This document shows, piece by piece, positions 1-64,000 of a stretch of 64,000 nt of DNA. This stretch comes from an uncultured Polyangiaceae bacterium (lineage in GTDB: Bacteria > Desulfobacterota > Binatia > UTPRO1): NCBI GenBank assembly GCA_964631985.1, contig CAZWAX010000001.1, positions 943 to 64,942 of the forward strand, in the 5' to 3' direction. The number at the start of each line of letters is the position of its first letter. The first letter of the stretch is position 1. The notes under the pieces are model-generated. The model saw only the letters and a list, made by a program, of their open reading frames with translations. It ran no database searches and had not been told where the DNA came from. The translations under genes were made by a program, and so were the position numbers.

Positions 1-682
1 CGATCTCGTCGCCAAAGGCACGATGGCCGGTGCCCTGCATGGCAGCCTCTACGCCGGCCTCGGCCAGTACCTCCCCGACCGCAGCGGTGCGCTCGCGGTC
101 AGCAGCGCGACGCTCCGCGCCCGCGCGGCGACGGCCGGGCAAGAGGTCACGTTCACGTGCGTCCCGCCGGGATCCGGCGTTCGCATCGGGCTCGATCAGG
201 ACGGCGACGGCGCCGCCGACGGCGACGAGCGCGACGGGGGCACCGATCCGGCGAATCCCGCGAGCATCCCGCTCAATGCGCCCCCTCTCTGCAACACCAG
301 CACCGCGGTCGTCTTCAAGCGTGCCACGTTGACCGACAAGCGCGGCGTCCTCTCGCTGTCGAGCGAGATTCCGTTCGAGGTCTACAACCAGGAGAACGTG
401 ACCATTATCGTCGCCGACACCGACGGCGTGATCACCAGCGCGGGCGTGGCCGGCACGGAGGTCGAAACCAAAGGCTCGGCGTATCGCTACCGCGCGCCGC
501 GCGGCGCGATCGGCATCAAGAACATCATGCTGCGCGAGAAGCCGAGCGGCATCTTCAAGGTCACGCTGAAGACGATCGGGGCCTGGGCGATCGGGGCCGC
601 CAATCAGCCGCCGGCGTCGACGCAGATCACGCTCAACATCGGGGGCCAGTGCCTCCGGGGGAACGCGACCAAGGTCCACTGA
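1..682 (+). CDS. 3' portion of a hypothetical secreted protein; the 5' end lies outside the window
   Basis: Open frame runs from the window edge to TGA at 680-682. Gly/Thr/Ala-rich extracellular-like sequence with no recognisable catalytic motif. Confidence 0.4.
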   Translation, partial: DLVAKGTMAGALHGSLYAGLGQYLPDRSGALAVSSATLRARAATAGQEVTFTCVPPGSGVRIGLDQDGDGAADGDERDGGTDPANPASIPLNAPPLCNTSTAVVFKRATLTDKRGVLSLSSEIPFEVYNQENVTIIVADTDGVITSAGVAGTEVETKGSAYRYRAPRGAIGIKNIMLREKPSGIFKVTLKTIGAWAIGAANQPPASTQITLNIGGQCLRGNATKVH

Positions 683-735
683 GGGTCGAGGCACGGTGGG
701 GCGGCGCGACGACGCACCGCTCCGCCCTGCCCCTG

Positions 736-1752
736 CTACGGCAGCAGCACCACCTTGCCGACGTTTTCGCGCGCTTGCATGAAGGCGTGCGCCGCGGCCG
801 CCTCGGCGAGCGGAAAGGTCTTGGCGACGGTCGGCCGCACCTGGCCGTCGCGCGCGTAGTCGAGAACCTTGAGCAGGTAGCCGCGCAACCGCTCCATTTC
901 GTCCCACAGGTGTCCGAGGTTGAAGCCAAGGACGCCGTGGTTGTCGTTCATGAGACGGACGAAGCCGAAGCGCGGCATGCGGGCGAGCTGCCAGAGTGCC
1001 GGCAGAATGCGCCGGGAGGTCGAGGGCGCCATCGACGACACGCCGTAGGCGACCAGCCGGCCGAGCGGCGCCAGCGCCCGGTAGCTCTGGCGCAGGTTCT
1101 CGCCCCCGATCGGGTCGAGGATGACGTCGGCACCCTTCCCGCCGGTCACGCGCTTCGTCTCCGCCACGAAATCCTGCGTGCGATAGTCGATGGTGTGCGT
1201 CACCCCCGCCGCGCGGAGCGCCGCGTGTTTCGTGGCCGACGCGGTGCCGATGATCTCGGCACCATAGATGCGGCAGAGCTGGACCGCGGCGAGCCCGACG
1301 CCGCCGCCGGCGCCGTGGATGAGCACGCGATCGCCGCGCCGGACGTTCCCGAGCACCTCGAGCATGAGGATGGCGGTGAGATAGTTCACCGGGATCGCGG
1401 CGCCCTCCTCGACCCTCATCCCGGCCGGCAGGGGCACCACGTACGCTTGCGGCACGACGACGAGGTCGGCGTAGCCCTTGAAGCGCGTCGGCGCGATCAC
1501 CCGGTCGGCGGCGGCGACGCCGCTGACGCCGGCGCCCACCTCGTCGATCGTGCCCGCCACCTCGTAGCCGACGACGCACGGCAGCTTCGGCGCGTCCGGA
1601 TAGAGCCCCATGCGCGCCATGACGTCGGCGAAGTTCACCCCCGAGGCGGCGACACGAATCCGCACCTCGCCCGGTCCGGGGTGGGGGTCCGGCGTCTCGC
1701 GCAGCTCGAGCACCTCCGGCGGTCCGATACGGGGAATCCAGACTGATCGCAT
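736..1752 (-). CDS. NADPH:quinone oxidoreductase / zinc-type alcohol-dehydrogenase-like (MDR superfamily)
   Basis: ATG at 1752 preceded by GGAGGTGA. Protein MRSVWIPRIGPPEVLEL...GAGGGVG...KVVLLP has a Rossmann GxGGxVG and the MDR fold. The upstream part of the 624-aa track ORF is a spurious extension. Confidence 0.85.
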   Translation of the reverse strand: MRSVWIPRIGPPEVLELRETPDPHPGPGEVRIRVAASGVNFADVMARMGLYPDAPKLPCVVGYEVAGTIDEVGAGVSGVAAADRVIAPTRFKGYADLVVVPQAYVVPLPAGMRVEEGAAIPVNYLTAILMLEVLGNVRRGDRVLIHGAGGGVGLAAVQLCRIYGAEIIGTASATKHAALRAAGVTHTIDYRTQDFVAETKRVTGGKGADVILDPIGGENLRQSYRALAPLGRLVAYGVSSMAPSTSRRILPALWQLARMPRFGFVRLMNDNHGVLGFNLGHLWDEMERLRGYLLKVLDYARDGQVRPTVAKTFPLAEAAAAHAFMQARENVGKVVLLP

Positions 1753-1870
1753 GGTCACCTCCCGTGCGTGCGCGACGGCATGGCGCGTTCCTAGTCGAGC
1801 CCCTCGACATTGGAAAGCCGCGCAACTCTCCGTCTTGACTAGCGGACCGGGCGTGGGGGATCTTCTCCCG

Positions 1871-2806
1871 ATGGTGAAACGCATACCCCTTCGACGATCG
1901 TCGACGTCTCGCATGATCGGCTTCGCGGCCGTGGCCGCCCTGCTCGGAGCGCTCGCCGGCCCCGTGCAGGCCCAGGTGTTCAAGGTCTGCGGCGACGTCG
2001 ACGACAACGACGTCGTCTCGGTCACCGACGGCGTGCAGGTGCTGCGCGCGGCCGCCGGGCTCACCAGCGACTGCACCGACGCGATCTGCGACGTCGACGT
2101 CAGCGGTGCCATCACGGTCACCGACGGCGTCACCATCCTCCGCAAGGCGGCCGGGCTCTCGATCAAGGAGAACTGCATCCCCGACGACGGCCGGATCAAC
2201 CAGCAAGTCGCGTATCTCCTCCAGTTCAGCCAGCCACTCGTCTCCGCCGTGCTGCCGACGATCATCCTCCGACGGAACGAGACGATCGACAACTCCTTCG
2301 AGTGCGACAACGGCGAGGACGGCCTGTACGAGGTCACCTTTCTCGACGGGCAACAAGACAGCTCGTTCTCCGACTGCTTCGTCGACAACGCCGTGATCAA
2401 CGGCGACGTCGAGAACGCCAACGACGACCCGATCCTGGCGATCGAGCTCGGTGACGCGCGCAACGACGATACGATCGGCTTCGAAGGGACCAACGGTGGC
2501 GCCCTCCTCGGCGTGAACATCGAAGGCGGCATCAAATACAGCGGGCGGCTGGACGGGTTACCGTCCTTCGAGCGCTTCGACACCAGCGACTTCCTGTTGG
2601 TCGTGAGCAACCTGCAGGTCGCCGCGACCGGCTATCCCCTCGGCGGCTCGATCTCCTACGAGTTCACCGAGGACTCCGCCGTGCCCGACATCCGCCGCGT
2701 CCGCGTCTTCTTCGACGGCTCGAATCTGGCGCGCGTCGAGGTGACGTTCACCGACGGGGGTTTCAGCTACTACAAGTTCGAGCTGCAGTTCCTCAATTTC
2801 ACCTAG
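1871..2806 (+). CDS. Secreted protein with two dockerin-like Ca-binding repeats
   Basis: Signal peptide MVKRIPLRRSSTSRMIGFAAVAALLGALAGPVQA. Repeats CGDVDDNDVVSVTDGVQVLRAAAGL and CDVDVSGAITVTDGVTILRKAAGL match the dockerin D-x-D-x-D...LR pattern. Confidence 0.7.
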   Translation: MVKRIPLRRSSTSRMIGFAAVAALLGALAGPVQAQVFKVCGDVDDNDVVSVTDGVQVLRAAAGLTSDCTDAICDVDVSGAITVTDGVTILRKAAGLSIKENCIPDDGRINQQVAYLLQFSQPLVSAVLPTIILRRNETIDNSFECDNGEDGLYEVTFLDGQQDSSFSDCFVDNAVINGDVENANDDPILAIELGDARNDDTIGFEGTNGGALLGVNIEGGIKYSGRLDGLPSFERFDTSDFLLVVSNLQVAATGYPLGGSISYEFTEDSAVPDIRRVRVFFDGSNLARVEVTFTDGGFSYYKFELQFLNFT

Positions 2807-2836
2807 AAGCGAAACGTCGATCCGTCGCCGGCTACG

Positions 2837-3484
2837 TCACGACGCGTGGCTGCGATTGGCGCTCATGAGGCGGTCGAGCTCGCGGGCGAAGGCCGGGCGC
2901 GTGAGCACGCGCGCGTACCAGGCCTGGAGGCCCGGATGCGCCTCGGTGAGACCCTGGCCGAGGCTGGTCGCAAACGTGATGGTCATGAAGTAGCCGATGT
3001 CGGCGACGCTGACGTCGCCGCAGAGGAACGCCTGCTCGCCGAGCTGACGCCCCAACCGGTCGTAGTGTCCGGCGATCGCGTCCTTGGCGTTGGCAACCAC
3101 CGTCTCGTCGCGGCCGGCGCCGTCCGGCTTGTAGAAGACCTCGCGGATCAGGTCCCAGACCGGGGGAAACAGGATCTCGTCCGCCGCCGCTTCCAGCACA
3201 CGACAGCGGGCCCGCGCCGCTGGGTCGCGCGGATAGAGCGCGGGCGCGGGGTGCCGATCCTCGAGATACTCGAAGATGATGGTCGAGTCGTAGATCGCGA
3301 GCTCGCCGTCGACCAGCACCGGCACTTGGCGCTTCGGGTTCAGCTCGACCACTTTCGGATGCTTCGGCTCGTAGCCGGCGCGCGAGAACGGCACCGAGAC
3401 GAGCTCGTACTCGACGCCCTTCTCGTCGAGCGCAATGCGGACCTTGCCGGTGAAGAGACTCATCGGACCGGAGTAGAGGATCAT
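2837..3484 (-). CDS. Glutathione S-transferase family protein
   Basis: MILYSGPMSLFTGKVRIALDEKGVEYELVSV... has the thioredoxin-like GST N-domain and alpha-helical C-domain. Its ATG lies 1 nt after the stop of the upstream thioesterase gene, so the two form an operon. Confidence 0.85.
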   Translation of the reverse strand: MILYSGPMSLFTGKVRIALDEKGVEYELVSVPFSRAGYEPKHPKVVELNPKRQVPVLVDGELAIYDSTIIFEYLEDRHPAPALYPRDPAARARCRVLEAAADEILFPPVWDLIREVFYKPDGAGRDETVVANAKDAIAGHYDRLGRQLGEQAFLCGDVSVADIGYFMTITFATSLGQGLTEAHPGLQAWYARVLTRPAFARELDRLMSANRSHAS

Positions 3485-3485
3485 C

Positions 3486-3902
3486 TCATTTGCCCCCCGA
3501 GAGCTTGTAGGTGACGACCGCGCGGGCGACCGCCGTCGCATCGGCACCGCCGATCGCGACCTCGCAGATCGAGATCGACTTGCCGCGTTGGATCACCTCG
3601 GCCGTCGCGATCAGGTCCTGACCACGGCCGGCGTTCAGGTAGTTGATGGTGAGCCCGATGGTGGTGCCGCGCGCGCTCGGATCGACCGTCGGGCTCGCCC
3701 AGCAGGCCGCCGTCGCCGCGACGTCCACGAGCCCGGCGATGGCGCCGCCGTGCACCATGTCGGCGATCGTCACGAGGGTCTCGCGATACGGCAGCCGGAG
3801 CCGCACCCGATCGACTTCGATCTGCTCCGAGACGATGCCCAGGTGCCGCGCATACGGCGACCCGACGATGAACCCTTCGACCAGACTCCGAGCCTGCTCC
3901 AT
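3486..3902 (-). CDS. PaaI-family hotdog-fold acyl-CoA thioesterase
   Basis: AGGAGGAACG RBS before the ATG. ADMVHGGAIAGLVDVAATAAC motif is typical of PaaI/thioesterase superfamily. Confidence 0.8.
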   Translation of the reverse strand: MEQARSLVEGFIVGSPYARHLGIVSEQIEVDRVRLRLPYRETLVTIADMVHGGAIAGLVDVAATAACWASPTVDPSARGTTIGLTINYLNAGRGQDLIATAEVIQRGKSISICEVAIGGADATAVARAVVTYKLSGGK

Positions 3903-4011
3903 CGTTCCTCCTCTCGAACGCTACGATGCCTCTCTAGCCTGAGCAGCGCATTGGTGCTTGTAGTAGTCCACTTTTTGTCACCCCGGTAAGGCCACTCGGA
4001 GGGCACCATCC

Positions 4012-5490
4012 ATGTGGATCCGACTCGACGGCGACGGTCCGCTCTTCCGCCAGCTCTACCGTGCGCTCCGCGGCGGCATCCTCGACGGGATCGTGCCGCC
4101 GGGCTCGCGCCTGCCGGCGACGCGCGCGCTCGCGACCGAGCTCGGCCTCTCCCGCACGACGGTGCTGCTGGCGTACGAGCAGCTGGCCGCCGAAGGCTAC
4201 CTCGACGGTCGGCGGGGCTCGGGGAGCTTCGTGCAGGCGGTCGCGACGCCGGCGACGCCGAGCCGGACCCCGACCGACCTCGGGCCGGCGGCGCCGGCCG
4301 TCCCCCGCTTGTCCGCCTTCGGCACCTTCCTCACCGACCGCCGCTCGCGACCGATCTTCAGCTCGTACGTGAGCGGACGCCCCCGCCTGCCCTACGACTT
4401 CCGCTACGGCGCGCCCGGCATGCACGACTTCCCGGTGCAGATCTGGCAGCGCAGTCTCGGCAGACGGGCGCGCCGGGCGTCGGCCGCCTACTACGACTAC
4501 GGTCACCCACAGGGCTCGCCGGCGCTCCGCGCCGCGCTCGCCGGCTACCTGCTCCGTGGCCGCGGTGTCCGCTGCGAACCCGATCAGCTCCTGATCGTGA
4601 GCGGCTCGCAGCAGGGGCTCGACCTCGCCGCCCGTCTCTTGCTCCGTCCGGGCGACACCGCCGTCGTGGAGGAGCCGGGCTACGAAGGGGCGCGCCGGGC
4701 GCTCCTCGCCGCCGGCGCGCGCCTCGCGTTGATCCCGACCGATGCCGACGGGCTCGACGTCGACGCCCTCGCTCGCGACGGCCGCCATGCCCGTCTCGCC
4801 CACGTCACGCCGTCGCACCAGTATCCGCTCGGAGGGGTCATGCCCTATCCCCGGCGTGTCGCACTGCTCGCGTGGGCGGCGCGGACCGGTGCCTATCTGC
4901 TCGAGGACGACTACGACGGCGAGTATCGGTTCGGTGGCCGGCCCCTCGACGCGCTGAAGGCACTCGACGACGGGGAGCGCGTCGTCTACCTCGGCACCCT
5001 CTCGAAGGTGATGTTTCCCGCGCTCCGCATCGGCTACCTGGTGTTGCCGCGCGCGCTGGTCGAGCCGTTCGCGCGGGCCAAGCTGCTCGCCGACGGCGGC
5101 AGCGCCTTCCTCGAGCAGGAGGCGCTCGCCGACTTCATCGCGAGCGGCGCCTTCGAGCGCCACATCCGGCGCTCACGCACCTGGAACGGCGAGCGCCGCG
5201 CCGCGCTCTTGCGGGCCCTCGACGATCACTTCGGCGACCGCGTGGAGGTCGCGGGCGCGAACGCCGGCCTGCACGTCGTCGCGTGGCTGCGCGGCCTGGC
5301 GCCCCGTCATGCCCGCGACCTCGTCCCCCGTGCCGCGGCCCTCGGTGTCGGGGTCTATCCGGTGACCCCGTACTACGAGGCGCCACCGCCGCGGCTCGGC
5401 CTCCTGCTCGGCTACGGCGCGCTGCAGGCGCGCGCGATCGCGACCGGCATCGCGCGGCTCGCCGAGGCGGTGAAACAGACGCGACGCTGA
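4012..5490 (+). CDS. MocR/PdxR-type transcriptional regulator (GntR HTH fused to an aminotransferase-like domain)
   Basis: N-terminal GntR HTH (LPATRALATELGLSRTTVLLAYEQLAAEGYL) followed by a fold-type I PLP domain of about 400 aa. Divergent from the thioesterase-GST operon. Confidence 0.85.
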   Translation: MWIRLDGDGPLFRQLYRALRGGILDGIVPPGSRLPATRALATELGLSRTTVLLAYEQLAAEGYLDGRRGSGSFVQAVATPATPSRTPTDLGPAAPAVPRLSAFGTFLTDRRSRPIFSSYVSGRPRLPYDFRYGAPGMHDFPVQIWQRSLGRRARRASAAYYDYGHPQGSPALRAALAGYLLRGRGVRCEPDQLLIVSGSQQGLDLAARLLLRPGDTAVVEEPGYEGARRALLAAGARLALIPTDADGLDVDALARDGRHARLAHVTPSHQYPLGGVMPYPRRVALLAWAARTGAYLLEDDYDGEYRFGGRPLDALKALDDGERVVYLGTLSKVMFPALRIGYLVLPRALVEPFARAKLLADGGSAFLEQEALADFIASGAFERHIRRSRTWNGERRAALLRALDDHFGDRVEVAGANAGLHVVAWLRGLAPRHARDLVPRAAALGVGVYPVTPYYEAPPPRLGLLLGYGALQARAIATGIARLAEAVKQTRR

Positions 5491-5543
5491 CGGCTTTCAC
5501 ATCGTCGCGGTCTCTGACAGAGCTTCACATGAGGAGATCATGC

Positions 5544-6497
5544 ATGCCCGAGCCCATGAACATCGAAACCGTCCGCGCCCTCGCAAAGAAGTACCGCAAC
5601 TGGGGACGCTGGGGCGCCACCGACGAGCTCGGGACGGTGAACTTCATCACGCCCGCCAAGATCGCGGCCGCAGCGCGGCTGGTCCGTCAGGGCAAGGTGC
5701 TCTCCCTCGCCATTCCGTTCGACGCCAACGGTCCGCAGAGCGGGTTCGGGGGGCGCGTGAATCCCCTCCACCACATGCTGCAGGACGGCGGGGACATCAC
5801 CAATGGTGCGCAGGACTTCATCCCGGGCCTCCGCTACTGCGACGACGCGATCACCATGCCGCTCCAGTGCGCGACCCAGTGGGACGCGCTCTCCCACATC
5901 TATTTCGACGGCAAGATGTACAACGACCGCGGTCCCGAGCAGGTGACGTCGAACGGCGCCCGCAGCAACGCCATCACGGTGTTGAAGGACAAGATCGTGA
6001 GCCGCGGCGTCCTGCTCGACATCCCACGCCTCAAGAACAAGCCCTGGCTCGAGCCCGGCGAGGCCATCTACCCCGGCGACCTCGACGGGGCCGCGGCCAC
6101 CGCCAAGGTTCGCATCGAGAGCGGCGACATCGTCCTCATCCGAACGGGCCAGATGCGCCAGGTGCGCGAGCGTGGCGGCTGGGGCGACTACGCGGGGGGT
6201 CCGGCGCCGGGCCTCAGCCTGACGTGCGCCGAGTGGCTCGCGACCCACGAGATCGCCGGCTACGCGACCGACACGTGGGGCACCGAGGTCATCCCGAATG
6301 AGACCCCCGACGTGTTCCAACCGCTCCACTGCGTCGCCATCGTCAACATGGGCATGCTGGTCGGCGAGATCTTCACGCTCGAGGCGCTCGCGGACGATTG
6401 CGCCGCCGACGGCGTGTACGAGTTCCTGTTCGTGGCGCCGCCGCTGCCGATCACGGGGGCCGTGGGCTCGCCGATCAATCCGCAGGCGGTCAAGTGA
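5544..6497 (+). CDS. Putative cyclase family protein (kynurenine formamidase-like fold)
   Basis: GAGGAG RBS 7 nt before the ATG. N-terminus ...WGATDELGTVNFITPAKIAAAARLVRQGKVLSLAIPF and ...GDIVLIRTG... are typical of the cyclase family. The 827-aa track ORF is an out-of-frame read-through of the MocR gene. Confidence 0.75.
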   Translation: MPEPMNIETVRALAKKYRNWGRWGATDELGTVNFITPAKIAAAARLVRQGKVLSLAIPFDANGPQSGFGGRVNPLHHMLQDGGDITNGAQDFIPGLRYCDDAITMPLQCATQWDALSHIYFDGKMYNDRGPEQVTSNGARSNAITVLKDKIVSRGVLLDIPRLKNKPWLEPGEAIYPGDLDGAAATAKVRIESGDIVLIRTGQMRQVRERGGWGDYAGGPAPGLSLTCAEWLATHEIAGYATDTWGTEVIPNETPDVFQPLHCVAIVNMGMLVGEIFTLEALADDCAADGVYEFLFVAPPLPITGAVGSPINPQAVK

Positions 6498-6557
6498 CCG
6501 CCTACGGAGGGCGCGGATGCCGCAGCGAACTGACCACGACCTGAGCACCCGGATAGG

Positions 6558-6597
6558 GTCTCAGTTTGCCAAAGGCGCGCGGGAATCAAACTGAGAC
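6558..6597 (+). terminator. Hairpin: 11-bp perfect inverted repeat GTCTCAGTTTG / CAAACTGAGAC with an 18-nt loop, between the cyclase gene and apaG
   Basis: Seen directly in sequence. No U-tract follows, so the terminator versus regulatory role is open. Confidence 0.3.
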
Positions 6598-6657
6598 ACG
6601 ATCACCACCCGGCGTCACTGGCCAACCGGCGGCCGACGTGAGAAAGAGAGGGGCTGC

Positions 6658-7047
6658 ATGTTCTCCTCTCGCGCCGCCACTCGAGGCATCGAGGTTTCCG
6701 TCCAGTCGAGCTACGTAGCGGACCAATCCGAGCCCGAGCAGCACCAGTGGTTCTTCGCCTACCGGGTGCGCATCCACAATGGCGGCGAGGAGACCGTGCA
6801 GCTGATGACCCGCCACTGGATCATCACCGACGCCAACGGCAAGACCGAGGAGGTGCGGGGTCCGGGCGTCGTCGGCAAACAACCGACGCTCGAGCCCGGT
6901 CAGTCCTTCGAATACACCTCGGCCTGCCCGCTCGGGACCGCGTTCGGCACCATGCACGGCACCTACCAGATGCAGGTGCGGGGCGGCGCCGAGTTCGACG
7001 CCGAGATCGCCCCCTTCACGCTCGCCGCACCCAACGCCGTGCAATAG
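6658..7047 (+). CDS. apaG: ApaG (DUF525) protein
   Basis: GAGAGGGG RBS before the ATG. 129 aa with ...YRVRIHNGGEETVQLMTRHWIITDANGKTEEVRGPGVVGKQPTLEPGQSFEYTS... matching ApaG across its whole length. Confidence 0.85.
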   Translation: MFSSRAATRGIEVSVQSSYVADQSEPEQHQWFFAYRVRIHNGGEETVQLMTRHWIITDANGKTEEVRGPGVVGKQPTLEPGQSFEYTSACPLGTAFGTMHGTYQMQVRGGAEFDAEIAPFTLAAPNAVQ

Positions 7048-7088
7048 CGGCAGATTGCTGAAAAAGGCCGATCTGCTTCGTTGCTCTG

Positions 7089-10000
7089 CTACGGGCAGAC
7101 GGTGAGGCTGGTGATCCAGTCTTCGATGGCGGTGCTGCCGGTCGGGTCGGGGAGAAGGGTGGCGAGGGGCGGCATCTGATCCTGTCCGCGGAGCGTCGCG
7201 CGGAGCCAGAGGATCGACGCGTCGGCGTGACCGGGCTTCACGATGCGGGCATCGGCGACGCCGAGATCGCCGGCTTGTGGGAGGGCGTCGCAGAGACCGG
7301 TCGCACCCAATGGCGTCTCGGCCCGCAGGTCGATCGCCGTCGGCGCGGTACCGCCGGGATGATGACAATGCGCGCAATTCGCGTGCAGGGAGCTGCGGGC
7401 GCGGTCGGCGAGCGCGGCGCCGGTATCGGCCGGGTCGGCGAGACGCGGGAGGCTCGCGGGGCGCGCCGGCAGACAGTCCTCGAAGAGCCCGACGTGCTCG
7501 AAGGCCCGGAGCTGGTTGTCGCTCACGCCGTCGTAGTCGTGGCTGCGGTTCAACTGTGCCGTCTGTAGCCCCAGCGCACCGCCGGTCGCCGCGGTGTGAC
7601 AGCGGACGCAATCACCGCGGCTCGGGAAATAGTGGGTGTGGGCGATCGGCGTGCCCGGCTGCTGCGGATCGGTCACCGCGAAGGTCGCGGTCGTCGCGGC
7701 ATCGAGGAGATGGGCCTCGGTCTGGGCGTCGTTCCACACGTACGTGTACCCTTCCCACCCGTCGGTTCGGCGCACGAGGAAACGGGTCTCGAGCGCGCGG
7801 GTCGAAGCGGGATTACCGCGCTCGAGCTCGAGGCCGAACTCCTTCACGAGAATCGTGCCTTCCGGAAACTCCCAACTGCCCGCGGTCGCGTAGCCGATCG
7901 TCCCGGTCGCGGGGAGCGCGAGGAAGCGGCGCTTCCCGGCCCCGTCGGACCAGAGCGGCGACTGGACGTCGTACGGCACGAGACCCGGTGCCGGCGCCCG
8001 TGTCGAGAGATCGGCGAAGCAGCCGGTGGCCGAGAGGGTGCGCGGAAATTCGCCGGGGGACGCGCCGCTCGGACGCCGCAGACGGTGCAGCGTCCCGCCG
8101 ATCACGTTGGTGATGAAGATCTCGCCGTCGCGATCCTCGCCGAAGCTCGAGATGCCGGTGAACCCCGACGCCAGGGGCTGCACGACCGCGCTCGTCCCAT
8201 CCCATCGCAGCGCCGAGAGCCGCCCGTTGCAGTAGTCGCCGTAGACATAGGCACCGTACAGCTCCGGCAGCGCGCTGCCCCGGTAGACGACCCCGCCGGT
8301 GACGGAGCACGCGCCGTCGGTATGCGGATACGCCACGAGCGGCGCCGTCAACGTGCCGTCGTCACAGGCCATGGACGGGTTGTGGCAGGCGTCGCCTTCC
8401 TTCCTGCGCCACCCGTAGTTGGCACCGCGCTCGATGAGATCGATCTCTTCCCAACTTCCTTGTCCGACGTCGCCCGCCCACAGCGCGTGCGTCAGGCGAT
8501 CGAAGCTCATTCGCCACGGATTGCGGAGCCCGCGCGCCCAGATCTCGCCGCGTGCGCCCGGCGTGCCGATGAAGGGATTGTCCTCCGGGATGGCGTAGGC
8601 CAGGCCGGGGTCCGATCGGTCCACGTCGAGGCGCAGGATCTTCCCGAGCAGCACCGACAGATTCTGAGCGCGATTCCCGGGATCGCCGCCGCTTCCGCCG
8701 TCGCCGAGCGAGACGTAGAGCAGACCGTCCGGTCCGAAGGCGAGCTGGCCGCCGTTGTGGTTGTCGTAGGGCTTCTCGATCTCGAGCAGGACCGTCACGC
8801 TGGAAGGATCGGCGACGTCGGGATCGGCACTCACGCGATAACGGGCAATCACGGACCGCTGTGGCCCGGCCGCCGAGTAGAAGACGTAGAAGTAGCCGTT
8901 GGTCGCGAAGTCGGGATGGAAGGCCAGGCCGAGCAGCCCCTCCTCGCCGCCGTAGTTGCTCTCCGGGTCGAGGTCGAGAAACGTCGTCGCGTCGGTGGTG
9001 CCCTCGTCGTTCGCGAAGACGCGGATGCGGCCGGTCTGCTCGACGACGAAGAGACGGTTCCCGCCGTCGGGGGCGTACGTCACTTGCACCGGGGCGCTGA
9101 ACGTCAGGGCGGGAAAGGCGCGCGTCACCTGCAGGCTCGGAAACTGGTCGGGGGTTCCGTCGAAGCGGCAGGTCGTGTTGACGGGCCGGGTGGCGAGCCC
9201 GTACGGCGCCGCATCGCCGTCGCAGGCCCCGCTCGAGGTCGCGAACGGCGACGGCGTGAAGGTCGGCCCGGGCGGCGGAGTCGCCGTCCCCGTGCCGGTT
9301 CGCGTCGGCGTTGGGGTCCGGGTCGCGGTCCGCGTGGCGGTTGGGGTAGCGGTCGCGCCGGGCAACGGCGTCGCCGTGCTGGTGCGCGTCGACGACGGGC
9401 TCGCGGTCGGCGAGGCCGTCGTGCTCGGCGTGAGGCTCGCCGTCGGAACGGGCGTCGGCGTTCGCGTGGGCACCGGCACGTAGCCGGGACAGAACACCGG
9501 CAGGCGCGCGCGCCCGATCCGCGCGAGCAGCGCGTCGGCGCGCGGGTAGACGAAGGCCATCGTCTCGGCCACCTCGCACCCGGCCGTGCGGGTCACGCAG
9601 GCTCGCCAATCGCCGACGTCGTTGAGCGGACCGATCCCGAGCTCGGCACACGCCGAGGCGAGGGCGGCGGCGTTGGCGCCTTCCGCGACCGCGAGTGAGG
9701 CGAAGGGCACTTTCGGTTCCTGGCACGCGTCGTCGACGACCGCGGTCGCAGGATCGACCGCTGGGACTTTCGTGAACGCGGCGTCACAGGCGGCGGAGGC
9801 GCGCGTCCAGCACGCCTCCTCGCCGTTCTCGGGACGGCCGCACGCGAAGAGGGCGCCGAGGCACTTCCCGTAGGCCGAGCGCCAGACGGTCAGGTCACGC
9901 TCGCCGGCCCGCAACATCGCGGTCGCGCACGGGGCGGCCTGCCGGCCGTCGTTCCCGCTGACGATCACTGCCCGCGGCTCGTCGTACGCGGGCAGACAGG

Positions 10001-10622
10001 AAATACCCGTGAGCGACGAGAGCGCGCCGGCGGCATGGAGCAGGGCCGCCGTCCGCGGCACCGACGCGCCCATCGCCTGGGCTCCGGCACAGACCTCCGC
10101 GTCCGCCAGACACGTGATGGCCTGGTCGATGCCATCCACGACGTGCGGGACCCTAGGGCATCGCCCGAGCACATCGCCGAATCCGATGCCCCCCGCCGCG
10201 AGCAGGCTCGCCCCGTCGCAATGCTTGCGAATACTCTTCCGCAGACCCGCCAGAAGCGTGGCCTGCTTGTGATAGGTCTGCGCGCACGTGGTCGTCGAGC
10301 GGAGCGCGCACTTGGCGTCGTCCGGGCGACCCATGAGACATCGCACCAAGCTCCCGACGCATTTGGCCGCGTCGCGATGGCGCGCCGACGCATAGCGCCC
10401 GACCGCGGACGCCACGGTCTTCTGACAGCGCAACGTGGCGGCGACCTGCGGGTCCTGGACGGTCCGCGCTTCCACGGTGGCCGCGCACAGCGCCACCACG
10501 AGCGAACCCACCGCGGCGACGCGATGCCAGCGCGCGCACTCCCGGTCGCGAGGAACACGCGCAGGGAGCGGCGCCGAAGCACCTGAACGTACGTCAGGAG
10601 GAAAACCGGTGGCCACGTCCAT
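7089..10622 (-). CDS. Large secreted protein: N-terminal Cys-rich region, Pro/Thr linker, PQQ-dependent sugar (glucose/sorbosone) dehydrogenase beta-propeller, C-terminal dihaem c-type cytochrome domain
   Basis: [10 protein letters not shown]...[23 protein letters not shown]...RGLRNPWR matches soluble GDH/SGDH. Two CxxCH motifs (CVRCH, CAHCH) sit in the last roughly 250 aa. TPTPT linker. The 5' start is uncertain, as no clear RBS precedes the ATG at 10622. Confidence 0.7.
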   Translation of the reverse strand: [1177 protein letters not shown]

Positions 10623-10782
10623 TCGGTAGCGGTGCGAGCTTCGGTGGGGCGGGCCCGAGAGCCCGTCTGTGCTACCGAAAAACCGTCGCGGAAGTCAATT
10701 CACGGACGCTATGGCGCCTGCCGTGCGCACTGAAGTGCACGGCCCGAGCGCGACGTGGCGACGCGCTCGGGCCGCTCGGATC

Positions 10783-13700
10783 TCAGGGGTTGCAGGCCAC
10801 CTTCAACGAGTCGACGTCCGACCGACCCGTCGTGTCCTCGGTGCGGAGGCGAATCGTCTTCCGAGTGAGACGATCGTTGCGGATGGGAATCGAGAGGTAG
10901 GCCGTCATGCAACGATCCTGCGTGGCGATCGCCGTGGTATACTGGACGATATTGACGTGCGGCCCCAGCACTTGATGGGCGCCCTGCGCCTGCAGCACGG
11001 CCATCAGATCGCGCCCCATCTCGGCGTCGACGTCGTTCCGGCTGTCGGGACGCGGGCTCTTGATGGTCACGGTCTTCACGTCCGAGGGGAAGCAGGCGCT
11101 GCCCTGGAGGCGTGGGTCGTTGTTGTTGATACAGATCAGGACGTGCGCCACGCACGCGCCGTTGGTCTCCCCGTCGAAGTCGGAACCGCCACCGTCGTTG
11201 ATGACGAAACTGTTCTGCTTGAGCGACTTCGGCCCGATCGGGGCATCGACGAAGAACTCGGTAACGCAATCGGTGGTCACGCTCCCACCGCCCGGGGCAC
11301 AACGACCCGGCGCGTTCTCGGTGCACCTGGGGAGCGCCGGAAAGGTCTCGCGCGAGGCCGCGTTGGCGACCACGTCGGCCGTGTAGAGGTAGGTGTCGTG
11401 GTAGCCGTTGCCCAGCCACAGATCGACCTGGTCGCCGAAATGCGGCCGACCGACGACGCCGTCCTGCCCGCCCGGGATCACGTTCTTCGCGACGATCGCG
11501 CCGCTCGCCATCTCAACCACGCTTCGACGGTTGGCGCCGCTGCCGAACGACAGGCCCGTCGCCGAGGTCGGACGAAGACCGTAGTTGGCGACGTCGACCG
11601 TGAAGCGCGCGCCGTCGGACGGCATGCCCGGCGGGAAGCCGACCGCCGGTTGCGGGGGAATGCTGTAGGCGCCGCCGCCGTTGATCAGCGTACCGTTCAG
11701 GTCGCCGTCGATGAAGCTGTTGAAGATGACGTAGTGGACCTTGCCCCAGAGGTAGTCGTCGACGTCGGTGGAGTTGGTGAACGCCGGCGCGAATCCGGCG
11801 CCCGCGAGCAGGGTGAGCGCGTCCTGCAGGCTCTTCACGAGGATGATGTCACGCTCCTCCTCGGCCGAGAGCGCGACCCCAGTGTCGTCGAAGAAGTTGA
11901 TGCCCGAGGCGCCGACGCCCGTGAACGGCATGCGGGTGAGTAGCCGGATCAGGCCGCGGATGCCCTCGGTGGTGCCCTGGCGATAATCGATCCCGGCGGC
12001 CGCGAGCGTGGGATCGAAGGTGCGGTTCATGAGCCGCCCGACCGCGACGTTGTAGAGCGTGGTCGCGACGCTATCGACGAGCTCTTGTGCCGTCGGCACG
12101 CCGGGATCGCCGGGCGTGTCGAACCCGGCGGGCGTGTTGCCCGTCCAGGCAGCAAGGCGGTTCCGCGCGTCGACGACGGTGGCGTTCAGGAGGCTCGAGA
12201 GCTCGACCGGCGCTCCGCCCATGCCGGCGTTGTCGACGGCGTCGATGAAGTACCCGACGAGCCGGCGACCTTCGAGCTGATTCACGTCGGCCTGCATGCG
12301 CTCCATGTCGGCCATCGAGATCGTCCCGTCTCCAGCCGGCGTTCCCGGCGGCGTCGGGATCAGGTTCAGCTCGCTCTTGATCAGCTCGGTGATGCGGGCG
12401 GCCCGGAACTCGTCGTACCCGGGGCTGAGATACGGTCCGGTGCCGGCGAGCGCCTCGTTCAGGACGTCGTTGTCGGCGGTGTTGCCGATGGGATCGTTGT
12501 TGGCGTTCACCCACCAGCCGGCGGGCGGGTTCTCGACCTGCGGGATCTGCGCGTCCGGGACGATCTCGTAGGGGACCGCCTGGGTCGCGGGCTGCGGGCC
12601 GCCGAGCGCCTTCCACTCGTTGCCGCCGGTGCCGTCGCGGATCAGGAAGGGCGGATTGCCGCTGAGCGTCCCGGCATCGAGGTCCTCGCGAATGGGAAAC
12701 TCGCCGCTCGCGAAGTACGCAATGTTGCCCGCCACGTCGGCGTAGCCCCAGTTCTGCGAGCCGAAGTCGAACAGCTGGAGCCCGGCCTTGAACGTGGCGA
12801 GATCGGTCGCGGTGTTCCAGATGTAGAAGGTCTCGAGCTCGCGGGTGGCGTAGTTCCCCGTGAACTTGACGGTGAGCGCCGTCCCCACCTGGTTCGGCAG
12901 GAACGGGTTCCCGACCGCGCCCGAGAACGGGATCGTGATGGTCTGCGGGAACACCGGGCCGTGCCTCGGCACCACCATGGCGCGCGGAGGGACGAAGTTC
13001 GCGAGCAGCCTGTTCACGTTCAGGATGCCGTTCACCGCGGGAATCGCGACTCCCATCGCCGCGGCGATGACCACGCGGTCGAGCGAGCCGACCGGCTCGT
13101 TGCCGTTCTCGATGTTCACGCGCACCAGGATCGGCGACTGCACCACCGGCTCGGGATTGCCCTGGTAGTAGCTGAAGAGATTGCCCGAGGCGTCGGTGAA
13201 CATGTCCTCGAGGTACCAATCGGTGACGTCGGCCGGATTGGTGGTCGAACCCCAGGCGATGCTCTCGTTGTGACCCTGAACGACGCCCGGGGCGCCGGCG
13301 AAGCCGATGCCGGTCGCGTTCAGGTCGCCGCCGCGATCCTTGGTATTGATGTGCACCTCGTAGAACGTCGCCGGGCTGCCCAGCCCGAGGTGAGGATCGT
13401 TAGCGTAGATGGGATTCCCGGTGTCGGTCACCGAGCCGTCGACCGCCCATTGGTTCGAGCCGACCGTGCCGCGCGCCCGGATCTCGCGCATGACCGGCTG
13501 GTCCATCAGCTTGGCGATGAACTCACGCGCCTTCGTGACGGTTTCCTTGCGGGCCTTCGCCAGCTGTCGCTGCTGTTCCTTGGTGAGCGCGCGCTTGCCC
13601 TTCCCCGCCGGCGCCGTGGCCTTGGCGTTCTTCGTCGCGGTGCCGGCCGCGGTCTTTGCGTCGGCGAGCATCGTCGCCTTGTCGCGCCGGAGCCCGGTCA

Positions 13701-14481
13701 ACGGGATCGGCGCGTTGTTGGCGTCGGGGACCGTGAACGCGTTCTCCGCCGGCTGCACCCGCGCCAGATCCTGCGCGAAGGCGGTGGTGCCGGTCGGGAC
13801 GCCGAGCCCGTCGGTGACGTCGGCGAGGTCACCGGTCGGCCCGTCGTCGAAATCGAACGAAAGCTGGAAGGTCTGCAGCTTGCCGAACGCCACCGAGTCG
13901 ACCGACACCCACGGAGCGATCGAGAGAATGTTCAGATTCGTGTACTCGGGCGGCAGGCTCCCGGTCGCGTTCGCGAACCCGATGAACTCGTTCACGCCGT
14001 CGGCATAGGCCTGGAGGAGACTCTGCACGGCCGGCGACAATGCATTGAACGAAGCGACCGCCGCCTGGCGGAAGCCCAACGACTGGAAGAAGAGGTCCTG
14101 AGTGACGTTGCTGATGTTGCCGGGGAACGGCGGCTGCTGCGCTTGCAGCAGGGTCGGACCGGTCTGGAAGTTGGGGAAGCCGAGGAGCTCGGACACCGTG
14201 CCGCTCGGGATCCGGCGGAAGACGTCCATCTGGAACATGCGTTCGCGGGCGTGAATGTTGCCGAGCGCGAACGCGGCGTCGTTCTGCGTCGAGGCGTAGA
14301 TGTGGGGGACGCCCTTCGCATCGCGCACCACGTCGACCGGGGCGCTCAGCTGCGGAAACGTCAGGGTCTGCGCGATCGGCAGGTCGGTGACGGGGTCCGC
14401 CTGCGCCGGCGCGACGCTCAGACACGACCACGCGAGGGCGACGGCGAGGATGAACGACGGGCGGCGACGGCGATGCGGCAT
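10783..14481 (-). CDS. Penicillin amidase (S45 Ntn-hydrolase) family protein with a roughly 200-aa C-terminal Cys-rich extension
   Basis: AGGAGG RBS, signal peptide MPHRRRRPSFILAVALAWSCLSVAPAQA. ERMFQMD motif and GSNQWAV (Ser-Asn-x-Trp beta-subunit N-terminal nucleophile). The C-terminal tail carries about 12 Cys. Confidence 0.8.
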   Translation of the reverse strand: MPHRRRRPSFILAVALAWSCLSVAPAQADPVTDLPIAQTLTFPQLSAPVDVVRDAKGVPHIYASTQNDAAFALGNIHARERMFQMDVFRRIPSGTVSELLGFPNFQTGPTLLQAQQPPFPGNISNVTQDLFFQSLGFRQAAVASFNALSPAVQSLLQAYADGVNEFIGFANATGSLPPEYTNLNILSIAPWVSVDSVAFGKLQTFQLSFDFDDGPTGDLADVTDGLGVPTGTTAFAQDLARVQPAENAFTVPDANNAPIPLTGLRRDKATMLADAKTAAGTATKNAKATAPAGKGKRALTKEQQRQLAKARKETVTKAREFIAKLMDQPVMREIRARGTVGSNQWAVDGSVTDTGNPIYANDPHLGLGSPATFYEVHINTKDRGGDLNATGIGFAGAPGVVQGHNESIAWGSTTNPADVTDWYLEDMFTDASGNLFSYYQGNPEPVVQSPILVRVNIENGNEPVGSLDRVVIAAAMGVAIPAVNGILNVNRLLANFVPPRAMVVPRHGPVFPQTITIPFSGAVGNPFLPNQVGTALTVKFTGNYATRELETFYIWNTATDLATFKAGLQLFDFGSQNWGYADVAGNIAYFASGEFPIREDLDAGTLSGNPPFLIRDGTGGNEWKALGGPQPATQAVPYEIVPDAQIPQVENPPAGWWVNANNDPIGNTADNDVLNEALAGTGPYLSPGYDEFRAARITELIKSELNLIPTPPGTPAGDGTISMADMERMQADVNQLEGRRLVGYFIDAVDNAGMGGAPVELSSLLNATVVDARNRLAAWTGNTPAGFDTPGDPGVPTAQELVDSVATTLYNVAVGRLMNRTFDPTLAAAGIDYRQGTTEGIRGLIRLLTRMPFTGVGASGINFFDDTGVALSAEEERDIILVKSLQDALTLLAGAGFAPAFTNSTDVDDYLWGKVHYVIFNSFIDGDLNGTLINGGGAYSIPPQPAVGFPPGMPSDGARFTVDVANYGLRPTSATGLSFGSGANRRSVVEMASGAIVAKNVIPGGQDGVVGRPHFGDQVDLWLGNGYHDTYLYTADVVANAASRETFPALPRCTENAPGRCAPGGGSVTTDCVTEFFVDAPIGPKSLKQNSFVINDGGGSDFDGETNGACVAHVLICINNNDPRLQGSACFPSDVKTVTIKSPRPDSRNDVDAEMGRDLMAVLQAQGAHQVLGPHVNIVQYTTAIATQDRCMTAYLSIPIRNDRLTRKTIRLRTEDTTGRSDVDSLKVACNP

Positions 14482-14590
14482 GGGGGTCCTCCTGGCTGAA
14501 CGACTGAAGATGGTCTGGCTGACGGACGGCACGGCAAGGATTCCTGGCCGAAAGATCGCGGCATTAGACGGCGGTTGGCTGCCGCCTGTC

Positions 14591-14618
14591 AAGAAAAAAG
14601 ACGCGCGACGATCGCGCG
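14591..14618 (-). terminator. Rho-independent terminator downstream of the thiolase gene
   Basis: On the minus strand: GC stem CGCGCGA-cga-TCGCGCG followed by TCTTTTTTCTT. Confidence 0.5.
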
Positions 14619-14645
14619 GGGACTATGGCGCTTGCAGGAACGAAA

Positions 14646-15878
14646 TCAATGAATCCGCTCGATGATGATGGCCGGCGCCATGCCGCCGGCGGCGCACATG
14701 GTCACGAGCCCGGTCGAGAGACCCCGGCGCTCCAGCTCGTCGAGCACGGTGCCGATGAGCATCGAGCCCGTTGCCGCGATCGGATGTCCGAGCGCGATCG
14801 CCCCGCCGTTCACGTTGACCTTCTCGGGGTCGAGGTCGAGGTCGCGGATGAACTTCCACGCCACCACCGCAAACGCCTCGTTCACTTCGATCAGGTCGAT
14901 GTCGTCGAGGCTCATGCCGGCCTTGGCGAGGACCTTCCGCGCCGCCGGCACCGGCTCGTTCAACATGAGCTCGGGGCTGCCCGCTGCGTTGGCCATCGCG
15001 ACCACCCGCGCCCGCGGCTTCCACCCCTGCCGCTTCGCATACTCCGGTGACGCCAGGAGCAGCGCCGCCGATCCGTCGACGACCCCCGACGAGTTCCCGG
15101 CATGGTGCACGTGGTTGATGGCGATGTCCGGATGGACGCGCCGCACCAGGTCGTCGAAGGTCTCGCCCGTCGTGTCGAACGGCATCGCCATGAAGTTCGA
15201 GAAGACCGCGGGCAGTTTCGCGAGCCCGTCGAGGGTCGTCTGCGGACGCGGGTACTCGTCGTGATCGAGCGCGAGCGTGCCGTCGTCGTTCAGCACCGGC
15301 ACGAGGCTCTTGGCGAAGTACCCGCCCGCGATCGCCCGCGCCGCCCGCTTCTGGCTCTCGAGCGCCAGGCGGTCGACGTCGTCCCGTGTCGCGCCTTCGA
15401 GGGTCGCGATCACGTCGGCGCAGACACCCTGGTGCGGTTGCGGGTGCAGGTCCCGCAGATGCAGGTTCCCCGCGTCGAGCATCCCCGGCGTCAGCGTCGC
15501 CGTGAAGGACATCATTTCGACGCCACCGGCGACCACGAGATCCTCCATCCCGGAAAGGATGCTCGCCGCCGCGAGGTTCACCGCCGTGATGCCCGAGCCG
15601 CAGAAGCGGTCGAGCGTGACCCCGCTCGCCTTGATGCTCCAGCCGGCGTCGAGCGCCGACATCCGCCCGATGCACGTTCCCTGCTTCCCGATCTGCGCGC
15701 TACAGCCCCAGATCACGTCGTCGACCTCCTCGGTGCGGAGATCGTTCCGCTGCTGCAAAGCGCCGAGGACGGTCGCGCCGAGCCGCTGCGGATGGAGGTG
15801 CGACAAGCCCCCCTTCCCTTGCTTGCCGATGCCACGCGGCGTGCGAACGGCATCGATGATCCAGGCTTCTCGCGTCAT
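14646..15878 (-). CDS. Acetyl-CoA C-acetyltransferase (thiolase II)
   Basis: GAAGGAGA RBS. MTREAWIIDAVRTPRG..., catalytic Cys region DRFCGSG, C-terminal NVNGGAIALGHPIAATG and MCAAGGMA thiolase signatures. Confidence 0.9.
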   Translation of the reverse strand: MTREAWIIDAVRTPRGIGKQGKGGLSHLHPQRLGATVLGALQQRNDLRTEEVDDVIWGCSAQIGKQGTCIGRMSALDAGWSIKASGVTLDRFCGSGITAVNLAAASILSGMEDLVVAGGVEMMSFTATLTPGMLDAGNLHLRDLHPQPHQGVCADVIATLEGATRDDVDRLALESQKRAARAIAGGYFAKSLVPVLNDDGTLALDHDEYPRPQTTLDGLAKLPAVFSNFMAMPFDTTGETFDDLVRRVHPDIAINHVHHAGNSSGVVDGSAALLLASPEYAKRQGWKPRARVVAMANAAGSPELMLNEPVPAARKVLAKAGMSLDDIDLIEVNEAFAVVAWKFIRDLDLDPEKVNVNGGAIALGHPIAATGSMLIGTVLDELERRGLSTGLVTMCAAGGMAPAIIIERIH

Positions 15879-15966
15879 GGGATCTCCTTCGGCGATAACC
15901 ACGACGGGGGTCGCGGCCCGAGACGGCTAGCCGACGCCCGCCACCGGAGCAAGGGGGCGTCGCCGA

Positions 15967-17331
15967 TCAGTGCGTGTGCCCGAGCTCGTCGCCGATCGCG
16001 AGACGCGCGAAGCTTCGCACCGCCTCGTTGTCGTGGGACTCGGCGATCGATGCCAGCATCACGCCTCCCTGCGGACCCGTGCGCGCGAGACCGAGCACGG
16101 CGGCGAGCGCCGCGCGCTCGCTGCCGTCGTCGACGACCGCGGCGAGCGGGCCGACCGCGACCGCCCCGAGCGCCCCGAGGCTTTCGGCCATGCCGTTCCG
16201 CACGCTCGCGTCGGAATCGTCGAGCATGCCGATGACGTCGGCGATCGCACGAGTGTCCGCGGCGTCCCCGCTCCCGCGGCGCGCGAGGAGCGCGCGCCCC
16301 GCGGCCAGGCGCACGATCGGCGCCGGGTCGTCGCGCAGGAACGTCACCAACCGTTCACGGGGGGCCTGTTCCCTGTCGACCTCCACCCCCACTGCCCGCA
16401 CGGCCGGATCGGCGTCCGTCAGCAGGCCCTCGACGCGGTCGGGGGAAAGCCCATCGGGAAGCACCGCCAGGACGCGATAGGCTTCGGCACGGATCGGGGA
16501 GGCGGGCTCGGTGAGCGCGAGCGCGGTCTCGCGTGTGCCGGGCAACCTGCGGCCGGCGGCAAAGCGAAGCGCCGCGACCCGTAGCGTCGGCTCGCGTCCC
16601 GCATTGCGCGCGGCGCTCAACAGCGCCGCCGTACCCTCCGCCCCGGGGTCGACGTCTGCGGGGTAAGCCTCGAGGAGCGTCAGTGCTTCGCTCGCGACCG
16701 CGGGGTGTCCGCCGGCCACGATCTCGGCGAGTCGCTGCACGCCCGGTGTCCCGTCTCGCGCCGCGGGGCTCATGACGAGGTAGTGCTGGAGGGCGAAGAG
16801 CGTCAGGCCATCGGGCTGCCGGAGGAACGCCTCACCGCCCGAGGCGACGACCAGCACCGGACCGCTCTCCGCCCCGACCGGAAAGCGCTTGCGCCACAGG
16901 CTCTGCGTCGGCAACGCGTCGAGTACCACTAAGACGCGCTGCCCGTCCTCGAAACGCACCTGGCGCGCCTTGGAAAGCTCCTCCCACGCGATCGTCACCG
17001 TGTCGCCGAGGCGAACGTCCCCACCGAGCGCGGTATCGACCCGCAGCGCGCCGCGCCAGCCCTGAACGTCGAGGCTTTCGACTTTCGAGACGATCCCGGC
17101 GACGACGGCCTGCGCGCGCTTGGCTTCGGCAATGATCCCGACGCCACCCGCCGCGGCGGGCCGCAGCCGCCCGGCAGAGGGAGGGTTCGCCACGGGAACC
17201 GGCGACGGCATCGGCGATGCCGCCATGGTGGGCCTCGCGATGCCCCCGTCCTGCCCCTCGGGGGCACACGACGTCGCGACCGCGACGACGACGGCGATGC
17301 CGAGCACCGCCGCCGTCGCGGCCTTTGTCAC
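15967..17331 (-). CDS. HEAT-repeat lipoprotein
   Basis: GTG start overlapping the upstream TGA (GTGA coupling). N-terminus MTKAATAAVLGIAVVVAVATSCAPEG is a lipoprotein-type signal. Repeated Ala/Leu/Arg-rich HEAT-like units (DPAVRAVGVE..., DSDASVRNGMAESLGALG). Confidence 0.65.
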   Translation of the reverse strand: MTKAATAAVLGIAVVVAVATSCAPEGQDGGIARPTMAASPMPSPVPVANPPSAGRLRPAAAGGVGIIAEAKRAQAVVAGIVSKVESLDVQGWRGALRVDTALGGDVRLGDTVTIAWEELSKARQVRFEDGQRVLVVLDALPTQSLWRKRFPVGAESGPVLVVASGGEAFLRQPDGLTLFALQHYLVMSPAARDGTPGVQRLAEIVAGGHPAVASEALTLLEAYPADVDPGAEGTAALLSAARNAGREPTLRVAALRFAAGRRLPGTRETALALTEPASPIRAEAYRVLAVLPDGLSPDRVEGLLTDADPAVRAVGVEVDREQAPRERLVTFLRDDPAPIVRLAAGRALLARRGSGDAADTRAIADVIGMLDDSDASVRNGMAESLGALGAVAVGPLAAVVDDGSERAALAAVLGLARTGPQGGVMLASIAESHDNEAVRSFARLAIGDELGHTH

Positions 17332-20300
17332 GGTGCCAGAGGCGCGTCGAATCCCGGATTCCCGTCGACGTCGGCGTACAGTGCGTTGGTGTGGCCAAGC
17401 GCCGTCACGCCGCTCTGCCCGAGATTGCCGTCGATGAGATTCGCGAGCGTGGTGTTGCCGGCGGTCGCCAGGTTGGCGGGATGCACCGGGAACATCGGCC
17501 GCGAGATGCCGTCGGTGCCCTTCACGACGACCACGAACCAGGTGTCCTCGGTCATGTTGGTGAACGGGATGGAGACGCTCGCCTCTCGCCGCTCGCCGCC
17601 GGTCACGAGCGGATGCACGTTGTTGGTCGTGATCGTGAAGTCCGCGGGGGCGTTCCGCGTCAGCGTCGGGGTGGCGCTGAAGAGCTCCGGCGCGTCGCTC
17701 GTCGGCGAAGGGATCGTCGACGCGTTGGCATACACGAGGATCTGGTCGAAGTCCGCCCAGAGCGGCGCCTGGACTTCGATCTCGAGCACCAGGCCGGCAA
17801 CCGGGTTGATCACCGTGAGCAGCGTGTCGCCGGCGAGCGTGAGATCGGCGACGTTGGACGCGTTGGTCGCGTCGACCAGGCGGGTCTGCACGTAGATCCC
17901 CTGGCCACCGACGGCTTTACCGGCGCGTACCGACTGCGCCATCTCCGCCGGGGAGATGCTCGGCGGATCGTCGGTCGACGAGGCCGACCACGTCCGGCCA
18001 CCCGCCGTCTCGAGGTTGGCGAAGGCGTGGGTGTCGGTGTCGGTGATCGCGGTCGCGATGAGCCCCTGGTTCAACAGGTTGAACCAGATCCCGATCCGCT
18101 CGTCGAGGAACTGCGACTGGTGAGCGCGGTTGTGGCCGTTCCAGAGCTCGAGGGCCTCGAAGTGCTGGAAGAGGTTGCCGCTTGCCGGATCCATGCGGAA
18201 GTCGAGCTTGCGCGCCGGACTGACGAACGACTGCGGCGGCACCAGCGAGGTGTCGATCTCCATCGGCACGAAGTGCGAGTCGATGTGGTTGATCTGGACG
18301 ACGGTGTCGACGGTCGCCGTGGGGCTGTTGGTCGCGAGCGTCAGCACCTCCGCCGGCGTCATGATGTAGTTGCCGAGCGACTTGAAATCCTCGCCGGCCG
18401 GCGCCGGACGACCCCAGTCGGTCGAGCCGCCAGTCACGAGACTCGGATCGATGGTCATCGGGTAGGCGTTGTAGTGGCCCGCGTCCCAGGTGGTGATCTC
18501 CTCGCCGATGGTCGAGGTGACGAACGCCGAGAAGCCCATCGCCGCGATCCGCGGATTCAGATCGGTGTGGACGTGGTGGTCGGTCATGACGACGTTGTCG
18601 ACGCCCTCGCCCGCGAACTGCCGCACGCGGTCGGACTGGCTGACGCGCGAGTCGGCACTGGCGATGCCGTGGACGTGGTGATCCGAGGAGATGAAACCGG
18701 CGGTGTCGAGCACGCGGGCGATCTGCGCCGAGACGTTCGTGGTCACGCCCCCCGTCACCGTGAGCGCCTGCTCGAACAGCGAGTACTCGCCCCCGCGCGA
18801 CACGTAGATGCGATAGCTTCCCGGCTCGAGGTCGAAGTCCACCTCACCGGCCGCGTCGGTGTACAGGGCGCGCACGATGCCGAACGGGTGCTTGTCGGTC
18901 TGATCGCGGAACCAGCCGGTGTCGGCGCTGAAGGTCGGCTCGGGCGACGCATCGAAGCCGACGACACTCACGCGCGCCGGGACGGCGTCATTGTTCTCGT
19001 CGACGACCGTCACGTCGACGTGACCGGGCGCGGGCAGATCGAAATTCTTCACGAGCGGCGTCACCTGGCTGACGCTGCCGAGACTCACCGGCGGCGTCGC
19101 CGCGCCACCCACGTACATCGTGCCCTCACGCCAGGCGACGAAGCCGTTCGAGCCGATCGGCATCGTCCCTTCGTAGCAACCGTCGGGACCCGTCACCCAC
19201 GTCGAGCGGAGGAGCGTAAGGGCGCCCATCAACACCGGGCCCGCACTGACGCGCGCACCGGGAGCGGGCACGCCGGCCACCGTGACACACCCGGAGACCT
19301 TCCCGGAGAGAGTTCCCTTCACCGCGTTCTCCAACGTGATCAGGTTGCCGCCGCTGCCGTCGCCGACGCCGAAGTACCGGACGAAGGATTTGCTGCCGCC
19401 TGCCGGCACGAAGAACTTCGGATTCCCCGAGACCAATGCCGTCAGGACCGATTCGCTGTGCAGGACGTACGACACGCCGCTGACCGAGAAGTACCCCGTG
19501 CCTTCGTTCGACTCGGCGATCGGAATGGTCGTGAGACCGTAGTCGACGCCCTGGGCCTCGCCGTAACCGAAGTAGCTGAAGACCCCCATGTTTTGGCCGA
19601 GGAGACGGACACCGATACCCTGCTCGCCGCTGCCCCATTGCTCGAGCTCGCCGGCCGCGTTGATGAAGTCGCCCACGAAAAGCCCGAGGGTGGTCGCCTC
19701 GTTGTTGAAGACCGTCGTGACGAGCTTCAGGTAGGCGGCATCCGGCTCGAGGATGTAGTCCGTGCAGCCCTCGACCTCCTGGTCGTTGTCGTCGGCGGAC
19801 GGGGGGAAGTCCAGACCCACCTCCTCGATCACCGTCGACGGGTTCACGAAGTCGAGGATGTCGTCGGGGCCGCAGGTGCGCACGATGGCGGCGCCGCCAT
19901 CGCTTCCATCGTTCACCACTACGAGGGTCGTCGCGTTGATGACGGTTTCGATGTTGATGCTGGGCTGCATCTCCAGGAAGTTGTCGAGGCCGGGATGACC
20001 GACCAGCTCGGCGTCGATGAGATTCCCGCCGAAGCCGCCGACGCTGTACATCTCGCGCACGGCTGGCTTCTGGATGATGAACCGCGCGAGCTCGTTCGCG
20101 ATCATGGTGTCGCCGAGCTGGCCATGCGCAAGGGGTCCGGTGATGAGCTCGCCGCTGTTCGTGATCTCGTGCGCCGTCGCGAACCCGATGCAGGAGTCGT
20201 TGGCCACGGCATCATCGAAGAGGTCGCAGTCGGAGGTGAGCCCCGTCGCGCCGCGAAGCGCGCGACAGAAATGGCACCGGGTCGAGCTGACGGCGCACGT

Positions 20301-21098
20301 AGCCACCTGGGCGGCCGTGGCCCCCGTCGGCAGGCACTTGCCCCCGAACATCTCGACCAACGGCTCTGCCGTGGCGCCACAGGTGTCACTCATGGCGTCG
20401 AGGAGCGCGTTCGTCTCCTTGGCGATCTTTCCCTTCGCATCGGCGGCGAGCGCCGTCTCGATCGCCGTCTGCAGCTCGGCGGCCGACGTGACCGCGGGGT
20501 CGATCTTCCCGGCAAGCGCGCTCTTCGCCGCTCCCTGGAGCTCTTTCCACAGCGTGTCATAGAGCTTGCCCGTGCCCTTGAGCGTTGCGGGCTGACAGGA
20601 GACACCCGCCTTGTCGAGGTAACCGAGCTTCGACGACACGAGGGGCTGAATGGCCGGTCCGAACAAGTCCCGCAGGATCGCCCGACTCTGCGACGCGGCC
20701 GCGCCGGCGATGTTGTCGGCGCCGGCCGTGCCGAACGTCGGAGGCTCGGCGGTGCACTTGCCGGTCTCGGTCTTCGTGACATCGGCGACCTTCTTGGCGA
20801 GCCCGCCCTTCGGGTCGTTGGTCAAGCACGCATCGACCGTGCGCTCCTGATCAGGATTGCCGAGGCTCTCCGTCTTGAGATTCTGCCGGGCCGTCACGCA
20901 CTTGGTATTGGCCTTGCCCTGCGTCTGCGCCACCTTCCCCGCGCTCTTGTAGAGCGCGTTCAGACACTTCTGTTGCGCACTGGTCTGCTGCGCGTGCGTG
21001 ACGCTCGCACTCGCGAGCATCAAGAAGAGGGCTGCTGCCGCAACCATCGAAAACGGCAGGCGTAGGCATCGGGAGTCGCGAGGGGAAGCAATAGACAT
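17328..21098 (-). CDS. Very large secreted multidomain protein: Cys-rich N-terminus, carboxypeptidase-regulatory-like beta-sandwich segments, PHP/CehA-like DHHVH metal-hydrolase-like motifs
   Basis: AGGAG RBS before the ATG at 21098. Long signal peptide ending ...LFLMLASASVTHA. Motifs SSDHHVHGIASADS and MTDHHVHTD. LEPGSYRIYVSRGGEY resembles the CarboxypepD_reg fold. Functional call is tentative. Confidence 0.6.
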   Translation of the reverse strand: MSIASPRDSRCLRLPFSMVAAAALFLMLASASVTHAQQTSAQQKCLNALYKSAGKVAQTQGKANTKCVTARQNLKTESLGNPDQERTVDACLTNDPKGGLAKKVADVTKTETGKCTAEPPTFGTAGADNIAGAAASQSRAILRDLFGPAIQPLVSSKLGYLDKAGVSCQPATLKGTGKLYDTLWKELQGAAKSALAGKIDPAVTSAAELQTAIETALAADAKGKIAKETNALLDAMSDTCGATAEPLVEMFGGKCLPTGATAAQVATCAVSSTRCHFCRALRGATGLTSDCDLFDDAVANDSCIGFATAHEITNSGELITGPLAHGQLGDTMIANELARFIIQKPAVREMYSVGGFGGNLIDAELVGHPGLDNFLEMQPSINIETVINATTLVVVNDGSDGGAAIVRTCGPDDILDFVNPSTVIEEVGLDFPPSADDNDQEVEGCTDYILEPDAAYLKLVTTVFNNEATTLGLFVGDFINAAGELEQWGSGEQGIGVRLLGQNMGVFSYFGYGEAQGVDYGLTTIPIAESNEGTGYFSVSGVSYVLHSESVLTALVSGNPKFFVPAGGSKSFVRYFGVGDGSGGNLITLENAVKGTLSGKVSGCVTVAGVPAPGARVSAGPVLMGALTLLRSTWVTGPDGCYEGTMPIGSNGFVAWREGTMYVGGAATPPVSLGSVSQVTPLVKNFDLPAPGHVDVTVVDENNDAVPARVSVVGFDASPEPTFSADTGWFRDQTDKHPFGIVRALYTDAAGEVDFDLEPGSYRIYVSRGGEYSLFEQALTVTGGVTTNVSAQIARVLDTAGFISSDHHVHGIASADSRVSQSDRVRQFAGEGVDNVVMTDHHVHTDLNPRIAAMGFSAFVTSTIGEEITTWDAGHYNAYPMTIDPSLVTGGSTDWGRPAPAGEDFKSLGNYIMTPAEVLTLATNSPTATVDTVVQINHIDSHFVPMEIDTSLVPPQSFVSPARKLDFRMDPASGNLFQHFEALELWNGHNRAHQSQFLDERIGIWFNLLNQGLIATAITDTDTHAFANLETAGGRTWSASSTDDPPSISPAEMAQSVRAGKAVGGQGIYVQTRLVDATNASNVADLTLAGDTLLTVINPVAGLVLEIEVQAPLWADFDQILVYANASTIPSPTSDAPELFSATPTLTRNAPADFTITTNNVHPLVTGGERREASVSIPFTNMTEDTWFVVVVKGTDGISRPMFPVHPANLATAGNTTLANLIDGNLGQSGVTALGHTNALYADVDGNPGFDAPLAP

Positions 21099-21347
21099 CG
21101 GGTAGCTCCTTGCTCTTGGGGTTGGGCAGCGTCCCTGGCTCAGGGAAGCGCTCGGCTTGCGCATTAGAGCCGACTCCCCCCGCCAGGTCAACGAAAAACT
21201 CCTGTTTCTGGACGGCGAGGCACGAAAGCGGCGCAAAAATGCGCCGACCCCGGCAGGTGTTACCCTCTCGCGGTCGCGCGGGCCTCAGCGGGCTTGGCGC
21301 TGCTCAGCCGGCGATCCCCGCCACTGGAGTCGACCTGACCTCCCGGG

Positions 21348-22109
21348 TCACGGACTCTCGAACAGGACATCGGCAAGTCCGCTATCATAGGCAATGTCGC
21401 TCAAGGTGATGCGGGTCAACGTCTTGGTCGGGACCGTCTGCATCGTGATCTGGGTCGCCGTCGGATGCGATTTGATCGTCTTGACGCCTTCGAGGGTGCG
21501 GATCTTCCACAAGACGCCGGCGCGATCGTAGTACTCGGTGCGCAGCGGGAGGTAGCTCTTGCGGTCCACACAGCTGACGATGCGGCCGTACCACCAGCCG
21601 CTCTGCGGCACGGACTCGAGCCGATGGCAATCGCGCCCCTCAGGGTCCTTGCCGTCCCCGAGCGACTGCTGCTGGAAGTCGAGCGCTTGCAGGCCGAGAT
21701 CCTCGTAGTTGAAATCAGTCCCGAGAAAGCTCTCGCCCCGCATGTCGGCGGTGATGTCACGCACGCGACGAACCCCCGGCAGGTACACCCGGGTATGAGT
21801 TTCCCCATTCGTCCCGCTGATGACCGTCACCTCGGTGCCGCGCAGGTCGAGGGGATGGTCGAACACCAAACGGGTACGCGGAGCGGGTCCGTTCCGACGG
21901 TAGTATTGCCCGGTCCAATGGACGCTCTCCCCCTTGGCGTTGACGATCTCGAAGTCGAAGTTGGCCCGCATGTCCTGGCCCGCAAAGGTGGCGTCGCGAA
22001 TGCGGTGCAACAGCTGCGTGACGTCGATCGCCGCCACCTCGGCAGGCAAGCCGGTGACGGCCAGTAGCGCAACGAACAGCGATCCGCACCACGTCGTGAG
22101 CCTTTTCAT
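21348..22109 (-). CDS. LolA-like outer-membrane lipoprotein carrier/sorting family protein (putative)
   Basis: GGAGG RBS. Signal peptide MKRLTTWCGSLFVALLAVTGLPAEVAA. Size and beta-rich sequence are consistent with the LolA-like fold. Its ATG overlaps the CBS gene stop (ATGA). Confidence 0.5.
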   Translation of the reverse strand: MKRLTTWCGSLFVALLAVTGLPAEVAAIDVTQLLHRIRDATFAGQDMRANFDFEIVNAKGESVHWTGQYYRRNGPAPRTRLVFDHPLDLRGTEVTVISGTNGETHTRVYLPGVRRVRDITADMRGESFLGTDFNYEDLGLQALDFQQQSLGDGKDPEGRDCHRLESVPQSGWWYGRIVSCVDRKSYLPLRTEYYDRAGVLWKIRTLEGVKTIKSHPTATQITMQTVPTKTLTRITLSDIAYDSGLADVLFESP

Positions 22110-22666
22110 CGTCGACCTCCATCGTTTAGCGCCACGCGTTGCCCGCATGGCAGTGAGCGTTCTCTCTCGGAGGGGAGACTCGACACCACATCCCGCTCGG
22201 CCCCGAGTCCGTCAGAACGGCCCAGCGCTGGATCCTCGGCGCCGTGGCGACAGGGCATCTGTCGTCCGAGCACCTTCCGGACTTGGTCGAGCTCTTCGCC
22301 GAGCAAGGCCACCACGTCGTCGAGCGCAATGATGCCGACGAGCTTGCCGGCGCGATCCACGACCGGCAGCCGACGCACGGCGCCGAAGGTCATGAGCGAA
22401 AGCGCGGACTCGATCGGGGCCTCTTCGGCGATGGTCCTCGGAGTCGGCGACATGACGACGCGCACCGGTGCTGCGGCATCGCAGCTTTCGGCAATCGCGC
22501 GTATGGCCAGATCGCGGTCGCTCACGACTCCGACCGGCCGGCCAGCCCGATCGACGGCGACGAGCATGCCGACCTCCCGATCCCGCATCCGGCAGGCAGC
22601 CTCGCGAATGGTCTCGTTCTCGTCGACCAGGTCGACGCTCCGACTACAGATGCGACCGACGGACAT
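22106..22666 (-). CDS. CBS-pair domain protein
   Basis: GGGAGGTG RBS. Two CBS motifs (...REVGMLVAVDRAGRPVGVVSDRDL... and ...RRLPVVDRAGKLVGIIALDDVV...). Confidence 0.75.
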   Translation of the reverse strand: MSVGRICSRSVDLVDENETIREAACRMRDREVGMLVAVDRAGRPVGVVSDRDLAIRAIAESCDAAAPVRVVMSPTPRTIAEEAPIESALSLMTFGAVRRLPVVDRAGKLVGIIALDDVVALLGEELDQVRKVLGRQMPCRHGAEDPALGRSDGLGAERDVVSSLPSERERSLPCGQRVALNDGGRR

Positions 22667-22781
22667 GGAACACCTCCCGACGCCGAAGGGGATCCGCCGC
22701 GGAATGCGGCCGGTGGGCGTGTCGCCCCTTGCCCATGCAAACCCTCTGCCAAATGCATGCGGGGGGGCACGGAGAGCGACC

Positions 22782-23411
22782 TTAGCTGCCGTCCAACAAC
22801 CGAATGAGCGTGGCGCGGAGCCGGCCCCATCTCCCAGCCGGACGAGCTGGCGCACGGGCTGCGATTGCATCGCTGGCATCCCGAGTGGCCTCGTGACCCG
22901 TTACATCGTCGAGCCAGATCCTGAAGTAGATGAAGACCATTGGCTCGGCCGGATCGCGATGGACACGAGCTGCCCAGGCGGTGCAACCCGGCTCCCACCA
23001 CATGGCATGAACGGTCTTGAGGAGGCTCCAGGCGCGTTCCCGTTCATCCTGGTATCCCTCGTCATCCAACTCGCGATAGCGGTCGTCATGCGGCGAACGC
23101 TCTGGGGGCAGGCCGCGACTCGTTGGGGTCTCCGGCAGCTCCTCGTAGCGGCCCATACCGATGACGCTCACCCACCGGTCGTCGGCCACGATCTCGTCCA
23201 CCTCGACGCAGACTCGCGGGTTGGCGCGCATCCACTTGAGCTTTTGTCCGGGGGTCGTGAAGCCGTAGAGACAGCCGAGCACTTCATCGTAGGCGAGGTA
23301 GATGGGAACCACGTAGGGCTGGTTGTCGTGCGCACACGCCAACCTGGCCGACCGCGCTGCAGCCAGCACCCGGTAGCACTCTTCCCTACTCATCTCTCGG
23401 ATCAGCATCAC
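22782..23411 (-). CDS. Pyridoxamine 5'-phosphate oxidase family (FMN-binding split barrel) protein
   Basis: MSREECYRVLAAARSARLACAHDNQPYVVPIYLAY...ANPRVCVEVDE matches the PNPOx-like family. Confidence 0.75.
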   Translation of the reverse strand: MMLIREMSREECYRVLAAARSARLACAHDNQPYVVPIYLAYDEVLGCLYGFTTPGQKLKWMRANPRVCVEVDEIVADDRWVSVIGMGRYEELPETPTSRGLPPERSPHDDRYRELDDEGYQDERERAWSLLKTVHAMWWEPGCTAWAARVHRDPAEPMVFIYFRIWLDDVTGHEATRDASDAIAARAPARPAGRWGRLRATLIRLLDGS

Positions 23412-23495
23412 TCACCGTCGGCACGCAACCCAAAAGCATTCCGCGGTTCCCGGACTTGGGAAGCAAGCATTCAGCGCCACCCTCCCAGCTCCGCG

Positions 23496-23957
23496 CTAGC
23501 GTCGGCGTCGCTGCGTGCCGGCCAGTGGCACGATCAGCACGGGCCGTTTCGCGAAACGCGCGACCCGTTCAGCCACGCTGCCGAGCAGAGCGCGGCGGAA
23601 GCCGCGGCGCCCGTGGCTGCCGATGATGACGAGATGCGCGCGGACGCGATCGGCGAGGTTGCAGATCTGGACCTCGGCCGGACCGCTGGTCAGCTCGATT
23701 CGCACGTCCACACGGTCGCCAAGCCGTCGCTTCATCGTGTCGGCGAGGGTTTGCAGCCGACGGTGCGCTTCGTCGCGGTAGCTGCCCTCGTAGCCGAGGA
23801 TCACCGCCCGAGGCAGCACGTAGGCCGGCGGCTCCATCACGTGCGTCAGGTAGACCGTCACTCGGCCCTCGCCGACCAATGCCTCCACGGCACCGATGGC
23901 CGCCTGACTGCCCGGCGAGAAATCGACGGCAACGACCATGCGACGATATGACTTCAC
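23496..23957 (-). CDS. Universal stress protein (UspA family)
   Basis: MKSYRRMVVAVDFSPGS...HLVIIGSHGRRGFRRALLGSVAERVARFAKRPVLIVP, including the canonical C-terminal ATP-binding G-x2-G-x9-G(S/T) region. Confidence 0.85.
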   Translation of the reverse strand: MKSYRRMVVAVDFSPGSQAAIGAVEALVGEGRVTVYLTHVMEPPAYVLPRAVILGYEGSYRDEAHRRLQTLADTMKRRLGDRVDVRIELTSGPAEVQICNLADRVRAHLVIIGSHGRRGFRRALLGSVAERVARFAKRPVLIVPLAGTQRRRR

Positions 23958-23993
23958 GAGCGCGCTCGCCGCATCAGGTTCTTGGCCACGCTC

Positions 23994-24410
23994 TCAGGTC
24001 CCTTGCGGCTCGACGTCGAGCCACAGCAGCTTCATGTCCTTGGGAAGGACGCTGAAAACGTCCCAGGCTTCGCCCGTCAGACCGCCTGGGCTACCGAGCA
24101 GCACTCGCAGCGTCCGGAACACCGCTCGCACGGCACGATCGGCTTCCGCATCGTCGGGCAAAACTCCTCGCTTCCGCACCCTTTCGATGAACTCATGGGC
24201 GTGTATCTTCTGCGGGGTCCGCTCCGGTATCTCGCCCTCCCGCCATACGCGTTGCAGCGGTAGCGGCAACTGAGCGGCGAGATCGCGGGATTCCTCGGCG
24301 GTCAACCGATCACGCAGCTCCTGGAACACGACCAAGGTCAACGCTTCGGCCCGCTCGCGATCGCATGCGAGATCCGCCGCAACGCTCTCATAGAAGCGAC
24401 CGGTTTCCAT
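23994..24410 (-). CDS. DUF2267 domain protein
   Basis: METGRFYESVAADLACDRERAEALTLVVFQELRDRLTAEESRDLAAQLP matches the DUF2267 pattern. Confidence 0.7.
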   Translation of the reverse strand: METGRFYESVAADLACDRERAEALTLVVFQELRDRLTAEESRDLAAQLPLPLQRVWREGEIPERTPQKIHAHEFIERVRKRGVLPDDAEADRAVRAVFRTLRVLLGSPGGLTGEAWDVFSVLPKDMKLLWLDVEPQGT

Positions 24411-24616
24411 ACCAGCGGAAAGCAGCGATCGTGCCAGGCGGCGAACCGCGTAGCGAGCATTTCCCGTCGCGGCGATTCGCGGCCCTGAGAATCTCGAGGG
24501 GTTGTCTTCTCATTCGCAACAACACGGCTCGTGGCTGAGCTTGTCCCGAACCAGCCCGCGTTCTGCAGGATTTCCTCGACCTCCGGATCGTCGATCTCTG
24601 CGCGACCCGGAGGGAG

Positions 24617-24662
24617 GATCGAATCGGTTGCGAAAGTGGACGCGCTCGCAACCAATTCGAAC
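24617..24662. repeat. 17-bp imperfect inverted repeat (GATCGAATCGGTTGCGA / TCGCAACCAATTCGAAC, 15 of 17) with a 12-nt loop, at the proximal edge of the A/T-richer island
   Basis: Seen directly. Lies in the non-coding stretch upstream of the DUF2267 gene. Confidence 0.5.
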
Positions 24663-24714
24663 CGCCGCGCAGATTCCGCTTCACTTTTCGCTGCTTGAGA
24701 CGGGGCAGCCGTTT

Positions 24715-24882
24715 CCGTACCAAACCATCGCCGAGCGAGCCCTCCAGCTTCATCGGTTGGGGATGTCCGATAGCTCCATTGCTCGCTCGCTTGGTGTCAA
24801 CGACAAGACGGTCGCCAAGTCGATTCGTTGGATCATAGCGGTGCATACCGGTGCGCATTCAGAGACGCCAGAAGGGGCCTGA
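24715..24882 (+). pseudogene. Isolated HTH fragment resembling a transposase/resolvase N-terminal HTH (remnant)
   Basis: ...YQTIAERALQLHRLGMSDSSIARSLGVNDKTVAKSIRW then stop. It has the HTH_23/IS630-like shape but no catalytic domain follows. Confidence 0.35.
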
Positions 24883-24903
24883 CTTGCGTTAGGCTCCTCC
24901 GCG

Positions 24904-25657
24904 CTAACCGTGTCGGTATGTTTCGATACGAAGCCGCACAGAAACGAAATAAACTCCGGAAGGCGGGTCCAAATCCCGTCGGGGACGCTCGTCGCGTACA
25001 CGGAGACCCTTTCGTGCCATCCCGCCGCGCTGTCGCCGTCTGCGGTCCTCAGCGGCACGCCGACGCGCGGCACTTTCTTTGGTTGCTTGTGCCTCCCGCG
25101 GAAGCTCCCGAAGCATGATCTCGACAAATTTCTGATGCTCGAGGAATGCTCCTGCCGCGAACAATTCCAAGGGATCCGAGGTTTCAAGTGCCGCAGTCGC
25201 AACTGCGGCGACCTGGGCCGGTCGCCATACCGGCCCAAAGTCACCAAATTCAAAGCTCGCTTCCTGTTCCTTCCAGTAGTTCTCCAAGAAGGTCAGGTCT
25301 ACAGGAGGCGGCTGCCCCGACTCGGGCGTTCTCCCTGAATGGCTCAGGGGTTCGCGCTACGGTCGCCGCGCAGCGCTTGCACGCGAGGGTATGCCGGCGG
25401 ATCCGCGTGAACGCTTTGAGCTCTCCTGTCGGAACCCCGCGTTGTGCCTTCTTTGGTTGCATCGGTCCAAGCACGCGCTCCTGGAGAACAAAGTCACCCC
25501 CGAAAAGCGGGAGAGTGTTGCTGAGGTACACGTTAAGGATTCGCCAGGCGTCTCGTCGCCGACCTTGCTTGACTAGCGCTGCTTCCGCGTCGGCGATCGT
25601 CTGTCTCAGGTAGTCGTCCAGGCGTTGACGAGAAGGCCGCGAAGTAAGTTCACGCAT
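24904..25657 (-). pseudogene. Two overlapping same-strand ORFs in different frames (135 aa and 127 aa), possibly one frameshifted gene of unknown function
   Basis: ORFs 25250..25657 and 24904..25287 overlap by 38 nt in different frames. No recognisable domains. Confidence 0.25.
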
Positions 25658-26149
25658 CGAGTCGCTCCGACCGCGGGGTGTGGGGCATCTGCGACGGGCG
25701 ACTTCCCACCTTCGGGGAAGTCCCGAACTGCCGGAGTTTCCTAGAGAGCGGCCACGATAGAGCTGGAGAGCCTAGGACAAACGTGATGGCACCGGCTACG
25801 AGTGCGACGGTAGAAGTCAGACGTTCCCGATCGGGTCTCGGTCCATGGGGGCTTGCCAAGATACAAGGGTTTTTCGGGCACGATCTGGGCGGCGTACGCC
25901 TGTTAGGCGCCCCGCCAAGACCTAAGTATTCATGAGCATCGCCAGGTGTCCGACCCGCGGCCATTGCGATTCCGAAAGTCAGCATTTGACAGCTTTCGGT
26001 AGTGCTCGGTCGCCGGGTCGGTCATCCTGCGGGAAGGAGGCTAGGCCTTGTTGACCGGGGGCGTCAGGCCAGGCGCCACTCGTCACGAGTCCCGGGAGGA
26101 TGGGTCCGGCCCTAAGCAGAGGTCATCGGGTTCCACCCGTATTGCCGGC

Positions 26150-26203
26150 GGCTTCATGGGGGCTTCTCAAGTTTCCGGCTTCATGGGGGCTTTCCGGGAA
26201 ATG
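26150..26203 (+). repeat. Imperfect tandem duplication of a roughly 27-nt unit (GGCTTCATGGGGGCTT... twice)
   Basis: GGCTTCATGGGGGCTT occurs at 26150-26165 and 26177-26192. Non-coding context. Confidence 0.55.
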
Positions 26204-26320
26204 AGGGATTTCGGGCGTAACGGCGGTAACCGTAGTCGCCAAGGCCGGCGGGTCAATCGCAGCCGCGATCCTCGGGGTAAACGCCCTGGACAAACCGCCC
26301 GATAGACCCGTCGGAACAGG

Positions 26321-27019
26321 CTAACGGCGGAAGGTCGGGGATTTCTGCATCGCTATCAGCTTCTTACGGCGCGGGTTGGCAGCTCCTTGTGGCCGAGCTC
26401 GAAATCGATAGGCAGTCGCTGCCAACCCCAGAACAGACGGGTACCGATCCCCTGCGCAGCCGCCCACCGCGCCCGGACCACCCCCCCGGGCCGATGTCGT
26501 TAGGTAGCCGGCAGCCCAACGTATGGTGTCCCGCGCGGCTCGGCTCGCGACGATCCGCACTCGACGCTCACGGTACGGCGAATCGAACGAGATTCGCGCG
26601 CCGGGTGCCTGCGCCGCCTCGCCGATGCGGGCGATGTGACCGACGAAGTCTGCGACCTTTGCCTCGCAGACGTCGTAGGGCTCATGGCCAATGCCCCATA
26701 AGACCTCCCGAGAAAATTCGGCGATCTCGTCAACCTCGCCACGCGCGCGGGTGCCTTCGTCAGTGAAGAAGTGGCTGATGCCGAGGCCTGTTCGGTCGAT
26801 GTGGACGCCCCACGCCCACCGTTCGCCAGCGATAACGCCCGCGCCGTTGTAGTGCTCGAGCGTCACCCAGTAGGAGGCCTCATCGACGTCGATCGGCACC
26901 GCCGGCACCGCGCGCAGCAAAGCTTGCGTGCGTACAACGTTCTCGCGCTGCTTCGCCGTCGCGTCGGGATGCCCGCGAATCCAGTCGCCGAGCGCGATCC
27001 CCGCGTGCAGTAGCGGCAT
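26321..27019 (-). CDS. Hypothetical protein
   Basis: ORF with internal ATG at 27019 (MPLLHAGIALGDWIRGHPDATAKQ...). No recognisable domain, weak RBS. The C-terminal third is low complexity. Confidence 0.4.
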   Translation of the reverse strand: MPLLHAGIALGDWIRGHPDATAKQRENVVRTQALLRAVPAVPIDVDEASYWVTLEHYNGAGVIAGERWAWGVHIDRTGLGISHFFTDEGTRARGEVDEIAEFSREVLWGIGHEPYDVCEAKVADFVGHIARIGEAAQAPGARISFDSPYRERRVRIVASRAARDTIRWAAGYLTTSARGGGPGAVGGCAGDRYPSVLGLAATAYRFRARPQGAANPRRKKLIAMQKSPTFRR

Positions 27020-27084
27020 GCACTCGGGTGGCACCTCGAGCGACCGCAGTGGGGAAAGGCGCGGTCGCTCCCGTGCGGCGCGCG

Positions 27085-27474
27085 CTACCACCCGAACCTC
27101 CGAAAGCGCTCGGCCCGCCACTGCTGCACCTTCAGATCGAGCCAGTCGCCAAGGTCGACCATCGCGCGTAGACCCCCGTAGACGCATACGAGCGGCACGA
27201 CGACGAGCGCCAGGAACAGGCCACCCAGCTCACCGGCATGCGCGTGGGTGTAGCGCCCCGCGCGTACGAGGAGGGCCGCTACGCCTTGACCGGGCACCGT
27301 CTCCGTCAGGAAGTGCCACGCGTGAAACGGAAAGGTCACGATGATGAGCACCCAGAGGGCTGCGCCGACACGCTGCAACCAAATGGGAGGTGGCGGCTCG
27401 ATCGCCGCGCCGCACCGCTGGCACCGAACGTCGGCGAGGTACGCCCGCGACTGGCAATGACGGCACCGTTTCAT
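27085..27474 (-). CDS. Small zinc-ribbon membrane protein
   Basis: MKRCRHCQSRAYLADVRCQRCGAAIEPP (CxxC...CxxC zinc ribbon) followed by two predicted TM helices. Confidence 0.5.
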   Translation of the reverse strand: MKRCRHCQSRAYLADVRCQRCGAAIEPPPPIWLQRVGAALWVLIIVTFPFHAWHFLTETVPGQGVAALLVRAGRYTHAHAGELGGLFLALVVVPLVCVYGGLRAMVDLGDWLDLKVQQWRAERFRRFGW

Positions 27475-27872
27475 GGCAGACCCGACGTTAGCGCGCGCAT
27501 GCCCCAGGGGCGAGCCCGATGTCACGCGTTGTCGCGCCACGCTGCTGCGCCGTCCCCCTTATCGCTAAGTTTGGAGGACCTCTCGCATGCCTGTTCCTGC
27601 TTGCCGAAGCAATTGGCGCCGCCGAGCGGCCCCATCATCAGGTGCTCGGCAGCCTCAAAAATTCACCGAGGGCTATGCCGGTCCCTGCCAAGAGGTCATG
27701 AGCACGGATGCCCCACTCTCTCGTCACGCAAGGCGACGCGCTGCGATCGTCACCGGCATGCTCCTAGTAGACCTCACTTTCGACCGAGCACCGTCGTTGC
27801 CGTGCAGGCGACGCTTCAATCGAAGGCCTAGTCGCGGTCTGGTAGGCGGCGTCGCTGGAATCCATTGCTGCC

Positions 27873-29657
27873 TCAGATATCGGCGTAGCCACCCGAGTCT
27901 ATCCACGCTCGGTTCCATGCAATGCGCCATTTGCCTGAAATCTCGACCGTCGATGCCATGATGTCGGGCGACTTGATTCGACGATTGCGCTGCAGTTGAA
28001 CTGTACACACCAGTTGCGGACCCAGTCCGAAACTGCCGAGACGGCGTCTGCGAAAGTCGCGATTGAAGATGGCCACTCGCGCGTAACCGAGCGGTAGGTA
28101 GCGTGCGAGGCTAAAAAGCGGTTGTTCGGCACGAGCCGCACGCATGGCCGCCCTCACGATCCGCTGCCGGTTGGATTGGATCACCGTTGCTGCATTGGCC
28201 GAGTCGAGACCCTCAACGACGACTGCACCCGTCACGACACAGCCCCATGAATTGCGATGCATCTTGGCGTCGCGAGCCGCGATCGTGGCCCGGCCTAGCG
28301 TCTGACTCAGCTGCCTGCGCCCAATCTGCCAGTGCAAGCGAAAACTCTGTACAACCGTGTCGAGCATTCCGAACACCCGGGGCATTGAGGGCATTGGACG
28401 GTAGAAGAACCCGTTTTGTTCGAGAGCCATCGCGAAATCGGGAGCTCTCGTCCCACCGGACTCCCGCGCCTGCCTCAGGCGGCCACCATCGAACGCCGCC
28501 CAGCCTGGCCAGCCCTTTGAGGTCCGTAGGGAAAGGAAGTAGCGGTCAAAACCAGGGGCCAGGCTCTCAGCGAGAGCGGCAGACTGCACGGAAGCCCAAT
28601 GCACCTTGAGCACGTCCCGAGATTCCGGACGGGCGTACACGAGGAGTTGCCTCCCGCTTGATAGTTCGGACTCCAAGCAACCATCGATGGTCCACCACGG
28701 AGACCGGGACTCCTCCATCAATTCTTCGACGAGCAATTCGTGCGGCGTTCGATACCCGAACGAGCTAACAGTCAGCAGGAAGAGCTTCACGGCCGATGCG
28801 ATCGCGTTGCACGAATCAACCATGTCGTCGCAGAGTCGCACAACAGACCGCACATCTAGAGTCTCGGAGTTGCCCTTCTTGTCGCGATATCTGATTTCAG
28901 ACTGCAGGTACGTGATGCCCCCGTGGCCGATCCCGTTCCGAACCGTGTGGCGGTACGCGGAGACGCACGGAGCCAGCGGAGTATTTTTCAGCTCTTCGAC
29001 GACGTTGAATACGTCGAGGCCGTCAGCTTGCTTTCCGCGATCGAGCCTTGAGAAGTGCGCCATGGGCCGCAGAAGAGTCCCGAAGACCCCCTCCACGAGA
29101 CGCAGGTACGTCGGGTGCAGCACCCTATCGATAAGGCCCACTGTCTGGAAGTCGTCACTCTTCTCTAATGGCCGATCGTGCCACGCTTCTGAGTTGATCT
29201 GACGCAGGAAGAGCATTGCCGCGCTTACTTCCGTACCGGAATCAACGAAGTACTGCTGCAGGCCCTTCCGATCAGTAGCATCACGATGCTGTAGCCAGTC
29301 GAAGACGAGGGCATGTACCCGTCGGTCGAAGAATCGTTCGGGGCAATTGAGCAGATAGGGCCTCAGCGCGAGGCACGGTGCCGAGGGATATGACGCAAGA
29401 TGGGGGAACAGGCCCAGGAGACGGAACCGATCATCGGCGTCTTTGGCCGCGGTGAGCGGATTCTTTAGCGCTTCAGTCGTCAAGCGGGCGTTCGATGGAA
29501 AGCACTGCGAGTGCACTGGGCGACGAGACGTGGATCTCCAGCCCGAACCCCAGGGTAGGCAGCAACTGTGGCGAGGCGACGACATGACGTGCTTTCGAGC
29601 GGCCTGTCGGGAAGCTCGCTGCGTGATTTGCCGACAACTGTACGCGGCGCATGTCAA
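27873..29657 (-). CDS. Hypothetical 594-aa protein with a HEPN-like Rx4H motif (VRNGIGHGG); second gene of a coupled pair
   Basis: ATG overlaps the stop of the upstream gene (ATGA at 29654-29657). A/T-richer codon usage than the flanks. No other recognisable domain, no P-loop. Confidence 0.6.
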   Translation of the reverse strand: MTCAAYSCRQITQRASRQAARKHVMSSPRHSCCLPWGSGWRSTSRRPVHSQCFPSNARLTTEALKNPLTAAKDADDRFRLLGLFPHLASYPSAPCLALRPYLLNCPERFFDRRVHALVFDWLQHRDATDRKGLQQYFVDSGTEVSAAMLFLRQINSEAWHDRPLEKSDDFQTVGLIDRVLHPTYLRLVEGVFGTLLRPMAHFSRLDRGKQADGLDVFNVVEELKNTPLAPCVSAYRHTVRNGIGHGGITYLQSEIRYRDKKGNSETLDVRSVVRLCDDMVDSCNAIASAVKLFLLTVSSFGYRTPHELLVEELMEESRSPWWTIDGCLESELSSGRQLLVYARPESRDVLKVHWASVQSAALAESLAPGFDRYFLSLRTSKGWPGWAAFDGGRLRQARESGGTRAPDFAMALEQNGFFYRPMPSMPRVFGMLDTVVQSFRLHWQIGRRQLSQTLGRATIAARDAKMHRNSWGCVVTGAVVVEGLDSANAATVIQSNRQRIVRAAMRAARAEQPLFSLARYLPLGYARVAIFNRDFRRRRLGSFGLGPQLVCTVQLQRNRRIKSPDIMASTVEISGKWRIAWNRAWIDSGGYADI

Positions 29658-30649
29658 TCGCGCACAATCAAGCGAACGGATGGATCGAGCTTCTGAAGAG
29701 ATGCTTCGAGGTCTGCGTACATTGCCCTGACCTCGTCCTGGATGAGAATGGTGTTGCCGGGAGCGTCGGCGTACACGACGATGACTTTCGGCGCATATGG
29801 CCTTCCCTCGTCGCGCTCGAACGCTAGCATCTGCTCGAGAGCCCCAGGCAATCGCGTTGCGAGCGTCCGACGGTACCGCGGAAGGTCGCCCTCAAGAAAT
29901 TTGCCGATGAGAGCTGGCCGACTGGAAGCATCAACAAAGCCGAAAGCGTCGGAAGGCTCGATCTCGATGCGGAGTCTGTAGGATCCCTTGATGTCGCTAA
30001 AGTCGACGGTGGCCGATGTGCCTCCCGAGTTGAGGGCTTCTTCCACGTCAAGGAGAAGCAGCCTGACCGCGTTCGCACCTACCCAGTCGTTCTCGTCGAA
30101 GCGTCGTAGTTCGGGGGCTTCAGTGAGCACGCAGCAAGAACTGCAGAAAAGGGCCGGCTTCGTCACAGCGAGGATCTCAATGTTTTCTCGGATTACCTCA
30201 CTGGCGTCTTGATGGGCGCTCAGGGACTTTACCTCGGCGAGTCCGATTCCTTGCGGCGCCTCAATCTGAAAGTCTGGTCTCTTCCTCTTTTTCTGAGGGG
30301 GAAGGGCAATAGCACTCGAGATTCCGATCTCGTCGCGTAGATGTCTGACGGCGCGGACCTCTGCCAACCACGTACGAATTCGAGCGTCGAACTCGCGCCC
30401 TTGATCGGCGGTCAGGTCAGCAACCAACTCATCCCAGTTCCGGACAAGCTGCGAGGCGGCATCGAGGTTCGCTTCCAGCACGTCCACGCCTACGAACCCG
30501 AGCAGAAGCCTGCGAACAAGTAGATTTCGCAGTGGCGGTACGTTGGAGTCGGTGATTCGTTGCTTCAATGCGTGGCCGATGGTGGACTGAGCGATGGAGC
30601 CGAGCATCGCATGGACGCGAACGGAAAGTTCTTCGGGCGTCATCTCCAA
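29654..30649 (-). CDS. Hypothetical 331-aa protein with a possible PD-(D/E)xK-like motif (RPDFQIE...GLAEVK); first gene of a coupled pair
   Basis: ORF directly abuts the PrimPol remnant. Basic KKRKR patch then PD...EVK spacing typical of restriction-endonuclease-like folds. This rests on motifs only. Confidence 0.55.
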   Translation of the reverse strand: MEMTPEELSVRVHAMLGSIAQSTIGHALKQRITDSNVPPLRNLLVRRLLLGFVGVDVLEANLDAASQLVRNWDELVADLTADQGREFDARIRTWLAEVRAVRHLRDEIGISSAIALPPQKKRKRPDFQIEAPQGIGLAEVKSLSAHQDASEVIRENIEILAVTKPALFCSSCCVLTEAPELRRFDENDWVGANAVRLLLLDVEEALNSGGTSATVDFSDIKGSYRLRIEIEPSDAFGFVDASSRPALIGKFLEGDLPRYRRTLATRLPGALEQMLAFERDEGRPYAPKVIVVYADAPGNTILIQDEVRAMYADLEASLQKLDPSVRLIVRD

Positions 30650-31283
30650 CCAGTAGTAGTCGGAGCTGCGGCGCCTTGTCGATCGAGTTGATTCGCGAGC
30701 GCCGCCATCGGCTCGTCGAGGGCCGAGGCTGCTGCGCCTTCACGCTCGACGGCGACGAAGCACGGTCGAGGACATCGGGGGCCCACATCGACAACGTCGA
30801 TCCGGGTGTAAGGTAGGCGGTATGCGGGGGCTCGCGGTGATCGCTGGCCTCGGGCTTGGTCGGCTGTCGTATACGGCACGCTATTGGCCCTGATCGCGGA
30901 ACCAAGGGCGAGGCGCACGGGTGCCGACCGCCGCCGCCGGTCGCGACGGTGAATGTCGCGGGCAACGTCCCGTGCTCGGGCTCGAAGGCAGCGAGGCTCG
31001 CGTCACCGCCGTGAGGCGGGTCCACGTCGAGGACGAGGAACCCCTAGGTCGTGCCGGTCGAGGTGCCGATGCTCGCGTGCGGCCACTCCGCCCACCAGCC
31101 GCGAATCGTGGCGGCATTGGTGGCGGCCTTCGCCGGCCAGCCCTTGAGCCTGGGGTGCTTGCCGGCGTCCGCGCAAACCTGGCCCTTCCGGCAGCTGCAG
31201 GTGCCTGCCTCGGTGATCTCGCAGACCGGCAAGACGCGCCAACCGCGGGCGGCGTAGCCGAGTGCAACCTCCAACAGCTCCAT
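30650..31283 (-). pseudogene. Bifunctional DNA primase/polymerase (PrimPol, N-terminal domain) gene disrupted by an in-frame TAG and downstream frame loss
   Basis: MELLEVALGYAARGWRVLPVCE...KHPRLKGWPAKAATNAATIRGWWAEWPHASIGTSTGTT-TAG(31044-31046)-GFLVLDVDPPHGGDASLAAFEPEHGTLPATFTVATGGGGRH matches the PrimPol N-domain consensus. Only about 125 codons are recognisable. Confidence 0.55.
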
Positions 31284-31672
31284 GCGCCGAGTCCTTGCTG
31301 CGAAACTCGATGCCGGGCGCCGAGGGCTGCCATCCGCCTACCGTCCGAGGAGATGATCAGGCGCTTCGGTCAGCTCGGAAGCTCGGATGCAATGTTCGGC
31401 TGCGTCAGGCGCCCCAACCAACCGAACTTTGATCGACCCTACATCTGACGCCTTCGTAGCCGAAGGTCTGACCCGCACAACAACTTCATGATGGCAGCCG
31501 CAGTGACGGTCCCCGCCCTCAACGTTCCGGTTAAGTACGCGGACCCGCGCGTTGGTGGAGCTGTTGCGCGCGCGTGGTGCGCCGCGCCTCGGCCGCCGAT
31601 CATCGAGGGCTCGCTGCGATGCCGTCCACCGCGGCTTTTTGCGTAGAGGCCGGAGCACGGTAGGTAGCGGCC

Positions 31673-33034
31673 ATGAGCAGACGCACGCCGGGTGAACAGA
31701 TCGGGCCGTGGACCGTCGTCCGGGATATCGGACAAGGTGGCAACGGTGAAGTCTTCGAAGCGACCGCCGGGGACGGTGGCCGAGTCGCGCTGAAAGTCTT
31801 GAAGGCGATCAATCCAGCTGGGGAACCCTACGGCAGATTCTGCGATGAAGTAGCGATCATGACAAAGGTCGGACCGCACCCCGGGGTGCTCCCGCTCTTG
31901 GCTTCCTCGGTCCCACTTGAGCCCTCGCGAAAGAATCCGCCATGGCTTGCGACCCCAATCGCGGTTGCCATCCGTGACGCCATGACCGACCAGCCGGTCG
32001 AGGTGGTCGTGGAGGCAATCGCTAACGTCGCCGAGACGCTTGCCGATCTTCAAGCGAAGTTCGAGGCGTTCCATCGCGATATCAAGCCGCCGAATCTGTT
32101 CTCGTACGATGGCCGTTGGGTTGTTGGCGATTTTGGTCTGGCAGATTTTCCCCTGAACGCAGGGTTGACCCCGCAGAATCAGAAACTCGGGCCGGTGTTC
32201 TTCATCGCGCCCGAAATGTTGAGGGATGGCTCAGCTCCCAGCCCCACCGCGGATGTGTACTCGCTGGCCAAAACTCTTTGGGTACTAGCTACGGGGCAAA
32301 CCTACCCTCCTCAGGGCGAGCAGCGGATAGATGTCCCCGCGATGACCCTAGCCCACTTTATCGCTCACCCACGGGTGCGTACCCTGGACCGATTGGTCGA
32401 GCGCGCGACCCGGCACGATCCGACTGCGCGACCCTCAATGTCGGAGTTCGCGAGGGAGCTACGCGAATGGCTGAATCCAGTCGGGGCTGTTCCGTCACCG
32501 GGTGACGTGAGCCACCTTCGCGCGCGCTTCGAGGCTGCCGTTGAACCTGCGCGGCGCACCGCGGCCAGCGTTGAGGATTTGCAGGTGCAGGCAATGGAGA
32601 CCTTCAAAGAGATGCGCGTGGCAATGGCGCCTCTCTTGCGAACGGTCCAACAGGTTGTGCCAGCCGCATCGATGGATCCGCGGGACACGATAATTCTCGA
32701 GATTTGCGGGTACATCACTCCACTCAGCGAGCCGAAATTCATTTCGGCGAAGCATCTGACAATCATCGCCAGGCCGATTCCAGGCGATTCTTTCGCGCCC
32801 GTGTTGCGATGTGGCTTTGCACTGCAGCTGCGTCCCGACGGCAAGATGCACATTGGTGGTTCGGTTCTCGTTGGCGGACAAACCAAAGCCGATCAGCAAT
32901 GGAAGGGAATGTTTCGGGAGATGGTGTCAGTAGGGTCGCCGCGAGAACCCAACGCAGCAATGGAATGTGTGGCCGCGGTGCAAGCGGAGCTTCCGAGAGC
33001 CCTGGAAGCCCTTGTCCAAGCGTTGGAAAGGTAG
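31673..33034 (+). CDS. Hanks-type Ser/Thr protein kinase with an uncharacterised roughly 170-aa C-terminal domain
   Basis: GQGGNGEVFEA (Gly loop), VALKVLK (VAIK), HRDIKPPNL (catalytic loop), VGDFGLADF (DFG), APE. The C-terminal part has no recognisable motif. Confidence 0.8.
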   Translation: MSRRTPGEQIGPWTVVRDIGQGGNGEVFEATAGDGGRVALKVLKAINPAGEPYGRFCDEVAIMTKVGPHPGVLPLLASSVPLEPSRKNPPWLATPIAVAIRDAMTDQPVEVVVEAIANVAETLADLQAKFEAFHRDIKPPNLFSYDGRWVVGDFGLADFPLNAGLTPQNQKLGPVFFIAPEMLRDGSAPSPTADVYSLAKTLWVLATGQTYPPQGEQRIDVPAMTLAHFIAHPRVRTLDRLVERATRHDPTARPSMSEFARELREWLNPVGAVPSPGDVSHLRARFEAAVEPARRTAASVEDLQVQAMETFKEMRVAMAPLLRTVQQVVPAASMDPRDTIILEICGYITPLSEPKFISAKHLTIIARPIPGDSFAPVLRCGFALQLRPDGKMHIGGSVLVGGQTKADQQWKGMFREMVSVGSPREPNAAMECVAAVQAELPRALEALVQALER

Positions 33035-33197
33035 CTGCGCAGAGCATCGCTCCAACAGCGTGACGAGCAGCACTCGTCCGAGCAGGGGCCTCGCGCGCCA
33101 GCGCACGTGGCCAGCGTGACGGGTAAAACGCGGCACTGCGCCGCAACCATCTCTATCCCTGACGCCACGACGTGAGCAACACGCTGGGCGTCCGCAA

Positions 33198-34913
33198 CTA
33201 GGCGGAACGTTGCATCGCGGCACTGAAAATAACGGCGAAGATCTCCACGTCACCGTCGCAGCGGAACACCTGATCCTTGCCCGTGTCCTTCTCTACGACG
33301 ATGCCGTCGTCGTACCGCGTCGCGTTGATGACCTTCGAGTACGGAATGTTCGTCGTCTTCCGTGACCCGTCGAGGATCAGCCTCTTGCTGGTCACGTAGA
33401 GGGTGCCTTGGTCGATCTCGTGGAGGACGTCCTCTGTGACGCGGTTCACCGTCGCAGAGCCCACGCGGTAGGCGACGCCCTTCATGATCGGCACGCGCAC
33501 AGTCGGCCCCGCGTAGCGGACCGCGCGCGTGCGCGTTCGGAGTTCGTGGTGGACTGCGGGGATCGTCGCGTGGCATTGCTCGCCGCGCTGAAGCCGGATC
33601 GAAGGCGTGATCAGGGGCAGCTCGCCGTTCTCGATCCGCCACAGGAGGCGGAAGCGGTCCAGCGTGGCCGCCGTGGCGTTGTCGTGGGTCAGCGTCACGT
33701 TCAACTGCCGGGCGAGCGCTGAGAGTTGCGCGTCTTCGTCGGGTGACAGTCGGCGGTCGCTGGTCGCGTTGTCTAGGACTCTCTGAAACAGCGGACCGAT
33801 CGACTCCGCTCGAATCGCGTTCGCGAGCTGGTCGGACATTCGGAGCTTCGTGGCGAGGTCGATCAGGCGCGTCTGTTCGGCCTCGGTCAGTTCGCGGTCG
33901 TCCGCGGCCGCGGCGAAATGATGCTCGTAGATCGGCCGCGTGACGGCTTCGTGCGCGCCGCGCACGTCGTTGTCGTCGAGCCCGAGGAGGCCCTGCAGGT
34001 GGCGAAGGTCGGCGACCTCGTCGTCCGACAGCGCATCATCGCGGACGGCGTGTCGCAGCACGGTCGCGTAGACCTCGCAGCCCTCCGCGCGGAAGTCCTG
34101 CGGCCGGATGCGGTACTGACGCAGGACGTCGCTGACCACTTCCTCGGTGATGTCCGGGATCGCCGTCGTCGCGAGCAGGTTGCCGATCTCTACTACGGCG
34201 TTCGCGCGCGGGCGTCGTCGGAACAGTCGTGCGAAGAACCCGACCTTGCGGAGGGGTGTGAGCGAGAAGCCGTTCAGCCCCGTCGCGGCAGGGGGTGTCG
34301 GCGGCGGTGTGGCGATCGCCTTTGGGCGAGAAGGCGGCGCGTCCTGCGGCTGCGGGTCGTGCGACGGAGAGTCCGCAGCGGGCGGCTGCTGGGGCGGCTG
34401 ATCCAACAAGGCCGCGGCCGTGCGGTAGGCCAGCGTTTTGGTGCTGCCGAGCTGAACGCTGCCGCCGTCGCGCTGTCCGAAGCTGTGGAGGCCGCCGGCG
34501 TAGTTCGCCTCGTGGTAGCGCATGGACGCGACGACCTTTGGGTTGCTGCACATGGCCTCGGCGATGGCGCCGACCTGTGCCTCCGGCAAGCCGCTGTCAT
34601 TAGGATCGTTCCACACGCGCCCGTTTCGATGCCGGTGGACCTGATGGACGAAGTACGTCGCCATGAGGACCTCGTTCCCCGGCATCGCGAGCGTGCCTTC
34701 GACCCGCGCGAACACCTCGCGAGAAGGTCTGTCCGCAGAGTCGACGCCAAGCCGGGTAGCCCACCGCTCCAGCCAGGCGGGTGGCGGGTACTTCGCGCGC
34801 AGTGCTTTGCTGATGAGCGTCGACATCTCGGACATCGAGATGTCGTCCGAGAAACTGATGCCGAGGTCACGGGCGTAGCTTCTTTGTCGTTCTGAGGCCG
34901 ATTCTAGCGACAT
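33198..34913 (-). CDS. Hypothetical protein with a Pro-rich linker, TerB-like repeats and a C-terminal bacterial PH-like domain
   Basis: ATG at 34913; the longer track ORF uses TTG. Repeats ...LSDDEVADLRHLQGLLGLDDNDVR... and ...ELTEAEQTRLIDLATKLRMSDQLANAIRAES are TerB/DjlA-N-like. C-terminal YVTSKRLILDGSRKTTNIPYSKVINATRYDDGIVVEKDTGKDQVFRCDGDVEIFAVIFSAAM looks bPH/GRAM-like. Confidence 0.5.
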   Translation of the reverse strand: MSLESASERQRSYARDLGISFSDDISMSEMSTLISKALRAKYPPPAWLERWATRLGVDSADRPSREVFARVEGTLAMPGNEVLMATYFVHQVHRHRNGRVWNDPNDSGLPEAQVGAIAEAMCSNPKVVASMRYHEANYAGGLHSFGQRDGGSVQLGSTKTLAYRTAAALLDQPPQQPPAADSPSHDPQPQDAPPSRPKAIATPPPTPPAATGLNGFSLTPLRKVGFFARLFRRRPRANAVVEIGNLLATTAIPDITEEVVSDVLRQYRIRPQDFRAEGCEVYATVLRHAVRDDALSDDEVADLRHLQGLLGLDDNDVRGAHEAVTRPIYEHHFAAAADDRELTEAEQTRLIDLATKLRMSDQLANAIRAESIGPLFQRVLDNATSDRRLSPDEDAQLSALARQLNVTLTHDNATAATLDRFRLLWRIENGELPLITPSIRLQRGEQCHATIPAVHHELRTRTRAVRYAGPTVRVPIMKGVAYRVGSATVNRVTEDVLHEIDQGTLYVTSKRLILDGSRKTTNIPYSKVINATRYDDGIVVEKDTGKDQVFRCDGDVEIFAVIFSAAMQRSA

Positions 34914-35036
34914 GTTGCGTGCTCCCACCACACCGTGCGGCGCACGGTCAAGGCCCACCAGCGGCGACGACGCTGCCGGTTGCAAGGCGCCCCGGTCGGG
35001 CCTACACGCGCGGCACCACGAACGAAGGAGGACTTC

Positions 35037-35267
35037 ATGCAGCCCGCAACCGTCCGCGAGCAGCCAGGCCCCTACCAGTTCTTCATGATCGGCCTCTGCG
35101 TTTACGTCCTCGTGATCTTAGGCGCGACCACGTTGTTCGAGTTCAGTAGCCCGACGCGGAGCATCCTCGACTACATCGACAGCGGCATCTGCGTACTGTT
35201 CTTCGCCGACTTCTGCGTGAGCCTGGTACGCGCCCCGAGTCGCTGGCGGTACCTCATCCGACACTGA
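35037..35267 (+). pseudogene. N-terminal fragment (about 76 aa) of an ion-transport (voltage-gated-channel-like) membrane protein
   Basis: Strong RBS GAAGGAGGA before the ATG. MQPATVREQPGPYQFFMIGLCVYVLVILGATTLFEFSSPTRSILDYIDSGICVLFFADFC resembles the S1-S2 region of ion transport proteins, then stops. Confidence 0.4.
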
Positions 35268-35700
35268 CTTCTAGCGAAACGATGCGACCGCTACTGCGCT
35301 CAGTGCCGTTAGCGTCGCAAGCACGATCAAGCAGCCGGTCCCGGCGCGCGCTCTCTTGCCGATCCCATCAGTAACGGTTTCAGGGTCCGATTGGCGTTCG
35401 CGGTCATGTTCTCCTCTTTCCAGAGCTGCCATGCCGCGTGTCGATCAGAATCCTCTGCGTACCATTCATCGAGCCAATCGCTTACCGCCCTTCGGCCGTT
35501 CTGCGCGACGTGTTCATGTCCCCAGAACCGCAGGACCATGAGCTGCCGGCGGCTTACCGATGCCGCTGAGCTGAGGCCGTCAGACGAAGGCCAGATTGTA
35601 CCGCCCATTGGCTTTTGACCGTGTGGAGGAGGGCATCAGCAGTCTACACAAGTGCCGGTTTGCGTTGGTTCTTGAGGCGCGGAGTTCGATCGGCAGAGTC

Positions 35701-36699
35701 CTACCCCTTCTTCGTGATCCGAAGATAGCGGTCGAACACGGGGTCTCCTTCCTGAAGCACGGTGGGGGTCTTCGGCACTGCCTCAACCGGCAGATCCCAA
35801 ACGGCCTCACGGGCCTGGTCTTCGACGTGTATCGAGGCCGAGAAGAACAGGTGGCCGCTACTACCACTCGAGTACGCGCGCTCCATCGCCCGGCGCAGCA
35901 TCGAGAAGTCGATCTCGACACTGAACGGAAAGGCGTTCCTCAGAAGCGATACTGGCACCCGTACGCGAAGCCATTGCAGCCGCGCCGGACGCAACACAAA
36001 CCGCCGCAGGCGATGATGGCCGGCGAGGCGCGCAAAGTCGTTCTCCACGACCGTGCGAAGATAGCCGGCGAGAGGTTGCCCGGCGATTAGGTGCGCCGCG
36101 ATGCTGCACATCGCACTCGTGTACGCAGCCTGGTCCTCAGATGTCAGACTGAGCCTCTGGCGGTTCGTAGTAACCGTCATCGTACCGTTGTTGCTCATCA
36201 CCAAGCCGCCATTGTGGACTACCGCGCCCCGGTAGGGTGCGAAAACACGATAGAGTTCCCAGAAAGCGTGGCTTAAGTCGGGCCACGCCGAGAAGAGCGG
36301 AGGCTCCATCAGCGATCCGCGGTTGCGCAGATCGTTGTAGGCGTCCCGCTTGTCGCTAAAGCGCCACGGCGCTTCGCCGTTGGCGCGAAGAATCCACTCG
36401 ACGGTCAGGTCCTGAAGCTTGAAGGCGGTGCTGAACGCGAGCGGCCGGAAGCGTTCGAGCGCGTTGCGAACGGCGCCTGCTGAAAAGCTTTCCTCGAGTT
36501 GAAGAACAAGGTCTCCCCGAAACTCGCCCGACGTGTTCACGTCCCCAAGCGTGATAGTCATGCCTCCATCCGCCGCCTCGCTTTGCCGCCACAATGTCGC
36601 TCGCAGAAATTCAAGCGCATCGCGCTCGTAGGCAACCGAGTCTTCGAGATCGCTTGGGTTTCCAGTGAACCTGCTGGGGTGTGGCGGTATGCCACCCAT
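35701..36699 (-). CDS. Hypothetical 332-aa protein; last gene of the STAND-linked operon
   Basis: ATG overlaps the upstream stop (TGATG at 36697-36701). No recognisable domains. Confidence 0.55.
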   Translation of the reverse strand: MGGIPPHPSRFTGNPSDLEDSVAYERDALEFLRATLWRQSEAADGGMTITLGDVNTSGEFRGDLVLQLEESFSAGAVRNALERFRPLAFSTAFKLQDLTVEWILRANGEAPWRFSDKRDAYNDLRNRGSLMEPPLFSAWPDLSHAFWELYRVFAPYRGAVVHNGGLVMSNNGTMTVTTNRQRLSLTSEDQAAYTSAMCSIAAHLIAGQPLAGYLRTVVENDFARLAGHHRLRRFVLRPARLQWLRVRVPVSLLRNAFPFSVEIDFSMLRRAMERAYSSGSSGHLFFSASIHVEDQAREAVWDLPVEAVPKTPTVLQEGDPVFDRYLRITKKG

Positions 36700-37946
36700 C
36701 ACTCGTTGCCAGACGCCAACCAGCCGGATCTGAACCGTCTGGTGAAGCGAATATCGAACATGCGCTCCATCTGCCGCAGCCAAGGACCCTGGAGCGGGTG
36801 AAGATAGTCCCTCGGTTCCATCAGCGCCCCGACAGGTGCGAAGGCATATGTGAAGTCGCGCCAGGCGTCGGTCAGCTGCGGGCCCGCAGGCGCCCCCCCG
36901 CGCGGAAGCGTCTCGTCGCCAGGGGAGAAGGCGTACTCGAAGGGTTCGCACCAGGACGCTTCAAGGTAGCGCTCTCCCGTCACATAGTCGTCGGGCGAGG
37001 CGATAACCTTCTGGCGCATCTCCCGCGCCGCCGCTGAAAACTCACCCACGACATTGCTGTAGATGTTGGCGAGATCCTGGTGGTCCTTGCCATAGAGGGC
37101 GATGACCCTCTCCAGGGCGTGGACGGCATCCTTCGCGAAGTAGTCTCCGAAGAGGTTGAGATTCTCCTCGACACTCGTCCACGAGCCTTCGACGGCGCGT
37201 TCCATCGCGGCGAGCAACTCCCCAGGCTTCTTTTCCAGCATGCTGCCCATCATTGTGGCGAACGTGTCGTCGTGCGTCCGATCCGGCGCGGGCAAGTTCG
37301 GATTGCTAAGGCAGAGCTGGATGAAGATGTTGAAGAGTGTCGCCAGCCGGAAGCGCTCGGCCGCTCTGACGCGCGCAAGAAGTATCCGGAGACAGTTGAG
37401 CGGCGTCCCGTACCGAGGGTCTCGCGCGAAGTCTGCGACCAACAGATCGAAGGCCCGACCCTTCAGATCTCGCAACGCGATTGTGAGCTGCATGAGGGTA
37501 GCCGATGCTTCGAAGACGAAACGGGCGGCCCTGGAATACCACAGGTACTGGCGTTCGAACCCGTTGTGCAGATCGAGCATCTCCTGGGTTACGCCAATCG
37601 TCTCTGTCCCAAGGGGAAGCGGCAGATGTCGCCCCCGATTGCGGCCGAGCCTTTTGGCGAGCAGCAGCGTGATCGCGCTTCGTCCGAGGGCCGAGCCGAA
37701 GAGGTGATTTCCGACGGGGGTCAGAAGAACGTCGTGAAAGTGGCGTCGTTCATGGACCCTGGTCGTCATCCGGTGCGCCAGATCGGCCTGTTCCGCGTCG
37801 GAAAGATGCGCCGCCGCGGCGAACGTTTCCGCGGGTGGTTGTCCGGTGGCAAGGAGTAGATCGACGTCCTCCGACGCCTTCCGGTTCAACAACACTGCGA
37901 GCGAGGGGACGTGAAGAAGGCCGTAGCGCTTGTTGCAGAAGTCCAA
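36699..37946 (-). CDS. Hypothetical 415-aa alpha-helical protein; third gene of the STAND-linked operon
   Basis: Long ORF whose only in-frame start near the 5' end is TTG at 37946, 15 nt after the upstream stop. The start is uncertain and no domain is recognised. Confidence 0.5.
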   Translation of the reverse strand: MDFCNKRYGLLHVPSLAVLLNRKASEDVDLLLATGQPPAETFAAAAHLSDAEQADLAHRMTTRVHERRHFHDVLLTPVGNHLFGSALGRSAITLLLAKRLGRNRGRHLPLPLGTETIGVTQEMLDLHNGFERQYLWYSRAARFVFEASATLMQLTIALRDLKGRAFDLLVADFARDPRYGTPLNCLRILLARVRAAERFRLATLFNIFIQLCLSNPNLPAPDRTHDDTFATMMGSMLEKKPGELLAAMERAVEGSWTSVEENLNLFGDYFAKDAVHALERVIALYGKDHQDLANIYSNVVGEFSAAAREMRQKVIASPDDYVTGERYLEASWCEPFEYAFSPGDETLPRGGAPAGPQLTDAWRDFTYAFAPVGALMEPRDYLHPLQGPWLRQMERMFDIRFTRRFRSGWLASGNE

Positions 37947-37961
37947 AGCTTCGGGTCCGCG

Positions 37962-38303
37962 CTACTTGGTGACGGCGATCCGTATGCGCTGCTCGATGCT
38001 CGCTGCGTCCGAGGACTGATCGATCGCGATGATCACATCGTCGGCGCCGCGCACGACGACCGACACGGACTGCTGCGGCGACGCGTCGCGCGCGGCGAGC
38101 AGACGCCGGGCGATCCCGGCGAGGCAGGCCGCGAAATGCTGAGCGCCCACGGCGATGGTGACGACGTCGGCGAGCTGCTCCAGATAGGAGTCGAGGATTG
38201 TGTCAGTTGCGTTGTCCAACGTCCGGCGCGATCCGTCCTCCGTATCGTAGGCCAAATCCTTCGCGAGTTTGGGCGGCGCGACGATCTCGAAGACGATGTC
38301 CAT
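37962..38303 (-). CDS. Small 113-aa hypothetical protein (possible Roadblock/LC7-like or STAS-like fold); second gene of the STAND-linked operon
   Basis: ATG at 38303 lies 85 nt downstream of the STAND gene. ...SVSVVVRGADDVIIAIDQSSD... is the only weak fold hint. Confidence 0.45.
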   Translation of the reverse strand: MDIVFEIVAPPKLAKDLAYDTEDGSRRTLDNATDTILDSYLEQLADVVTIAVGAQHFAACLAGIARRLLAARDASPQQSVSVVVRGADDVIIAIDQSSDAASIEQRIRIAVTK

Positions 38304-38388
38304 CGTGTCCCCATCTCATAGGAGTTCGATCCGAGGTTCAACTGGCGGCGGCATGGAGCCGACGGATATTGCTTCGGGAAGGAGTGCC

Positions 38389-41300
38389 TCAAAGACTCCC
38401 AGCGTCAGGATCGGGCGTCATGATAGGCCACGGTCGACCGGAGGCAAGATCGGGATGGCGCGGCCCGGCTTCCGGTGAGCCGTACTCATCCCAGATCCGG
38501 TCTACTTGGTTCAGGCAACGCGCGGCTGCGTCCAACGCCCCACCGTCTGTCGTCAGTGCAAGAAGTTTCTCGCGAAGTTCAACGGCAGGGACGGGAACAA
38601 TCGTGAACGCCCCCTTCAAATTCTCGGAAGGTACATGCTGGGTGACCACGCGCCCGATCGCCCGCCGCGAGATGAGAGAGCGCCAACCTCCCTCAAAGCT
38701 GAGTAGAAGTAGTACGCCTTCGGCATCGGGATTCTCCACGACGGCCTCGGCGAGCATTGCTAGGCCCGGCGTTGATGCGCCGTTGCTGAGGAACCCATAG
38801 ACGTGGGCACGCAGCGCAGGATGTGCGTCGAATAACTCGCCGATGTGGCCGGCCATGTGCCAGCGATCGAGGTTCCCGTCCGCAAAGGAACCGCCTGCAG
38901 CCAAGTCCACAAAGCGGCGCGCGGCGGAGAGGGTTCTCCGGCGCGTGACGGCGTCGCGCCACACGTGACTGTCATAGAAGGCGGGACAGGCTTCAGCAAA
39001 AGCAAAGAGCGCGTTTTCAGCGTCAACACCAGGTGCTTCGCCGAAGGCACGGATCATTTCCTCCAAACGATCGGGCCTTCGTTGCTCCTCCGGCAGGGTC
39101 TGAACAACAGTGAGCGCCTCAGCTGGAAAATTCGTGAACGGCAGTAGTCGCAGCCATTCACTGACTTCGTAGCCATCACTCAGGATCCAGCTTTGGGTTC
39201 TGCCAGCCTCCATGACCTCAGCGAGGCCTGTCTTCACGACGCCGATGTCGACGATGTGACCGGACAGCACTTGGTTCAGAAGTAGTGCGGCCCGTAAGCG
39301 GCGTGGTGCGATGGCGATCAGACTTTGAACCGTCGCATCACGCTGGCCATGCGGCAGCCGCGATGCCACGACGCCAAGCGCGAGGCCGAGCTTTTTCCGC
39401 TCTTCCGGCACGCCGTCGGCGATCAGTGGCTCAAGCGCTGCGAAGATTGTCTCCGCTTCCACCGAAGTCGCTGAAGGATTGGCGGCGCGAGCGGCTCTTT
39501 TCTCTTCCACGCGTGAGAAATCCGGACCGCCGAAAACCCGCCTGCTGTTCGGCGGATCGTTCGCCTTCTGCCATCTGGCCGCGAGGACGTGCGCGGCAGC
39601 TTCGCCGAAATGGTCGTCGATAAGATACTCTCGCATCAAAGCGGCTGTCTCCGGAGCGTCGATGGACAGGAACGCGTGCTGGTACTCATTCGTATGCGGT
39701 GTGATGGCTTCGGTCGCGGCTTCGCTGTGGGCTCGCCCACCGGCTGCTTGCGCTTCGGCACGGAAGGCGCGATAGTGGCGGAGGTTGTCGTCCAGCAAGC
39801 GCCTCAACAATGGCAGCAGCGCGATAGAGGGGGCCTGGCTTGCTAGCGTTGCGATGCTAGCCGTCTGCCAGCGCTTCGCGGTACCGGAAGCCAGCATGCG
39901 GTCGCCCCACTCCTGGGCGATTGCCTGAATAGTCGCACGTGAATCAGCGTCGAACGGTCTGCCGTGATCGCCCTCCCCACTTGGATGACGCGAGAGAAGC
40001 CCTGCCAAGCGCGCCATTTGGTCGTTATCGGCTTGCAGAGAGCGGGCATGGATGGCGGCAACGAGACTGGCGCCGCGGGCATGCGCGAGCCGACGCAAAA
40101 GGGTGTGGTAGCGGTCACTTGCGGCTTGGTCGTATGTACCGTCCACATTCAGCCGCGCCCGTGCTTCGTTCAGTGCCTCGATCATGCGGCCGACGGCCAA
40201 CGGTCCGAGCGCGGAAGCCGCGGCTTCTCCGCGGTCATGCGGCCGGGTGGCGTCCATCAGCGCAAGTTCCAGTAGTGCGTCGTCTTCGAGACTGAAACAG
40301 GCTGCAGCGAGAATATCATCGGCTCCGTAGAATAAGGTTCGCCCGGTGCGCACGCGGGTGAGGAGGCCGCTCGCGACAGCACGGGGATAACGCTGGCGCG
40401 CTTCGTAGACGAGATGAACCGCCGCGTCCCGCCCCTCGGTTTCCATCGACCCGATGAAGTCGGCCAGCTCTAAAGCCCGGTCTTCGGCAAAATCCGAGTA
40501 CACGATCGAGTGAAGCCGGTCGTAATCCGAAACTCCTGTCGCGATCTCCCGCTCGCGCGCAGCGGCGAGGCGCTCCTTGACGCGCTCGTCGGGAACGTTG
40601 TGGACGAACCTGTTGCGCGCAACCAGGTCGATGGTCTCGTCGCCAGCGTACCGCAGCACGTCGGCGACGTGTCGATCCGCGCCCCGAAAAGCCAGCGCCT
40701 CAACCGTCGAGACTTGAACTTCAGTCGCGGGATCATCGCTTGCGATAGCGGTCGCGAGATCGAGACCGTCGATGCCGCTGTTGGATGCCATCTCGTGCAG
40801 CAGGACGGTCCGCACCTTGGCCGACAGCCCACAGATCCTCGTCACGGCATCACTCCCGAGGATTGACGGTCGGAACCGGCTGCAGTTGCGCAGCGCCTTG
40901 AGACTCGTCTGATCGTCCTCGTGCGTGATGAGCGGCCAGACCGCGTCAAGGAACTCAGGGCGTCCCGACGCGAGCATAAAACGCAATGCGCGATCCACCT
41001 TGCCCGGCGTATGCCAGCGAGCGACGAGCCCCCGGATTGTTGGGGCGATGGGCGCCCACACTTCCTCCGTCGCCCTGAAGATCATCTCGGCCGCGAGAAT
41101 GGGATCGACTTCGAACGCCGAGAGAATGGCCTTGCCGCACACGGCCTGCTGGTGCGCATCGCTGCGCGCCATACGTTCCACCGCGAAGAGAATGGCTTCT
41201 TCCCATATGGGAAGGTTGAATACTTCAGCCTTCAGCGCCTCGCGGCTCCTCGGATCATCGGCCGCCGCGGTAGTCCGGCGCTCTACGGAGTGAGAGGCAT

Positions 41301-42729
41301 ACCACTCCTGAAACTGCTGGTGCTGGAAAGAGTAGCCCAGCGTGCCGCCCGTGCGGATCAGAACATGATTGCTGGCGAGCACGTCCAGCACGTCGTCCGG
41401 CTGGGACGGGATAGTGATCTGCCCGTCCCCGATCAGCGTTGCCTGGGTTTGAGAGACGGTCCGCCGGGCGTTCGTGTCGGCGATAGACGTGTTCTGTGTC
41501 CGCGTGGCGAACACGGCGAGACACTCCAGATGATCCTGCTGGAAACCATGCACAACGTCGCGCAGCGTCTCGGCGCGACGGGCATCAGTTTCGTGCACAG
41601 TCACGAAGTGCCGCAGGAGTTCCTCCTTGGTCGTTGGGAAGGGCGCGCCTTCAGGAAGGGAGAGCAGTGCGGTGAGATAGAGTGGGATCGTTACGAGCTC
41701 GCGGACACCAGGCGTGCGCCAAGCCTGATCGACGATCCTCAGGCCTGCTTCGCCGCGCATCGCGGCGGCGATCTGCGTTTGCTGCTTTTGGTTGAGCGGC
41801 AGGAGATCGACGCGCATCCCGACGAAAGGAACGTCGAGGGCGTGCTTGCGGGTCGAGACGATGAAGCCGAGCTCAGGTAGCTCCGCCATCAGGCGATCGA
41901 CCTGTACGCGCGCTCGCGTCCGCCCGTCCGGACTCAATTCGTTCCAGCCGTCGAGCAGCAGGACAACACCGGGTTTGGCGGCGACTGCACGGAAGTCGTC
42001 TTCCGATATGGCCTGGAACCCCTGACGAGTGAGGATGGACCCTAGCAGTGACAACGTTTGCGTGGCCCAATCGGCGAGCGGGATGATGATGGGCGTGCCT
42101 CCGGCGTCGGCGATGAGGGCTTGGGCGATCTGGAATAGTGTCGTCGTCTTTCCTGTGCCGGGTCCGGCGACGAGGATTAGATCGTCGAGCGACGTGACGA
42201 CGCGCGCGAGCGCGGTTGTCGTCGCAGGCTGACCAAAGCCTTCTACCTCCAGCGTGAGCGCTACGGCACTGGATGGCCATTTGGTTGTGCGGCGGAAAAC
42301 AGAGAGATCCGCCTCAGCAGCGGCGCGAAGACGATCCGCCGGTTGCCCGACGGCAATAGGCAGAGGCCCACGGGACGCTTCGTTCTGCAACACGCGGCGT
42401 CGAGCGTCGTCTTCCGCTAGCTTCTTCCATTCGCGTAGACGCTCGATGGTGAATTCTGGATCCTTATCGTCGATAGCCTTGCCGTGATTGCGACACATCC
42501 AGATGCCGTTGCTTGCGGAACGGCGTTCCGCGGATGACATGTTTGCGTCACCGCGGGGGCTGCGGTCGGATTCCACGGCGCCGATGATGTGCGCCGCCGT
42601 GCCGAGATTGATTTCACCGCCGACGGTCAGCGCACGACAAGATGGATAGGAGCAAAGCCAGCCCGCGCGCTTAGCGATCTGGGTCTTTATCCGGTCTGTG
42701 AACTCGTCTCTGTTTCTGTTTCCTGGCAT
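38389..42729 (-). CDS. STAND-class NTPase: N-terminal HNH-like nuclease motif, NACHT NTPase module and long C-terminal HEAT/ARM-like repeats (antiviral-STAND/Avs-like architecture)
   Basis: HNH-like segment: C-x2-C (CSYPSC)...AAHII...N-x4-C-x2-H (NGIWMCRNH). Walker A: LILVAGPGTGKTTTL. NACHT-type Walker B: VVLLLDGWNEL. Roughly 900 aa of helical repeats follow. Confidence 0.8.
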   Translation of the reverse strand: MPGNRNRDEFTDRIKTQIAKRAGWLCSYPSCRALTVGGEINLGTAAHIIGAVESDRSPRGDANMSSAERRSASNGIWMCRNHGKAIDDKDPEFTIERLREWKKLAEDDARRRVLQNEASRGPLPIAVGQPADRLRAAAEADLSVFRRTTKWPSSAVALTLEVEGFGQPATTTALARVVTSLDDLILVAGPGTGKTTTLFQIAQALIADAGGTPIIIPLADWATQTLSLLGSILTRQGFQAISEDDFRAVAAKPGVVLLLDGWNELSPDGRTRARVQVDRLMAELPELGFIVSTRKHALDVPFVGMRVDLLPLNQKQQTQIAAAMRGEAGLRIVDQAWRTPGVRELVTIPLYLTALLSLPEGAPFPTTKEELLRHFVTVHETDARRAETLRDVVHGFQQDHLECLAVFATRTQNTSIADTNARRTVSQTQATLIGDGQITIPSQPDDVLDVLASNHVLIRTGGTLGYSFQHQQFQEWYASHSVERRTTAAADDPRSREALKAEVFNLPIWEEAILFAVERMARSDAHQQAVCGKAILSAFEVDPILAAEMIFRATEEVWAPIAPTIRGLVARWHTPGKVDRALRFMLASGRPEFLDAVWPLITHEDDQTSLKALRNCSRFRPSILGSDAVTRICGLSAKVRTVLLHEMASNSGIDGLDLATAIASDDPATEVQVSTVEALAFRGADRHVADVLRYAGDETIDLVARNRFVHNVPDERVKERLAAAREREIATGVSDYDRLHSIVYSDFAEDRALELADFIGSMETEGRDAAVHLVYEARQRYPRAVASGLLTRVRTGRTLFYGADDILAAACFSLEDDALLELALMDATRPHDRGEAAASALGPLAVGRMIEALNEARARLNVDGTYDQAASDRYHTLLRRLAHARGASLVAAIHARSLQADNDQMARLAGLLSRHPSGEGDHGRPFDADSRATIQAIAQEWGDRMLASGTAKRWQTASIATLASQAPSIALLPLLRRLLDDNLRHYRAFRAEAQAAGGRAHSEAATEAITPHTNEYQHAFLSIDAPETAALMREYLIDDHFGEAAAHVLAARWQKANDPPNSRRVFGGPDFSRVEEKRAARAANPSATSVEAETIFAALEPLIADGVPEERKKLGLALGVVASRLPHGQRDATVQSLIAIAPRRLRAALLLNQVLSGHIVDIGVVKTGLAEVMEAGRTQSWILSDGYEVSEWLRLLPFTNFPAEALTVVQTLPEEQRRPDRLEEMIRAFGEAPGVDAENALFAFAEACPAFYDSHVWRDAVTRRRTLSAARRFVDLAAGGSFADGNLDRWHMAGHIGELFDAHPALRAHVYGFLSNGASTPGLAMLAEAVVENPDAEGVLLLLSFEGGWRSLISRRAIGRVVTQHVPSENLKGAFTIVPVPAVELREKLLALTTDGGALDAAARCLNQVDRIWDEYGSPEAGPRHPDLASGRPWPIMTPDPDAGSL

Positions 42730-42870
42730 CGGGCAGCGCGCTACTCAAAGGTTCGCCCGGCGACCCGGGCGGGGGCGACTATACCAGTTCGGGATGTAGG
42801 CTCGAATGGAGAGCTTCACACGCTTCGAACTTCTCGATTGATCTACAGGGTGATCAGGCAAACGCGATGA

Positions 42871-43059
42871 CGGTACCGCCTGGCCTATCACCGCATGAAG
42901 GCCACCGAGGAGGCGCCGCATCAGCTACTGGTCGTGGGCGTTCGCTACGGGGACAAACTGTCGCGCGACGAGGGTCGGTGGCGCATCACCGACCGGATCG
43001 TTCACATGGACTGGCAGAGCCGGCACCCGGTGGCGGTTCCGGCGCTGTGCAGAGACTGA
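42871..43059 (+). pseudogene. C-terminal fragment of an NTF2-like/SnoaL-like protein
   Basis: ...HQLLVVGVRYGDKLSRDEGRWRITDRIVHMDWQ has the characteristic SnoaL/DUF4440 C-terminus. An in-frame stop lies immediately upstream, so no N-terminal half exists. Confidence 0.4.
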
Positions 43060-43147
43060 GCGACGTCGCGACGCAACCAAGCGTGGGGACGTTGCTCCCG
43101 TGGGATCGATGCTGCCGCGCGCCTTCATGGGGCTCTCCCTGTCCGCT

Positions 43148-43208
43148 GCCATCAACGGTCGACGAGTTCGCCTGCCGATACGGGGCCGGCGAGGGACGTT
43201 GTGGAATC
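43148..43208 (+). repeat. Direct repeat copy A (about 60 nt), downstream of the 701-aa gene
   Basis: GCCATCAACGGTCGACGAGTTCGCCTGCC...CGAGGGACGTTGTGGAATC. The first 29 nt match copy B at 26 of 29. Confidence 0.5.
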
Positions 43209-43323
43209 ACGACCGGTGGATCTGCGCATGCGAGCGCTCGCCTCTGTTGCGTGGTTCTGACCGGCGACAGCCTCCGGGCTCCGCTCACTCTAGAGTTGTC
43301 TAGAAGTCACGCCCTCGCCGCGA

Positions 43324-45429
43324 CTAACCTTCTTCTGCGCACGACGGACGTGGCGTAAGATAGACCGCAACAGGTGACCACTTGGTGATGATCTGCGTGC
43401 AGTCATCGTCCAAGACTTTCGAGCACGGGCACCCCCGATACGGCGTCGTGCACAGCGAACACTCACTGTCGTCGACGATCATAGCTACCGCAGGAACCAC
43501 GCATCCGGCTCGCGCGGCTTCGGCAGGGTAGGTCTTGTCGTCGGGGTCGGGTAGGTACTCGACGAGGACGTTCTTCCCGACGACCTTGAGATCGTACAAC
43601 CCACGTTCGAGCTCGAGGCGGTCTATCTCAAGGACTCTGTTAAGGGTCAGGCACTCGAGTGCATCCGGTCTCGGCTCATCCGAGTCGCCATCGCCAACGA
43701 GCTTCTTGAGGGCGTCGCCCAATCGCACGGGATCGCCGAGCAGCGGGGCTACGACTGTAGACCACTGAGGCAAGAACTCGGCCACGTCGTCGAGGTGTCC
43801 GCACACGGAAACAATCAAAGCCGAGCAGCCAATGGGATAGGCGATCGAAAATCCGATCAAGCGATCTGACCGGCGCACATACCGCCGGACGAGTTCCTGC
43901 AGAGCCTCTATGGTCGTCGCTACCGCGGAGACCTCTGGATGCCATACCGTTCCGAAGTTCACGTCCAGATCCTCGATCTTTACCAGCAGGACGTCAGCGT
44001 TCAACTCGATCCGCATCTCGTGACGCGCGACCGCCTTTACGAGTTCCAACGACTCCGCCTCCACGAATGGACCTCCGCCATCGCCGATCTCCAATTTGCG
44101 GGCTGGCAAGATGTGCAAGCGGTCGCGCGCGAGAATCCGCTCGAGTGGAAGGAAACTCATGCCTGCTCGTATTCCTCCCCCCCGCGCAATGCGGAACGAG
44201 GCCGGAGAATCCTTACTCGGGGCATCACCAGCTTCTGGCGCTGGGATGGGGCCGAACTGCGCGGCCGGTGGTGCGCCCAGATATTCGCCGACGAGATGGT
44301 TGTCGCGGAAGTAATCGGAGAGCAGACGTTTCCAGAGCGCGACAGGGATGTCTCCGTCGACGCGCCACAGCTTCAGATAGTCTGGCGCGCGGTTCGCCTT
44401 CGAGAGGTCTTTGCCTCGTCGATCTGTGAGGCCGTCCTCATCGTAGATCCGCACTGCCCCATCGAAGTGATCGAGGTTGCCGTTCGGTGCGACAATCGAA
44501 TGTGCGTACCGACACGCGTATCGGACTCCATCCACTCCGAACGTCGAGGCCGCGCGGACTTCCTCCACGGCGAAGATCCGCTCTCCATCGCGGTCGCCCC
44601 ATCGGAAGTCTGTGAATTCAATTCCGCTGTAGAAGCGTTCGGCGTCGGTCGCCCGGTGTTGCGACACCCCGGCGGGAATGGTCGACAGGTCGTCGTTGAA
44701 CTCAGGACCCCACCAATACTGTTGTTCCATGATCGGCCTGTAGCTCTCGGCGAGGCCAACCATGTCGGGATCAAGAGCGACACGTGGACGAAGAGCAGCG
44801 GGCACGCCCGCGAGTGCGGAGAGAAAAGGGGCATTCAGGGAGTTAACTGGCACACCGCTCCGGCGAAGATCGCGGTGGGCGAAAAGGGCTAGGGGTCCGT
44901 GTCTGTATACCCCCGGACCAATGACGTCCACCTTGCTCAGATCGATGAGTCCGTCGCCGTCCAACTCCTTGAAGACCGCGGCGGCCACCCTCGTCGCAAT
45001 CCCGATATTGAACACGGCCACGCATTCCGCGACCAACAGCTGTAGGTCCCCACTAAGGCCGGCAGCGAGGAGCTTCAGCAGGGTCGCAAATTCGTCCTGC
45101 CGGGCGACGATCTTCTTCCCGCGAAACTCGGTCAATGCACCGCCGAGGTTTGCCCGCTCCTCAGGCGAATCAGCGACAAGCATCTGAGCGGTGAGACGAC
45201 AGACGCTCGGCGCAAAAAACACCGCCGTGGGATATGTCCAGCCGAATGGCCGACTCATATCGTGAGAGACGAGGCCCGGAATCCCCGCCTCCCAGTTCTC
45301 CTGCAGCGCCTGCACCAGCGCACCGGGAGAGAATCGCGTGTTCGCCCGCGTAAGTTGGTCGGTGGCGAGGGTCGCGATCAACTTCATGGCAGCCGAGGTC
45401 ATACCAGACGGGCGCGAACGATTCCGCAT
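43324..45429 (-). CDS. Hypothetical 701-aa protein with a C-terminal Cys cluster (SECSLCTTPYRGCPCS), flanked by direct repeats
   Basis: Uninterrupted ORF in the A/T-richer island. No recognised domain. The start is uncertain because no SD precedes any of three N-terminal ATGs. Confidence 0.5.
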   Translation of the reverse strand: MRNRSRPSGMTSAAMKLIATLATDQLTRANTRFSPGALVQALQENWEAGIPGLVSHDMSRPFGWTYPTAVFFAPSVCRLTAQMLVADSPEERANLGGALTEFRGKKIVARQDEFATLLKLLAAGLSGDLQLLVAECVAVFNIGIATRVAAAVFKELDGDGLIDLSKVDVIGPGVYRHGPLALFAHRDLRRSGVPVNSLNAPFLSALAGVPAALRPRVALDPDMVGLAESYRPIMEQQYWWGPEFNDDLSTIPAGVSQHRATDAERFYSGIEFTDFRWGDRDGERIFAVEEVRAASTFGVDGVRYACRYAHSIVAPNGNLDHFDGAVRIYDEDGLTDRRGKDLSKANRAPDYLKLWRVDGDIPVALWKRLLSDYFRDNHLVGEYLGAPPAAQFGPIPAPEAGDAPSKDSPASFRIARGGGIRAGMSFLPLERILARDRLHILPARKLEIGDGGGPFVEAESLELVKAVARHEMRIELNADVLLVKIEDLDVNFGTVWHPEVSAVATTIEALQELVRRYVRRSDRLIGFSIAYPIGCSALIVSVCGHLDDVAEFLPQWSTVVAPLLGDPVRLGDALKKLVGDGDSDEPRPDALECLTLNRVLEIDRLELERGLYDLKVVGKNVLVEYLPDPDDKTYPAEAARAGCVVPAVAMIVDDSECSLCTTPYRGCPCSKVLDDDCTQIITKWSPVAVYLTPRPSCAEEG

Positions 45430-45713
45430 GCGCGCGGCAACGGTAGAGAAGCCTCCAGCGCCGGACGTGATCTTGGCTGGCTGCGAGGCAGCTCACCTGT
45501 CCTGTCGTTCCGATCCTCCAACTTCCGGATGCCAGATGGGACCGCCACAACGGATGAGACACCAGCTAGGGAGTTCGAACGCGGTACTGAGGTCGCAGCC
45601 GACCCCAGCACCTCGAAAACGGTTGCCTTGACGCAGAGGTGGGCCAACGACGTTTCGAGATCGCCGGGTTGGCCTTCCGCGAAGAGGTCCTAGAGGCTCG
45701 TTTCGTGTGCAAG

Positions 45714-45773
45714 GCCATCAACGGTTGACGGTTTCGCCTGCCTCCAAGGGTTCTCGAGGGACATTGCGGGATC
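45714..45773 (+). repeat. Direct repeat copy B (about 60 nt), upstream of the 701-aa gene
   Basis: GCCATCAACGGTTGACGGTTTCGCCTGCC...CGAGGGACATTGCGGGATC. Same orientation as copy A. Confidence 0.5.
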
Positions 45774-45854
45774 TTGGTGAGACGCGGCCACCGCGATCAT
45801 GTGCGCGATTTCCCTGGTCGTGCACGCTTCTTCGACAGGGCGGTGCTAGCTGCG

Positions 45855-45886
45855 TGAGTGGGTTCAAATCCCGGCGGGTTTGCACC
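45855..45886 (+). tRNA. tRNA-derived 3' fragment (T-arm GGGTTCAAATCCC plus acceptor-like tail); not a complete tRNA gene. Possible attachment-site remnant at the island boundary
   Basis: GTGGGTTCAAATCCCGGCGGGTTTGCACC. No D-arm or anticodon-arm partner sequence can be found upstream. Confidence 0.4.
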
Positions 45887-46145
45887 CTATTATTCCCGCA
45901 ATTCCCAATCCTTGTGAACGTAAAGTGGGCTGCGTAGCCCGCGGGATTGCCGGGGGTTTCCTCATCCGCGAACGATCTTCAGCATCGGCTGGTAGCGCCT
46001 TGCGGCTTCTTCTGGAAGCTCATCGAAGGTGGGGGCCCGACTAGCGTGACGCTCGCATCATTGCTGCTCTCCGGGTTGTCAGGTCAGAAGTGTTTCTTCG
46101 CTCGCCTGCCCACCGATCCTCGTAAGGAGAGACTCGCCGTAGCGG

Positions 46146-48020
46146 TCAGGGCTCGATGTTCCAGATGCCCATCATCCCGATGTCCTCGTGCTCGACGATG
46201 TGGCAGTGAAACACGGTCTTCCCCGCGTGATCCATGACCGGAACGAGCAGCGTGATGCTGCCGCCCTTGGGGACGATGACCGTGTCCTTGAGCCCGGGCA
46301 CGCGGGTGTAGAGGTCGGCGTAAGTCGCGAACGCGGGATCGGGACCGTTGGCCGACAGAACCTGCGCGGAGTTGACGTGCTGGTGCCAGGGGTGGTCCAT
46401 CCCGGTCTGGTTCACTATCTCCCAGACCTCGTAGGTGCCCACCTTCGAGTCGTGTTGGTACGCGCTCACGGTGCCATCGGCCATCTCGTCGAAGCTCACG
46501 CCGTTGATGGTTCCCCGGCCCATGAACATGCCGAGGACGAACCGCGTCCGCGGCAACGAGCCCGCGTCGATGGTGAGCCGCCTCGCCGCGGGGTCTACCT
46601 GGGCCGGGAGGACGTCGCCCATTTCCGCTCCTGCGTCTTCGAGCGTGAGGAGCGTCACCTGTGCCGAGGGAGCGCCTCCGAATCCGGGCATGCCGCCCAT
46701 CATCCCCATGCCTCCGCGGTCGTACGGCAGCGCGAGCAGCCGGAAGTTGCCGGCAGCGGGGGACGCCTGGACGAGCAAGTCGAGCCGCTCGGCGGGCGCC
46801 ACCAGGATCTCGCTTACGGAGTACGGCCGGTCGAGCAGACCTCCGTCGGTACCGATGACGTTGAGGGAATGCCCCTCGAGGCTCAGCCGGTAGAAGCGCG
46901 CCGTGCTGGCGTTGAAGATGCGCCACCGCTGCACTTGCCCGGGCCGGATCGCGAGAACGGGGTTCACCTGGCCGTTCACCATCACCAAGTTGCCCTCCTT
47001 CCCCATCACGTAATCCAGGATCGAGTCGTAGGGGGCCGGGCCTCCGCCCGAGAGCGAAATATCCTTGAGCACGAGGAGGTGGGTCTCGTACGCAGCCAGC
47101 GGGCTACCCGGCTCGTCGGCGACGTCGATGGGGCCGATCATGCCGCCCCAGATCTGCTCGGCGACCGCGCCGTGCTGATGCGGGTGGTAGAGCCCCATCG
47201 AGCCAGCGGGTTGCAGCGAAAGGTCGTACTCGTAGTCGAGGCTTCCTCCGCCGGCAGCGACCGACCTGAAGACGTCGTCCCCGGGCGTACCGTTCGGGTT
47301 GGTTGCCGGCGTGACATGCAGGCCGTGCGCGTGAAGATTCGTCACGAACCGCGGATGGCCGAGGAGGTTCGTGGCCCCACTGGCGGGGAGAGCGTTCGTG
47401 AAGTGCAGCCGCAGCAGGTCACCGCGCCTCGCCTGGATGACGGGGGCCACGAAGCCGCCGCCGTAGGTCAGGAACGTGGCCGTGGAGCCGCCGAGGTCGT
47501 CGGCGGCAGTTCGGGCCTCGATCGTGACGCCAACGACGTTGCCGTTCCGTGTGCTCGGCGCCACCGGGGGATCAGCGAATGCCGATCCTGGGGGCGGATC
47601 GGACGGCGGATGGCCCCTCCCCGCGTAGGCATGTGGCGCGTCACAATCTCCGCCCGGGCCAAAGAACGAGCCATCTCTGACGTAGCAACATGACTGAGGG
47701 CACTGGCCCTTTACCAGAAGACCGGCCGCGGCGCGCAAGCTGTTGACCCCGTCGGTGACGGTCATATGCCCGTCACCGTTCATGTCGCACGACGCCATGT
47801 AGTAGACGTCCGCGCCATCGCGCAGCTCGCAGGTGCTTGAGAGACCCGCGGCTGCTCGCAGCATCTGCACCCCGTCCGTGACGGTGACGGCTTGCCGCGA
47901 GTCGCCGCTGGTATGCCCGCACGCGGGCATCATGAAGGATCCTGGGTGGTGCGCTGCCGCTGATGTGGCCAACGTGGCACCGATCAGCACCGTGAACCAC
48001 GAAAGGACTCTCTTTTTCAT
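46146..48020 (-). CDS. Multicopper oxidase (three-domain laccase/CueO-like) with two N-terminal dockerin-like repeats
   Basis: GAGGAG RBS, signal peptide MKKRVLSWFTVLIGATLATSAAA. Cu-ligand motifs HAHGLH, HPHQHG, HPWHQH and HCHIVEHEDIGMMG. N-terminal TVTDGVQMLRAAAGL and CDMNGDGHMTVTDGVNSLRAAAGL repeats. Confidence 0.85.
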   Translation of the reverse strand: MKKRVLSWFTVLIGATLATSAAAHHPGSFMMPACGHTSGDSRQAVTVTDGVQMLRAAAGLSSTCELRDGADVYYMASCDMNGDGHMTVTDGVNSLRAAAGLLVKGQCPQSCCYVRDGSFFGPGGDCDAPHAYAGRGHPPSDPPPGSAFADPPVAPSTRNGNVVGVTIEARTAADDLGGSTATFLTYGGGFVAPVIQARRGDLLRLHFTNALPASGATNLLGHPRFVTNLHAHGLHVTPATNPNGTPGDDVFRSVAAGGGSLDYEYDLSLQPAGSMGLYHPHQHGAVAEQIWGGMIGPIDVADEPGSPLAAYETHLLVLKDISLSGGGPAPYDSILDYVMGKEGNLVMVNGQVNPVLAIRPGQVQRWRIFNASTARFYRLSLEGHSLNVIGTDGGLLDRPYSVSEILVAPAERLDLLVQASPAAGNFRLLALPYDRGGMGMMGGMPGFGGAPSAQVTLLTLEDAGAEMGDVLPAQVDPAARRLTIDAGSLPRTRFVLGMFMGRGTINGVSFDEMADGTVSAYQHDSKVGTYEVWEIVNQTGMDHPWHQHVNSAQVLSANGPDPAFATYADLYTRVPGLKDTVIVPKGGSITLLVPVMDHAGKTVFHCHIVEHEDIGMMGIWNIEP

Positions 48021-48682
48021 TGCTCCTCTATCCTCGACAATCAATCACGTGGTGAACGGCAACGCCCCTGAGCCCAGAGTCCCTTCCTGCCGGTTCGACA
48101 ATCTCGTCAGATTCGCGCTGCGTGGCTCGACATTCCTTGCGCCAACTGCTTCGGGGTGTATTCCCAGTGATGCGATTCCCAGTCGTGGCAACGAGAACGG
48201 GGCGCCGAGCCCCCCCCATGCGAATGCTCTGAAAGCTGGGCGCCACCTATGCCGCGATAGCACCCCGGCGGCGTCCCTGAGAGGCCCGGTGAGGCTTCCG
48301 CACTATGGCGATATTTCAGCGACTCGTCGCGTGGATCATCGACCAGATGCCCAGAGCATTGGTCGAACTCCAACGTGACTAGCTCTTCCCCATCCGCCAG
48401 CTTCACAATTCGCGTAACCGGCATGCCCAATCAAAGAAGCAAGCGTCATGCCCATCGAAACAATACGTACAATTGAATCGCGGCCCAAAGCTTCTCATGC
48501 AAATTTCGCGACGTCGGCTTCGCGCGCGCGGTCGGCATCGAGGGCGATTTCCGAAAGTCACGAATCCGATGACGCATCCGTGAGAATCCAGTCGTTCACG
48601 GCCCTGACATTGCACGCTTGAAGGGCGGCACGCCGTTCGCTTCTCGACTGTAGGTGGCTTCTCGAAAGGAGGTGAGAACTGG

Positions 48683-48814
48683 ATGTCACCAATCGCATTC
48701 GCTCCCCTCATTTGGGGTCTCGCGGCGTTGACGTTCATCGTGATGTTGCGATGGTGGGCGATGAGATCTCACGAGCGCGACCATGGCACGCATCATCATC
48801 ATCATCCGAGCTAG
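48683..48814 (+). CDS. 43-aa membrane peptide with a His5 C-terminus (MSPIAFAPLIWGLAALTFIVMLRWWAMRSHERDHGTHHHHHPS)
   Basis: AGGAGGTGA RBS 7 nt before the ATG. One TM helix then HHHHH. Absent from the ORF track (under 60 aa). Divergent from the MCO gene and upstream of the AraC regulator. Confidence 0.45.
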   Translation: MSPIAFAPLIWGLAALTFIVMLRWWAMRSHERDHGTHHHHHPS

Positions 48815-49106
48815 TGCCCCGACAACGACGGCGCGTCGTAGTAGCGCTCGATCGCGAAGGTGATCCGAACGCGCTCGGCGAGTCCGGCAGGTCGTAAGCG
48901 GACGGCGGGCATCGTCCCCTGGATGACCGCCATCCGTGTCCGGGGTGACGCCAACACTTCACGGTTTCCGTGTGTTTCATCTCAATGGACGTTCGCTCGT
49001 GGGGTTTTCGGTATGCGAGTGCAACGGCGTTACTGTCACTACGGTCAGAGAATCGCTGCACGCCTGGGACCGATCTTTCCTGACGGAGTCATCATCGCCG
49101 GGCGTG

Positions 49107-50042
49107 ATGAGAATCGCGGTCTGCAGACCAACGGCGAGCTTGGTTACAGCGTACGGGTGGCGTCGGGTGGACATCCATGATCGAGGCCCCTTCTGGATGT
49201 CGGAACCGTTGTCAGCTGTCGCGCAGCACGAGAAGTTGCATCTCCTGAACGCGTGCATTGCGCGCGGTGTTGCGGGATTCAAGGCAGGGGGCCCTGTATT
49301 CGCCCCCAAGATGCGTTTCCGCTACTGGTGTGTCGAGATGTGGAACGGGCGCCTGACGCTCGGCGAGTTTTGGGCGACCTACGTCGGACCGAGTGATCAA
49401 AACTCGCCGCATGCGCATGTTGCCGTACAATTGGCTCTCGGCATCGGCGAAGATGTCACGGTGCGCGTTGGGCGCCGCCGGCTCAAGGCGCGCGGCGTCC
49501 TCATCCGACCGCTCACGACCCACACGGTCGCGACCGGGCTTCAGGTCGCTCTTGTCTACGTCGAGCCGCAAGCATCGCTGGGGCGCGCGCTTGTTCAGGC
49601 TTTGGGTGGACGCCTCGCGATGCCACTACCACCTGAGGTCGTCCAAGCTACTTCGCATCTCGACGACCCGGTCGCTCTTCTAAGCCGTCTCGCAGCGGCG
49701 CTCGGCCTAGAGCCACGAGCGGCTCTTGATGCCAGGCTCGCGCACGCGCTCGAACTCCTCGAGCGCTCCGTTGGTGCAGCCGGAGCGATCGCGGATGCCG
49801 CGCACGATGCCGGACTGTCGACTCCTCGGCTGCGCGCCCTAGCGAGCGAACAGCTTGGTGCGCCCCTTGCACGCTGGGTCTTATGGCGGAAGCTTGAGCG
49901 GGCGGGACGCTCGCTTGCTCGCGGGGCGTCTTTAGCTGAGGCAGCGGCTGACGGTGCGTTCGCTGACCAGGCACACCTTGCCCGTACGATGCGGCGGATG
50001 TTCGGTGTCACGCCGAGGGTTGCGGCTCGCGTGCTTCGATAG
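49107..50042 (+). CDS. AraC-family transcriptional regulator
   Basis: C-terminal dual HTH ...GLSTPRLRALASEQLG...LAEAAADGAFADQAHLARTMRRMFGVTP. N-terminal start approximate. Confidence 0.7.
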   Translation: MRIAVCRPTASLVTAYGWRRVDIHDRGPFWMSEPLSAVAQHEKLHLLNACIARGVAGFKAGGPVFAPKMRFRYWCVEMWNGRLTLGEFWATYVGPSDQNSPHAHVAVQLALGIGEDVTVRVGRRRLKARGVLIRPLTTHTVATGLQVALVYVEPQASLGRALVQALGGRLAMPLPPEVVQATSHLDDPVALLSRLAAALGLEPRAALDARLAHALELLERSVGAAGAIADAAHDAGLSTPRLRALASEQLGAPLARWVLWRKLERAGRSLARGASLAEAAADGAFADQAHLARTMRRMFGVTPRVAARVLR

Positions 50043-50109
50043 CAAGCGATTCGTTCAAGACAGGTCGTAGAGAGATGGTGAGGATGTAGCGTCAGGGAGG
50101 TGTCTGAAG

Positions 50110-50979
50110 GTGCTTAACTCTTTGCTTCGCTACGCCTACGCGCCGGTCTTCTTCGTCGGCTTTCTCGGTGCTGGGGTTCTTCTCTCAGGAGGCGGGACGC
50201 GGCCGTCTGCACTCGGGGCGCTCTTGCTGCTTGCGATCGCCGTATCCTTTGCAGCGGAGCGAGCGCTGCCCTACGAACATGGGTTCAATTCGCCGCATGG
50301 AGACGGGTGGCGCGATGTTGCCCATGCGCTCGTGAACGAGGCTTCGAACGCGCTCTCAATCATGTCGCTCCCACTGCTCGCGGCGCTCGTCCCCGATACG
50401 GGACTGTGGCCGTCTGGCTGGCCCCTGCCCCTCCAGGTTCTGCTCGCGGTCGCTGTTGCCGATGTAGGCATCACGCTCGCACACTACGTAAGCCACCGTT
50501 CGCAACTGCTGTGGCGCTTCCATGCTGTCCATCACTCCGTTCAGCGGATGTATGGGTTCAACGGCCTCATGAAACACCCGCTCCACCAGGCCTTCGAGCT
50601 CACGTGTGCAAGTCTCCCTCTCCTTGCTCTCGGCATGCCCGTAAACGTGGCGTGGCTCCTGGGATTTGCTGTTGCGGTGCAGCTTCTCCTGCAACATTCA
50701 AACGTCGATCTCCGAGTTGGACCGCTCATGCACGTCTGGGCTGTTGCACCGGCCCACCGGTTCCACCACCTGAATCGCGCCGGGGACGGCGATGTCAATT
50801 TCGCGCTCTTCTCATCGGTTTGGGATCATCTGCTCGGAACGTTCCACTACGATGTCGGGAAGCAACCGCGCCTCGGTGAGCTCGGCATCGAAGGTCGCGC
50901 CGACTACCCGGTGGGCTACGTTGCGCAGCTTCTCGAACCATTTCGCCCGGAGGACCTCAAGGTCGCTACCTACCGCTAG
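50110..50979 (+). CDS. Sterol desaturase / fatty-acid hydroxylase superfamily membrane protein
   Basis: Histidine boxes HRSQLLWRFHAVHHS and HRFHHL, with several TM helices. Confidence 0.8.
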   Translation: MLNSLLRYAYAPVFFVGFLGAGVLLSGGGTRPSALGALLLLAIAVSFAAERALPYEHGFNSPHGDGWRDVAHALVNEASNALSIMSLPLLAALVPDTGLWPSGWPLPLQVLLAVAVADVGITLAHYVSHRSQLLWRFHAVHHSVQRMYGFNGLMKHPLHQAFELTCASLPLLALGMPVNVAWLLGFAVAVQLLLQHSNVDLRVGPLMHVWAVAPAHRFHHLNRAGDGDVNFALFSSVWDHLLGTFHYDVGKQPRLGELGIEGRADYPVGYVAQLLEPFRPEDLKVATYR

Positions 50980-51060
50980 TGGGCCTTCTGGTCCGCCCTT
51001 TCGACGAGCGCTTCGATCTCCACGTCGATCGCGCCGTCCGTGCAGCGACCGGGCCGGCCT

Positions 51061-51220
51061 CGAGCGCTTGTGCCGCTACCTCTCGACGGTGCGGATGGCC
51101 GATCACATCGTCGTGCTCTCCGAGGGGCGGGTCGCGGAAGGTGGGACGCACGCCGAGGTGATGGCGCGGGAGGGGGTCTATGCCCGCGTCTTCAGCCTCC
51201 AGGCGACCGGCCACCGCTGA
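51061..51220 (+). pseudogene. C-terminal remnant of an ABC-exporter ATPase domain
   Basis: ...LSTVRMADHIVVLSEGRVAEGGTHAEVMAREGVYARVFSLQ corresponds to the conserved ABC C-terminus (H-loop region). No Walker A or signature motif lies upstream. Confidence 0.4.
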
Positions 51221-51410
51221 CCGGCCGGGAGACCCGCAAAAAATATTTGCGTCCTTCATGCAATCTGGCATGTTCGTCGCGCGGTGGGTTCCCACCGTGT
51301 TGCTGCACCGCTCCACTCCCGACGCCATACTGCAATCCCGCTCGACACGGCGGTTTCGGAGTGGTCAAGCAGCGATTCCAGAGCGCACGGAGCGCAGAGG
51401 AGATCCCTCC

Positions 51411-52040
51411 ATGAAACTTCTCGGATGGTTGGTTGCGGTGGTGGCGTGCCCGCTGGTCCTCGGATCGTCGGCCGAGGCGCAAACGGTCTCGGTCGACCGC
51501 TGCGCCGGCGCCAAGATGCGGTGCGTGATGGGTTACACGCACATCTGCGGCGTTGTGGGTGTGGAAGGGCAGCTCAAGTGCTACCAGACCGCGACGCTCC
51601 GCGGCCGGTTCGTCGATCAGGTCTGCATCACTCGCACGGTCGACAAGATTCACGAGTGCTTCCGGGCTGCCGAAAGCCGGAACGTCTGCCGGACGGCCGG
51701 CGACGCGAACCAGATCCAGGCCAAGATCGAACCCTTCGTGCTCGACGTGATCCGCGACGTGACGCCCGGGTTCCCGTATCCGTCGATCAACACGTGCGCT
51801 GCCGGCAAGCAGAAGGCGCTCGCTGACGCGACCTCGGCGAAGCTCGGTTGCTTCGAAGAGGCGTTCCGGCGCGACCCGGGCCTCGTCGCCCCGGGTTGCC
51901 TCGCGCAGGCCCAGGCGCAGTACGAGTACGCCTGGCTCCGCCTGGCGCTGAATGGTGGGTGCGCCACGGGCGACGAGATCGCGCTCACGGCCAAGATGGA
52001 CGCGTTCGTCGCGGACATGGTTGTGACGCTCGATCCCTGA
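51411..52040 (+). CDS. Secreted Cys-rich protein (209 aa, about 12 Cys)
   Basis: GAGGAG RBS, signal peptide MKLLGWLVAVVACPLVLGSSAEA. Cys spacing resembles the Cys-rich modules of the three giant secreted proteins upstream. Confidence 0.6.
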   Translation: MKLLGWLVAVVACPLVLGSSAEAQTVSVDRCAGAKMRCVMGYTHICGVVGVEGQLKCYQTATLRGRFVDQVCITRTVDKIHECFRAAESRNVCRTAGDANQIQAKIEPFVLDVIRDVTPGFPYPSINTCAAGKQKALADATSAKLGCFEEAFRRDPGLVAPGCLAQAQAQYEYAWLRLALNGGCATGDEIALTAKMDAFVADMVVTLDP

Positions 52041-52115
52041 GCGTCTCGCCAATCGGGCCGCGGAACACGAGCCGGTTACCGGGCGGTCTTCGTCCAGGTG
52101 CCCGAGGCGGGCAGC

Positions 52116-52407
52116 ATGGGCGTTGTCGGCGTGCTCGCCCTCCTGGTCAACATTGTTTGTGCCGCCGTGCTCCTCCCACATCGCGAGGGCGATGCAAACG
52201 TGCGCGCCGTGTGGCTGTTCAGTCGAACGATGCCATCGGCAATGCCGGCGTAGTCGCCGCCGCCGCGGCCGTACCGCTCACTGGAACCCTGTGGCCGGAC
52301 CTTGTGGTGGCCGTCGCCATTGCTGGCCTGTTTCTACATTTGGCCGCCGACACATCCGCGATGGCCTGGCCGAACTGCGCGGGCAGCCGGCCGTGGAACC
52401 GCGGTAA
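52116..52407 (+). pseudogene. Decayed cation-diffusion-facilitator (CzcD-like) gene remnant with frameshifts
   Basis: Frame 1 reads ...VLALLVNIVCAAVLLPHREGDANVRAVWLF. The +1 frame continues NDAIGNAGVVAAAAAVPLTGTLWPDLVVAVAIAGLF, matching the CDF TM4-TM5 signature (LNVRGA...LGDALGSVGV...W.DP) only across frames. Confidence 0.4.
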
Positions 52408-52651
52408 CAAAACTACTGGGGCTTCGAGACGTCGCTGATTTCCGAGATACATCGAGTGCGTAAGTGCGTACCACGACGGAACGCGCTCCACTGCTCCGGT
52501 GTACAAGCTGCGCTGTTGGCGGTTCTATCGCTGCTGGTCGCGGGGCCCGAGGATCTGCTCACGTAGTTTCACGCGTAGCCCTCAAGCGACCGGCTTGAAA
52601 CTGTGAGTCTGTACTCCCGGTCTCGGGAGCCCAAACCGAAGGAGGATACGA

Positions 52652-52990
52652 ATGAAGAAGACCCCGATGGTAGCTCTGGCCGCAGTGTTGATGCTCAGCG
52701 CCGCCACGGCATTGCCCGTATTCGCGGCCGACATGTCCGCAAAGGTTGGGGCGGCCAAGACGGCAGCCGACCATGAGGCCATCGCCACCGAGTACGCGAA
52801 CGAGGCCAAAGAGGCGGAAGCACGCGCTGCCGAGCACGACAAGATGGCCGCCAGTTACAAAGGCCTCGGCAAAATTGGCCAGGTGCATGACACCCACTGT
52901 GCGGCCATCGCGAAGCGGGAGCGCGAGAATGCGAAGGATTTGACCGGGCTCGCTGACGCGCACCGCGCGCAAGCTAAATCAGCCAAGTAA
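52652..52990 (+). CDS. Small secreted protein (112 aa), unknown function
   Basis: GGAGGA RBS, signal peptide MKKTPMVALAAVLMLSAATALPVFAA. Helical Ala/Glu/Lys-rich mature part. Confidence 0.6.
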   Translation: MKKTPMVALAAVLMLSAATALPVFAADMSAKVGAAKTAADHEAIATEYANEAKEAEARAAEHDKMAASYKGLGKIGQVHDTHCAAIAKRERENAKDLTGLADAHRAQAKSAK

Positions 52991-53107
52991 CCCCAAAAGA
53001 GAGTATCAGGCGGACGGGCACCGCCCGCCGGGTGTCCGTCCGCGTGTTCTCGCAGCGGCTCCCGCTGCGGCGATTCATTCCTTGAGACAAGAAAGGAGCA
53101 ACACGTC

Positions 53108-53302
53108 ATGCAACGACTCACGCAACTCGTGGTGTTGGGCCTGGGAGTCATAGTCACCACCACACTGCTTCAAGGCTGCGCCTACGAAAACCGCGCGACA
53201 GGGAAGCCCAGCCACTACCACTCGATGCTGTATGGGACTCAAGCGGGCAAGAATCTTGCGGTGAAGACTGGATTCCCCAAGCCGCAGCGTCACGGCGGGT
53301 GA
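53108..53302 (+). CDS. Small lipoprotein (64 aa)
   Basis: AGGAGC RBS. MQRLTQLVVLGLGVIVTTTLLQGC has an LQGC lipobox. Confidence 0.5.
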   Translation: MQRLTQLVVLGLGVIVTTTLLQGCAYENRATGKPSHYHSMLYGTQAGKNLAVKTGFPKPQRHGG

Positions 53303-53307
53303 TGCCA

Positions 53308-54250
53308 CTACCCCGTCGGAACCAAGGGGCCGAGGGAGCAGGCCTTCATGCGAAAAGCAGCTTCAGATCGGCGACCCCACCAACATCTCGAGGTTGACGT
53401 CGCTTGCGACATCAGGCGGTCATCGGCAACGAGAGTAACGTACACGCGCGGGGTGCTGGAGCAATCGTTCGCCGCGCCCGCGATCGCGTCAAGCTCGAAC
53501 CTGGAACAGCGGCCATTGGGGGCGGCGCCCATGAGCCAGCTGAAGTCCACGACGCTTGGACGAAAGATGACGTCCCGTCCGTTGCAGAATCCGCACTCGT
53601 GCAGCGTGTAGCCGGCACGCTGTGCGAACGAGATCGCGGTCGCGATGGGCCCGATCTCCATGCGTGACCAGCCCGAGAGTCGCGGCCCACGGGCTTATTG
53701 TGGACGGCAGTGTGAGGGCTTCGCTCGTCTCGCGTCTCGCGAGGAAACGCTCGACGCGCTGACGGGGATCAAGCGGCATCCCTTCCATTCTGGGCAACTC
53801 GAAAAAGCTCGCAGTGCCACTTACGAACAGATGGTTCACGTGGCCCAGCTCGACGTCGATGCTCCACGCCGGAGGCGCCATCGTAGGGTCGACATGCTCG
53901 TTCGGCCGAGTGACGGACGCCCGCCACGGCAACTCGATCGAACCGTCCACGGCATCCACTTTGAACGCGTGATCCCAGAACCAGACCGTCGTCCCGGCCG
54001 TGACGTAGGCGCTTTCACGGGGCAGATGCAGGACGAGCACCAATGCGGGCGATGTCCTGCATGAGATTCGCGCTTCGAGCGCCGGACGAACGTCACCGAA
54101 TGGCGAGTCGATAGTTCCGAGCGGCAGGTTGAACACTCCGACCGCGCCAGCCTGCGTGAGAGAAGGAACGCTCGAAGGAATCCACTTGGTCCCCCGTGCG
54201 GTGAAGTCCTTTTCGGCGAGTTCGGAAAGCCATTCCAGGTGGTCGCGCAT
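53308..54250 (-). pseudogene. Two overlapping same-strand ORFs (253 aa and 117 aa) in different frames, possibly one frameshifted gene of unknown function
   Basis: ORFs 53489..54250 and 53308..53661 overlap by 173 nt. No recognisable domain. Confidence 0.3.
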
Positions 54251-54352
54251 CGCGCTCCTCCAGCGGTTCGAAAGCGAACCACGTCATTGCCAGTCGCAAT
54301 TCGCCCGGCAGTTGTGGCGGGGGCCACATACAACGCGCGTCAGATTCCTGAT

Positions 54353-56338
54353 CTAGTCTGCTGTTACACGAACGATCCGCCCGACCGACGGAACGTCATC
54401 AGCCATCGCGAAGAGAATGTAGTGGCCGAGCGGCAGAATGTTAGGATCGGACGGCAACGTGAGCTCGGCGTTCGGACCCGCTTGCGTCACAGGAAGGACG
54501 AGACGGCGCGGCACCCCGCCGTCGACCCAATGCGTGTGCGCGCCCGTGCCGACTAGCACCGCTGATGTAATTTCCGTCGCCGGGAACACGGGGAATGTGA
54601 GCACGGTGCCCCGCGCGGCCTCGGAGCTTACTGCGCCAATCACGGGACGAACGCCGCGGAAAAGATACGGCGGCGAGTACGCTTCGATGTCCGACGATGT
54701 GGGTCCGATCTGAAACTTGATTAGCGTTCCGCCGGTGGTGAGCACTCTCCCATCGGGAACGAGAAGGGTAATGGCGTGGTACTCACGAAACTGGGCCATG
54801 TCCGCAACACGCCGCCAGCGGTTCGCGCGGGCGTTGTATAGATCGGTCCAGCGCACCACTCCGAGCACGTCTGGAACAGGTGCGGGAGTGGGTGCATCCC
54901 CCGCTGCGACGAGCACCGAGCCATCCGGAAGCTGGACGACCTCCGGCCGGCTGCGCGGGAGAGCCGAATTCGCCGTGAGGCTCCACATGCCGGTTTGGGG
55001 ATCGTAGATTTCACCCATGACACCGCCGGCACCGGGGCGAATCCCAATCGCGAGCGCACGACCGTCGTCGAGCATGACGAGCGAGTGGTCGGAGTGGTCC
55101 GGCCAGCCACGGTTTGGCTGCACGAATCCGCCCGTCATCCGCCACACGCCCGTGACTGGGTCGTAGAGCTGGGGGAATGCCCACGTCGCAAGCACATCGC
55201 CGGTGTAGAGCAGCGCCGCCGGCGGATACTCGGCCGGCGCAAGCATCGAACCCGTGTAGGTCCAGGTTTCTGTGCTGAGGTCGAATCGTTCCGCGGTATC
55301 TGTCCGCTCGGCATTCGGTGCCGTACCGCCGCCCATCACCAAGAGCGAGCCGTCGGCAAGGCGCGCGAGTCCCGGATACCAGCGCCCGACGCCGAGCTGC
55401 AGGTTGGGCATGAGCTCCCAAGAGCCGTCAGACCGGTACGATTTCACCCACGGGACGGCGTTTCGAAACGAGCCCGGATCAGTGGGAGTCTGACCGCCGA
55501 TAAAGACAATCCGGTCGTCTGCGAGGAGCGTCGCGGCGGTACAGCCCTGCTCGGAAGGCGACGAGGCGGGAAAGCTTTTTGCGCCGGTCAGCGGGTCGAA
55601 CACGACCGGGTCGACGGTGTCGTGGCAGTAGAATAGGCGACCGTCGGCCATGAGAATCGCGATGTCCGTAGCGTCGAAGAGCTCGGGCGACGTGTCTCCC
55701 ACGATCGCCCATGAGCCTGGGTGCGACTCCGGAGTAACGGTGATCGCGCCGGGGCTCCGCCCAGGGACGAGCAGTTCACGTTCGATGTAGTCGTAGCCTT
55801 CGGCCGCGACACCGAGGCGGTAGGCACCGGGCGGAACGTTGGCGAGTGTCCAGCGGCCGGACATCGCGGAACGCAATTCGCGAAAAAAGGATAGGTCGCC
55901 CTTGAAGATGGTCACACGGGCGTTCGCGACGCCGCTCGCTCCGGCGCGCACGCGACCGGAGAGGCGCTTGGGCGTAGGGCCAACCGTAACCGTCTGGCGC
56001 GCAGTGCGCGTACGACCGTCTGCTAGGGTCACTGTGACGTCCCGCGCGCCGACGGCGGCATTCGCGGCGACATTGAGCTTCAGCTGCAAGCGGTCCGCGG
56101 ATTTCCACCGTACTTCAGTGACGGTGATGCCACCGCCGGCGACACCGACTGCGGACACCGCCGCGGCGCTCGTCCCGAAGCCGGCACCGAACACCGTCAC
56201 TGTCGAACGCTTACCAGGACGGACAGCGGACGGCTTCGTATAGGCTACGACAAGCGGCGTCGACGCCGCTTGAGTGACGGCCGGGGCGATGATCGCCAGT
56301 GCGACGACGAGAGCGAGTATCAACCTGAAGACACGCAT
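54353..56338 (-). CDS. Galactose-oxidase/glyoxal-oxidase-like protein (Kelch beta-propeller plus C-terminal DUF1929-like domain) with an N-terminal Ig-like region
   Basis: GAGGAGG RBS, signal peptide. Repeated W/GG-containing Kelch-like blades (...LLVMGGG..., ...VLVAAGD...). C-terminal ...LPLGHYILFAMADDVPSVGRIVRV is typical of DUF1929. Confidence 0.6.
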   Translation of the reverse strand: MRVFRLILALVVALAIIAPAVTQAASTPLVVAYTKPSAVRPGKRSTVTVFGAGFGTSAAAVSAVGVAGGGITVTEVRWKSADRLQLKLNVAANAAVGARDVTVTLADGRTRTARQTVTVGPTPKRLSGRVRAGASGVANARVTIFKGDLSFFRELRSAMSGRWTLANVPPGAYRLGVAAEGYDYIERELLVPGRSPGAITVTPESHPGSWAIVGDTSPELFDATDIAILMADGRLFYCHDTVDPVVFDPLTGAKSFPASSPSEQGCTAATLLADDRIVFIGGQTPTDPGSFRNAVPWVKSYRSDGSWELMPNLQLGVGRWYPGLARLADGSLLVMGGGTAPNAERTDTAERFDLSTETWTYTGSMLAPAEYPPAALLYTGDVLATWAFPQLYDPVTGVWRMTGGFVQPNRGWPDHSDHSLVMLDDGRALAIGIRPGAGGVMGEIYDPQTGMWSLTANSALPRSRPEVVQLPDGSVLVAAGDAPTPAPVPDVLGVVRWTDLYNARANRWRRVADMAQFREYHAITLLVPDGRVLTTGGTLIKFQIGPTSSDIEAYSPPYLFRGVRPVIGAVSSEAARGTVLTFPVFPATEITSAVLVGTGAHTHWVDGGVPRRLVLPVTQAGPNAELTLPSDPNILPLGHYILFAMADDVPSVGRIVRVTAD

Positions 56339-56526
56339 GACGCCTCCTCGTAAGAGCCCGAAAAGGCGTCATAGCACGAGTGAGATCGGAGGGTACCGCG
56401 AAAGATGGTCGGGCCAGCCGCGCGTATTGCCCGCCGGCGTGCCGCGCGCTCTCAGCGTGCGAGTCGGCGAAGGAGATCGAGTAGTCCATTCACCTTCTGC
56501 CGCTGCGCGGAGGCCTTCCCGCTCTG

Positions 56527-56886
56527 CTAGCGCCGATACGGGTCGTGGAACTCTTCGTGTTGCTGGTTGAGATCCTGGTGAACCGCGCCGTGCTCGGCGT
56601 TTCGCTCCCGGTGGCCTTCTTCGTGAGCGCGGTCCAATCGCCGATGAACACGGCGATGCTGCTTACGCGTCATCGGCTGCGAATGCACAGCGCGATGGGC
56701 ATCGTTCAAGTCGCGGTGTTCGGCGTTGTGCTGCTGCCCCAGATCCTGATGGGTGTCCTGGTGGTCGGCGTTGAGATCCTCGTGAACGGATTCATGCTCG
56801 GGGTCGTGCGCGGGAACGGCGCCCGGAAGAGCAACGAATGCGCTCAGGACGAGGGCGAGAAAATACGCATGGTGTCGGCGAAGCAT
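56527..56886 (-). CDS. Secreted His-rich repeat protein (about 119 aa)
   Basis: Signal peptide MLRRHHAYFLALVLSAFVALPGAVPA, then repeated H-x-DLN-x2-H / HQDxxxxH units (HEDLNADHQDTHQDLGQQHNAEHRDLNDAHRAVH...HGAVHQDLNQQHEEFH). Confidence 0.6.
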   Translation of the reverse strand: MLRRHHAYFLALVLSAFVALPGAVPAHDPEHESVHEDLNADHQDTHQDLGQQHNAEHRDLNDAHRAVHSQPMTRKQHRRVHRRLDRAHEEGHRERNAEHGAVHQDLNQQHEEFHDPYRR

Positions 56887-57243
56887 TTGTATACCCTGTC
56901 CTTCGTTCAGTCTGACGTGCTTACGTTTTTTGCCAAGCTCGAGAGCGAGCTCACGAGTAGTTCTTCTCGCGGCCGCGCGTTTCCAGGACCCATGCGCCGT
57001 ACAACGGAGTCGAGGCGCGGCGGTTGCGGCCGAGCCGTAACGCACGCAGTGGCTCAACTGCGCTTTAGGTCTCGGGAGAACTACGCCGTCGAAACAATCA
57101 GAGGGCGCTGGCCTCAGTCCGAGCAACGGTCGTCGCTCGTACAAGGGTCAGTCCCTACTGCCCTTCCCCTGCGTTTCGCAGTACGCGGCACCGGCGAAGT
57201 GGCGCGTTCGGCGCGGCTACTCGCCGCGTCGAAGTCGCACGCC

Positions 57244-58425
57244 CTAAAGCGGGTTCGTTTCAGGACCGGAGCCGCACTCGTAGACTCGGATCGTCCACTG
57301 ACTTCCAGAGGTGAGGGTTGTGGTCGTAATCGCTTGGATGGGTGTCGAGATTCGGGCGAGCAGTCGCCAGATGTGAGAGGCCTTCGGATTCGTCCCCATC
57401 GAGACGACGACAACTCCACCGCTATTTCGCAGAAGTGCGTGCGCTCGCCGAAACACACCCTCTACTGACGCGAGCGGGAAGTAATAGAGAACTTCGTTGA
57501 GGACGACCACGTCGAAGCGCTTGGCGGGTTGAAAGTCGGCGAATGACCCGGTGTAGAAAGAGCGGTCGACGCCTTCACCGAAATCCCGCAGACAGTCCGC
57601 GACAACTGCGGGCGCGATATCCAGCCCGGTGTAGGACGACACAGCTCCCTTCAGAAGCGGATACAGTATCGCGTGTCCGCAACCGACGTCGAGCACGTCG
57701 GCGCCGAGCGGGAAACGATCGCGAACAATGCCGCTGATGACGTAGTGACGAGGCCGTTGAGGGAGGGAACGCAGGAACTCCCACTCGCCGTTCGCATACA
57801 TCCGGTTCCACCGCGTGGGACTGCTCGCGACGAAAAGATTCCATGCGTTCGAGACTTCATGTCTGAGTGAGGTCGCCGGCGCCGGTGAATCGAGAAAGCT
57901 CAAGGTAGACGTCCGGGCCACTCTGAAGGCAACGGCGCCGAAGAGGACTCCGGTGATCAACTCGGCCGCCGTGTGGTGCCGGATGACGTATGCGGACCCG
58001 ACGATGAGGGCTAGCGCAGCCGCAAGTAGTAGCCGCTGTGCCCCACGAACTTCGATGAATACTACTGAGCTCGCCAGGACCACGCTCGCCGTTTGGAAAC
58101 ATGTTGCATAGGGCGTTTGTCGCGGCGCCCCGATCAGCACGTAGACGGCGCTTCCGATTGTGAGAAGCAGCAGACCTACGGAGAACCGCCACAGAGCGCC
58201 CGAGTGCGAGCGGAGCGGGAAAACGAGAAAGGGCAGGAGATTCAATGCATATCCGGACAGGTTCACTAGCCTCCACACCGACCTACCGGGTGGCCCGAGG
58301 CCTGCGAACACATCTAACGGCCGGTGAATCGCGTGCTCAGCATGGCTCGCGGTTTCGAAGCCGAATAGCGTCGCTGTCAGACCGACGGCAAAAATCGCCA
58401 GCGGCGGCGTTGCTCGAGGCCTCAC
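57244..58425 (-). CDS. Membrane protein with a PAP2-like N-terminal region fused to a class I SAM-dependent methyltransferase domain
   Basis: GTG start immediately after the upstream stop. Multiple TM helices. VLDVGCGHAILYPLL (motif I) and ...VVLNEVLYY... . The PAP2 assignment is tentative. Confidence 0.55.
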   Translation of the reverse strand: MRPRATPPLAIFAVGLTATLFGFETASHAEHAIHRPLDVFAGLGPPGRSVWRLVNLSGYALNLLPFLVFPLRSHSGALWRFSVGLLLLTIGSAVYVLIGAPRQTPYATCFQTASVVLASSVVFIEVRGAQRLLLAAALALIVGSAYVIRHHTAAELITGVLFGAVAFRVARTSTLSFLDSPAPATSLRHEVSNAWNLFVASSPTRWNRMYANGEWEFLRSLPQRPRHYVISGIVRDRFPLGADVLDVGCGHAILYPLLKGAVSSYTGLDIAPAVVADCLRDFGEGVDRSFYTGSFADFQPAKRFDVVVLNEVLYYFPLASVEGVFRRAHALLRNSGGVVVVSMGTNPKASHIWRLLARISTPIQAITTTTLTSGSQWTIRVYECGSGPETNPL

Positions 58426-58794
58426 CTATTTCGTCGTTGAGTCGCTGTGGCTAGGGGACGGCAAAGGCGGTGCAGGTGTCTCCAATGGCACGACAACCCC
58501 GAGCATTACGTCGGTGGCAAGCAAGTTGCCGCTTCGCAGTCGAGACCCGTGCACCGTGACCTGCATGCCTGGCGTTAGGTCAGCCTGTGCGGCTGGTCCG
58601 TCCCAACGGCGGAACTTGGTACTATCGTTGATCTTGACGGTTGCGTTGCCACCATCGGGAGTTTTCATCACGAATTCGTTTTTCCCGACGGTGGTCACTT
58701 CTCCGTCAAAGGTCGTTTCGTTCTGCTGAGTAGGTCCGTGAGCCAAAGCCACGGCCGCCGGAAGGATGAAAGCAAGTAGTATCGTCGCACGCAT
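58426..58794 (-). CDS. Small periplasmic protein (DUF5666-like beta-fold)
   Basis: Signal peptide MRATILLAFILPAAVALAHG. ...TVKINDSTKFRRWDGPAAQADLTPGMQVTVHG... pattern also occurs in the protein at 63537. Confidence 0.55.
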   Translation of the reverse strand: MRATILLAFILPAAVALAHGPTQQNETTFDGEVTTVGKNEFVMKTPDGGNATVKINDSTKFRRWDGPAAQADLTPGMQVTVHGSRLRSGNLLATDVMLGVVVPLETPAPPLPSPSHSDSTTK

Positions 58795-58997
58795 GTTGAG
58801 TTCCTTTTCGCCATTAGCCCACAAAGAGCGGGCAAGTGGATGTCCTGGACGTGAGACGGCGCGGCGATCTATGGCGCGCCAGCGTCAAGCATCGGAGGTA
58901 ACGCGTGGAACGCGGAAGGTCTCACACCGTTCGGTTCAGCAGCCCACTAGGACTCGGAACCGGCGTGGAGTCCGAAGACGTCTCGGGGAGAGACCTC

Positions 58998-59423
58998 TCA
59001 GATCAGAAAGATATGGTGGAGAAGGTGTTTCCGCTGCGGGGAGCCTCTGGGGGCGTACGTTCGCTTAACTAGGGACGCCGACGCGAGCCATGGCGACCGC
59101 TGAGATGCTGAAGCGATCGGCAAACGAACCGAGTCGAGAACGGGACCAGTCGAACTTCCCGGGTCGCTAGAGGCCACAAGTTGCCAAGCATCACAGTGCC
59201 GACAAGTGTTAGTGCTCCGCTCAGCGGGTGAAGATTGGCGATTCTCGTCAGCCGTCGTCGTCGCGGGACGGCCGTGACAGCTCGCGACTGCGGACGGTGA
59301 GGCGAGGTTCTTTTCCGGTCGGGAAAGTTCGAAGCCGCACCGGCACAGCGCTGACATGAGTACGAGCGAGGCCGTCAGCATGGTCACTAGGGTGCGGCGC
59401 AGTGTCATGCTGCGGGTGATCAT
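58998..59423 (-). CDS. Small Cys/His-motif secreted protein (CzcI/CusF-neighbourhood type); paralogue of 59601..59987
   Basis: MITRSMTLRRTLVTMLTASLVLMSALCRC...CHG...CRHC...HLLHHIFLI. Start uncertain (no SD). Confidence 0.45.
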   Translation of the reverse strand: MITRSMTLRRTLVTMLTASLVLMSALCRCGFELSRPEKNLASPSAVASCHGRPATTTADENRQSSPAERSTNTCRHCDAWQLVASSDPGSSTGPVLDSVRLPIASASQRSPWLASASLVKRTYAPRGSPQRKHLLHHIFLI

Positions 59424-59600
59424 GGGTCTCTGTCGGATGCCTAGCAAGACGACGCCTGCGTTTCCAACGAAGTGCCTGTTGTCACGTAAGAGCTTATGGG
59501 CGGCGGCTCCTGGTCTCCTCGTGGGCGTGAAAGGCGCGAGATTGCTCACCGAATGACGGGTCTTGCCAGCTGCCTCTGAAGAGGCGCATGATCGCGAAGC

Positions 59601-59987
59601 ATGCGGTATCGGCAAGTCATTGGGACCATCGCGATCGTCACCTTAGCGGTGACCTCGGTCCTCTGTGGCTGCAAGTCGAGTTTTGCCGCGTCGACCTCCG
59701 CCGCCGCGGCGGAAGGCTGTCACGGCGGGCATCAGTCGAAGTCGAGCGATTCGAGCTCGCACGAACATCAGAAGAATTGTCAGCACTGCAAGCACGCACA
59801 GTTCCTTGAGAGTAAGGACGCCGGCAAGTTGGCCGCTGCACCTGTTCTTCAGCCGCTCGCCTGGGCGTCTAGTAACTTCCTTGTTGCCGTTCCGCCGATG
59901 GTGTTCGTGACGTCTCGTCAACGGATGCCCTGTTCGCGGGCGGCGCCCCCACCACTTCACCTCCTGAATCAAGTCTTCCTGATCTGA
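59601..59987 (+). CDS. Small lipoprotein-like Cys/His-rich protein, immediately upstream of the TolC-like gene; paralogue of 58998..59423
   Basis: MRYRQVIGTIAIVTLAVTSVLCGC...CHGGHQSKSSDSSSHEHQKNCQHCKH...HLLNQVFLI. Confidence 0.5.
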   Translation: MRYRQVIGTIAIVTLAVTSVLCGCKSSFAASTSAAAAEGCHGGHQSKSSDSSSHEHQKNCQHCKHAQFLESKDAGKLAAAPVLQPLAWASSNFLVAVPPMVFVTSRQRMPCSRAAPPPLHLLNQVFLI

Positions 59988-60348
59988 ACCCCTCTCCCAA
60001 CGGTGCGCAGAAGGCGCGCCAGGGCTGAGCTGCGTCCGCCATTCTATTTCCTCGCGGACGCCATGTTTTCCTCCGGCCATCGAGGATGAGGGGTGATGAG
60101 AAGACTATCGTTTGTACTTTTGATGCTGCCGCTTGCGAGCTGTGTCGCAGCGGTCCAGATGCCGCCGCTCTCGGCGAACCATCCGGCGAGCCCGGCCGCT
60201 GAAGAAGCGCCGGTTCCCGCATTGTCGCCGACGCTCGCCCTGCCAGAGCGGGCTGGCGACTCGCGCGGTGCGATCAAGTCGCGCGAATCAGTCCGAGGAG
60301 ATGAGCCCACAACGCCCCAAGGCGATCACAAGGGCCATGGAGGCGGGC

Positions 60349-61782
60349 ATGCTCACTAAACCGCTTCTTGGTCTCGTGCTTGTCGCTTTGACGACCGGAG
60401 GTTGTGCGGCCGTGAATGCACGGTTGGGACTCCCGGACGTAGAGCGGCTGGTTGCCGAGCGTGCGAACGCTTCCGTCTCGTGGCCCGAGACCGCGGAGGA
60501 GCGCGCGCAGGTCGAGCACACCGTTCAAGGGATTCTTGGGGAAGATCTCACGGTTGAGAGCGCGGTTCGGCTCGCGCTTCTCCACAACCGGAACCTGCAG
60601 GCCGTCTACCAAGAGCTTGGCATTGCTCAAGCCGAGCTCGTTCAGGCGGGTCTGCTTCCGAACCCGGTGCTAAGCGCGAATGTGCGCTTCGGGCTTGGCC
60701 CATCCGGGACGGGGGCTGAGCTTGGGCTCGTTCAAGAGCTCATCAATCTCTTGCAGATTCCTCTCAAGAAGCGCGTCGCAGCGGCCAATCTGGAACGGGC
60801 GAAGGCCGAGGTTGCGGGGGCCGTGCTCGACCTCGTCTTCGATGTGAAAGCTGCCTTCTACGGGCTCCAAGCGGGACTGCAGATGCTCGAGCTTCGGCGG
60901 AGTGTTGCGGACGCGACGGGATTCTCGCGCCTCGTCGCGGAACGGCAGCACGAGGCTGGAAATATCTCGGATCTCGAGGTGCGGACCGAACAGGCGCTCC
61001 ACGAAGAATCGAAAGTTGAGCTGGCGATCGCAGAAGCCGCCGTGCTCGAGGATCGCGAGACGCTCAACACCCAGCTTGGGCTCTGGGGTGGACAGACCAC
61101 ATGGTCCATCGGCGGGCGCCTACCGAGTCTTCCGCGCGAGGAGTCGAGCGGGAAGGGCCTCGAGAGCCGTGCCGTGGCTCAGCGATTGGACCTTGTTGTC
61201 GCTCGCACGCAAGGCCTCTCCCAGGTCGCGGAGCTTCGATTGACCCGCTTCTACGGCCTCCTCCCTTCAGGCTCGACGGGAGTGGCCTCCGAACGTGAGA
61301 CTGAAGGCGGCTGGTCGCTTGGACCCTCCGTCAATGTTCCGCTTCCGATCTTCGATCAGAATCAAGCGCTGATCGCGAGTAGCGCCGCCCGACTGCGGGC
61401 GAGTGAGGAACGAGTTGCTGCACTCGCCGTAGAGATTCGCGCCGATGTGCGTCGGGCCCGGATTCGTCTCGAAGCAGCACGGCAGCGAGCCGCCTACTAC
61501 GAGGCGGTTTTGCTGCCGCTCAAGAGCGATGTCGTTGAGGAGACGCTGCTTCAGTACAACGCGATGCAGGTCGGGCCCCTTCAACTGGTCCAGGCGAAGC
61601 GCGACCAGATTGATGTGGGGCGCCGCTACATCGAGACACTGGGTGAGTATTGGGCGGCCCGCACGGAGCTCGAGCGTGCCGTAGGTGGCGAGCTCACGCT
61701 TACGGACGGGCTTCCCGCGGCAGTCGAGACACCCGCGATTCCCGCGCCGCAAACGGGGTCGCAGCATCATCACGGAGGTTGA
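60349..61782 (+). CDS. TolC-family outer-membrane efflux protein (CusC/CzcC-like)
   Basis: GGAGG RBS 5 nt before the ATG. Lipoprotein-like N-terminus MLTKPLLGLVLVALTTGGC. Two repeats of the outer-membrane-factor helical/beta pattern. The Arg-rich N-terminal extension of the track ORF is spurious. Confidence 0.8.
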   Translation: MLTKPLLGLVLVALTTGGCAAVNARLGLPDVERLVAERANASVSWPETAEERAQVEHTVQGILGEDLTVESAVRLALLHNRNLQAVYQELGIAQAELVQAGLLPNPVLSANVRFGLGPSGTGAELGLVQELINLLQIPLKKRVAAANLERAKAEVAGAVLDLVFDVKAAFYGLQAGLQMLELRRSVADATGFSRLVAERQHEAGNISDLEVRTEQALHEESKVELAIAEAAVLEDRETLNTQLGLWGGQTTWSIGGRLPSLPREESSGKGLESRAVAQRLDLVVARTQGLSQVAELRLTRFYGLLPSGSTGVASERETEGGWSLGPSVNVPLPIFDQNQALIASSAARLRASEERVAALAVEIRADVRRARIRLEAARQRAAYYEAVLLPLKSDVVEETLLQYNAMQVGPLQLVQAKRDQIDVGRRYIETLGEYWAARTELERAVGGELTLTDGLPAAVETPAIPAPQTGSQHHHGG

Positions 61783-61789
61783 GGGAATC

Positions 61790-63484
61790 ATGGCAAGCGA
61801 GAAGGATCAGAAGATTGCGACCTGGGCTCGACCTATGTCGCGCCGTCAAGCGATCGCGACTGGTGCGGGTGCGTTGGTAGCAGGCACGAGCCTACTTGGT
61901 GGCGTTCGCGAGGCGCGTGCGGAAACGACGGCGCCTTCAGAGACGCCGAGCTTCGAGCAGTATCCGTTCGGACGGTCCGTGGATGCCAGTGGCACGCGGT
62001 ATTCGGACGCACACTGGGATCTGCCCGGCGAACCCGGACGCGACTACACGCCGGTCGTCACACCAAACGGTTGGACCCTCCCCTATCGGGTCGTCGACGG
62101 GGTCAAGGTCTTCGAGCTCGTCGCCGAAGAGGTGGAGCACGAGTTCGCTCCGGGACTGAAAGCGAAGTGCTGGGGTTTTAACGGCGGCGTACACGGCCCG
62201 ACCATCGAAGCGGTCGAGGGCGATCGCGTGCGCATCTACGTTACGAACCGGCTTCCTGCGCCGCACGCTGTGCACTGGCACGGGATTCTTCTTCCAAACG
62301 GCATGGACGGTGTGGCGGGCCTCAATCAACCGACGATCCGGCCGGGCGAGACCTTCCGATACGAGTTTACTCTCCGGCAGCACGGCACGCACATGTACCA
62401 CAGCCATCACGACGAGATGACGCAGATGGCGCTTGGTTCCATGGGGTTGTTCATCATCCATCCGCGGTCTCCTGGTGTCCGCCCTGATCGGGACTTCGCG
62501 CTGCTCATCAGCGAGTGGCAGATCCGAGTCGGCACCGCTCGGCCTAATCCGAACGAGATGACGGACTTCAACATCTTCACGTTTAACGCGAAGGCCTTCC
62601 CGGGTACGGCACCGCTCGTCGCAAAACTCGGGGACAAGGTTCGGATGCGGTTTGCGAGCGTTGCCGTGATGGACCATCACCCGATCCATCTCCACGGGTA
62701 CCAGTTCCCGATTGTTGCAACCGATGGCGGAACAATTTCGCCCTCCGCACGGCATATGGAGACCACAGTTCTGGTGGCGGTCGGGCAGTCGCGAATGATC
62801 GAGTTCACCGCTGACGAGCCTGGCGACTGGGCGATGCACTGTCACATGACTCACCACGTGATGAACCAGATGGGCGACGATTTCCCGAACATGATTGGCG
62901 TGAATCCAGAGGGGCTCGACGAGAAGGCTCGCGCGCTTCTGCCTGGCTACATGAGCATGGGCCACGACGGCATGGGCGACATGGCCGAGCACATCGAATC
63001 GGGCCACATGCCGGTGCCGAAGAACAGCATTCCGATGATCGGCGGCGCTGGCCCGTTCGACTACATCACCATGGGCGGCCTCTTCACGGTCTTCAAAGTC
63101 CACCCGGATCTCACGAGCTACGAGGATCCAGGCTGGTACAAGAATCCGCCGGGAACGGTCGCCGACCGCGCGAGCGGCGAGGCGCTGCGTCGCGATGGCG
63201 TGAAGTTCGATGGGAGCTCTGCGCCGCGAGCGCCGGCTGCGGCGCTTCGGTCTCACAAGCTCGCGGCTCCTCCGCCAGGTCAATACCGCGGGCGCCTTCC
63301 GACGAAGCGCGGAAACGGTGGCGGTCATGCCGGGCACAGCATGCCGAAGTCGACCACGAAAGCGCCGAAAGCCGCACCGGCTTCGGACGGGACTTACACG
63401 TGCCCGATGCACCCGGAAGTCGTGTCGAAGAAGCCCGGCGTCTGTCCCAAGTGCGGCATGCGGCTCACTCGGCGAGGAAACTGA
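61790..63484 (+). CDS. Multicopper oxidase (CopA/CueO-like) with a Tat signal and a C-terminal CxxC heavy-metal-binding tail
   Basis: SRRQAIATGAGALVAGTSLL (twin-Arg). HWHGI, HSHHDE, HPIHLHG and HCHMTHH Cu sites. C-terminal YTCPMHPEV...CPKCGM. Confidence 0.85.
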   Translation: MASEKDQKIATWARPMSRRQAIATGAGALVAGTSLLGGVREARAETTAPSETPSFEQYPFGRSVDASGTRYSDAHWDLPGEPGRDYTPVVTPNGWTLPYRVVDGVKVFELVAEEVEHEFAPGLKAKCWGFNGGVHGPTIEAVEGDRVRIYVTNRLPAPHAVHWHGILLPNGMDGVAGLNQPTIRPGETFRYEFTLRQHGTHMYHSHHDEMTQMALGSMGLFIIHPRSPGVRPDRDFALLISEWQIRVGTARPNPNEMTDFNIFTFNAKAFPGTAPLVAKLGDKVRMRFASVAVMDHHPIHLHGYQFPIVATDGGTISPSARHMETTVLVAVGQSRMIEFTADEPGDWAMHCHMTHHVMNQMGDDFPNMIGVNPEGLDEKARALLPGYMSMGHDGMGDMAEHIESGHMPVPKNSIPMIGGAGPFDYITMGGLFTVFKVHPDLTSYEDPGWYKNPPGTVADRASGEALRRDGVKFDGSSAPRAPAAALRSHKLAAPPPGQYRGRLPTKRGNGGGHAGHSMPKSTTKAPKAAPASDGTYTCPMHPEVVSKKPGVCPKCGMRLTRRGN

Positions 63485-63536
63485 GAGGCGAGAGAATCGA
63501 GATGAAGAACGCGAACCAACGAGCGGAGATAGAACC

Positions 63537-63893
63537 ATGCGAACGAAAGTAGTGACAGCGGTCCTCGGTCTGACCGTGTTCCTGAGCGCCACCCACTCGT
63601 GGGCGCACGACGAGTCGATGCACAAGGCGAAGCCGACCCGAGGGCGCGTCGCCGCGCTCCAGGGCGAATCGCTGACGCTGACGACCGACGATGGCCAGAT
63701 CGGCGTCATCCTCACGCCTGAGACCAAGGTGGAGCAAGGGGACAAGATCGTCGGGCGCGAAGCGCTGACGGCTGGAACAGCGGTAGATGTGTTCGGAACT
63801 ACTGTGCCGGGGCAAGGTCTTGTGGCGAAGGAGATCCTCGTGGGTGACGCTCACGATGGGCATTCCGAGGCGGGCGCAGGTCACAAGCACTAG
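63537..63893 (+). CDS. Small periplasmic protein (DUF5666-like) with a His-rich C-terminus
   Basis: Signal peptide MRTKVVTAVLGLTVFLSATHSWA. ...DAHDGHSEAGAGHKH at the end. Confidence 0.6.
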   Translation: MRTKVVTAVLGLTVFLSATHSWAHDESMHKAKPTRGRVAALQGESLTLTTDDGQIGVILTPETKVEQGDKIVGREALTAGTAVDVFGTTVPGQGLVAKEILVGDAHDGHSEAGAGHKH

Positions 63894-63902
63894 GAGCGGG
63901 CG

Positions 63903-64000
63903 ATGAAACTCAACCGCTTACTGCTTGTCCTCGCGGTGGCCGCAGTCCTCGTAGGAGTCGCCGGCTACGCCTACCTCGTCTCGCACACCTTCAGTGCACG
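63903..64000 (+). CDS. 5' end of a membrane/periplasmic protein gene (truncated by the window edge)
   Basis: AGGAGC RBS 5 nt before the ATG. MKLNRLLLVLAVAAVLVGVAGYAYLVSHTFS is a TM anchor. It could be an efflux adaptor but is too short to call. Confidence 0.35.
   Translation, partial: MKLNRLLLVLAVAAVLVGVAGYAYLVSHTFSA

What the first reader, a model, noticed from the sequence alone, without database searches (positions are those of the whole stretch)
43148..45773. About 60-nt imperfect direct repeats flanking a single 701-aa orphan gene
Both repeat copies lie in the same orientation immediately downstream and upstream of ORF 43324..45429. Copy A is at 43148-43208 and copy B at 45714-45773. 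Their first 29 nt are 26 of 29 identical (GCCATCAACGGT[C/T]GACG[AG/GT]TTCGCCTGCC), and a second shared block is CGAGGGAC[G/A]TTG[T/C]GG. Copy B sits about 80 nt from the tRNA-like fragment. A gene bracketed by direct repeats suggests cassette-like insertion or excision, or repeated att sites of nested integrations. The enclosed protein has a C-terminal Cys cluster and no known domain.
Basis: seen in the sequence. Interest (0 to 1): 0.6.

Follow-up and report, generated by a model that had tools for sequence, protein, structure and literature searches.

The report
Recombination-scar repeats around a mobile gene
Two real but diverged ~78-base direct repeats bracket one gene in a patchwork of horizontally acquired genes; they are most likely an old recombination scar, not an active cassette, and the gene is not an orphan but belongs to a large uncharacterised family often carried on integrating elements.

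Summary
43131-43208 and 45695-45773 are same-orientation copies: 57 of 80 columns overall, 26/29 and 16/19 in two blocks, split by a divergent 12/13-nt spacer. This is far above chance. There are only two copies in the window and none in three public collections.

"Orphan" is wrong. The gene (best read as 43324..45402, 692 aa) belongs to a family of about 1,400 clusters at 50% identity. It has no Pfam, NCBIfam, PADLOC or PHROG match. Its AlphaFold model is confident (pLDDT 90) and has no convincing PDB neighbour.

Homologues have no conserved partner gene. They often sit beside tyrosine or serine recombinases, tRNA genes and defence genes.

The surroundings are a mosaic. They hold a bNACHT-type defence gene, a 5'-truncated SnoaL_4 remnant, a weak tRNA-like remnant, and gene modules with sharp homology edges.

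Flanking repeats are not enriched around family members (1/58 against 3/190 in controls). The window holds no recognisable recombinase, and attC criteria fail.

Best reading (about 0.45): an immobilised att-like scar of module insertion or accretion. Rivals are a shared cis-element, a low-copy intergenic repeat, or decayed duplicated sequence.

Interest is modest. The protein family is the more interesting part.

The parts
43131..43208 (+). It lies 72 nt after the SnoaL_4 remnant and 116 nt beyond the stop of the 692-aa gene.
45695..45773 (+). It lies 285-312 nt upstream of the 692-aa gene's start and 87 nt left of the T-arm-like 13-mer.
43324..45402 (-). CDS of 692 aa; the ORF can be extended to the ATG at 45429 to give 701 aa. 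It belongs to a large uncharacterised family of about 690 aa. The N-terminal ~375 aa are conserved, and there is a C-terminal Cys4 cluster.
42895..43059 (+). 5'-truncated remnant of a SnoaL_4 (NTF2-like) gene. It matches only the last 26 positions of the domain model.
   Evidence: PF13577, model positions 100-125 of 126, E 6.7e-4, below the gathering score
45799..45883 (+). Weak tRNA-like remnant. It holds the T-arm-like GGGTTCAAATCCC at 45860-45872 and forms only a poor cloverleaf.
   Evidence: ARAGORN at -ps80 only; negative; unique in the window
38389..42729 (-). Left neighbour: a 1446-aa bacterial NACHT/STAND protein with an N-terminal HNH-type endonuclease-like region and a C-terminal NCAB2 domain. 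The exchanged module spans 42740-38404.
46146..48044 (-). Right neighbour: a multicopper oxidase with host-like codon composition (GC3 0.84). The exchanged module spans 48075-46142.
45889..45918 (-). The only sigma-70-like promoter match in 42700-46200 (TTCACA-18-AATAAT). It points towards the 692-aa gene, so copy B would lie in a long 5' leader.
   Evidence: a consensus match only: 1 found against 0.6 expected

Best explanation
The two repeats are relics of the recombination event or events that placed the 2.5-kb single-gene module between a SnoaL_4-type gene and a multicopper-oxidase gene. This happened at the edge of a horizontally acquired, defence-rich block. Functionally they are att-like boundary repeats of a decayed element that has lost any recombinase, comparable to a cis-mobilizable element (CIME) or to one unit of a tandem accretion. 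They have since diverged to about 71-75% identity and are probably no longer active.

The two well-kept blocks separated by a scrambled spacer would be the former protein-binding and crossover boxes. The enclosed gene is cargo. It is a stand-alone accessory protein, plausibly anti-phage or anti-mobile-element. It has a conserved N-terminal enzyme-like domain and a C-terminal zinc-ribbon-like Cys cluster.

Shown here: the repeat, its copy number, the mosaic context, and the family's mobility. Inferred: the recombination origin, the loss of activity, and the protein's role.
For: The repeat is statistically real and has only two copies, 2.5 kb apart, with none in the other 61 kb. Its mismatches are clustered: 9 of 15 fall in one 13-column window (permutation p 0.003). 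That gives two conserved boxes, as expected for a bipartite protein-binding site rather than uniform decay.

The setting is a patchwork:
- The NACHT gene shares 79% DNA identity with L096 only over 42740-38404.
- The oxidase shares 92% DNA identity with L093 only over 48075-46142, and its flanks there are unrelated.
- A 5'-truncated SnoaL_4 remnant lies 72 nt left of copy A.
- A tRNA-like remnant lies 87 nt right of copy B.

Codon composition agrees. GC3 is 0.70 for the 692-aa and NACHT genes, against 0.82-0.90 for core-like genes and 0.84 for the oxidase. The compositional edge therefore falls in the intergenic region that holds copy B.

Family members are mobile cargo:
- They have no conserved neighbour.
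- Among 148 neighbouring ORFs there are 6 tyrosine integrases, 5 large serine recombinases and 2 Drt4-type reverse transcriptases.
- In L054 the gene lies in a 7.2-kb island bounded by a 15-nt repeat of the 3' end of tRNA-Ser.
- In L070/L071 the order is tRNA-Pro, family gene, integrase.

The CIME and accretion concept is documented in PMC5704250.
Against: tblastn with four recombinases from homologue loci found no match in the window, and no recombinase domain appeared among the window ORFs scanned against Pfam.

The repeat is not tRNA-derived, and similarity does not extend to a tRNA-like segment next to copy A.

Identity is only 71-75%, so any event is old, or the two sites were never identical.

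Flanking repeats are not a property of the family: 1 of 58 homologue loci against 3 of 190 shifted controls.

No empty site, hybrid site or circular junction could be examined. The closest relatives of the flanking genes are not syntenic, and the source genome is absent from the searchable DNA collections.
Confidence: 0.45

Rival explanations
1. The repeat is a shared cis-acting element read on the minus strand. It could be an operator-type DNA site or a leader/UTR RNA stem. One copy sits upstream of each of two neighbouring minus-strand genes, copy B before the 692-aa gene and copy A before the NACHT gene, and coordinates their expression.
For: Each copy lies upstream of a minus-strand defence-type gene. 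The NACHT module's conserved DNA begins only 11 nt before its ATG, so that gene depends on local upstream sequence or read-through.

The block/spacer/block conservation is non-random (p 0.003). Block 1 holds a 5-1-5 palindrome, TCAAC-G-GTTGA, which is perfect in copy B (read directly).

On the minus strand an 8-bp stem, CCACAACG/CGUUGAUGG, is kept in both copies, with two substitutions that become G-U pairs. All 34 pair cells are paired. The only promoter-like site would put copy B in a 5' leader.
Against: Folding energies are no better than shuffles (z -0.7 to +1.2), and the central stem of copy A is lost in copy B.

With two sequences the covariation is not significant: 108 of 500 shuffles do as well.

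Distances to the downstream start codons differ (about 270-290 nt against about 400 nt), and a gene remnant lies between copy A and the NACHT start.

The sub-motifs are not enriched elsewhere in the window. No such element precedes the closest homologues of either gene. There is no Rfam match.
Confidence: 0.2
2. The two copies belong to a low-copy dispersed intergenic repeat family of this genome (REP-like, or a remnant of a small non-autonomous element). They flank the gene by coincidence.
For: Repeats of similar strength flank about 1.6% of arbitrary 2-kb segments in comparable contigs, and one other position in this window. Other family loci carry unrelated local repeats (L016, L078). The rest of the genome could not be searched.
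Against: There is no third copy in 64 kb, on either strand, by profile search or by tiled Smith-Waterman alignment. There are no matches in the genome, metagenome or viral collections. The element lacks the strong hairpin typical of REP elements and has no terminal inverted repeats.
Confidence: 0.15
3. The copies are decayed fragments of duplicated sequence with no present function, for example remnants of two paralogous coding regions or of a local segmental duplication later interrupted by gene replacement.
For: Gene remnants are demonstrably present next to copy A (SnoaL_4). In one reading frame both copies read PSTVD[E/G]FAC ... EG[R/H]CGI, and 4 of the 6 block substitutions fall at third codon positions (my reading).
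Against: The codon-position pattern is not significant (about p 0.1 before correcting for choice of frame). A 1-nt indel separates the blocks. No ORF across either copy matches any Pfam family. Similarity is confined to about 78 nt, with no extension either way.
Confidence: 0.15
4. The gene is an integron-type cassette and the repeats are attC sites, making a small cluster of attC sites that lacks an integrase.
For: Each copy has outer AAC...GTT-type inverted segments about 55 nt apart (CCATCAACG ... CGTTGTGG in copy A). This is within the attC size range and is arranged as ORF followed by site (read).
Against: The R''/R' consensus (RYYYAAC / GTTRRRY) fails on both strands beyond the AAC/GTT triplets. 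Copy B has ATT (plus strand) or AAT (minus strand) in place of one triplet. Sequence is conserved while the hairpin is not, which is the reverse of attC behaviour. There are only two sites and no integron integrase or other tyrosine recombinase match in the window. The attC criteria are recalled from my own knowledge.
Confidence: 0.03

Closest known systems
Cis-mobilizable elements (CIMEs) and tandem accretion of genomic islands (ICESt1/ICESt3-type; reviewed in PMC5704250)
   Same: A short stretch of cargo DNA with no integrase, bracketed by same-orientation att-like repeats. It sits next to other acquired modules at what looks like an island edge with a tRNA-like remnant.
   Different: In CIMEs the repeats are recognisable attL/attR sites that contain the 3' end of the target gene and match the att sites of a known integrase. 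Here the repeat is not tRNA- or gene-derived, is only 71-75% identical between copies, and no cognate integrase is known. Excision has not been tested.
tRNA-linked genomic islands carrying homologues of the same gene (L054 at tRNA-Ser; L070/L071 at tRNA-Pro with a tyrosine integrase)
   Same: The same protein family appears as cargo close to a tRNA gene or island end. L054 shows a bona fide 15-nt tRNA 3'-end direct repeat bounding the island.
   Different: In the window there is no intact tRNA and no integrase. The repeat lies beside the tRNA-like remnant, not within it.
Integron gene cassettes and attC sites
   Same: A single promoter-less-looking ORF followed by an imperfectly palindromic site of about 55-60 nt. 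The sites on either side of the ORF are similar to each other.
   Different: The R''/R' consensus is not met. The hairpin is not conserved between copies. There is no integrase and there are only two sites.
Bacterial NLR-related (bNACHT) defence genes (Kibby et al., bioRxiv 10.1101/2022.07.19.500537), as context only
   Same: The adjacent 1446-aa gene has NACHT and NCAB2 domains and an endonuclease-like N-terminus. It travels as a single-gene module among many phyla, and this marks the locus as defence-island-like.
   Different: The 692-aa protein itself has no NACHT or other known defence domain. Its pairing with NACHT is not conserved in other loci.

Membership tests
Integron cassette / attC site | R'' (RYYYAAC) and R' (GTTRRRY) boxes at the two ends of the site | tested here: not met
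   Copy A has CATCAAC...GTTGTGG on the plus strand and CCACAAC...GTTGATG on the minus strand. Copy B has ATT or AAT in place of one triplet (sequence). The consensus itself is from my own knowledge.
Integron cassette / attC site | Hairpin structure conserved while sequence varies | tested here: not met
   Fold z-scores are -0.7 to +1.2. The central TTCGCC/GGCGAG stem of copy A is lost in copy B. Sequence is conserved more than structure.
Integron cassette / attC site | An integron integrase nearby, or an array of several attC sites | tested here: not met
   No tyrosine recombinase match in the window. Only two copies are present.
attL/attR of a tRNA-targeting integrative island | The direct repeat consists of the 3' part of a tRNA gene | tested here: not met
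   The repeat has no tRNA or Rfam similarity. The T-arm-like 13-mer lies 87 nt outside copy B, and no counterpart is detectable beside copy A.
attL/attR of a tRNA-targeting integrative island | An intact tRNA gene at one end and an integrase gene inside the element | tested here: not met
   ARAGORN finds no tRNA gene in 64 kb. No integrase match. Only a poor tRNA-like cloverleaf appears at lowered threshold.
Cis-mobilizable element (CIME) | Cargo without integration or transfer genes, flanked by retained att-type direct repeats | tested here: inconclusive
   Direct repeats flank a single non-recombinase gene. Whether the repeats are att sites of any integrase cannot be told from this sequence.
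Cis-mobilizable element (CIME) | Excision or mobilisation in trans by a related element | not testable with these tools
   This needs read-level junction analysis or PCR for the deletion and circle junctions.
Dispersed intergenic repeat (REP-like) family | Many copies scattered through intergenic regions of the genome | tested here: inconclusive
   Only two copies in 64 kb and none in the public collections. The rest of the source genome was not available.
Insertion sequence / MITE | Terminal inverted repeats with a short target-site duplication, and a transposase for an autonomous element | tested here: not met
   No inverted repeat pairs the two boundaries. The enclosed protein has no transposase domain.
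Known anti-phage defence protein families (PADLOC-DB v2) | A significant match of the 692-aa protein to a defence-system model | tested here: not met
   0 families at E<=0.01. It also has no Pfam, NCBIfam or PHROG family.
HK97-type prohead protease (S78), a lead from the N-terminal motif GxPxLxxHDxxRPIGW | Sequence or fold similarity to the protease family | tested here: not met

The most novel reading that the evidence does not exclude
The ~690-aa family (about 1,400 clusters at 50% identity, a confident model with no solved structural neighbour, and invariant His-Asp, Asp/Glu and Arg positions plus a Cys4 cluster) is a new single-gene anti-phage or anti-mobile-element system. It travels as a minimal cassette at the edges of integrative islands. 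The bipartite 78-nt repeats are then the recombination sites of a still-unrecognised trans-acting recombinase that shuffles such single-gene modules in defence islands.
Probability: 0.12. Interest if true: 0.7.

Novelty: new member of a known kind. Interest (0 to 1): 0.33.

Why it matters
As a repeat, it is one more example of the scars left when accessory genes are shuffled into island edges. It is useful mainly for marking module boundaries.

The enclosed gene has more value. It belongs to a large, phylogenetically wide family of about 690 aa with no annotation in any library tested and no convincing solved structural neighbour. The family is repeatedly found beside recombinases, tRNA genes and defence genes such as bNACHT, Drt4 and Schlafen/AlbA-type proteins. 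That makes it a reasonable candidate for experimental screening as a new defence or conflict gene.

The sharp, gene-sized homology edges of the neighbouring NACHT and oxidase modules also illustrate single-gene exchange, whose mechanism is poorly understood.

Tried and rejected
1. A chance match is rejected by the shuffles and the window self-comparison.

2. A structured RNA or known RNA family is not supported. There is no Rfam hit. Fold energies equal those of shuffles. The consensus stem on the minus strand is compatible with both copies but not significant with two sequences.

3. A third copy, or extension of the repeat into the flanks, was not found. One weak partial match sits directly left of copy B (45643-45696, E 0.69) and is not significant.

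4. Copies elsewhere were not found: zero hits for the core pattern in genome, metagenome and viral contigs. The window's own copies were not found either, so the source genome is not in those collections.

5. The idea that flanking repeats are a hallmark of the gene family is rejected: 1/58 loci against 3/190 controls.

6. A strain variant at 42762, suggested by contig L002, is rejected. The odd 23 nt are an Illumina adapter.

7. The empty-site search through orthologues of the flanking genes failed. The 92%-identical oxidase (L093) and the 75%-identical NACHT protein (L096) sit in unrelated neighbourhoods.

8. A function for the protein could not be assigned:
- Pfam, NCBIfam, PADLOC and PHROGs are all negative.
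- The PDB profile search gave only E 0.06.
- Foldseek against the PDB gave no hit below E 0.1.
- BFVD gave one unnamed 181-aa viral protein (E 3.7e-6).
- The afdb50 library was not available.

9. A prohead-protease-like N-terminus, recalled from memory, is not supported.

10. A coding origin for the repeat is suggested by third-position substitutions but is not significant.

11. Exact-protein look-ups for the 701-aa ORF, the NACHT ORF and the AraC ORF found no record.
Full report
**1. The observation**

- The repeat finder returns the 29-nt block (43148-43176 / 45714-45742, 26/29 identical) and the 19-nt block (43190-43208 / 45755-45773, 16/19).
- Their start-to-start spacings are 2566 and 2565, so a 1-nt indel lies between the blocks.
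- Smith-Waterman alignment of the two whole intergenic regions extends the match to 43131-43208 vs 45695-45773. The score is 32, against 12.6 +/- 1.5 (maximum 19) in 300 dinucleotide-preserving shuffles.
- In a self-comparison of the 64-kb window it is the second strongest non-self match (E 2.4e-5). The other matches are mostly GC-rich matches in the first 21 kb.
- Pattern searches with up to 3 mismatches, a profile search (nhmmer) and tiled alignments on both strands find exactly two copies.
- Similarity does not extend left or right of the 78 nt.
- The mismatches are not spread evenly: 9 of the 15 core mismatches lie in one 13-column window (permutation p 0.003). The repeat is therefore two conserved boxes around a scrambled 12/13-nt spacer.

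**2. The local map**

On the minus strand, from right to left, the region holds:
- a multicopper oxidase (46146..48044);
- a 716-nt gap that contains copy B;
- the gene in question;
- a 594-nt gap that contains copy A;
- a 1446-aa NACHT/STAND protein (38389..42729).

The NACHT protein has a C-terminal NCAB2 domain and an N-terminus that matches endonuclease effectors of defence systems. It is a bacterial NLR-related defence-type gene (family described in bioRxiv 10.1101/2022.07.19.500537).

Between the NACHT start and copy A, on the plus strand, lies a 54-codon ORF. It matches only the last 26 positions of the SnoaL_4 model (E 6.7e-4), so it is a 5'-truncated gene remnant.

The 'tRNA-like fragment' is weak:
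- ARAGORN finds no tRNA in the window, and Rfam finds nothing even at E<=10.
- Only at 80% threshold does ARAGORN draw a poor 85-nt cloverleaf at 45799-45883.
- The 13-mer GGGTTCAAATCCC is T-arm-like, and the 29-mer that contains it occurs only once in the window.

**3. The gene is not an orphan**

- The word-indexed search gave 143 homologues, most of them 680-700 aa. They include a 100% identical 692-aa call that starts at the tenth codon of the 701-codon ORF.
- A profile search of 1.84 billion cluster representatives gave 1,424 clusters at E<=1e-3 and 516 at E<=1e-30, mostly full length.
- The 47-sequence alignment has invariant H47-D48, D148, R180-R181, D211, E226, E280-E281, H301, H312, D314, K344, D349 and K358.
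- It also has a C-terminal Cys cluster, with C648, C651 and C658 invariant and C660 nearly invariant.
- More distant relatives, and those on viral contigs, share only the first ~375 residues.
- No Pfam, NCBIfam, PADLOC or PHROG family matches.

The AlphaFold2 model is confident (pLDDT 90.1, pTM 0.88), but it has no convincing solved neighbour:
- Foldseek against the PDB gives nothing below E 0.1.
- The PDB sequence-profile search gives nothing below E 0.06.
- BFVD gives one unnamed 181-aa viral protein.
- The afdb50 library was unavailable.

**4. How the family travels**

- In 80 metagenomic and 8 viral loci there is no conserved partner gene.
- Among 148 ORFs within two genes of a family member, the most frequent Pfam families are Phage_integrase (6), Resolvase/Recombinase (5) and HTH_3 (4). 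There are also two Drt4-type defence reverse transcriptases, a HipA and an ISL3 transposase.
- One close homologue (54% identical) sits beside a Schlafen/AlbA_2 protein and an HTH-M78 peptidase pair.
- In L054 the gene lies in a 7.2-kb segment bounded by a 15-nt repeat of the 3' end of tRNA-Ser.
- In L070/L071 the order is tRNA-Pro, family gene, tyrosine integrase.
- The family is rare on plasmids and phages: only distant partial hits.

The family is thus stand-alone cargo of integrative elements and defence-type neighbourhoods.

**5. Are flanking repeats a property of the gene?**

No. I applied the same flank-versus-flank alignment to 58 homologue loci. One has z>5 (L016, a 41-nt repeat). Of 190 positions shifted by 3-5 kb in the same loci, 3 have z>5. 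In the window itself, 2 of 120 scanned positions do, this finding being one of them. L078 has an unrelated 120-nt repeat around a 5.3-kb block. The repeat profile finds nothing near any homologue. The window's repeat is therefore a local feature, not a family signature.

**6. The surroundings are a mosaic**

- The NACHT gene is 79% identical in DNA to L096 over exactly 42740-38404, from 11 nt before the ATG to within 15 nt of the end of the stop codon. Its neighbours in L096 are DarT/Macro and others.
- The oxidase is 92% identical to L093 over 48075-46142, with unrelated flanks.
- GC3 is 0.70 for the 692-aa and NACHT genes, 0.82-0.90 for core-like genes in the first 22 kb, and 0.84 for the oxidase. 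Overall GC drops from about 0.69 to about 0.62 near 24 kb.
- The compositional edge between acquired and host-like DNA therefore falls in the gap that holds copy B and the tRNA-like remnant.
- tblastn with four recombinases from homologue loci finds nothing in the window.
- The only related trace is an HTH-like remnant at 24.7-24.9 kb beside a 15-bp inverted repeat, conserved with L094.

**7. Explanation**

The best-supported reading is that the repeats are the diverged boundary sites of a past insertion or accretion event. That event placed the 2.5-kb module at the island edge, in the manner of a decayed element that has kept att-like repeats but lost its recombinase (CIME and tandem accretion; PMC5704250).

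In favour:
- the two-copy, tightly local distribution;
- the bipartite conservation;
- the gene remnants on either side;
- the sharp module edges;
- the compositional boundary;
- the family's record as island cargo.

Against:
- no recognisable recombinase in the window;
- the repeat is not tRNA-derived;
- identity is only 71-75%;
- there is no enrichment across the family;
- no empty site or junction could be examined.

I put this reading at about 0.45.

**8. Rivals**

- A shared cis-element for the two downstream minus-strand genes (about 0.2). The geometry fits, block 1 holds a palindrome, and an 8-bp minus-strand stem is kept through two G-U-compatible transitions. However, the fold statistics, motif enrichment and comparative checks are all negative.
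- A low-copy dispersed repeat (about 0.15). This cannot be excluded without the rest of the genome.
- Decayed duplicated, possibly once-coding, sequence (about 0.15). The only hint is a third-position bias that is not significant.
- An integron attC reading (about 0.03). It fails the consensus, structure-conservation, integrase and array criteria.

**9. Artefacts checked**

- The Logan contig L002 seemed to diverge from the window at 42762. Its last 23 nt are an Illumina adapter.
- Both Logan contigs end at window position 46184, inside the oxidase gene. I did not pursue this.

**10. Verdict**

- The 'cassette/att' interpretation is partly supported, as a relic rather than an active system.
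- 'Orphan' is refuted.
- The repeat itself is ordinary.
- The enclosed protein family is large, unannotated, structurally unmatched and island-borne, and is the part worth follow-up.

Noticed in passing
window 24580-24663 and 24767-24852 (compare L094 2923-3008 and 3109-3194): Two short blocks are 87% and 77% identical to a locus whose oxidase gene is only 79% identical. The first block holds a 15-bp inverted repeat (TCGAATCGGTTGCGA / TCGCAACCAATTCGA). The second encodes an HTH-like peptide (weak HTH_23 match, E 0.0028). The blocks lie where GC drops from about 0.66 to 0.61 and have no Rfam hit. They may be a recombinase or transposase remnant marking the left edge of the acquired block.
   Followed up: partly
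window 38404-42740 and 46142-48075: The NACHT and multicopper-oxidase genes share 79% and 92% DNA identity with loci L096 and L093. The identity covers the gene body only, breaking within about 5-30 nt of the start and stop codons, and the neighbours there are unrelated. This indicates gene-sized module exchange.
   Followed up: partly
window 42895-43059 (+): A 5'-truncated SnoaL_4 (NTF2-like) gene remnant, of which only the last ~26 domain positions survive. It abuts the upstream region of the NACHT gene.
   Followed up: yes
window 37962-38303 (-) and 30429-31025 (-): The 113-aa ORF just downstream of the NACHT gene has a weak EACC1 (effector-associated constant component) match (E 0.005). 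Another ORF has a weak Prim-Pol match (E 0.005), and the Logan gene call at the same place also lists Prim-Pol. Both hint that the 24-46 kb stretch is a conflict-system or mobile-element block.
   Followed up: no
window 43289-43304: The palindromic pair of XbaI-type hexamers TCTAGAGTTGTCTAGA starts 20 nt beyond the stop codon of the 692-aa gene. It lies at the same offset from copy A as the T-arm-like segment lies from copy B, but there is no significant similarity between the two.
   Followed up: partly
L054 3763-3777 and 10996-11010; L070 5629-5666 and 5821-5896: In L054 a homologue lies in a 7.2-kb island bounded by a 15-nt repeat of the 3' end of tRNA-Ser. In L070/L071 the order is tRNA-Pro, homologue, tyrosine integrase, and the first 38 nt of the tRNA are duplicated 192 nt upstream.
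   Followed up: partly
L078 399-517 and 5781-5902; L016 5801-5841 and 8215-8255: Unrelated direct repeats flank homologues in two other loci. One is a 120-nt repeat that appears to hold three hairpins (my reading of the sequence), around a 5.3-kb block that also encodes a C5-methyltransferase-like protein. The other is a 41-nt repeat tight around the gene.
   Followed up: partly
L002 3424-3446: The contig ends in the Illumina adapter AGATCGGAAGAGCACACGTCTGA. This mimics a strain breakpoint next to the NACHT start.
   Followed up: yes
window 1992-2158: The strongest internal repeat of the window: 2088-2158 vs 1992-2062, 76% identical over 71 nt, tandem-like and inside long ORFs.
   Followed up: no
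window 45643-45696: A weak partial third match to the repeat profile lies directly left of copy B (nhmmer E 0.69). It is not significant, but if real it would make copy B a tandem pair.
   Followed up: partly

What the first reader, a model, noticed from the sequence alone, without database searches (positions are those of the whole stretch)
45855..45886. Orphan tRNA 3' fragment (T-arm GGGTTCAAATCCC) without the rest of the gene
GTGGGTTCAAATCCCGGCGGGTTTGCACC carries the canonical T-stem/T-loop and an acceptor-like tail. No D-arm or anticodon arm can be paired upstream. Such fragments are classic attL/attR scars of tRNA-targeting integrases. This one sits exactly where the A/T-richer island meets the copper/metal locus, so either region could have been acquired via this site. 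No integrase gene survives in the window.
Basis: seen in the sequence. Interest (0 to 1): 0.5.

Follow-up and report, generated by a model that had tools for sequence, protein, structure and literature searches.

The report
Attachment-site scar of a decayed island
The tRNA-like snippet is most likely the right-hand attachment-site repeat of an old, integrase-less mobile island of about 21 kb carrying phage-defence genes, of the kind that targets the end of the tRNA-Glu gene; this is an ordinary type of feature.

Summary
No tRNA or tmRNA is found anywhere in the window.

A T-loop motif alone is weak evidence: 0.34 are expected per window. The fragment, however, has a partner. At 24965-24987, same strand, GGGTCCAAATCCCGTCGGGGACG is 22/23 identical (28/29 with flank) to the 3' end of a tRNA-Glu(UUC) common in soil metagenomes. 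There that end occurs about as often as an orphan att fragment as in intact genes.

The finding matches the same 19-nt core 18/19. A match that good is expected in fewer than 0.002 windows.

The two repeats bracket 20.9 kb of lower-GC DNA. It carries defence-type genes and a Prim-Pol pseudogene 47% identical to the replicase of a textbook tRNA-Glu island (L171).

The mismatches are split as a single crossover would split them. This fits an authentic tRNA-Glu-like attP recombining with a non-tRNA look-alike site. On that reading the "acceptor tail" CGGGTTTG is host flank, not tRNA.

No integrase and no intact tRNA-Glu are in the window, and no empty site was found.

Verdict: the att-scar reading holds, with corrections. 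The acquired region is the island on the left, not the copper locus. This is a known kind of feature and of modest interest.

The parts
45860..45882 (+). Site 1 (the finding): GGGTTCAAATCCCGGCGGGTTTG. Read as attR. The core 45860-45878 is 18/19 identical to the tRNA-Glu 3'-end core. The tail TTTG and the G at 45874 are not tRNA-Glu-like.
   Evidence: nhmmer tRNA-Glu profile: second-best hit in the window, E=0.1, profile positions 53-71
45860..45887 (.). The same bases form an imperfect palindrome, GGGTTCAAATCC / GGGTTTGCACCC. As RNA this is an 11-bp hairpin of -17 kcal/mol.
   Evidence: z = -2.8, 2/200 shuffles fold as well; a weak CRISPR-DR31 look-alike alignment shows the same pairing
24964..24992 (+). 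Site 2, the partner repeat, read as attL: GGGTCCAAATCCCGTCGGGGACG at 24965-24987. It is 22/23 identical to the tRNA-Glu(UUC) 3' end, and 28/29 including flank to locus L196. No tRNA 5' part lies upstream.
   Evidence: nhmmer E=4e-4, profile positions 49-75; 5'-truncated tRNA model hit, 12 bits
24988..45859 (.). Body of the putative decayed integrative element, about 20.9 kb. GC is about 0.62, against 0.69 in the first 20 kb of the window.
   Evidence: composition; content
30930..31280 (-). Prim-Pol replicase pseudogene. It is 47% identical to residues 35-148 of the 643-aa Prim-Pol/AAA_25 protein of the textbook tRNA-Glu island in L171. It has an in-frame stop, and the helicase part is missing.
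   Evidence: E=6e-20
38389..42729 (-). Cargo: a NACHT/NCAB2 STAND NTPase with an HNH-like endonuclease N-terminus, i.e. an antiviral-STAND-like defence gene.
31673..33034 (+). Cargo: a Ser/Thr protein kinase resembling PD-T4-6 and mad6 defence kinases.
43324..45429 (-). Cargo: a 701-aa protein (692 aa as called) of unknown function. Its homologues sit in mobile or defence contexts in unrelated phyla. It is the last gene before site 1.
45889..45918 (-). Promoter-like TTCACA-18-AATAAT, ending 2 nt before the palindrome and reading towards the 701-aa gene.
   Evidence: 1 found; 0.2 expected
46146..48020 (-). Right flank: multicopper oxidase. In relatives, similarity covers this gene only (48075-46142). 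Two Logan contigs end at 46184.
23994..24410 (-). Left flank: a DUF2267 gene, first of a stress-gene row (Usp, PNPOx-like, CBS) outside the island.

Best explanation
The fragment is the right-hand attachment-site repeat (attR) of an old integrative element of about 20.9 kb lying at about 24965-45882. The partner repeat (attL) is at 24965-24987.

The element belongs to the class whose tyrosine integrase recombines in the T-arm region of a tRNA gene, here tRNA-Glu(UUC). Its attP carried a copy of the tRNA's end: GGGTTCAAATCCCGTCGGGGACG, followed by CTCGT.

I infer that it integrated not into a tRNA gene but into a look-alike secondary site in the spacer between a stress-gene row and the multicopper oxidase. 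That site would have been GGGTCCAAATCCCGGCGGGTTTG.

A crossover inside CAAATCCCG then gives exactly the two hybrids seen:
- Left: host GGGTC plus element ...GTCGGGGACG.
- Right: element GGGTT plus host ...GGCGGGTTTG.

On this reading the T-loop half of the finding comes from the element. The 'acceptor tail' is host spacer, and no later mutation needs to be invoked.

The element has since decayed. Its integrase and excisionase are gone, its Prim-Pol replicase is a pseudogene, and most of its length is now defence-type cargo.

Shown: the two repeats, their match to tRNA-Glu, the Prim-Pol pseudogene, and the absence of a tRNA or a recognisable integrase.

Inferred: that integration happened, the secondary site, and the crossover position.
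For: 1. Site 2 is a real tRNA-Glu 3' end.
- The corrected 23-mer gave more than 120 metagenome hits.
- Among 117 assessable ones, 52 are intact tRNA-Glu(UUC) genes and 55 are orphan fragments starting at the anticodon loop. Some stand in tandem on one contig.
- blastn gives 28/29 identity. nhmmer gives E=4e-4.

2. Site 1 is the second-best hit of the tRNA-Glu profile in the whole window.
- It matches 18/19 in the core. Matches with up to 2 mismatches number 2 against 0.00 expected. That is fewer than 0.002 per window by simulation.
- It lies on the same strand as site 2.

3. The mismatches are partitioned. Site 2 differs from tRNA-Glu only at position 5. Site 1 differs only at positions 15 and 20-22.

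4. The interval has lower GC.
- It holds a Prim-Pol pseudogene homologous (E=6e-20) to the replicase of L171.
- L171 is a textbook island: tRNA-Glu, Prim-Pol/AAA_25, an HTH_17 protein (read as an excisionase), a tyrosine integrase, then a tRNA-Glu fragment.
- In both, Prim-Pol lies antisense to the tRNA direction.

5. Sites 18/23 identical to the 23-mer are expected at 0.75 per Mb, so a look-alike target is available in any genome of this composition.

6. T-stem-region att sites make up 1836 of 3919 islands in Islander (PMC4383910).

7. No tRNA lies within 25 kb upstream of site 2. This fits a non-tRNA target.
Against: - No integrase, excisionase or other recombinase was detected. This covers Pfam, PHROGs and PADLOC scans of the island's ORFs and a six-frame scan next to site 2.
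- No empty site and no second copy of the element's arms was found.
- Relatives are not syntenic.
- A look-alike site as good as 17/19 in the core is expected only about 0.15 times per 6-Mb genome.
- Site 2 was found by its likeness to site 1, so the two are not wholly independent observations.
- The mismatch partition has a chance probability of roughly 1/3 to 1/5.
- One mismatch (T/C at loop position 2) may fall inside the overlap region, where heterology hinders tyrosine recombinases.
- T-arm-only tRNA-Glu fragments are rare among the metagenome examples: about 2, against 55 of the anticodon-loop type.
Confidence: 0.5

Rival explanations
1. This is the reader's literal version: a genuine displaced tRNA 3' end. 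An element, or a tandem pair of elements, integrated into a real tRNA-Glu gene. Sites 1 and 2 are the displaced 3' fragments. The intact tRNA was later lost or lies outside the window. Site 1, the older fragment, then decayed.
For: - Orphan tRNA-Glu fragments and tandem arrays are very common in the metagenome loci (L091 has three copies).
- Islander lists 125 tandem arrays.
- Both sites are orphan 3'-type fragments on the same strand, as in tandem arrays.
Against: - No tRNA lies anywhere in the window. The 25 kb upstream of site 2 are ordinary high-GC metabolic and stress genes.
- GAC to TTT is three adjacent changes next to 18/19 conserved bases. That looks like a junction rather than random decay.
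- CGGGTTT cannot pair with a tRNA-Glu 5' end (GTCCCCG).
Confidence: 0.22
2. The fragment comes from a different tRNA. The closest real ends found are two. One is tRNA-Trp of Gaiella/Thermoleophilia (CCGGGTTCGAATCCTGGCGGGTTTG), which has the same acceptor tail and G73 and matches 21/23. The other is a metagenomic tRNA-Arg(UCU) (GGGTTCAAATCCCGGCGGGTACG), also 21/23.
For: - In one search, 9 of 47 hits are real tRNA-Trp genes with the tail CGGGTTTG.
- L153 carries the tRNA-Arg(UCU).
- A1-U72 with G73 is the bacterial tRNA-Trp pattern (my own knowledge).
Against: - The window's thiolase is closest to Candidatus Binatia (88%), not Actinomycetota.
- The Trp-type tail was found only in that actinobacterial group among 185,579 species.
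- The other 38 hits of that scan are non-tRNA. This is close to the roughly 35 I estimated by hand from database size and pattern information. It shows how easily such near matches arise.
- The exact 22-mer has 0 hits.
- This reading does not explain the tRNA-Glu partner at 24965.
Confidence: 0.07
3. It is a chance T-loop look-alike with no integration history. If it does anything, the 28-nt palindrome acts as an operator or as a 5' hairpin of the transcript that starts at the adjacent promoter-like site for the 701-aa gene.
For: - The T-loop motif is expected 0.34 times per window.
- The hairpin has z = -2.8.
- A promoter-like site ends 2 nt before the palindrome.
- The general tRNA model gives no hit.
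- There is no integrase.
Against: - 18/19 identity to the very tRNA end that is present, nearly intact, 21 kb away on the same strand. That is fewer than 0.002 per window.
- The island between the repeats holds a mobile-element replicase pseudogene.
- The hairpin's inner stem is inherent to this kind of T arm plus tail.
- The palindrome occurs only once in the window.
Confidence: 0.13
4. It is a lone CRISPR repeat remnant of the Rfam CRISPR-DR31 type.
For: CRISPR-DR31 is the best Rfam match to the 33-mer: 17.2 bits, E=0.04 for that tiny search.
Against: - The score is half the gathering score of 35.
- 11 of the 37 model positions are missing.
- No repeat array lies in the window.
- There is no match in the gathering-score scan of the window.
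Confidence: 0.02

Closest known systems
tDNA-targeted genomic islands as catalogued by Islander (Hudson, Lau & Williams 2015, PMC4383910), T-stem-region att class
   Same: - Direct repeats made of a tRNA 3' end mark both ends of a lower-GC island.
- Both repeats lie on the same strand.
- The identity block starts in the T arm.
- Mobile-element replication gene remnants lie inside.
- The cargo is accessory (defence) genes.
   Different: - No intact target tRNA stands at the left end.
- No integrase is present.
- The repeats are short (19 nt) and imperfect (17/19).
- The right repeat lacks the tRNA tail.
The 7.7-kb tRNA-Glu(UUC) island in metagenome locus L171 (tRNA-Glu, Prim-Pol/AAA_25, HTH_17 protein, tyrosine integrase, tRNA-Glu fragment)
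   Same: - The same tRNA end forms the repeat.
- Prim-Pol is 47% identical over 117 aa and antisense to the tRNA direction.
- Small unknown ORFs lie between Prim-Pol and the left repeat.
   Different: - L171 is intact: it has the tRNA, the integrase and the HTH_17 gene.
- Its repeat starts at the anticodon loop (45 nt), not at the T arm.
- It is three times shorter and carries no defence cargo.
Integration of temperate elements at secondary (pseudo-att) sites when the primary attB is absent or a poorer match
   Same: - Both junctions are hybrids of an authentic and a look-alike site.
- The mismatches are partitioned on either side of a crossover point.
   Different: - This is inferred from sequence only. 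No integrase, empty site or attP is available to confirm it.
- The comparison rests on my own knowledge of secondary-site integration (for example in lambda), not on a tool result.

Membership tests
tRNA or tmRNA gene | A complete cloverleaf (acceptor, D, anticodon and T arms) recognised by ARAGORN or the Rfam tRNA/tmRNA models | tested here: not met
   - ARAGORN finds 0 genes in the window.
- Rfam finds none at gathering score.
- No tRNA hit for site 1 at E<=10, even when offered as a truncated sequence.
- Site 2 gets only a 12-bit 5'-truncated hit.
tDNA-integrated genomic island (Islander criteria) | A fragment of the target tRNA gene, in direct orientation, marking the island end | tested here: met
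   - Site 2 is 22/23 (28/29) identical to the tRNA-Glu 3' end.
- Site 1 matches 18/19 in the core.
- Both are on the + strand, 20.9 kb apart.
tDNA-integrated genomic island (Islander criteria) | An intact (regenerated) target tRNA gene at the other end | tested here: not met
   - There is no tRNA in the window.
- The sequence upstream of site 2 is unrelated to tRNA-Glu, 7/18 by my own count on the sequences printed.
- The rest of the genome could not be examined.
tDNA-integrated genomic island (Islander criteria) | An integrase gene inside the island | tested here: not met
   No Phage_integrase, resolvase or transposase hit was found. This covers the island ORFs scanned against Pfam, PHROGs and PADLOC, and a six-frame scan of 24980-26330.
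tDNA-integrated genomic island (Islander criteria) | Foreign character: composition shift and mobile-element genes | tested here: met
   - GC is 0.62 against 0.69.
- A Prim-Pol pseudogene is homologous to that of a bona fide tRNA-Glu island.
- Defence-type cargo is present.
tDNA-integrated genomic island (Islander criteria) | An empty site in a related genome, or an excised circular form | tested here: inconclusive
   - None was found.
- The only contigs with the flank genes carry the island.
- Relatives are not syntenic.
- The element's arms are absent from viral contigs.
CRISPR array (Rfam CRISPR-DR31) | Several regularly spaced copies of the repeat, scoring above the family threshold | tested here: not met
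   - There is a single copy.
- It scores 17.2 bits against a threshold of 35.
- No array appears in the repeat search.

The most novel reading that the evidence does not exclude
The two hybrid repeats preserve the exact products of an integration by a tRNA-Glu-targeting element into a non-tRNA look-alike site in a Binatia-type genome. The element later lost its integrase and became a fixed defence island holding an antiviral-STAND-like NACHT protein, a kinase and an unknown 701-aa protein. If so, tRNA-targeting elements can seed defence islands away from tRNA genes, and such islands can be traced by half-tRNA repeats that standard tRNA-anchored island finders miss.
Probability: 0.45. Interest if true: 0.4.

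Novelty: new member of a known kind. Interest (0 to 1): 0.3.

Why it matters
- It gives both borders of a defence-gene island in a little-studied phylum (Binatia-type MAG). It also shows that the island, not the copper locus, is the acquired part.
- Integrase-less islands away from tRNA genes can still be delimited by short tRNA-end repeats. Methods that need an intact tRNA and an integrase, such as Islander, would not call this one.
- The side observation is a useful pointer for island mining. In the fetched soil-metagenome loci, orphan copies of this tRNA-Glu 3' end are about as common as intact genes.
- None of this changes what is known about how such elements work.

Tried and rejected
- **Low-threshold ARAGORN** calls a 'tRNA' at both sites. 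So do 37% (ps80) and 93% (ps60) of random pieces of the window. Rejected.
- **tmRNA end.** Only the 13-nt hairpin matches, at 6 bits.
- **CRISPR-DR31.** The match is weak and there is no array.
- **Exact 22-mer.** 0 hits in 185,579 species genomes and in the JGI metagenomes, so there is no identical tRNA end anywhere.
- **19-mer in viral contigs.** 25 hits, mostly phage tRNAs of many isoacceptor types. This shows the 19-mer is tRNA-compatible but not diagnostic.
- **Gaiellales tRNA-Trp and a tRNA-Arg(UCU)** as parents, each 21/23. Set aside because the host looks like Binatia and the partner repeat is Glu-type.
- **Synteny.** Relatives share only the oxidase gene itself or only the thiolase. 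No island-free locus was found.
- **Homologues of the 701-aa protein** have unrelated upstream regions without the motif.
- **Integrase remnants**: none.
- **Empty-site look-up** through the DUF2267 protein returned only the same contig.
- **Reconstructed attP arms** are absent from viral contigs.
- **A third GGGTNCAAANCC half-site or other dispersed copies**: none beyond the two sites.

Full report
**Observation**

The sequence GTGGGTTCAAATCCCGGCGGGTTTGCACC is at 45858-45886 on the + strand. It lies in a 716-nt gap between a 701-aa gene of unknown function (43324-45429, -) and a multicopper oxidase (46146-48020, -).

No tRNA or tmRNA is found here or elsewhere in the window:
- ARAGORN finds none in the window.
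- Rfam finds nothing at gathering score.
- The Rfam tRNA model gives no hit at E<=10, even when the fragment is placed at the start of the searched stretch so that a 5'-truncated match is allowed.
- Lowering ARAGORN's threshold does produce a call. It also does so in 37% of random 251-nt pieces of the window, so that call means nothing.

As a T arm the fragment is imperfect: three G-C pairs, one T.G pair and a G/G mismatch.

A T-loop motif by itself is weak evidence. GGTTCRANTCC is expected 0.34 times per window, and 26% of shuffles contain one.

**First alternatives**

The same 28 bases form an imperfect palindrome, GGGTTCAAATCC / GGGTTTGCACCC. It folds into an 11-bp hairpin with z = -2.8. 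It starts 2 nt after a minus-strand promoter-like site.

The best Rfam look-alike is a CRISPR repeat family at half its threshold score. There is no array.

The exact 22-mer spanning T arm and tail has no match in one genome from each of 185,579 species or in the JGI metagenomes. No known tRNA therefore ends exactly like this.

Real tRNAs do come close:
- tRNA-Trp genes of Gaiella/Thermoleophilia end CCGGGTTCGAATCCTGGCGGGTTTG.
- A metagenomic tRNA-Arg(UCU) ends GGGTTCAAATCCCGGCGGGTACG.

Each matches 21/23. However, 38 of the 47 hits are not tRNAs. That is near the roughly 35 I estimated by hand from database size and pattern information, so near matches of this kind are cheap. The window's thiolase is also closest to Candidatus Binatia (88%), not to Actinomycetota.

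**The partner repeat**

A search for the 13-mer with one mismatch found a second site at 24965 on the same strand. That position is where GC falls from about 0.69 to about 0.62.

The two sites share 17 of 19 bases. A second match with up to 3 mismatches is expected 0.04 times per window.

I corrected the one T-loop anomaly of site 2 (TCC to TTC) and allowed either tail. This pattern gave more than 120 metagenome hits, and almost all are GGGTTCAAATCCCGTCGGGGACG. That is the 3' end of a tRNA-Glu(UUC) gene:

GTCCCCGTCGTCTAGCCCGGCCTAGGACACCGCCCTTTCACGGCGATAACACGGGTTCAAATCCCGTCGGGGACGCCA

Among 117 assessable matches:
- 52 are intact genes.
- 55 are orphan 3' fragments that begin at the anticodon loop, some repeated on one contig.
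- About 2 are fragments beginning at the T arm.

This is the signature of a heavily used integration target.

Site 2 is 22/23 identical to this end, and 28/29 including five bases downstream of a CCA-less gene in L196. A tRNA-Glu profile run over the whole window gives site 2 as its best hit (E=4e-4, positions 49-75). The finding is its second-best hit (E=0.1, positions 53-71).

The finding matches the tRNA-Glu core 18/19. Matches with up to 2 mismatches number two in the window against none in 100 shuffles. In 40 Mb of simulated sequence of the window's composition there was one 17/19 match and no 18/19 match.

With the tRNA-Glu model fixed by site 2, a chance origin of site 1 has a probability well below 1%.

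**What lies between the repeats**

The interval 24988-45859 holds these recognisable features:
- A NACHT/NCAB2 STAND protein with an HNH-like N-terminus.
- A Ser/Thr kinase resembling defence kinases.
- A protein resembling the defence candidate PDC-S48.
- Several proteins with no family match.
- At 31280-30930 (-), a stretch 47% identical (E=6e-20) to residues 35-148 of a 643-aa Prim-Pol/AAA_25 protein. It has an in-frame stop and no helicase part, so it is a replicase pseudogene.

The matching Prim-Pol protein comes from locus L171, one of the loci pulled in by the tRNA-Glu pattern. L171 is a textbook island. Its parts, in order, are:
1. tRNA-Glu.
2. Three small ORFs.
3. Prim-Pol/AAA_25.
4. 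An HTH_17 protein (read as an excisionase).
5. A tyrosine integrase.
6. An orphan tRNA-Glu fragment.

In both L171 and the window, Prim-Pol lies antisense to the tRNA direction. Small unknown ORFs sit between it and the left repeat.

Left of site 2 are ordinary stress genes: DUF2267, Usp, PNPOx-like and CBS.

No integrase, excisionase, resolvase or transposase was found. This holds for the ORFs scanned across the window and for a six-frame scan of the 1.3 kb next to site 2.

**Mechanism**

The differences from tRNA-Glu are split between the two repeats:
- Site 2 differs only at position 5, on the 5' side.
- Site 1 differs only at positions 15 and 20-22, on the 3' side.

A single reciprocal crossover within CAAATCCCG would give exactly these two hybrids. 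The partners would be an authentic attP (GGGTTCAAATCCCGTCGGGGACG-CTCGT) and a look-alike host site (GGGTCCAAATCCCGGCGGGTTTG). No later mutation is needed.

Several points fit this reading:
- There is no tRNA 5' half upstream of site 2, and no tRNA within 25 kb.
- The tail CGGGTTT could not pair with a tRNA-Glu 5' end.
- Crossovers in the T-stem region are one of the two main classes of tDNA islands: 1836 of 3919 in Islander (PMC4383910).
- Look-alike sites 18/23 identical to the 23-mer occur at about 0.75 per Mb in sequence of this composition.

Points against:
- A look-alike as good as this one in the core is expected only about 0.15 times per 6-Mb genome.
- The mismatch partition could arise by chance about one time in three to five.

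I put this model at about 0.5. A genuine displaced tRNA end that later decayed gets about 0.2. Another parent tRNA gets about 0.07, and pure chance with or without a hairpin or operator role about 0.13.

**Borders and population data**

The window is identical to a Logan contig covering 14655-46184. A second Logan contig from a sister sample covers 42762-46184. Both end at 46184.

Relatives carrying the oxidase at 92%, 79% and 76% nucleotide identity match the window only over the gene itself (48075-46142). Their flanks are unrelated and hold no tRNA.

So the strain-specific DNA starts at the oxidase stop codon, 264 nt to the right of the fragment. These relatives are not empty-site versions.

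No island-free locus could be found.

**Comparison and verdict**

This works like a tDNA-targeted genomic island. Against Islander's criteria:
- Met: the fragment criterion and foreign character.
- Not met, within the window: the intact tRNA and the integrase.
- Undecided: the empty-site test.

The tail is probably host spacer, not tRNA. The acquired region is the island on the left, not the copper locus.

It is a new, decayed member of a well-known kind and is of modest interest.

Noticed in passing
window 43148-43210 and 45714-45775: An imperfect direct repeat of about 62 nt, with a 29-nt core at 90% identity: GCCATCAACGGTYGACG..TTCGCCTGCC...CGAGGGAC.TTG.GG.ATC. One copy lies upstream of the NACHT gene and its 67-aa leader ORF. 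The other lies upstream of the 701-aa gene. The reading frames differ, so it looks like a shared regulatory or module-boundary element rather than coding sequence.
   Followed up: partly
window 30930-31280 (-), possibly to 30429: A Prim-Pol replicase pseudogene with an in-frame stop. The AAA_25 helicase part of the intact homologue in L171 is missing.
   Followed up: yes
window 38389-42729 (-): A 1446-aa NACHT/NCAB2 STAND NTPase. Its first 110 residues or so match HNH-type endonuclease effectors of defence systems (PADLOC PDC-M68A, SAVED-HNH). It is likely an antiviral STAND (Avs-like) protein.
   Followed up: partly
window 42739-42761 and 46184: In a sister sample the 3.4-kb module holding the 701-aa gene and the fragment (42762-46184) sits on its own contig. 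Its left end diverges just upstream of the NACHT start codon. Both Logan contigs stop at 46184, inside the oxidase 3' end. The defence-gene content of this locus therefore varies within the population.
   Followed up: partly
window 24580-24663 and 24767-24852; L008 923-1008 and 1109-1194: Next to site 2, a small ORF ending in a helix-turn-helix is 87% identical at the nucleotide level over 86 nt to an unannotated stretch of a related MAG contig that also carries the oxidase. The conserved part contains the inverted repeat GGTTGCG...CGCAACC. It is not clear whether this is a gene, an RNA or an element end.
   Followed up: partly
metagenome loci L084-L203 (e.g. L091 4272, 9048, 11142; L094 2937 and 10382; L171 33-110 and 7795-7836): In the fetched soil-metagenome loci, the 3' end of this tRNA-Glu(UUC) occurs about as often as an orphan fragment (55) as in intact genes (52). 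One contig carries up to three copies. This tRNA is a major integration hot spot.
   Followed up: partly
genome loci L038, L040, L048, L062, L063, L065, L070, L074, L080: tRNA-Trp genes of Gaiella, Gaiellaceae and Thermoleophilia MAGs have an unusual acceptor stem: A1-U72 followed by G.U or A-U pairs (AGGCCCG / CGGGTTT). Among the species representatives scanned, this was seen only in that group.
   Followed up: no
window 46146-48020 (-) N-terminus and 1990-2160: The multicopper oxidase has two dockerin-like repeats (VTVTDGVQMLRAAAGL) at its N-terminus. Similar repeats occur in a gene near 2 kb. The oxidase gene alone is shared with relatives, in different contexts each time, as if it moved as a single-gene cassette.
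   Followed up: partly
window 43324-45429 (-); loci L003-L006: The 701-aa protein has no Pfam, PHROG or PADLOC match, yet it has full-length homologues in Alphaproteobacteria, Betaproteobacteria and Longimicrobiaceae. Their neighbours include a PD-(D/E)XK protein, a TrwB-like protein, an ImmA/IrrE-type peptidase, a Schlafen/AlbA_2 protein and a partial 673-aa gene that from its sequence may be a UvrD-like helicase (my reading, no family hit). It is a candidate unknown defence or mobile-element gene.
   Followed up: partly

Follow-up and report, generated by a model that had tools for sequence, protein, structure and literature searches.

Among the closest described counterparts of the DNA studied here are copper operons headed by a small exported leader protein. 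The CutF/CruR group includes the CutF leader of Rhodobacter capsulatus cutFOG, which also encodes the multicopper oxidase (MCO) CutO, together with Bordetella pertussis CruR, Xanthomonas CopL and Cupriavidus CzcI, within a DUF2946/CutF-like superfamily. The CutF/CruR family has been defined in earlier work, and the commonest gene downstream of the published CruR and CutF leaders encodes an outer-membrane efflux protein, OEP (PMC9426467, 10.1101/2022.11.11.516240). The curA operon of Myxococcus xanthus (MXAN_3413-3421) encodes a His-rich protein, the MCO CuoA, CorSR, a DUF305 protein, a CopA ATPase and a PF13442 cytochrome c (PMC3707914).

Copper-associated genes at 46146-64000

We analyzed a stretch of 64,000 nucleotides, referred to here as the window, whose last 18 kb (46146-64000) hold a genuine but largely ordinary assortment of copper-detoxification genes. 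An earlier note on this DNA had described three different copper oxidases, and Pfam domains and conserved ligand residues bear this out for each of them: a laccase-like three-domain MCO (MCO1), a galactose-oxidase-like protein and a Tat-exported MCO (MCO2). The region also encodes a TolC-like outer-membrane protein, two DUF5666-type proteins and several His-rich small proteins, and it includes the 3' remnant of an ABC gene. The neighboring DNA, at 24-46 kb, is variable and encodes a NACHT/STAND NTPase along with many uncharacterized products. A supposed tRNA fragment at the border came down to a 22-nt T-arm-like motif (45858-45879), with both ARAGORN and Rfam negative.

Paralogous leader proteins head two divergent sets of genes

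Two small exported Cys/His proteins are encoded divergently, leader A on the minus strand (58998-59423) and leader B on the plus strand (59601-59987). They are paralogous (28% identical, E 2e-13); the pair reported earlier therefore stands, while its CzcI-like label is amended to CutF/CruR-type, DUF2946-related. Both carry CxC and CHG motifs, joined by CRHC in leader A and by CQHC and a C-terminal RAAPPP in leader B; leader A has no Pro-rich arrest motif. In the family alignment CxC and CxHC are invariant and the C-terminus carries PPP. The RAAPPP...VFLI segment of leader B is conserved in 7 orthologues, and a 75% identical copy of leader A occurs in the related loci L004 and L005. Against Pfam DUF2946 the leader proteins reach 20.4 bits (cut-off 23.7; E 9e-4 for leader B), and only 6 of 29 relatives match the profile. 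Leader A heads the minus-strand genes and leader B the plus-strand core operon; by analogy with the published family, they would be copper-sensing leaders of two divergent operons.

The intergenic sequence after leader B (59988-60095, plus strand) is predicted to be structured (MFE -56.2 kcal/mol, z -2.8). In the predicted fold ACCCCUC, just past the stop codon of leader B, pairs with the Shine-Dalgarno sequence GAGGGGU of the following gene, which the fold may mask. A consensus fold built from four sequences contains 36 pairs, with 0 compensatory changes among them, and in L003 a deletion has removed the 5' arm.

The core operon pairs a TolC-type protein with a two-domain oxidase

Leader B is followed on the plus strand by a gene for an 87-aa lipoprotein (60096-60359), recognized from its sequence and called in L001-L006, with lipobox LASC and the His-rich tail GDHKGHGGGHAH. 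Its 3' end overlaps the start codon of the OEP gene (60349-61782, plus strand). The OEP is a TolC/CusC-type outer-membrane efflux lipoprotein of 477 aa, as the earlier note had it, with two PF02321 repeats (E 8.4e-28) and the C-terminus QHHHGG. No MFP or RND gene adjoins it.

Next is MCO2 (61790-63484, plus strand; Pfam Cu-oxidase_3, Cu-oxidase_2 and HMBD), a two-domain multicopper oxidase with the Tat motif SRRQAIATGAG, the T1 site in domain 2, four complete Cu-site motifs, an insert rich in Met and His, and a Cys4 HMBD (CPMH...CPKCG) as its C-terminal tail. Its relatives number more than 8000, many with an HMBD; JGI annotates some of them as “manganese oxidase”. The best solved relatives are the two-domain MCOs 2zwn, 3g5w and 3gdc. 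The Tat export and CxxC tail proposed previously are both present, in the Tat motif and the HMBD. We rejected the accompanying CopA-like assignment on the two-domain architecture of the solved relatives and on a TIGR01480 score of 161 against a cut-off of 479.

The operon continues with DUF5666b (63537-63893, plus strand; PF18914, 22.6 bits where the cut-off is 27), a small periplasmic protein with His-rich ends (N-terminal HDESMH, C-terminal DAHDGHSEAGAGHKH). A membrane-anchored mono-heme cytochrome c of 174 aa follows (PF13442, a cbb3 subunit III-type domain in NCBIfam/Pfam; L001:12114-12638), of which only the start (63903-64000, plus strand) lies in the window. PF13442 cytochromes c have been linked to copper-response genes, and the counterpart of this one, MXAN_3414, belongs to the Cu-induced curA operon (PMC3707914). 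After it comes a TRASH/YHS-like membrane protein (L001:12635-12871). The sequence examined downstream of the window amounts to 660 nt, where all of the assemblies examined end, and encodes these two proteins and no pump. Neither a P1B ATPase or RND/MFP pump nor a recognized copper regulator (CueR, CsoR, CusRS/CopRS) is encoded within the window or these 660 nt.

The core, comprising leader, His-tail lipoprotein, OEP, two-domain MCO with HMBD, small periplasmic binder and cytochrome c, recurs widely. Seven genes are collinear and 88-92% identical in at least four other contigs. Across 51 independent loci from Verrucomicrobiota, Planctomycetota, Myxococcota, Pseudomonadota and Rokubacteria, the OEP and two-domain MCO genes are same-strand neighbors in 46, and within 10 kb 27 encode a CopA-type ATPase, 10 CsoR, 8 Csp and 10 CusB. 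The two nearest relatives are L003 and L004. CusCBA lies directly upstream of the same core in L003; in L004 and L005 the core is accompanied by CopAB, DUF305, Csp, CsoR and a Cu-ATPase, with CsoR and the ATPase about 4 kb downstream of it in L004. The adjacency of OEP and MCO and the occurrence of core relatives in copper loci support the view, put forward previously, of a copper-handling island.

A galactose-oxidase-like protein accompanies the copper genes

On the minus strand, 54353-56338 encodes a secreted galactose-oxidase-like protein that resembles copper-radical oxidases (Pfam Kelch and GO-like_E_set), with the domain order Ig-like, CarboxypepD_reg, kelch propeller, E-set. Residues C266, W320-Y321, Y520-H521 and H603 are invariant across 25 relatives, in agreement with the earlier assignment. 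Y321, Y520-H521 and H603 align with GlxA (4unm) or the related solved copper-radical oxidase 6ryx, while the position of C266 was assigned by reading the blade register. All of the predicted radical-copper ligands are conserved. When loci were chosen solely by homology to this protein, 17 of 41 held copper-homeostasis genes. The protein is an unusual passenger of an otherwise ordinary copper cluster. In numerous other bacteria its relatives adjoin copper-resistance genes, and this recurrence is what is new here.

Other genes of the region

The other minus-strand genes near leader A encode DUF5666a, a methyltransferase and a His-repeat protein. DUF5666a (58426-58794) is periplasmic and passes the Pfam cut-off (PF18914, 36.1 bits versus 27). 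Its predicted mature N-terminus starts with His and it has no His tail; thus both DUF5666-like proteins noted earlier are present, with the expected tail in DUF5666b only. The membrane-anchored class-I SAM methyltransferase (57244-58425; Methyltransf_23/25/11 at residues 237-346) forms a pair with DUF5666 that L004 and L005 have kept, with 86% nucleotide identity. The secreted His-rich repeat protein (56527-56886; 119 aa, 19 His) was recognized from its sequence and contains, as described before, five H-x-(D/R)-L-(N/G/D)-x-x-H (HxDLNxxH-type) units. It has no Pfam or NCBIfam match and no real homologue in the fetched loci, where weak tblastn matches were antisense artefacts; it is presumably a periplasmic metal binder.

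MCO1 (46146-48020, minus strand) is a Sec-exported laccase-like enzyme with the Pfam domains Cu-oxidase_3, Cu-oxidase and Cu-oxidase_2, and its residues 145-621 match the Thermus thermophilus laccase 2xu9 end to end (E 6.5e-79). Its motifs, by reading of the sequence, are HAHGLH, HPHQH, HPWHQH and HCHIVEHEDIGMM; further features are a Met-rich loop (GGMGMMGGMPGFGG) and a Cys-rich N-terminal extension of 140 aa. The MCO assignment holds, but the dockerin repeats once attributed to it gave zero profile matches even at E<=10. A six-frame scan likewise recovers the proposed His5 membrane peptide as a 43-aa ORF (48683-48814, plus strand) that is predicted to form a single TM helix and whose tail reads HHHHHPS; as a gene it is putative, with a GC3 of only 0.66, and tblastn gave no counterpart in the fetched loci.

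Downstream on the plus strand, an AraC-family regulator (49338-50042; HTH_18, E 2.5e-14) agrees with the earlier reading and is 56% identical to a 235-aa AraC protein of L003, a comparison that also sets its start codon. It is followed by a membrane fatty-acid hydroxylase/sterol-desaturase-type di-iron enzyme (50110-50979; PF04116, E 1.2e-19), a gene absent from the earlier note. This pair is also kept in L003 and in L089, where it adjoins a galactose-oxidase-like homologue with 88% identity. At 51071-51220 (plus strand) a type-I ABC exporter gene survives as a 3' fragment that covers the final ~46 residues of its nucleotide-binding domain; a phmmer search of PDB matched it to ABCB4 (E 3.1e-15) and to an Atm1-type heavy-metal exporter (E 1.4e-6). 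The decayed ABC gene reported earlier is confirmed; no profile supports the CDF remnant. A secreted protein of 209 aa with 12 Cys (51411-52040, plus strand; GC3 0.87) has no Pfam match and no homologue in the related loci. A secreted 112-aa protein rich in Ala, Glu and Lys (52652-52990, plus strand) is also without a Pfam match; its L003 homologue (69% nucleotide identity) lies between the CusC gene and the core OEP gene. Finally, 53308-54250 (minus strand) is a decayed, frameshifted copy of a 307-aa gene that is intact in L003. Its N-terminal part (53489-54250) and its C-terminal part, in another frame (53308-53694), are each 75-76% identical to the intact gene, and Logan assemblies of the same sequence reproduce its 253-aa gene call. 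None of four proteins, namely AraC, the hydroxylase, the Cys-rich protein and the methyltransferase, has an established link to copper, and all four were counted against the copper reading.

Origin and function of the region

We consider it likely that the region is a mosaic cluster, probably acquired by horizontal transfer, for copper handling in the envelope, with modules that occur in other combinations in related contigs. Acquisition from elsewhere is plausible because GC3 is lower here (0.63-0.87, versus ~0.9 in the first 21 kb of the window), because modules occur in different order among contigs with 84-92% nucleotide identity, and because transposase genes flank a close galactose-oxidase-like homologue. 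Since several genes are decayed (the ABC remnant and the frameshifted gene), part of the cluster may be inactive. These two genes, the differences in gene order among close relatives and the variable DNA next door could also be taken to mean that unrelated, partly dead genes have piled up by chance, with no coherent function. This is very unlikely, given the collinear seven-gene core, the OEP-MCO adjacency across phyla and the intact catalytic residues of all three oxidases.

It could be speculated that the region does not serve resistance, and that its oxidases are copper-dependent extracytoplasmic enzymes acting on substrates such as phenolics, Mn(II) or polysaccharides and alcohols, with the His/Cys-rich proteins supplying copper for their maturation. 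Three oxidases of distinct classes in 18 kb, the window's lack of an efflux pump and the “manganese oxidase” name of some MCO2 relatives point this way, and cofactor maturation in GlxA-type oxidases reportedly requires dedicated copper delivery. However, the MCO2 family is surrounded overwhelmingly by genes for detoxification (ATPase, CsoR, Csp, Cus, CopB), the same leader family heads detoxification operons, and Met/His-rich inserts such as that of MCO2 are typical of cuprous oxidases, for example CueO and the Thermus MCO; we regard this explanation as improbable. Another possibility, which builds on the earlier note, is that the window holds the periphery of a complete copper-resistance island, whose efflux core (a cusBA-type RND system or a copA-type P1B ATPase with its regulator) lies a few kb downstream. 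The source contig is 70,795 bp long, so up to 6.8 kb lies outside the window, and the Cu-ATPase genes within 10 kb in 27 of the 51 loci, like the efflux genes next to the core in L003 and L004, favor such an arrangement. On the other hand, the first 660 nt encode the cytochrome c and the TRASH/YHS-like protein, the assemblies all break at this same point, the remaining sequence may be upstream of the window instead, and 24 of the 51 loci have no Cu-ATPase inside 10 kb. A downstream core is thus conceivable but somewhat doubtful.

For the envelope copper-handling cluster that we favor, the functional core would be the plus-strand operon from 59601 to beyond 64000. By analogy, leader B (CxxC and RAAPPP) may sense copper during its own translation and export and so set expression of the lipoprotein, channel, MCO2, DUF5666-type binder, cytochrome c and TRASH/YHS-like protein, and the operon would be copper-induced. 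The likeliest role of the core is that periplasmic Cu(I) would be captured and oxidized, presumably by MCO2, to the less toxic Cu(II), and then passed out via, or held at, the outer-membrane protein, making the core a functional analogue of CopA/CopB (PcoA/PcoB). Leader A would head the divergent genes for the DUF5666 protein, the methyltransferase, the His-repeat protein and the galactose-oxidase-like protein; these and the separate MCO1 may be copper-dependent envelope enzymes and binders that accompany the detoxification core.

Comparison with known copper systems

The CutF/CruR group is the closest known to the leaders. The shared features are small size, export and a copper-binding Cys motif (CQHC/CRHC), a first position in a copper operon containing OEP and MCO genes, a Pro-rich motif (RAAPPP of leader B, 48 residues past the Cys motif, versus 45 in CruR) and a structured intergenic region that may mask the ribosome-binding site of the following gene. 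In contrast, the leaders here score below the DUF2946 cut-off, carry an additional invariant CxC where the signal/TM segment ends, and occur as two divergent paralogues, one lacking the Pro motif. A conserved hydrophobic LLxxVFLI lies 11 residues after PPP, whereas the RAPP of CruR is 3 residues from the end, and the gene directly downstream of leader B encodes the His-tail lipoprotein, not an MCO.

CopA/CopB (PcoA/PcoB) likewise combine, in copper-resistance clusters, a Tat-exported periplasmic MCO with Met/His-rich segments and an adjacent outer-membrane protein. MCO2 differs from CopA in having two cupredoxin domains instead of three, a TIGR01480 score of 161 versus 479 bits and a C-terminal HMBD, and its partner is a TolC-type OEP (PF02321) rather than CopB (PF05275); true CopAB are separately encoded in L004 and L005. 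The same gene order as in the core is found in Burkholderia multivorans ATCC 17616, on its conjugative plasmid pBMUL01 (NC_010070.1, BMUL_RS31690-31675): a Cys/His leader with a Pro-rich end, a small secreted His/Met-rich protein in place of the His-tail lipoprotein, a TolC-family protein, a two-domain copper oxidase (52% identity to MCO2, 80% of which is covered), and a small periplasmic copper binder. The HMBD tail is missing from the Burkholderia oxidase, the binder there is CusF-like where the core has DUF5666b, and CopRS, CopCD and CusCBA, absent from the window, flank the plasmid operon. The curA operon likewise brings together genes for a small His-rich protein, an MCO and a membrane cytochrome c with PF13442, the copper induction being that of curA (PMC3707914). 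It differs in having its own two-component regulator and P1B ATPase, no OEP or CutF-like leader is reported there, and the Pfam domains given for CuoA include all three of the MCO type (PF07732, PF07731, PF00394).

The galactose-oxidase-like protein resembles Streptomyces GlxA and the fungal galactose and glyoxal oxidases (AA5) in its kelch propeller and C-terminal E-set domain and in the conserved cross-link Cys and Tyr, axial Tyr, and His and His ligands. It differs from them in its N-terminal Ig-like and CarboxypepD_reg domains, and from GlxA in scoring 120 bits against the equivalog cut-off of 800 and in being encoded inside copper-homeostasis loci rather than beside a cellulose-synthase-like gene.

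Gene content of the copper cluster

The flagged region, 46146-64000, holds a real, copper-related gene cluster that is an added member of the known copper-handling loci and not a new system. An earlier note, made from the sequence alone, had described it as an acquired copper-resistance island with three different copper oxidases. The three oxidases were all recovered, as were most of the other genes that it listed.

To define the genes, coding frames were picked by their GC3 pattern and profile searches were then run on them. The first oxidase, MCO1 (46146-48020, minus strand), matched the Pfam families Cu-oxidase_3, Cu-oxidase and Cu-oxidase_2. It has the three cupredoxin domains and the four copper-site motifs (HxHG, HxH, HxxHxH and HCHxxxHxxxxM) of a three-domain laccase-like multicopper oxidase, which we read as HAHGLH, HPHQH, HPWHQH and HCHIVEHEDIGMM, respectively. 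The catalytic part could be aligned over its whole length to 2xu9, a laccase from Thermus thermophilus (E 6.5e-79). The Pfam and 2xu9 matches agree with the laccase-like part of the earlier description, but the dockerin repeats that went with it were not found. Dockerin_1 (PF00404) is defined by paired calcium-binding loop-helix repeats; residues 1-160 of MCO1 gave no match to this profile even at E<=10, and by eye the N-terminus carries a single DMNGDGHMTVTD loop and a single degenerate copy.

An ORF scan located a 43-aa frame ending in HHHHHPS (48683-48814, plus strand) where a His5 membrane peptide had been proposed; it is a candidate gene only. The expected AraC-type regulator is present (49338-50042, plus strand), as are two genes that had been overlooked, a fatty-acid hydroxylase identified by Pfam (50110-50979) and a frameshifted gene (53308-54250). 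Decayed CDF and ABC genes had been suggested as well. The ABC remnant is the last ~46 residues of an exporter nucleotide-binding domain (51071-51220, plus strand, E 3e-15), but the CDF remnant was supported neither by Pfam, nor by phmmer against the PDB, nor by tblastn with a real CDF protein from the related locus L091 (best E 7.3).

A secreted protein of 119 aa (56527-56886, minus strand) carries five HxDLNxxH-type units and 19 histidines, as the earlier reading had it, and matched no family in Pfam or NCBIfam. Its weak tblastn matches in other copper loci were artefacts, produced by antisense reading frames in high-GC DNA.

Composition and mosaic structure

GC content is 0.68-0.72 over the first 23 kb of the window and 0.60-0.65 from ~24 kb to its end. 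GC3 is ~0.9 for the genes in 1-21 kb and 0.63-0.87 in the flagged region. The change is located at ~23-24 kb (23000-24500), where GC falls from ~0.70 to ~0.62 and GC3 from ~0.9 to ~0.7, so that the copper cluster forms the distal part of a low-GC block of ~40 kb.

The intervening segment, 24000-46000, resembles a variable region or one of the defence type. It encodes a Ser/Thr kinase (31673-33034), a 1446-aa NACHT/STAND NTPase with an NCAB2 domain (38389-42729) and many ORFs without a Pfam match. An imperfect direct repeat of ~70 nt, with a 29-nt core at 90% identity, occurs at 43148-43230 and 45714-45795; its copies flank a 701-aa ORF (43324-45429) that also lacks a Pfam match. The cluster had been said to begin beyond a tRNA fragment. 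ARAGORN and Rfam, the latter in both gathering and E-value modes, returned no tRNA. What is present is a T-arm-like motif of 22 nt, GTGGGTTCAAATCCCGGCGGGT, at 45858-45879, which is unique in the window; no island-end repeat matching it was found elsewhere in the window. The ABC remnant, the frameshifted gene and the shuffling of modules fit a mobile, mosaic region.

The plus-strand operon

The core operon begins at 59601 and runs on the plus strand to beyond 64000. Behind its leader gene lies an 87-aa lipoprotein with a His tail (60096-60359), absent from the earlier note, which overlaps the start codon of a TolC-type outer-membrane lipoprotein (OEP; 60349-61782, plus strand). The OEP matched PF02321 over two stretches (E 8.4e-28), and its two repeats and its lipobox, LTTGGC, bear out the TolC/CusC-like protein that had been proposed. 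Its C-terminus (61750-61782) is a short His tail, SQHHHGG, one more His-rich terminus in this operon.

The next gene encodes MCO2 (61790-63484, plus strand), in which Pfam identified a C-terminal HMBD and a twin-arginine signal precedes the oxidase. The Tat motif and its hydrophobic stretch read MSRRQAIATGAGALVAGTSLLGG. The HMBD (PF19335) scored 45.5 bits against a gathering score of 23.6, at residues 571-594 of the long ORF, with paired cysteines in YTCPMHPEVVSKKPGVCPKCG. Both features had been described correctly, but the oxidase itself is not CopA-like. It scored 161 bits against the cut-off of 479 for CopA/PcoA (TIGR01480), and it has two cupredoxin domains, not three: HWHG and YHSHH lie in domain 1, and HPIHLHG and HCHMTHHVMNQM in domain 2. 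These motifs supply the His pairs of the trinuclear site and one T1 site. Its closest solved relatives are the two-domain multicopper oxidases (2dMCOs) 2zwn, 3g5w and 3gdc. The T1 cysteine of MCO2, in HCHMTHHVMNQM, is in domain 2, whereas that of 2zwn is in domain 1.

Two DUF5666-like proteins with His tails had been listed. Two candidates for this family (PF18914, cut-off 27 bits) are present, but only one has a His tail. DUF5666a (58426-58794, minus strand) scored 36.1 bits, and the His-rich DUF5666b (63537-63893, plus strand) scored 22.6 bits, which is sub-threshold. Class-I SAM methyltransferases recur in copper loci, at 57244-58425 in the window, at L004:13057-13746 and L094:14441-15031 in two related loci, and in several of the loci L096-L174. 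One type is anchored in the membrane and goes with DUF5666, and another, soluble and 229 aa long, was seen in 3 of 51 loci with an MCO2 relative and in 7 of 80 loci selected by the galactose-oxidase-like protein.

Neither within 46146-64000 nor over the following 660 nt does a CusB (MFP) or CusA (RND) gene adjoin the OEP, and the window contains neither a copper efflux pump nor a copper-responsive regulator. A pump just outside the window, as the earlier note had suggested, is plausible.

The paired leader proteins

Two small Cys/His proteins, leader A (58998-59423, minus strand) and leader B (59601-59987, plus strand), are divergently transcribed, and each stands at the head of a gene set. 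They are paralogues (28% identical, E 2e-13). An alignment of the family revealed an invariant CxC closing the N-terminal hydrophobic segment, a near-invariant third cysteine and an invariant CxHC; most members also carry PPP and then LLxxCxLLI in their C-terminal part. The sequence SRAAPPPLHLL(K/N)QVFLI is common to leader B and all six of its orthologues.

A profile search of 1.84 billion representatives at E<=1e-3 returned only 30 relatives of this family, and DUF2946 membership is therefore not established by that search. Leader B scored 20.4 bits against Pfam DUF2946 (PF11162; E 9e-4), below the gathering score of 23.7; leader A had no match to this Pfam profile, and 6 of 29 relatives matched at E<=0.01. 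By published definition, DUF2946 proteins have an export signal, a CXXC motif and, ~45 residues on, a C-terminal RAPP/Pro-rich arrest motif, and they come first in copper operons (PMC9426467). Leader B fits this definition: a signal/TM segment is followed by CQHC (60-63) and, after 48 intervening residues as compared to ~45, by RAAPPP (112-117), and these features are kept in seven orthologues. A leader is likewise the first gene of the copper-homeostasis operon in the window and in related contigs. Leader A has CRHC and lacks the Pro motif. Work on CutF assigned CzcI, CopL and CruR to its superfamily, with an OEP gene as the commonest downstream neighbor (10.1101/2022.11.11.516240). The label “CzcI-like” that the pair had been given was therefore a fair guess.

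The intergenic region after leader B has a stable predicted fold (z -2.8), in which the sequence directly 3' of the stop codon would pair with the Shine-Dalgarno sequence of the next gene. Such masking is a prediction only: the four available sequences contained zero compensatory changes, and the related locus L003 is without the 5' arm. Just upstream of leader B, at 59563-59592, are sigma-70-like hexamers (TTGCCA-18-CATGAT) with a dyad, GCCTCTGAAGAGGC, in their spacer. This arrangement is kept in a second related locus, L004, but not in L003, and the promoter scan gave no more than chance would (1 hit as compared to 2.6 expected). A search for CueR or CusR boxes, which the earlier note had recommended, yielded the 6+6 dyad as its sole find.

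From 60014 on, nucleotide identity to L003 rises to ~92%, whereas the leader B gene is too diverged from its L003 counterpart for blastn and is 44% identical at the protein level. This marks a recombination breakpoint between leader B and the remainder of the operon, at 60014 in the comparison with L003.

Conservation of the module in related loci

The exact MCO2 protein was found on Logan contigs that reach 660 nt past the window. There, the operon continues with a membrane-anchored PF13442 cytochrome c and then a TRASH/YHS-like membrane protein. Every reachable assembly with the TRASH-like gene ends at the same point: three contigs (L001:12871, L002:10352 and L179:1140, from SRR13723395, SRR13723387 and SRR13723393, respectively) end at the same base, 237 nt into this gene. 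This common end point hints at a repeat, or at a junction that differs between strains, ~660 nt past the window.

Contigs with an MCO more than 90% identical keep the leader, the 87-aa lipoprotein, the OEP, the MCO with its HMBD, the DUF5666-like protein, the cytochrome c and the small TRASH-like protein, while their surroundings vary. In L003 the neighbors are a divergent CusC-CusB-CusA set, a YHS protein and the same pair of AraC and hydroxylase genes. In L004 and L005 they are leader A, DUF5666 and the membrane methyltransferase, followed by CopA-CopB, and these loci further carry DUF305, Csp, a second MCO, CsoR and a YHS/HMBD copper ATPase. The position of CopAB in L004 is filled in the window by the galactose-oxidase-like gene and the His-repeat protein.

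We then scanned one genome per species. The scan returned 80 loci; 51 independent loci with a true relative of MCO2 were counted, from Verrucomicrobiota, Planctomycetota, Myxococcota, Pseudomonadota and Rokubacteria. An OEP gene lay beside the MCO2 relative on the same strand in 46 of the 51. Within 10 kb, a CopA-type ATPase was encoded in 27 of the 51 loci, CsoR and CusB in 10 each, Csp in 8, and CusA and CopB in 5 each. The OEP-2dMCO pair, its oxidase often with an HMBD, is thus very widespread and is annotated in many genomes. A literature search of the searchable library found nothing specific on an OEP/2dMCO/HMBD module and no experimental paper on the pair.

The galactose-oxidase-like protein and its clade

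The third oxidase is a galactose-oxidase-like protein (GOx; 54353-56338, minus strand) with a Kelch beta-propeller (Kelch_6, E 4e-15) and a C-terminal E-set domain (GO-like_E_set, E 6e-14; DUF1929), the domain pair of family AA5. C266, W320-Y321, Y520-H521 and H603 were invariant in an alignment of 25 relatives of 56-88% identity. In both profile and single-sequence alignments its RWY fell onto RWYP of GlxA. Its EYH aligned with NYH in both GlxA and 6ryx, a related oxidase of solved structure, and its THW with THV (GlxA) and THS (6ryx). The cysteine is one propeller blade upstream, and its spacing to the blade GG is, by reading, as in the FCTGH of GlxA. Together these alignments, with the cysteine placed by blade register, indicate that the full ligand set of the AA5 copper-radical oxidases is present: the putative thioether Cys and Tyr, the axial Tyr and the two His copper ligands. 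Both domains and residues are consistent with the radical copper oxidase that had been proposed.

GOx is not GlxA proper. It shares the RWY, YH and TH ligand positions but scored 120 bits against the GlxA equivalog NF052501 (cut-off 800), and judged by its sequence it is a distinct clade apart from GlxA, with the architecture CarboxypepD_reg, kelch, E-set.

Members of this clade have CsoR, CopA-type ATPases and the orphan TolC-like-OEP/2dMCO pair as neighbors in several phyla. In the verrucomicrobial locus L009, GOx-like, OEP and 2dMCO genes are all on the same strand. The homologue P0142 (65% identical) is bordered by CusA, a cupredoxin, a copper ATPase and DUF305 in one direction and by CopB-CopA in the other. 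P0156 is next to CsoR, followed by a 2dMCO and an OEP, and P0144 adjoins a copper ATPase, CsoR and an HMA chaperone. P0141 (88% identical) has transposase genes and the AraC and hydroxylase pair as its flanking genes. Catalase and glycoamylase genes (L088:5912-7000 and 10216-11529) lie near the 65%-identical homologue in the L088 copper island; they could be of interest should the oxidase produce H2O2 or have glycans as substrates.

For a less biased test, we fetched 80 metagenome loci by the GOx profile alone and counted the 41 that were 8 kb or longer; the set includes a few duplicates (L120=L126, L140=L141). With one to a few such copper genes per genome, ~1% of random 20-kb windows would be expected to contain one. 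At least one recognised copper-homeostasis gene was present within 10 kb in 17 of the 41 loci, a comparison in which the expectation is a rough prior and not a matched control. A CopA-type ATPase, mostly of 50-76% identity, was encoded in 10 of the 41 and an MCO in 9. Four separate loci had the OEP-2dMCO pair: L097, L106, L115 and the one represented twice, as L120 and L126.

This linkage to copper-resistance genes suggests a role for copper-radical oxidases in copper stress which, if true, is previously unrecognised for the class. In the searchable library we found no paper tying these oxidases to copper-resistance loci, and absence there is no proof. Our reading that the clade is a regular, functionally integrated component of copper loci, and with it that the OEP-2dMCO pair is a CopAB-like detoxification module without an RND pump, is a tentative one, to which we give somewhat less than even weight. 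On this reading the clade and the orphan pair would both have a standing functional place in bacterial copper defence; the clade supplies candidate genes for biochemical study.

Proposed function and comparison with known systems

The sequences show directly which genes are present, that their metal-site residues are intact and that the two leaders are paralogues, as well as the conservation and co-occurrence of the module. From the gene content we infer that the operon on the plus strand serves to detoxify copper in the periplasm. Leader B, while still a nascent chain undergoing export, would detect copper and adjust the expression of the genes downstream. Periplasmic copper would be bound by two small His-rich proteins, the 87-aa lipoprotein and DUF5666b. 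Cu(I) would be oxidised by the Tat-exported, two-domain MCO2 with its Met/His-rich insert and Cys4 HMBD. The TolC-like OEP may serve MCO2 as an outer-membrane partner, as CopB does CopA, mostly without an adjacent RND pump, in which case the pair may be a CopAB-like module that needs none. The minus-strand genes and MCO1 would be copper-dependent or copper-binding envelope proteins travelling with the core. The two divergent CutF/CruR-like paralogues, of which only one carries the proline arrest motif, also offer a natural test case for how nascent-chain copper sensors work.

A close parallel is on the conjugative plasmid pBMUL01 of Burkholderia multivorans. Here the same order is found: a leader (ending in ERPPRH), a His/Met-rich small protein, a TolC-family protein, a copper oxidase 52% identical to MCO2 and a CusF-like protein. 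The pBMUL01 unit sits between CopRS and CopCD-CusCBA. The copper-induced curA operon of Myxococcus contains a His-rich protein, an MCO, a copper ATPase and a PF13442 cytochrome c (PMC3707914); all of these but the copper ATPase also occur together in the cluster described here. As a whole it is one more mobile copper-homeostasis cluster alongside these systems, and a well-dissected example from an uncultured lineage.
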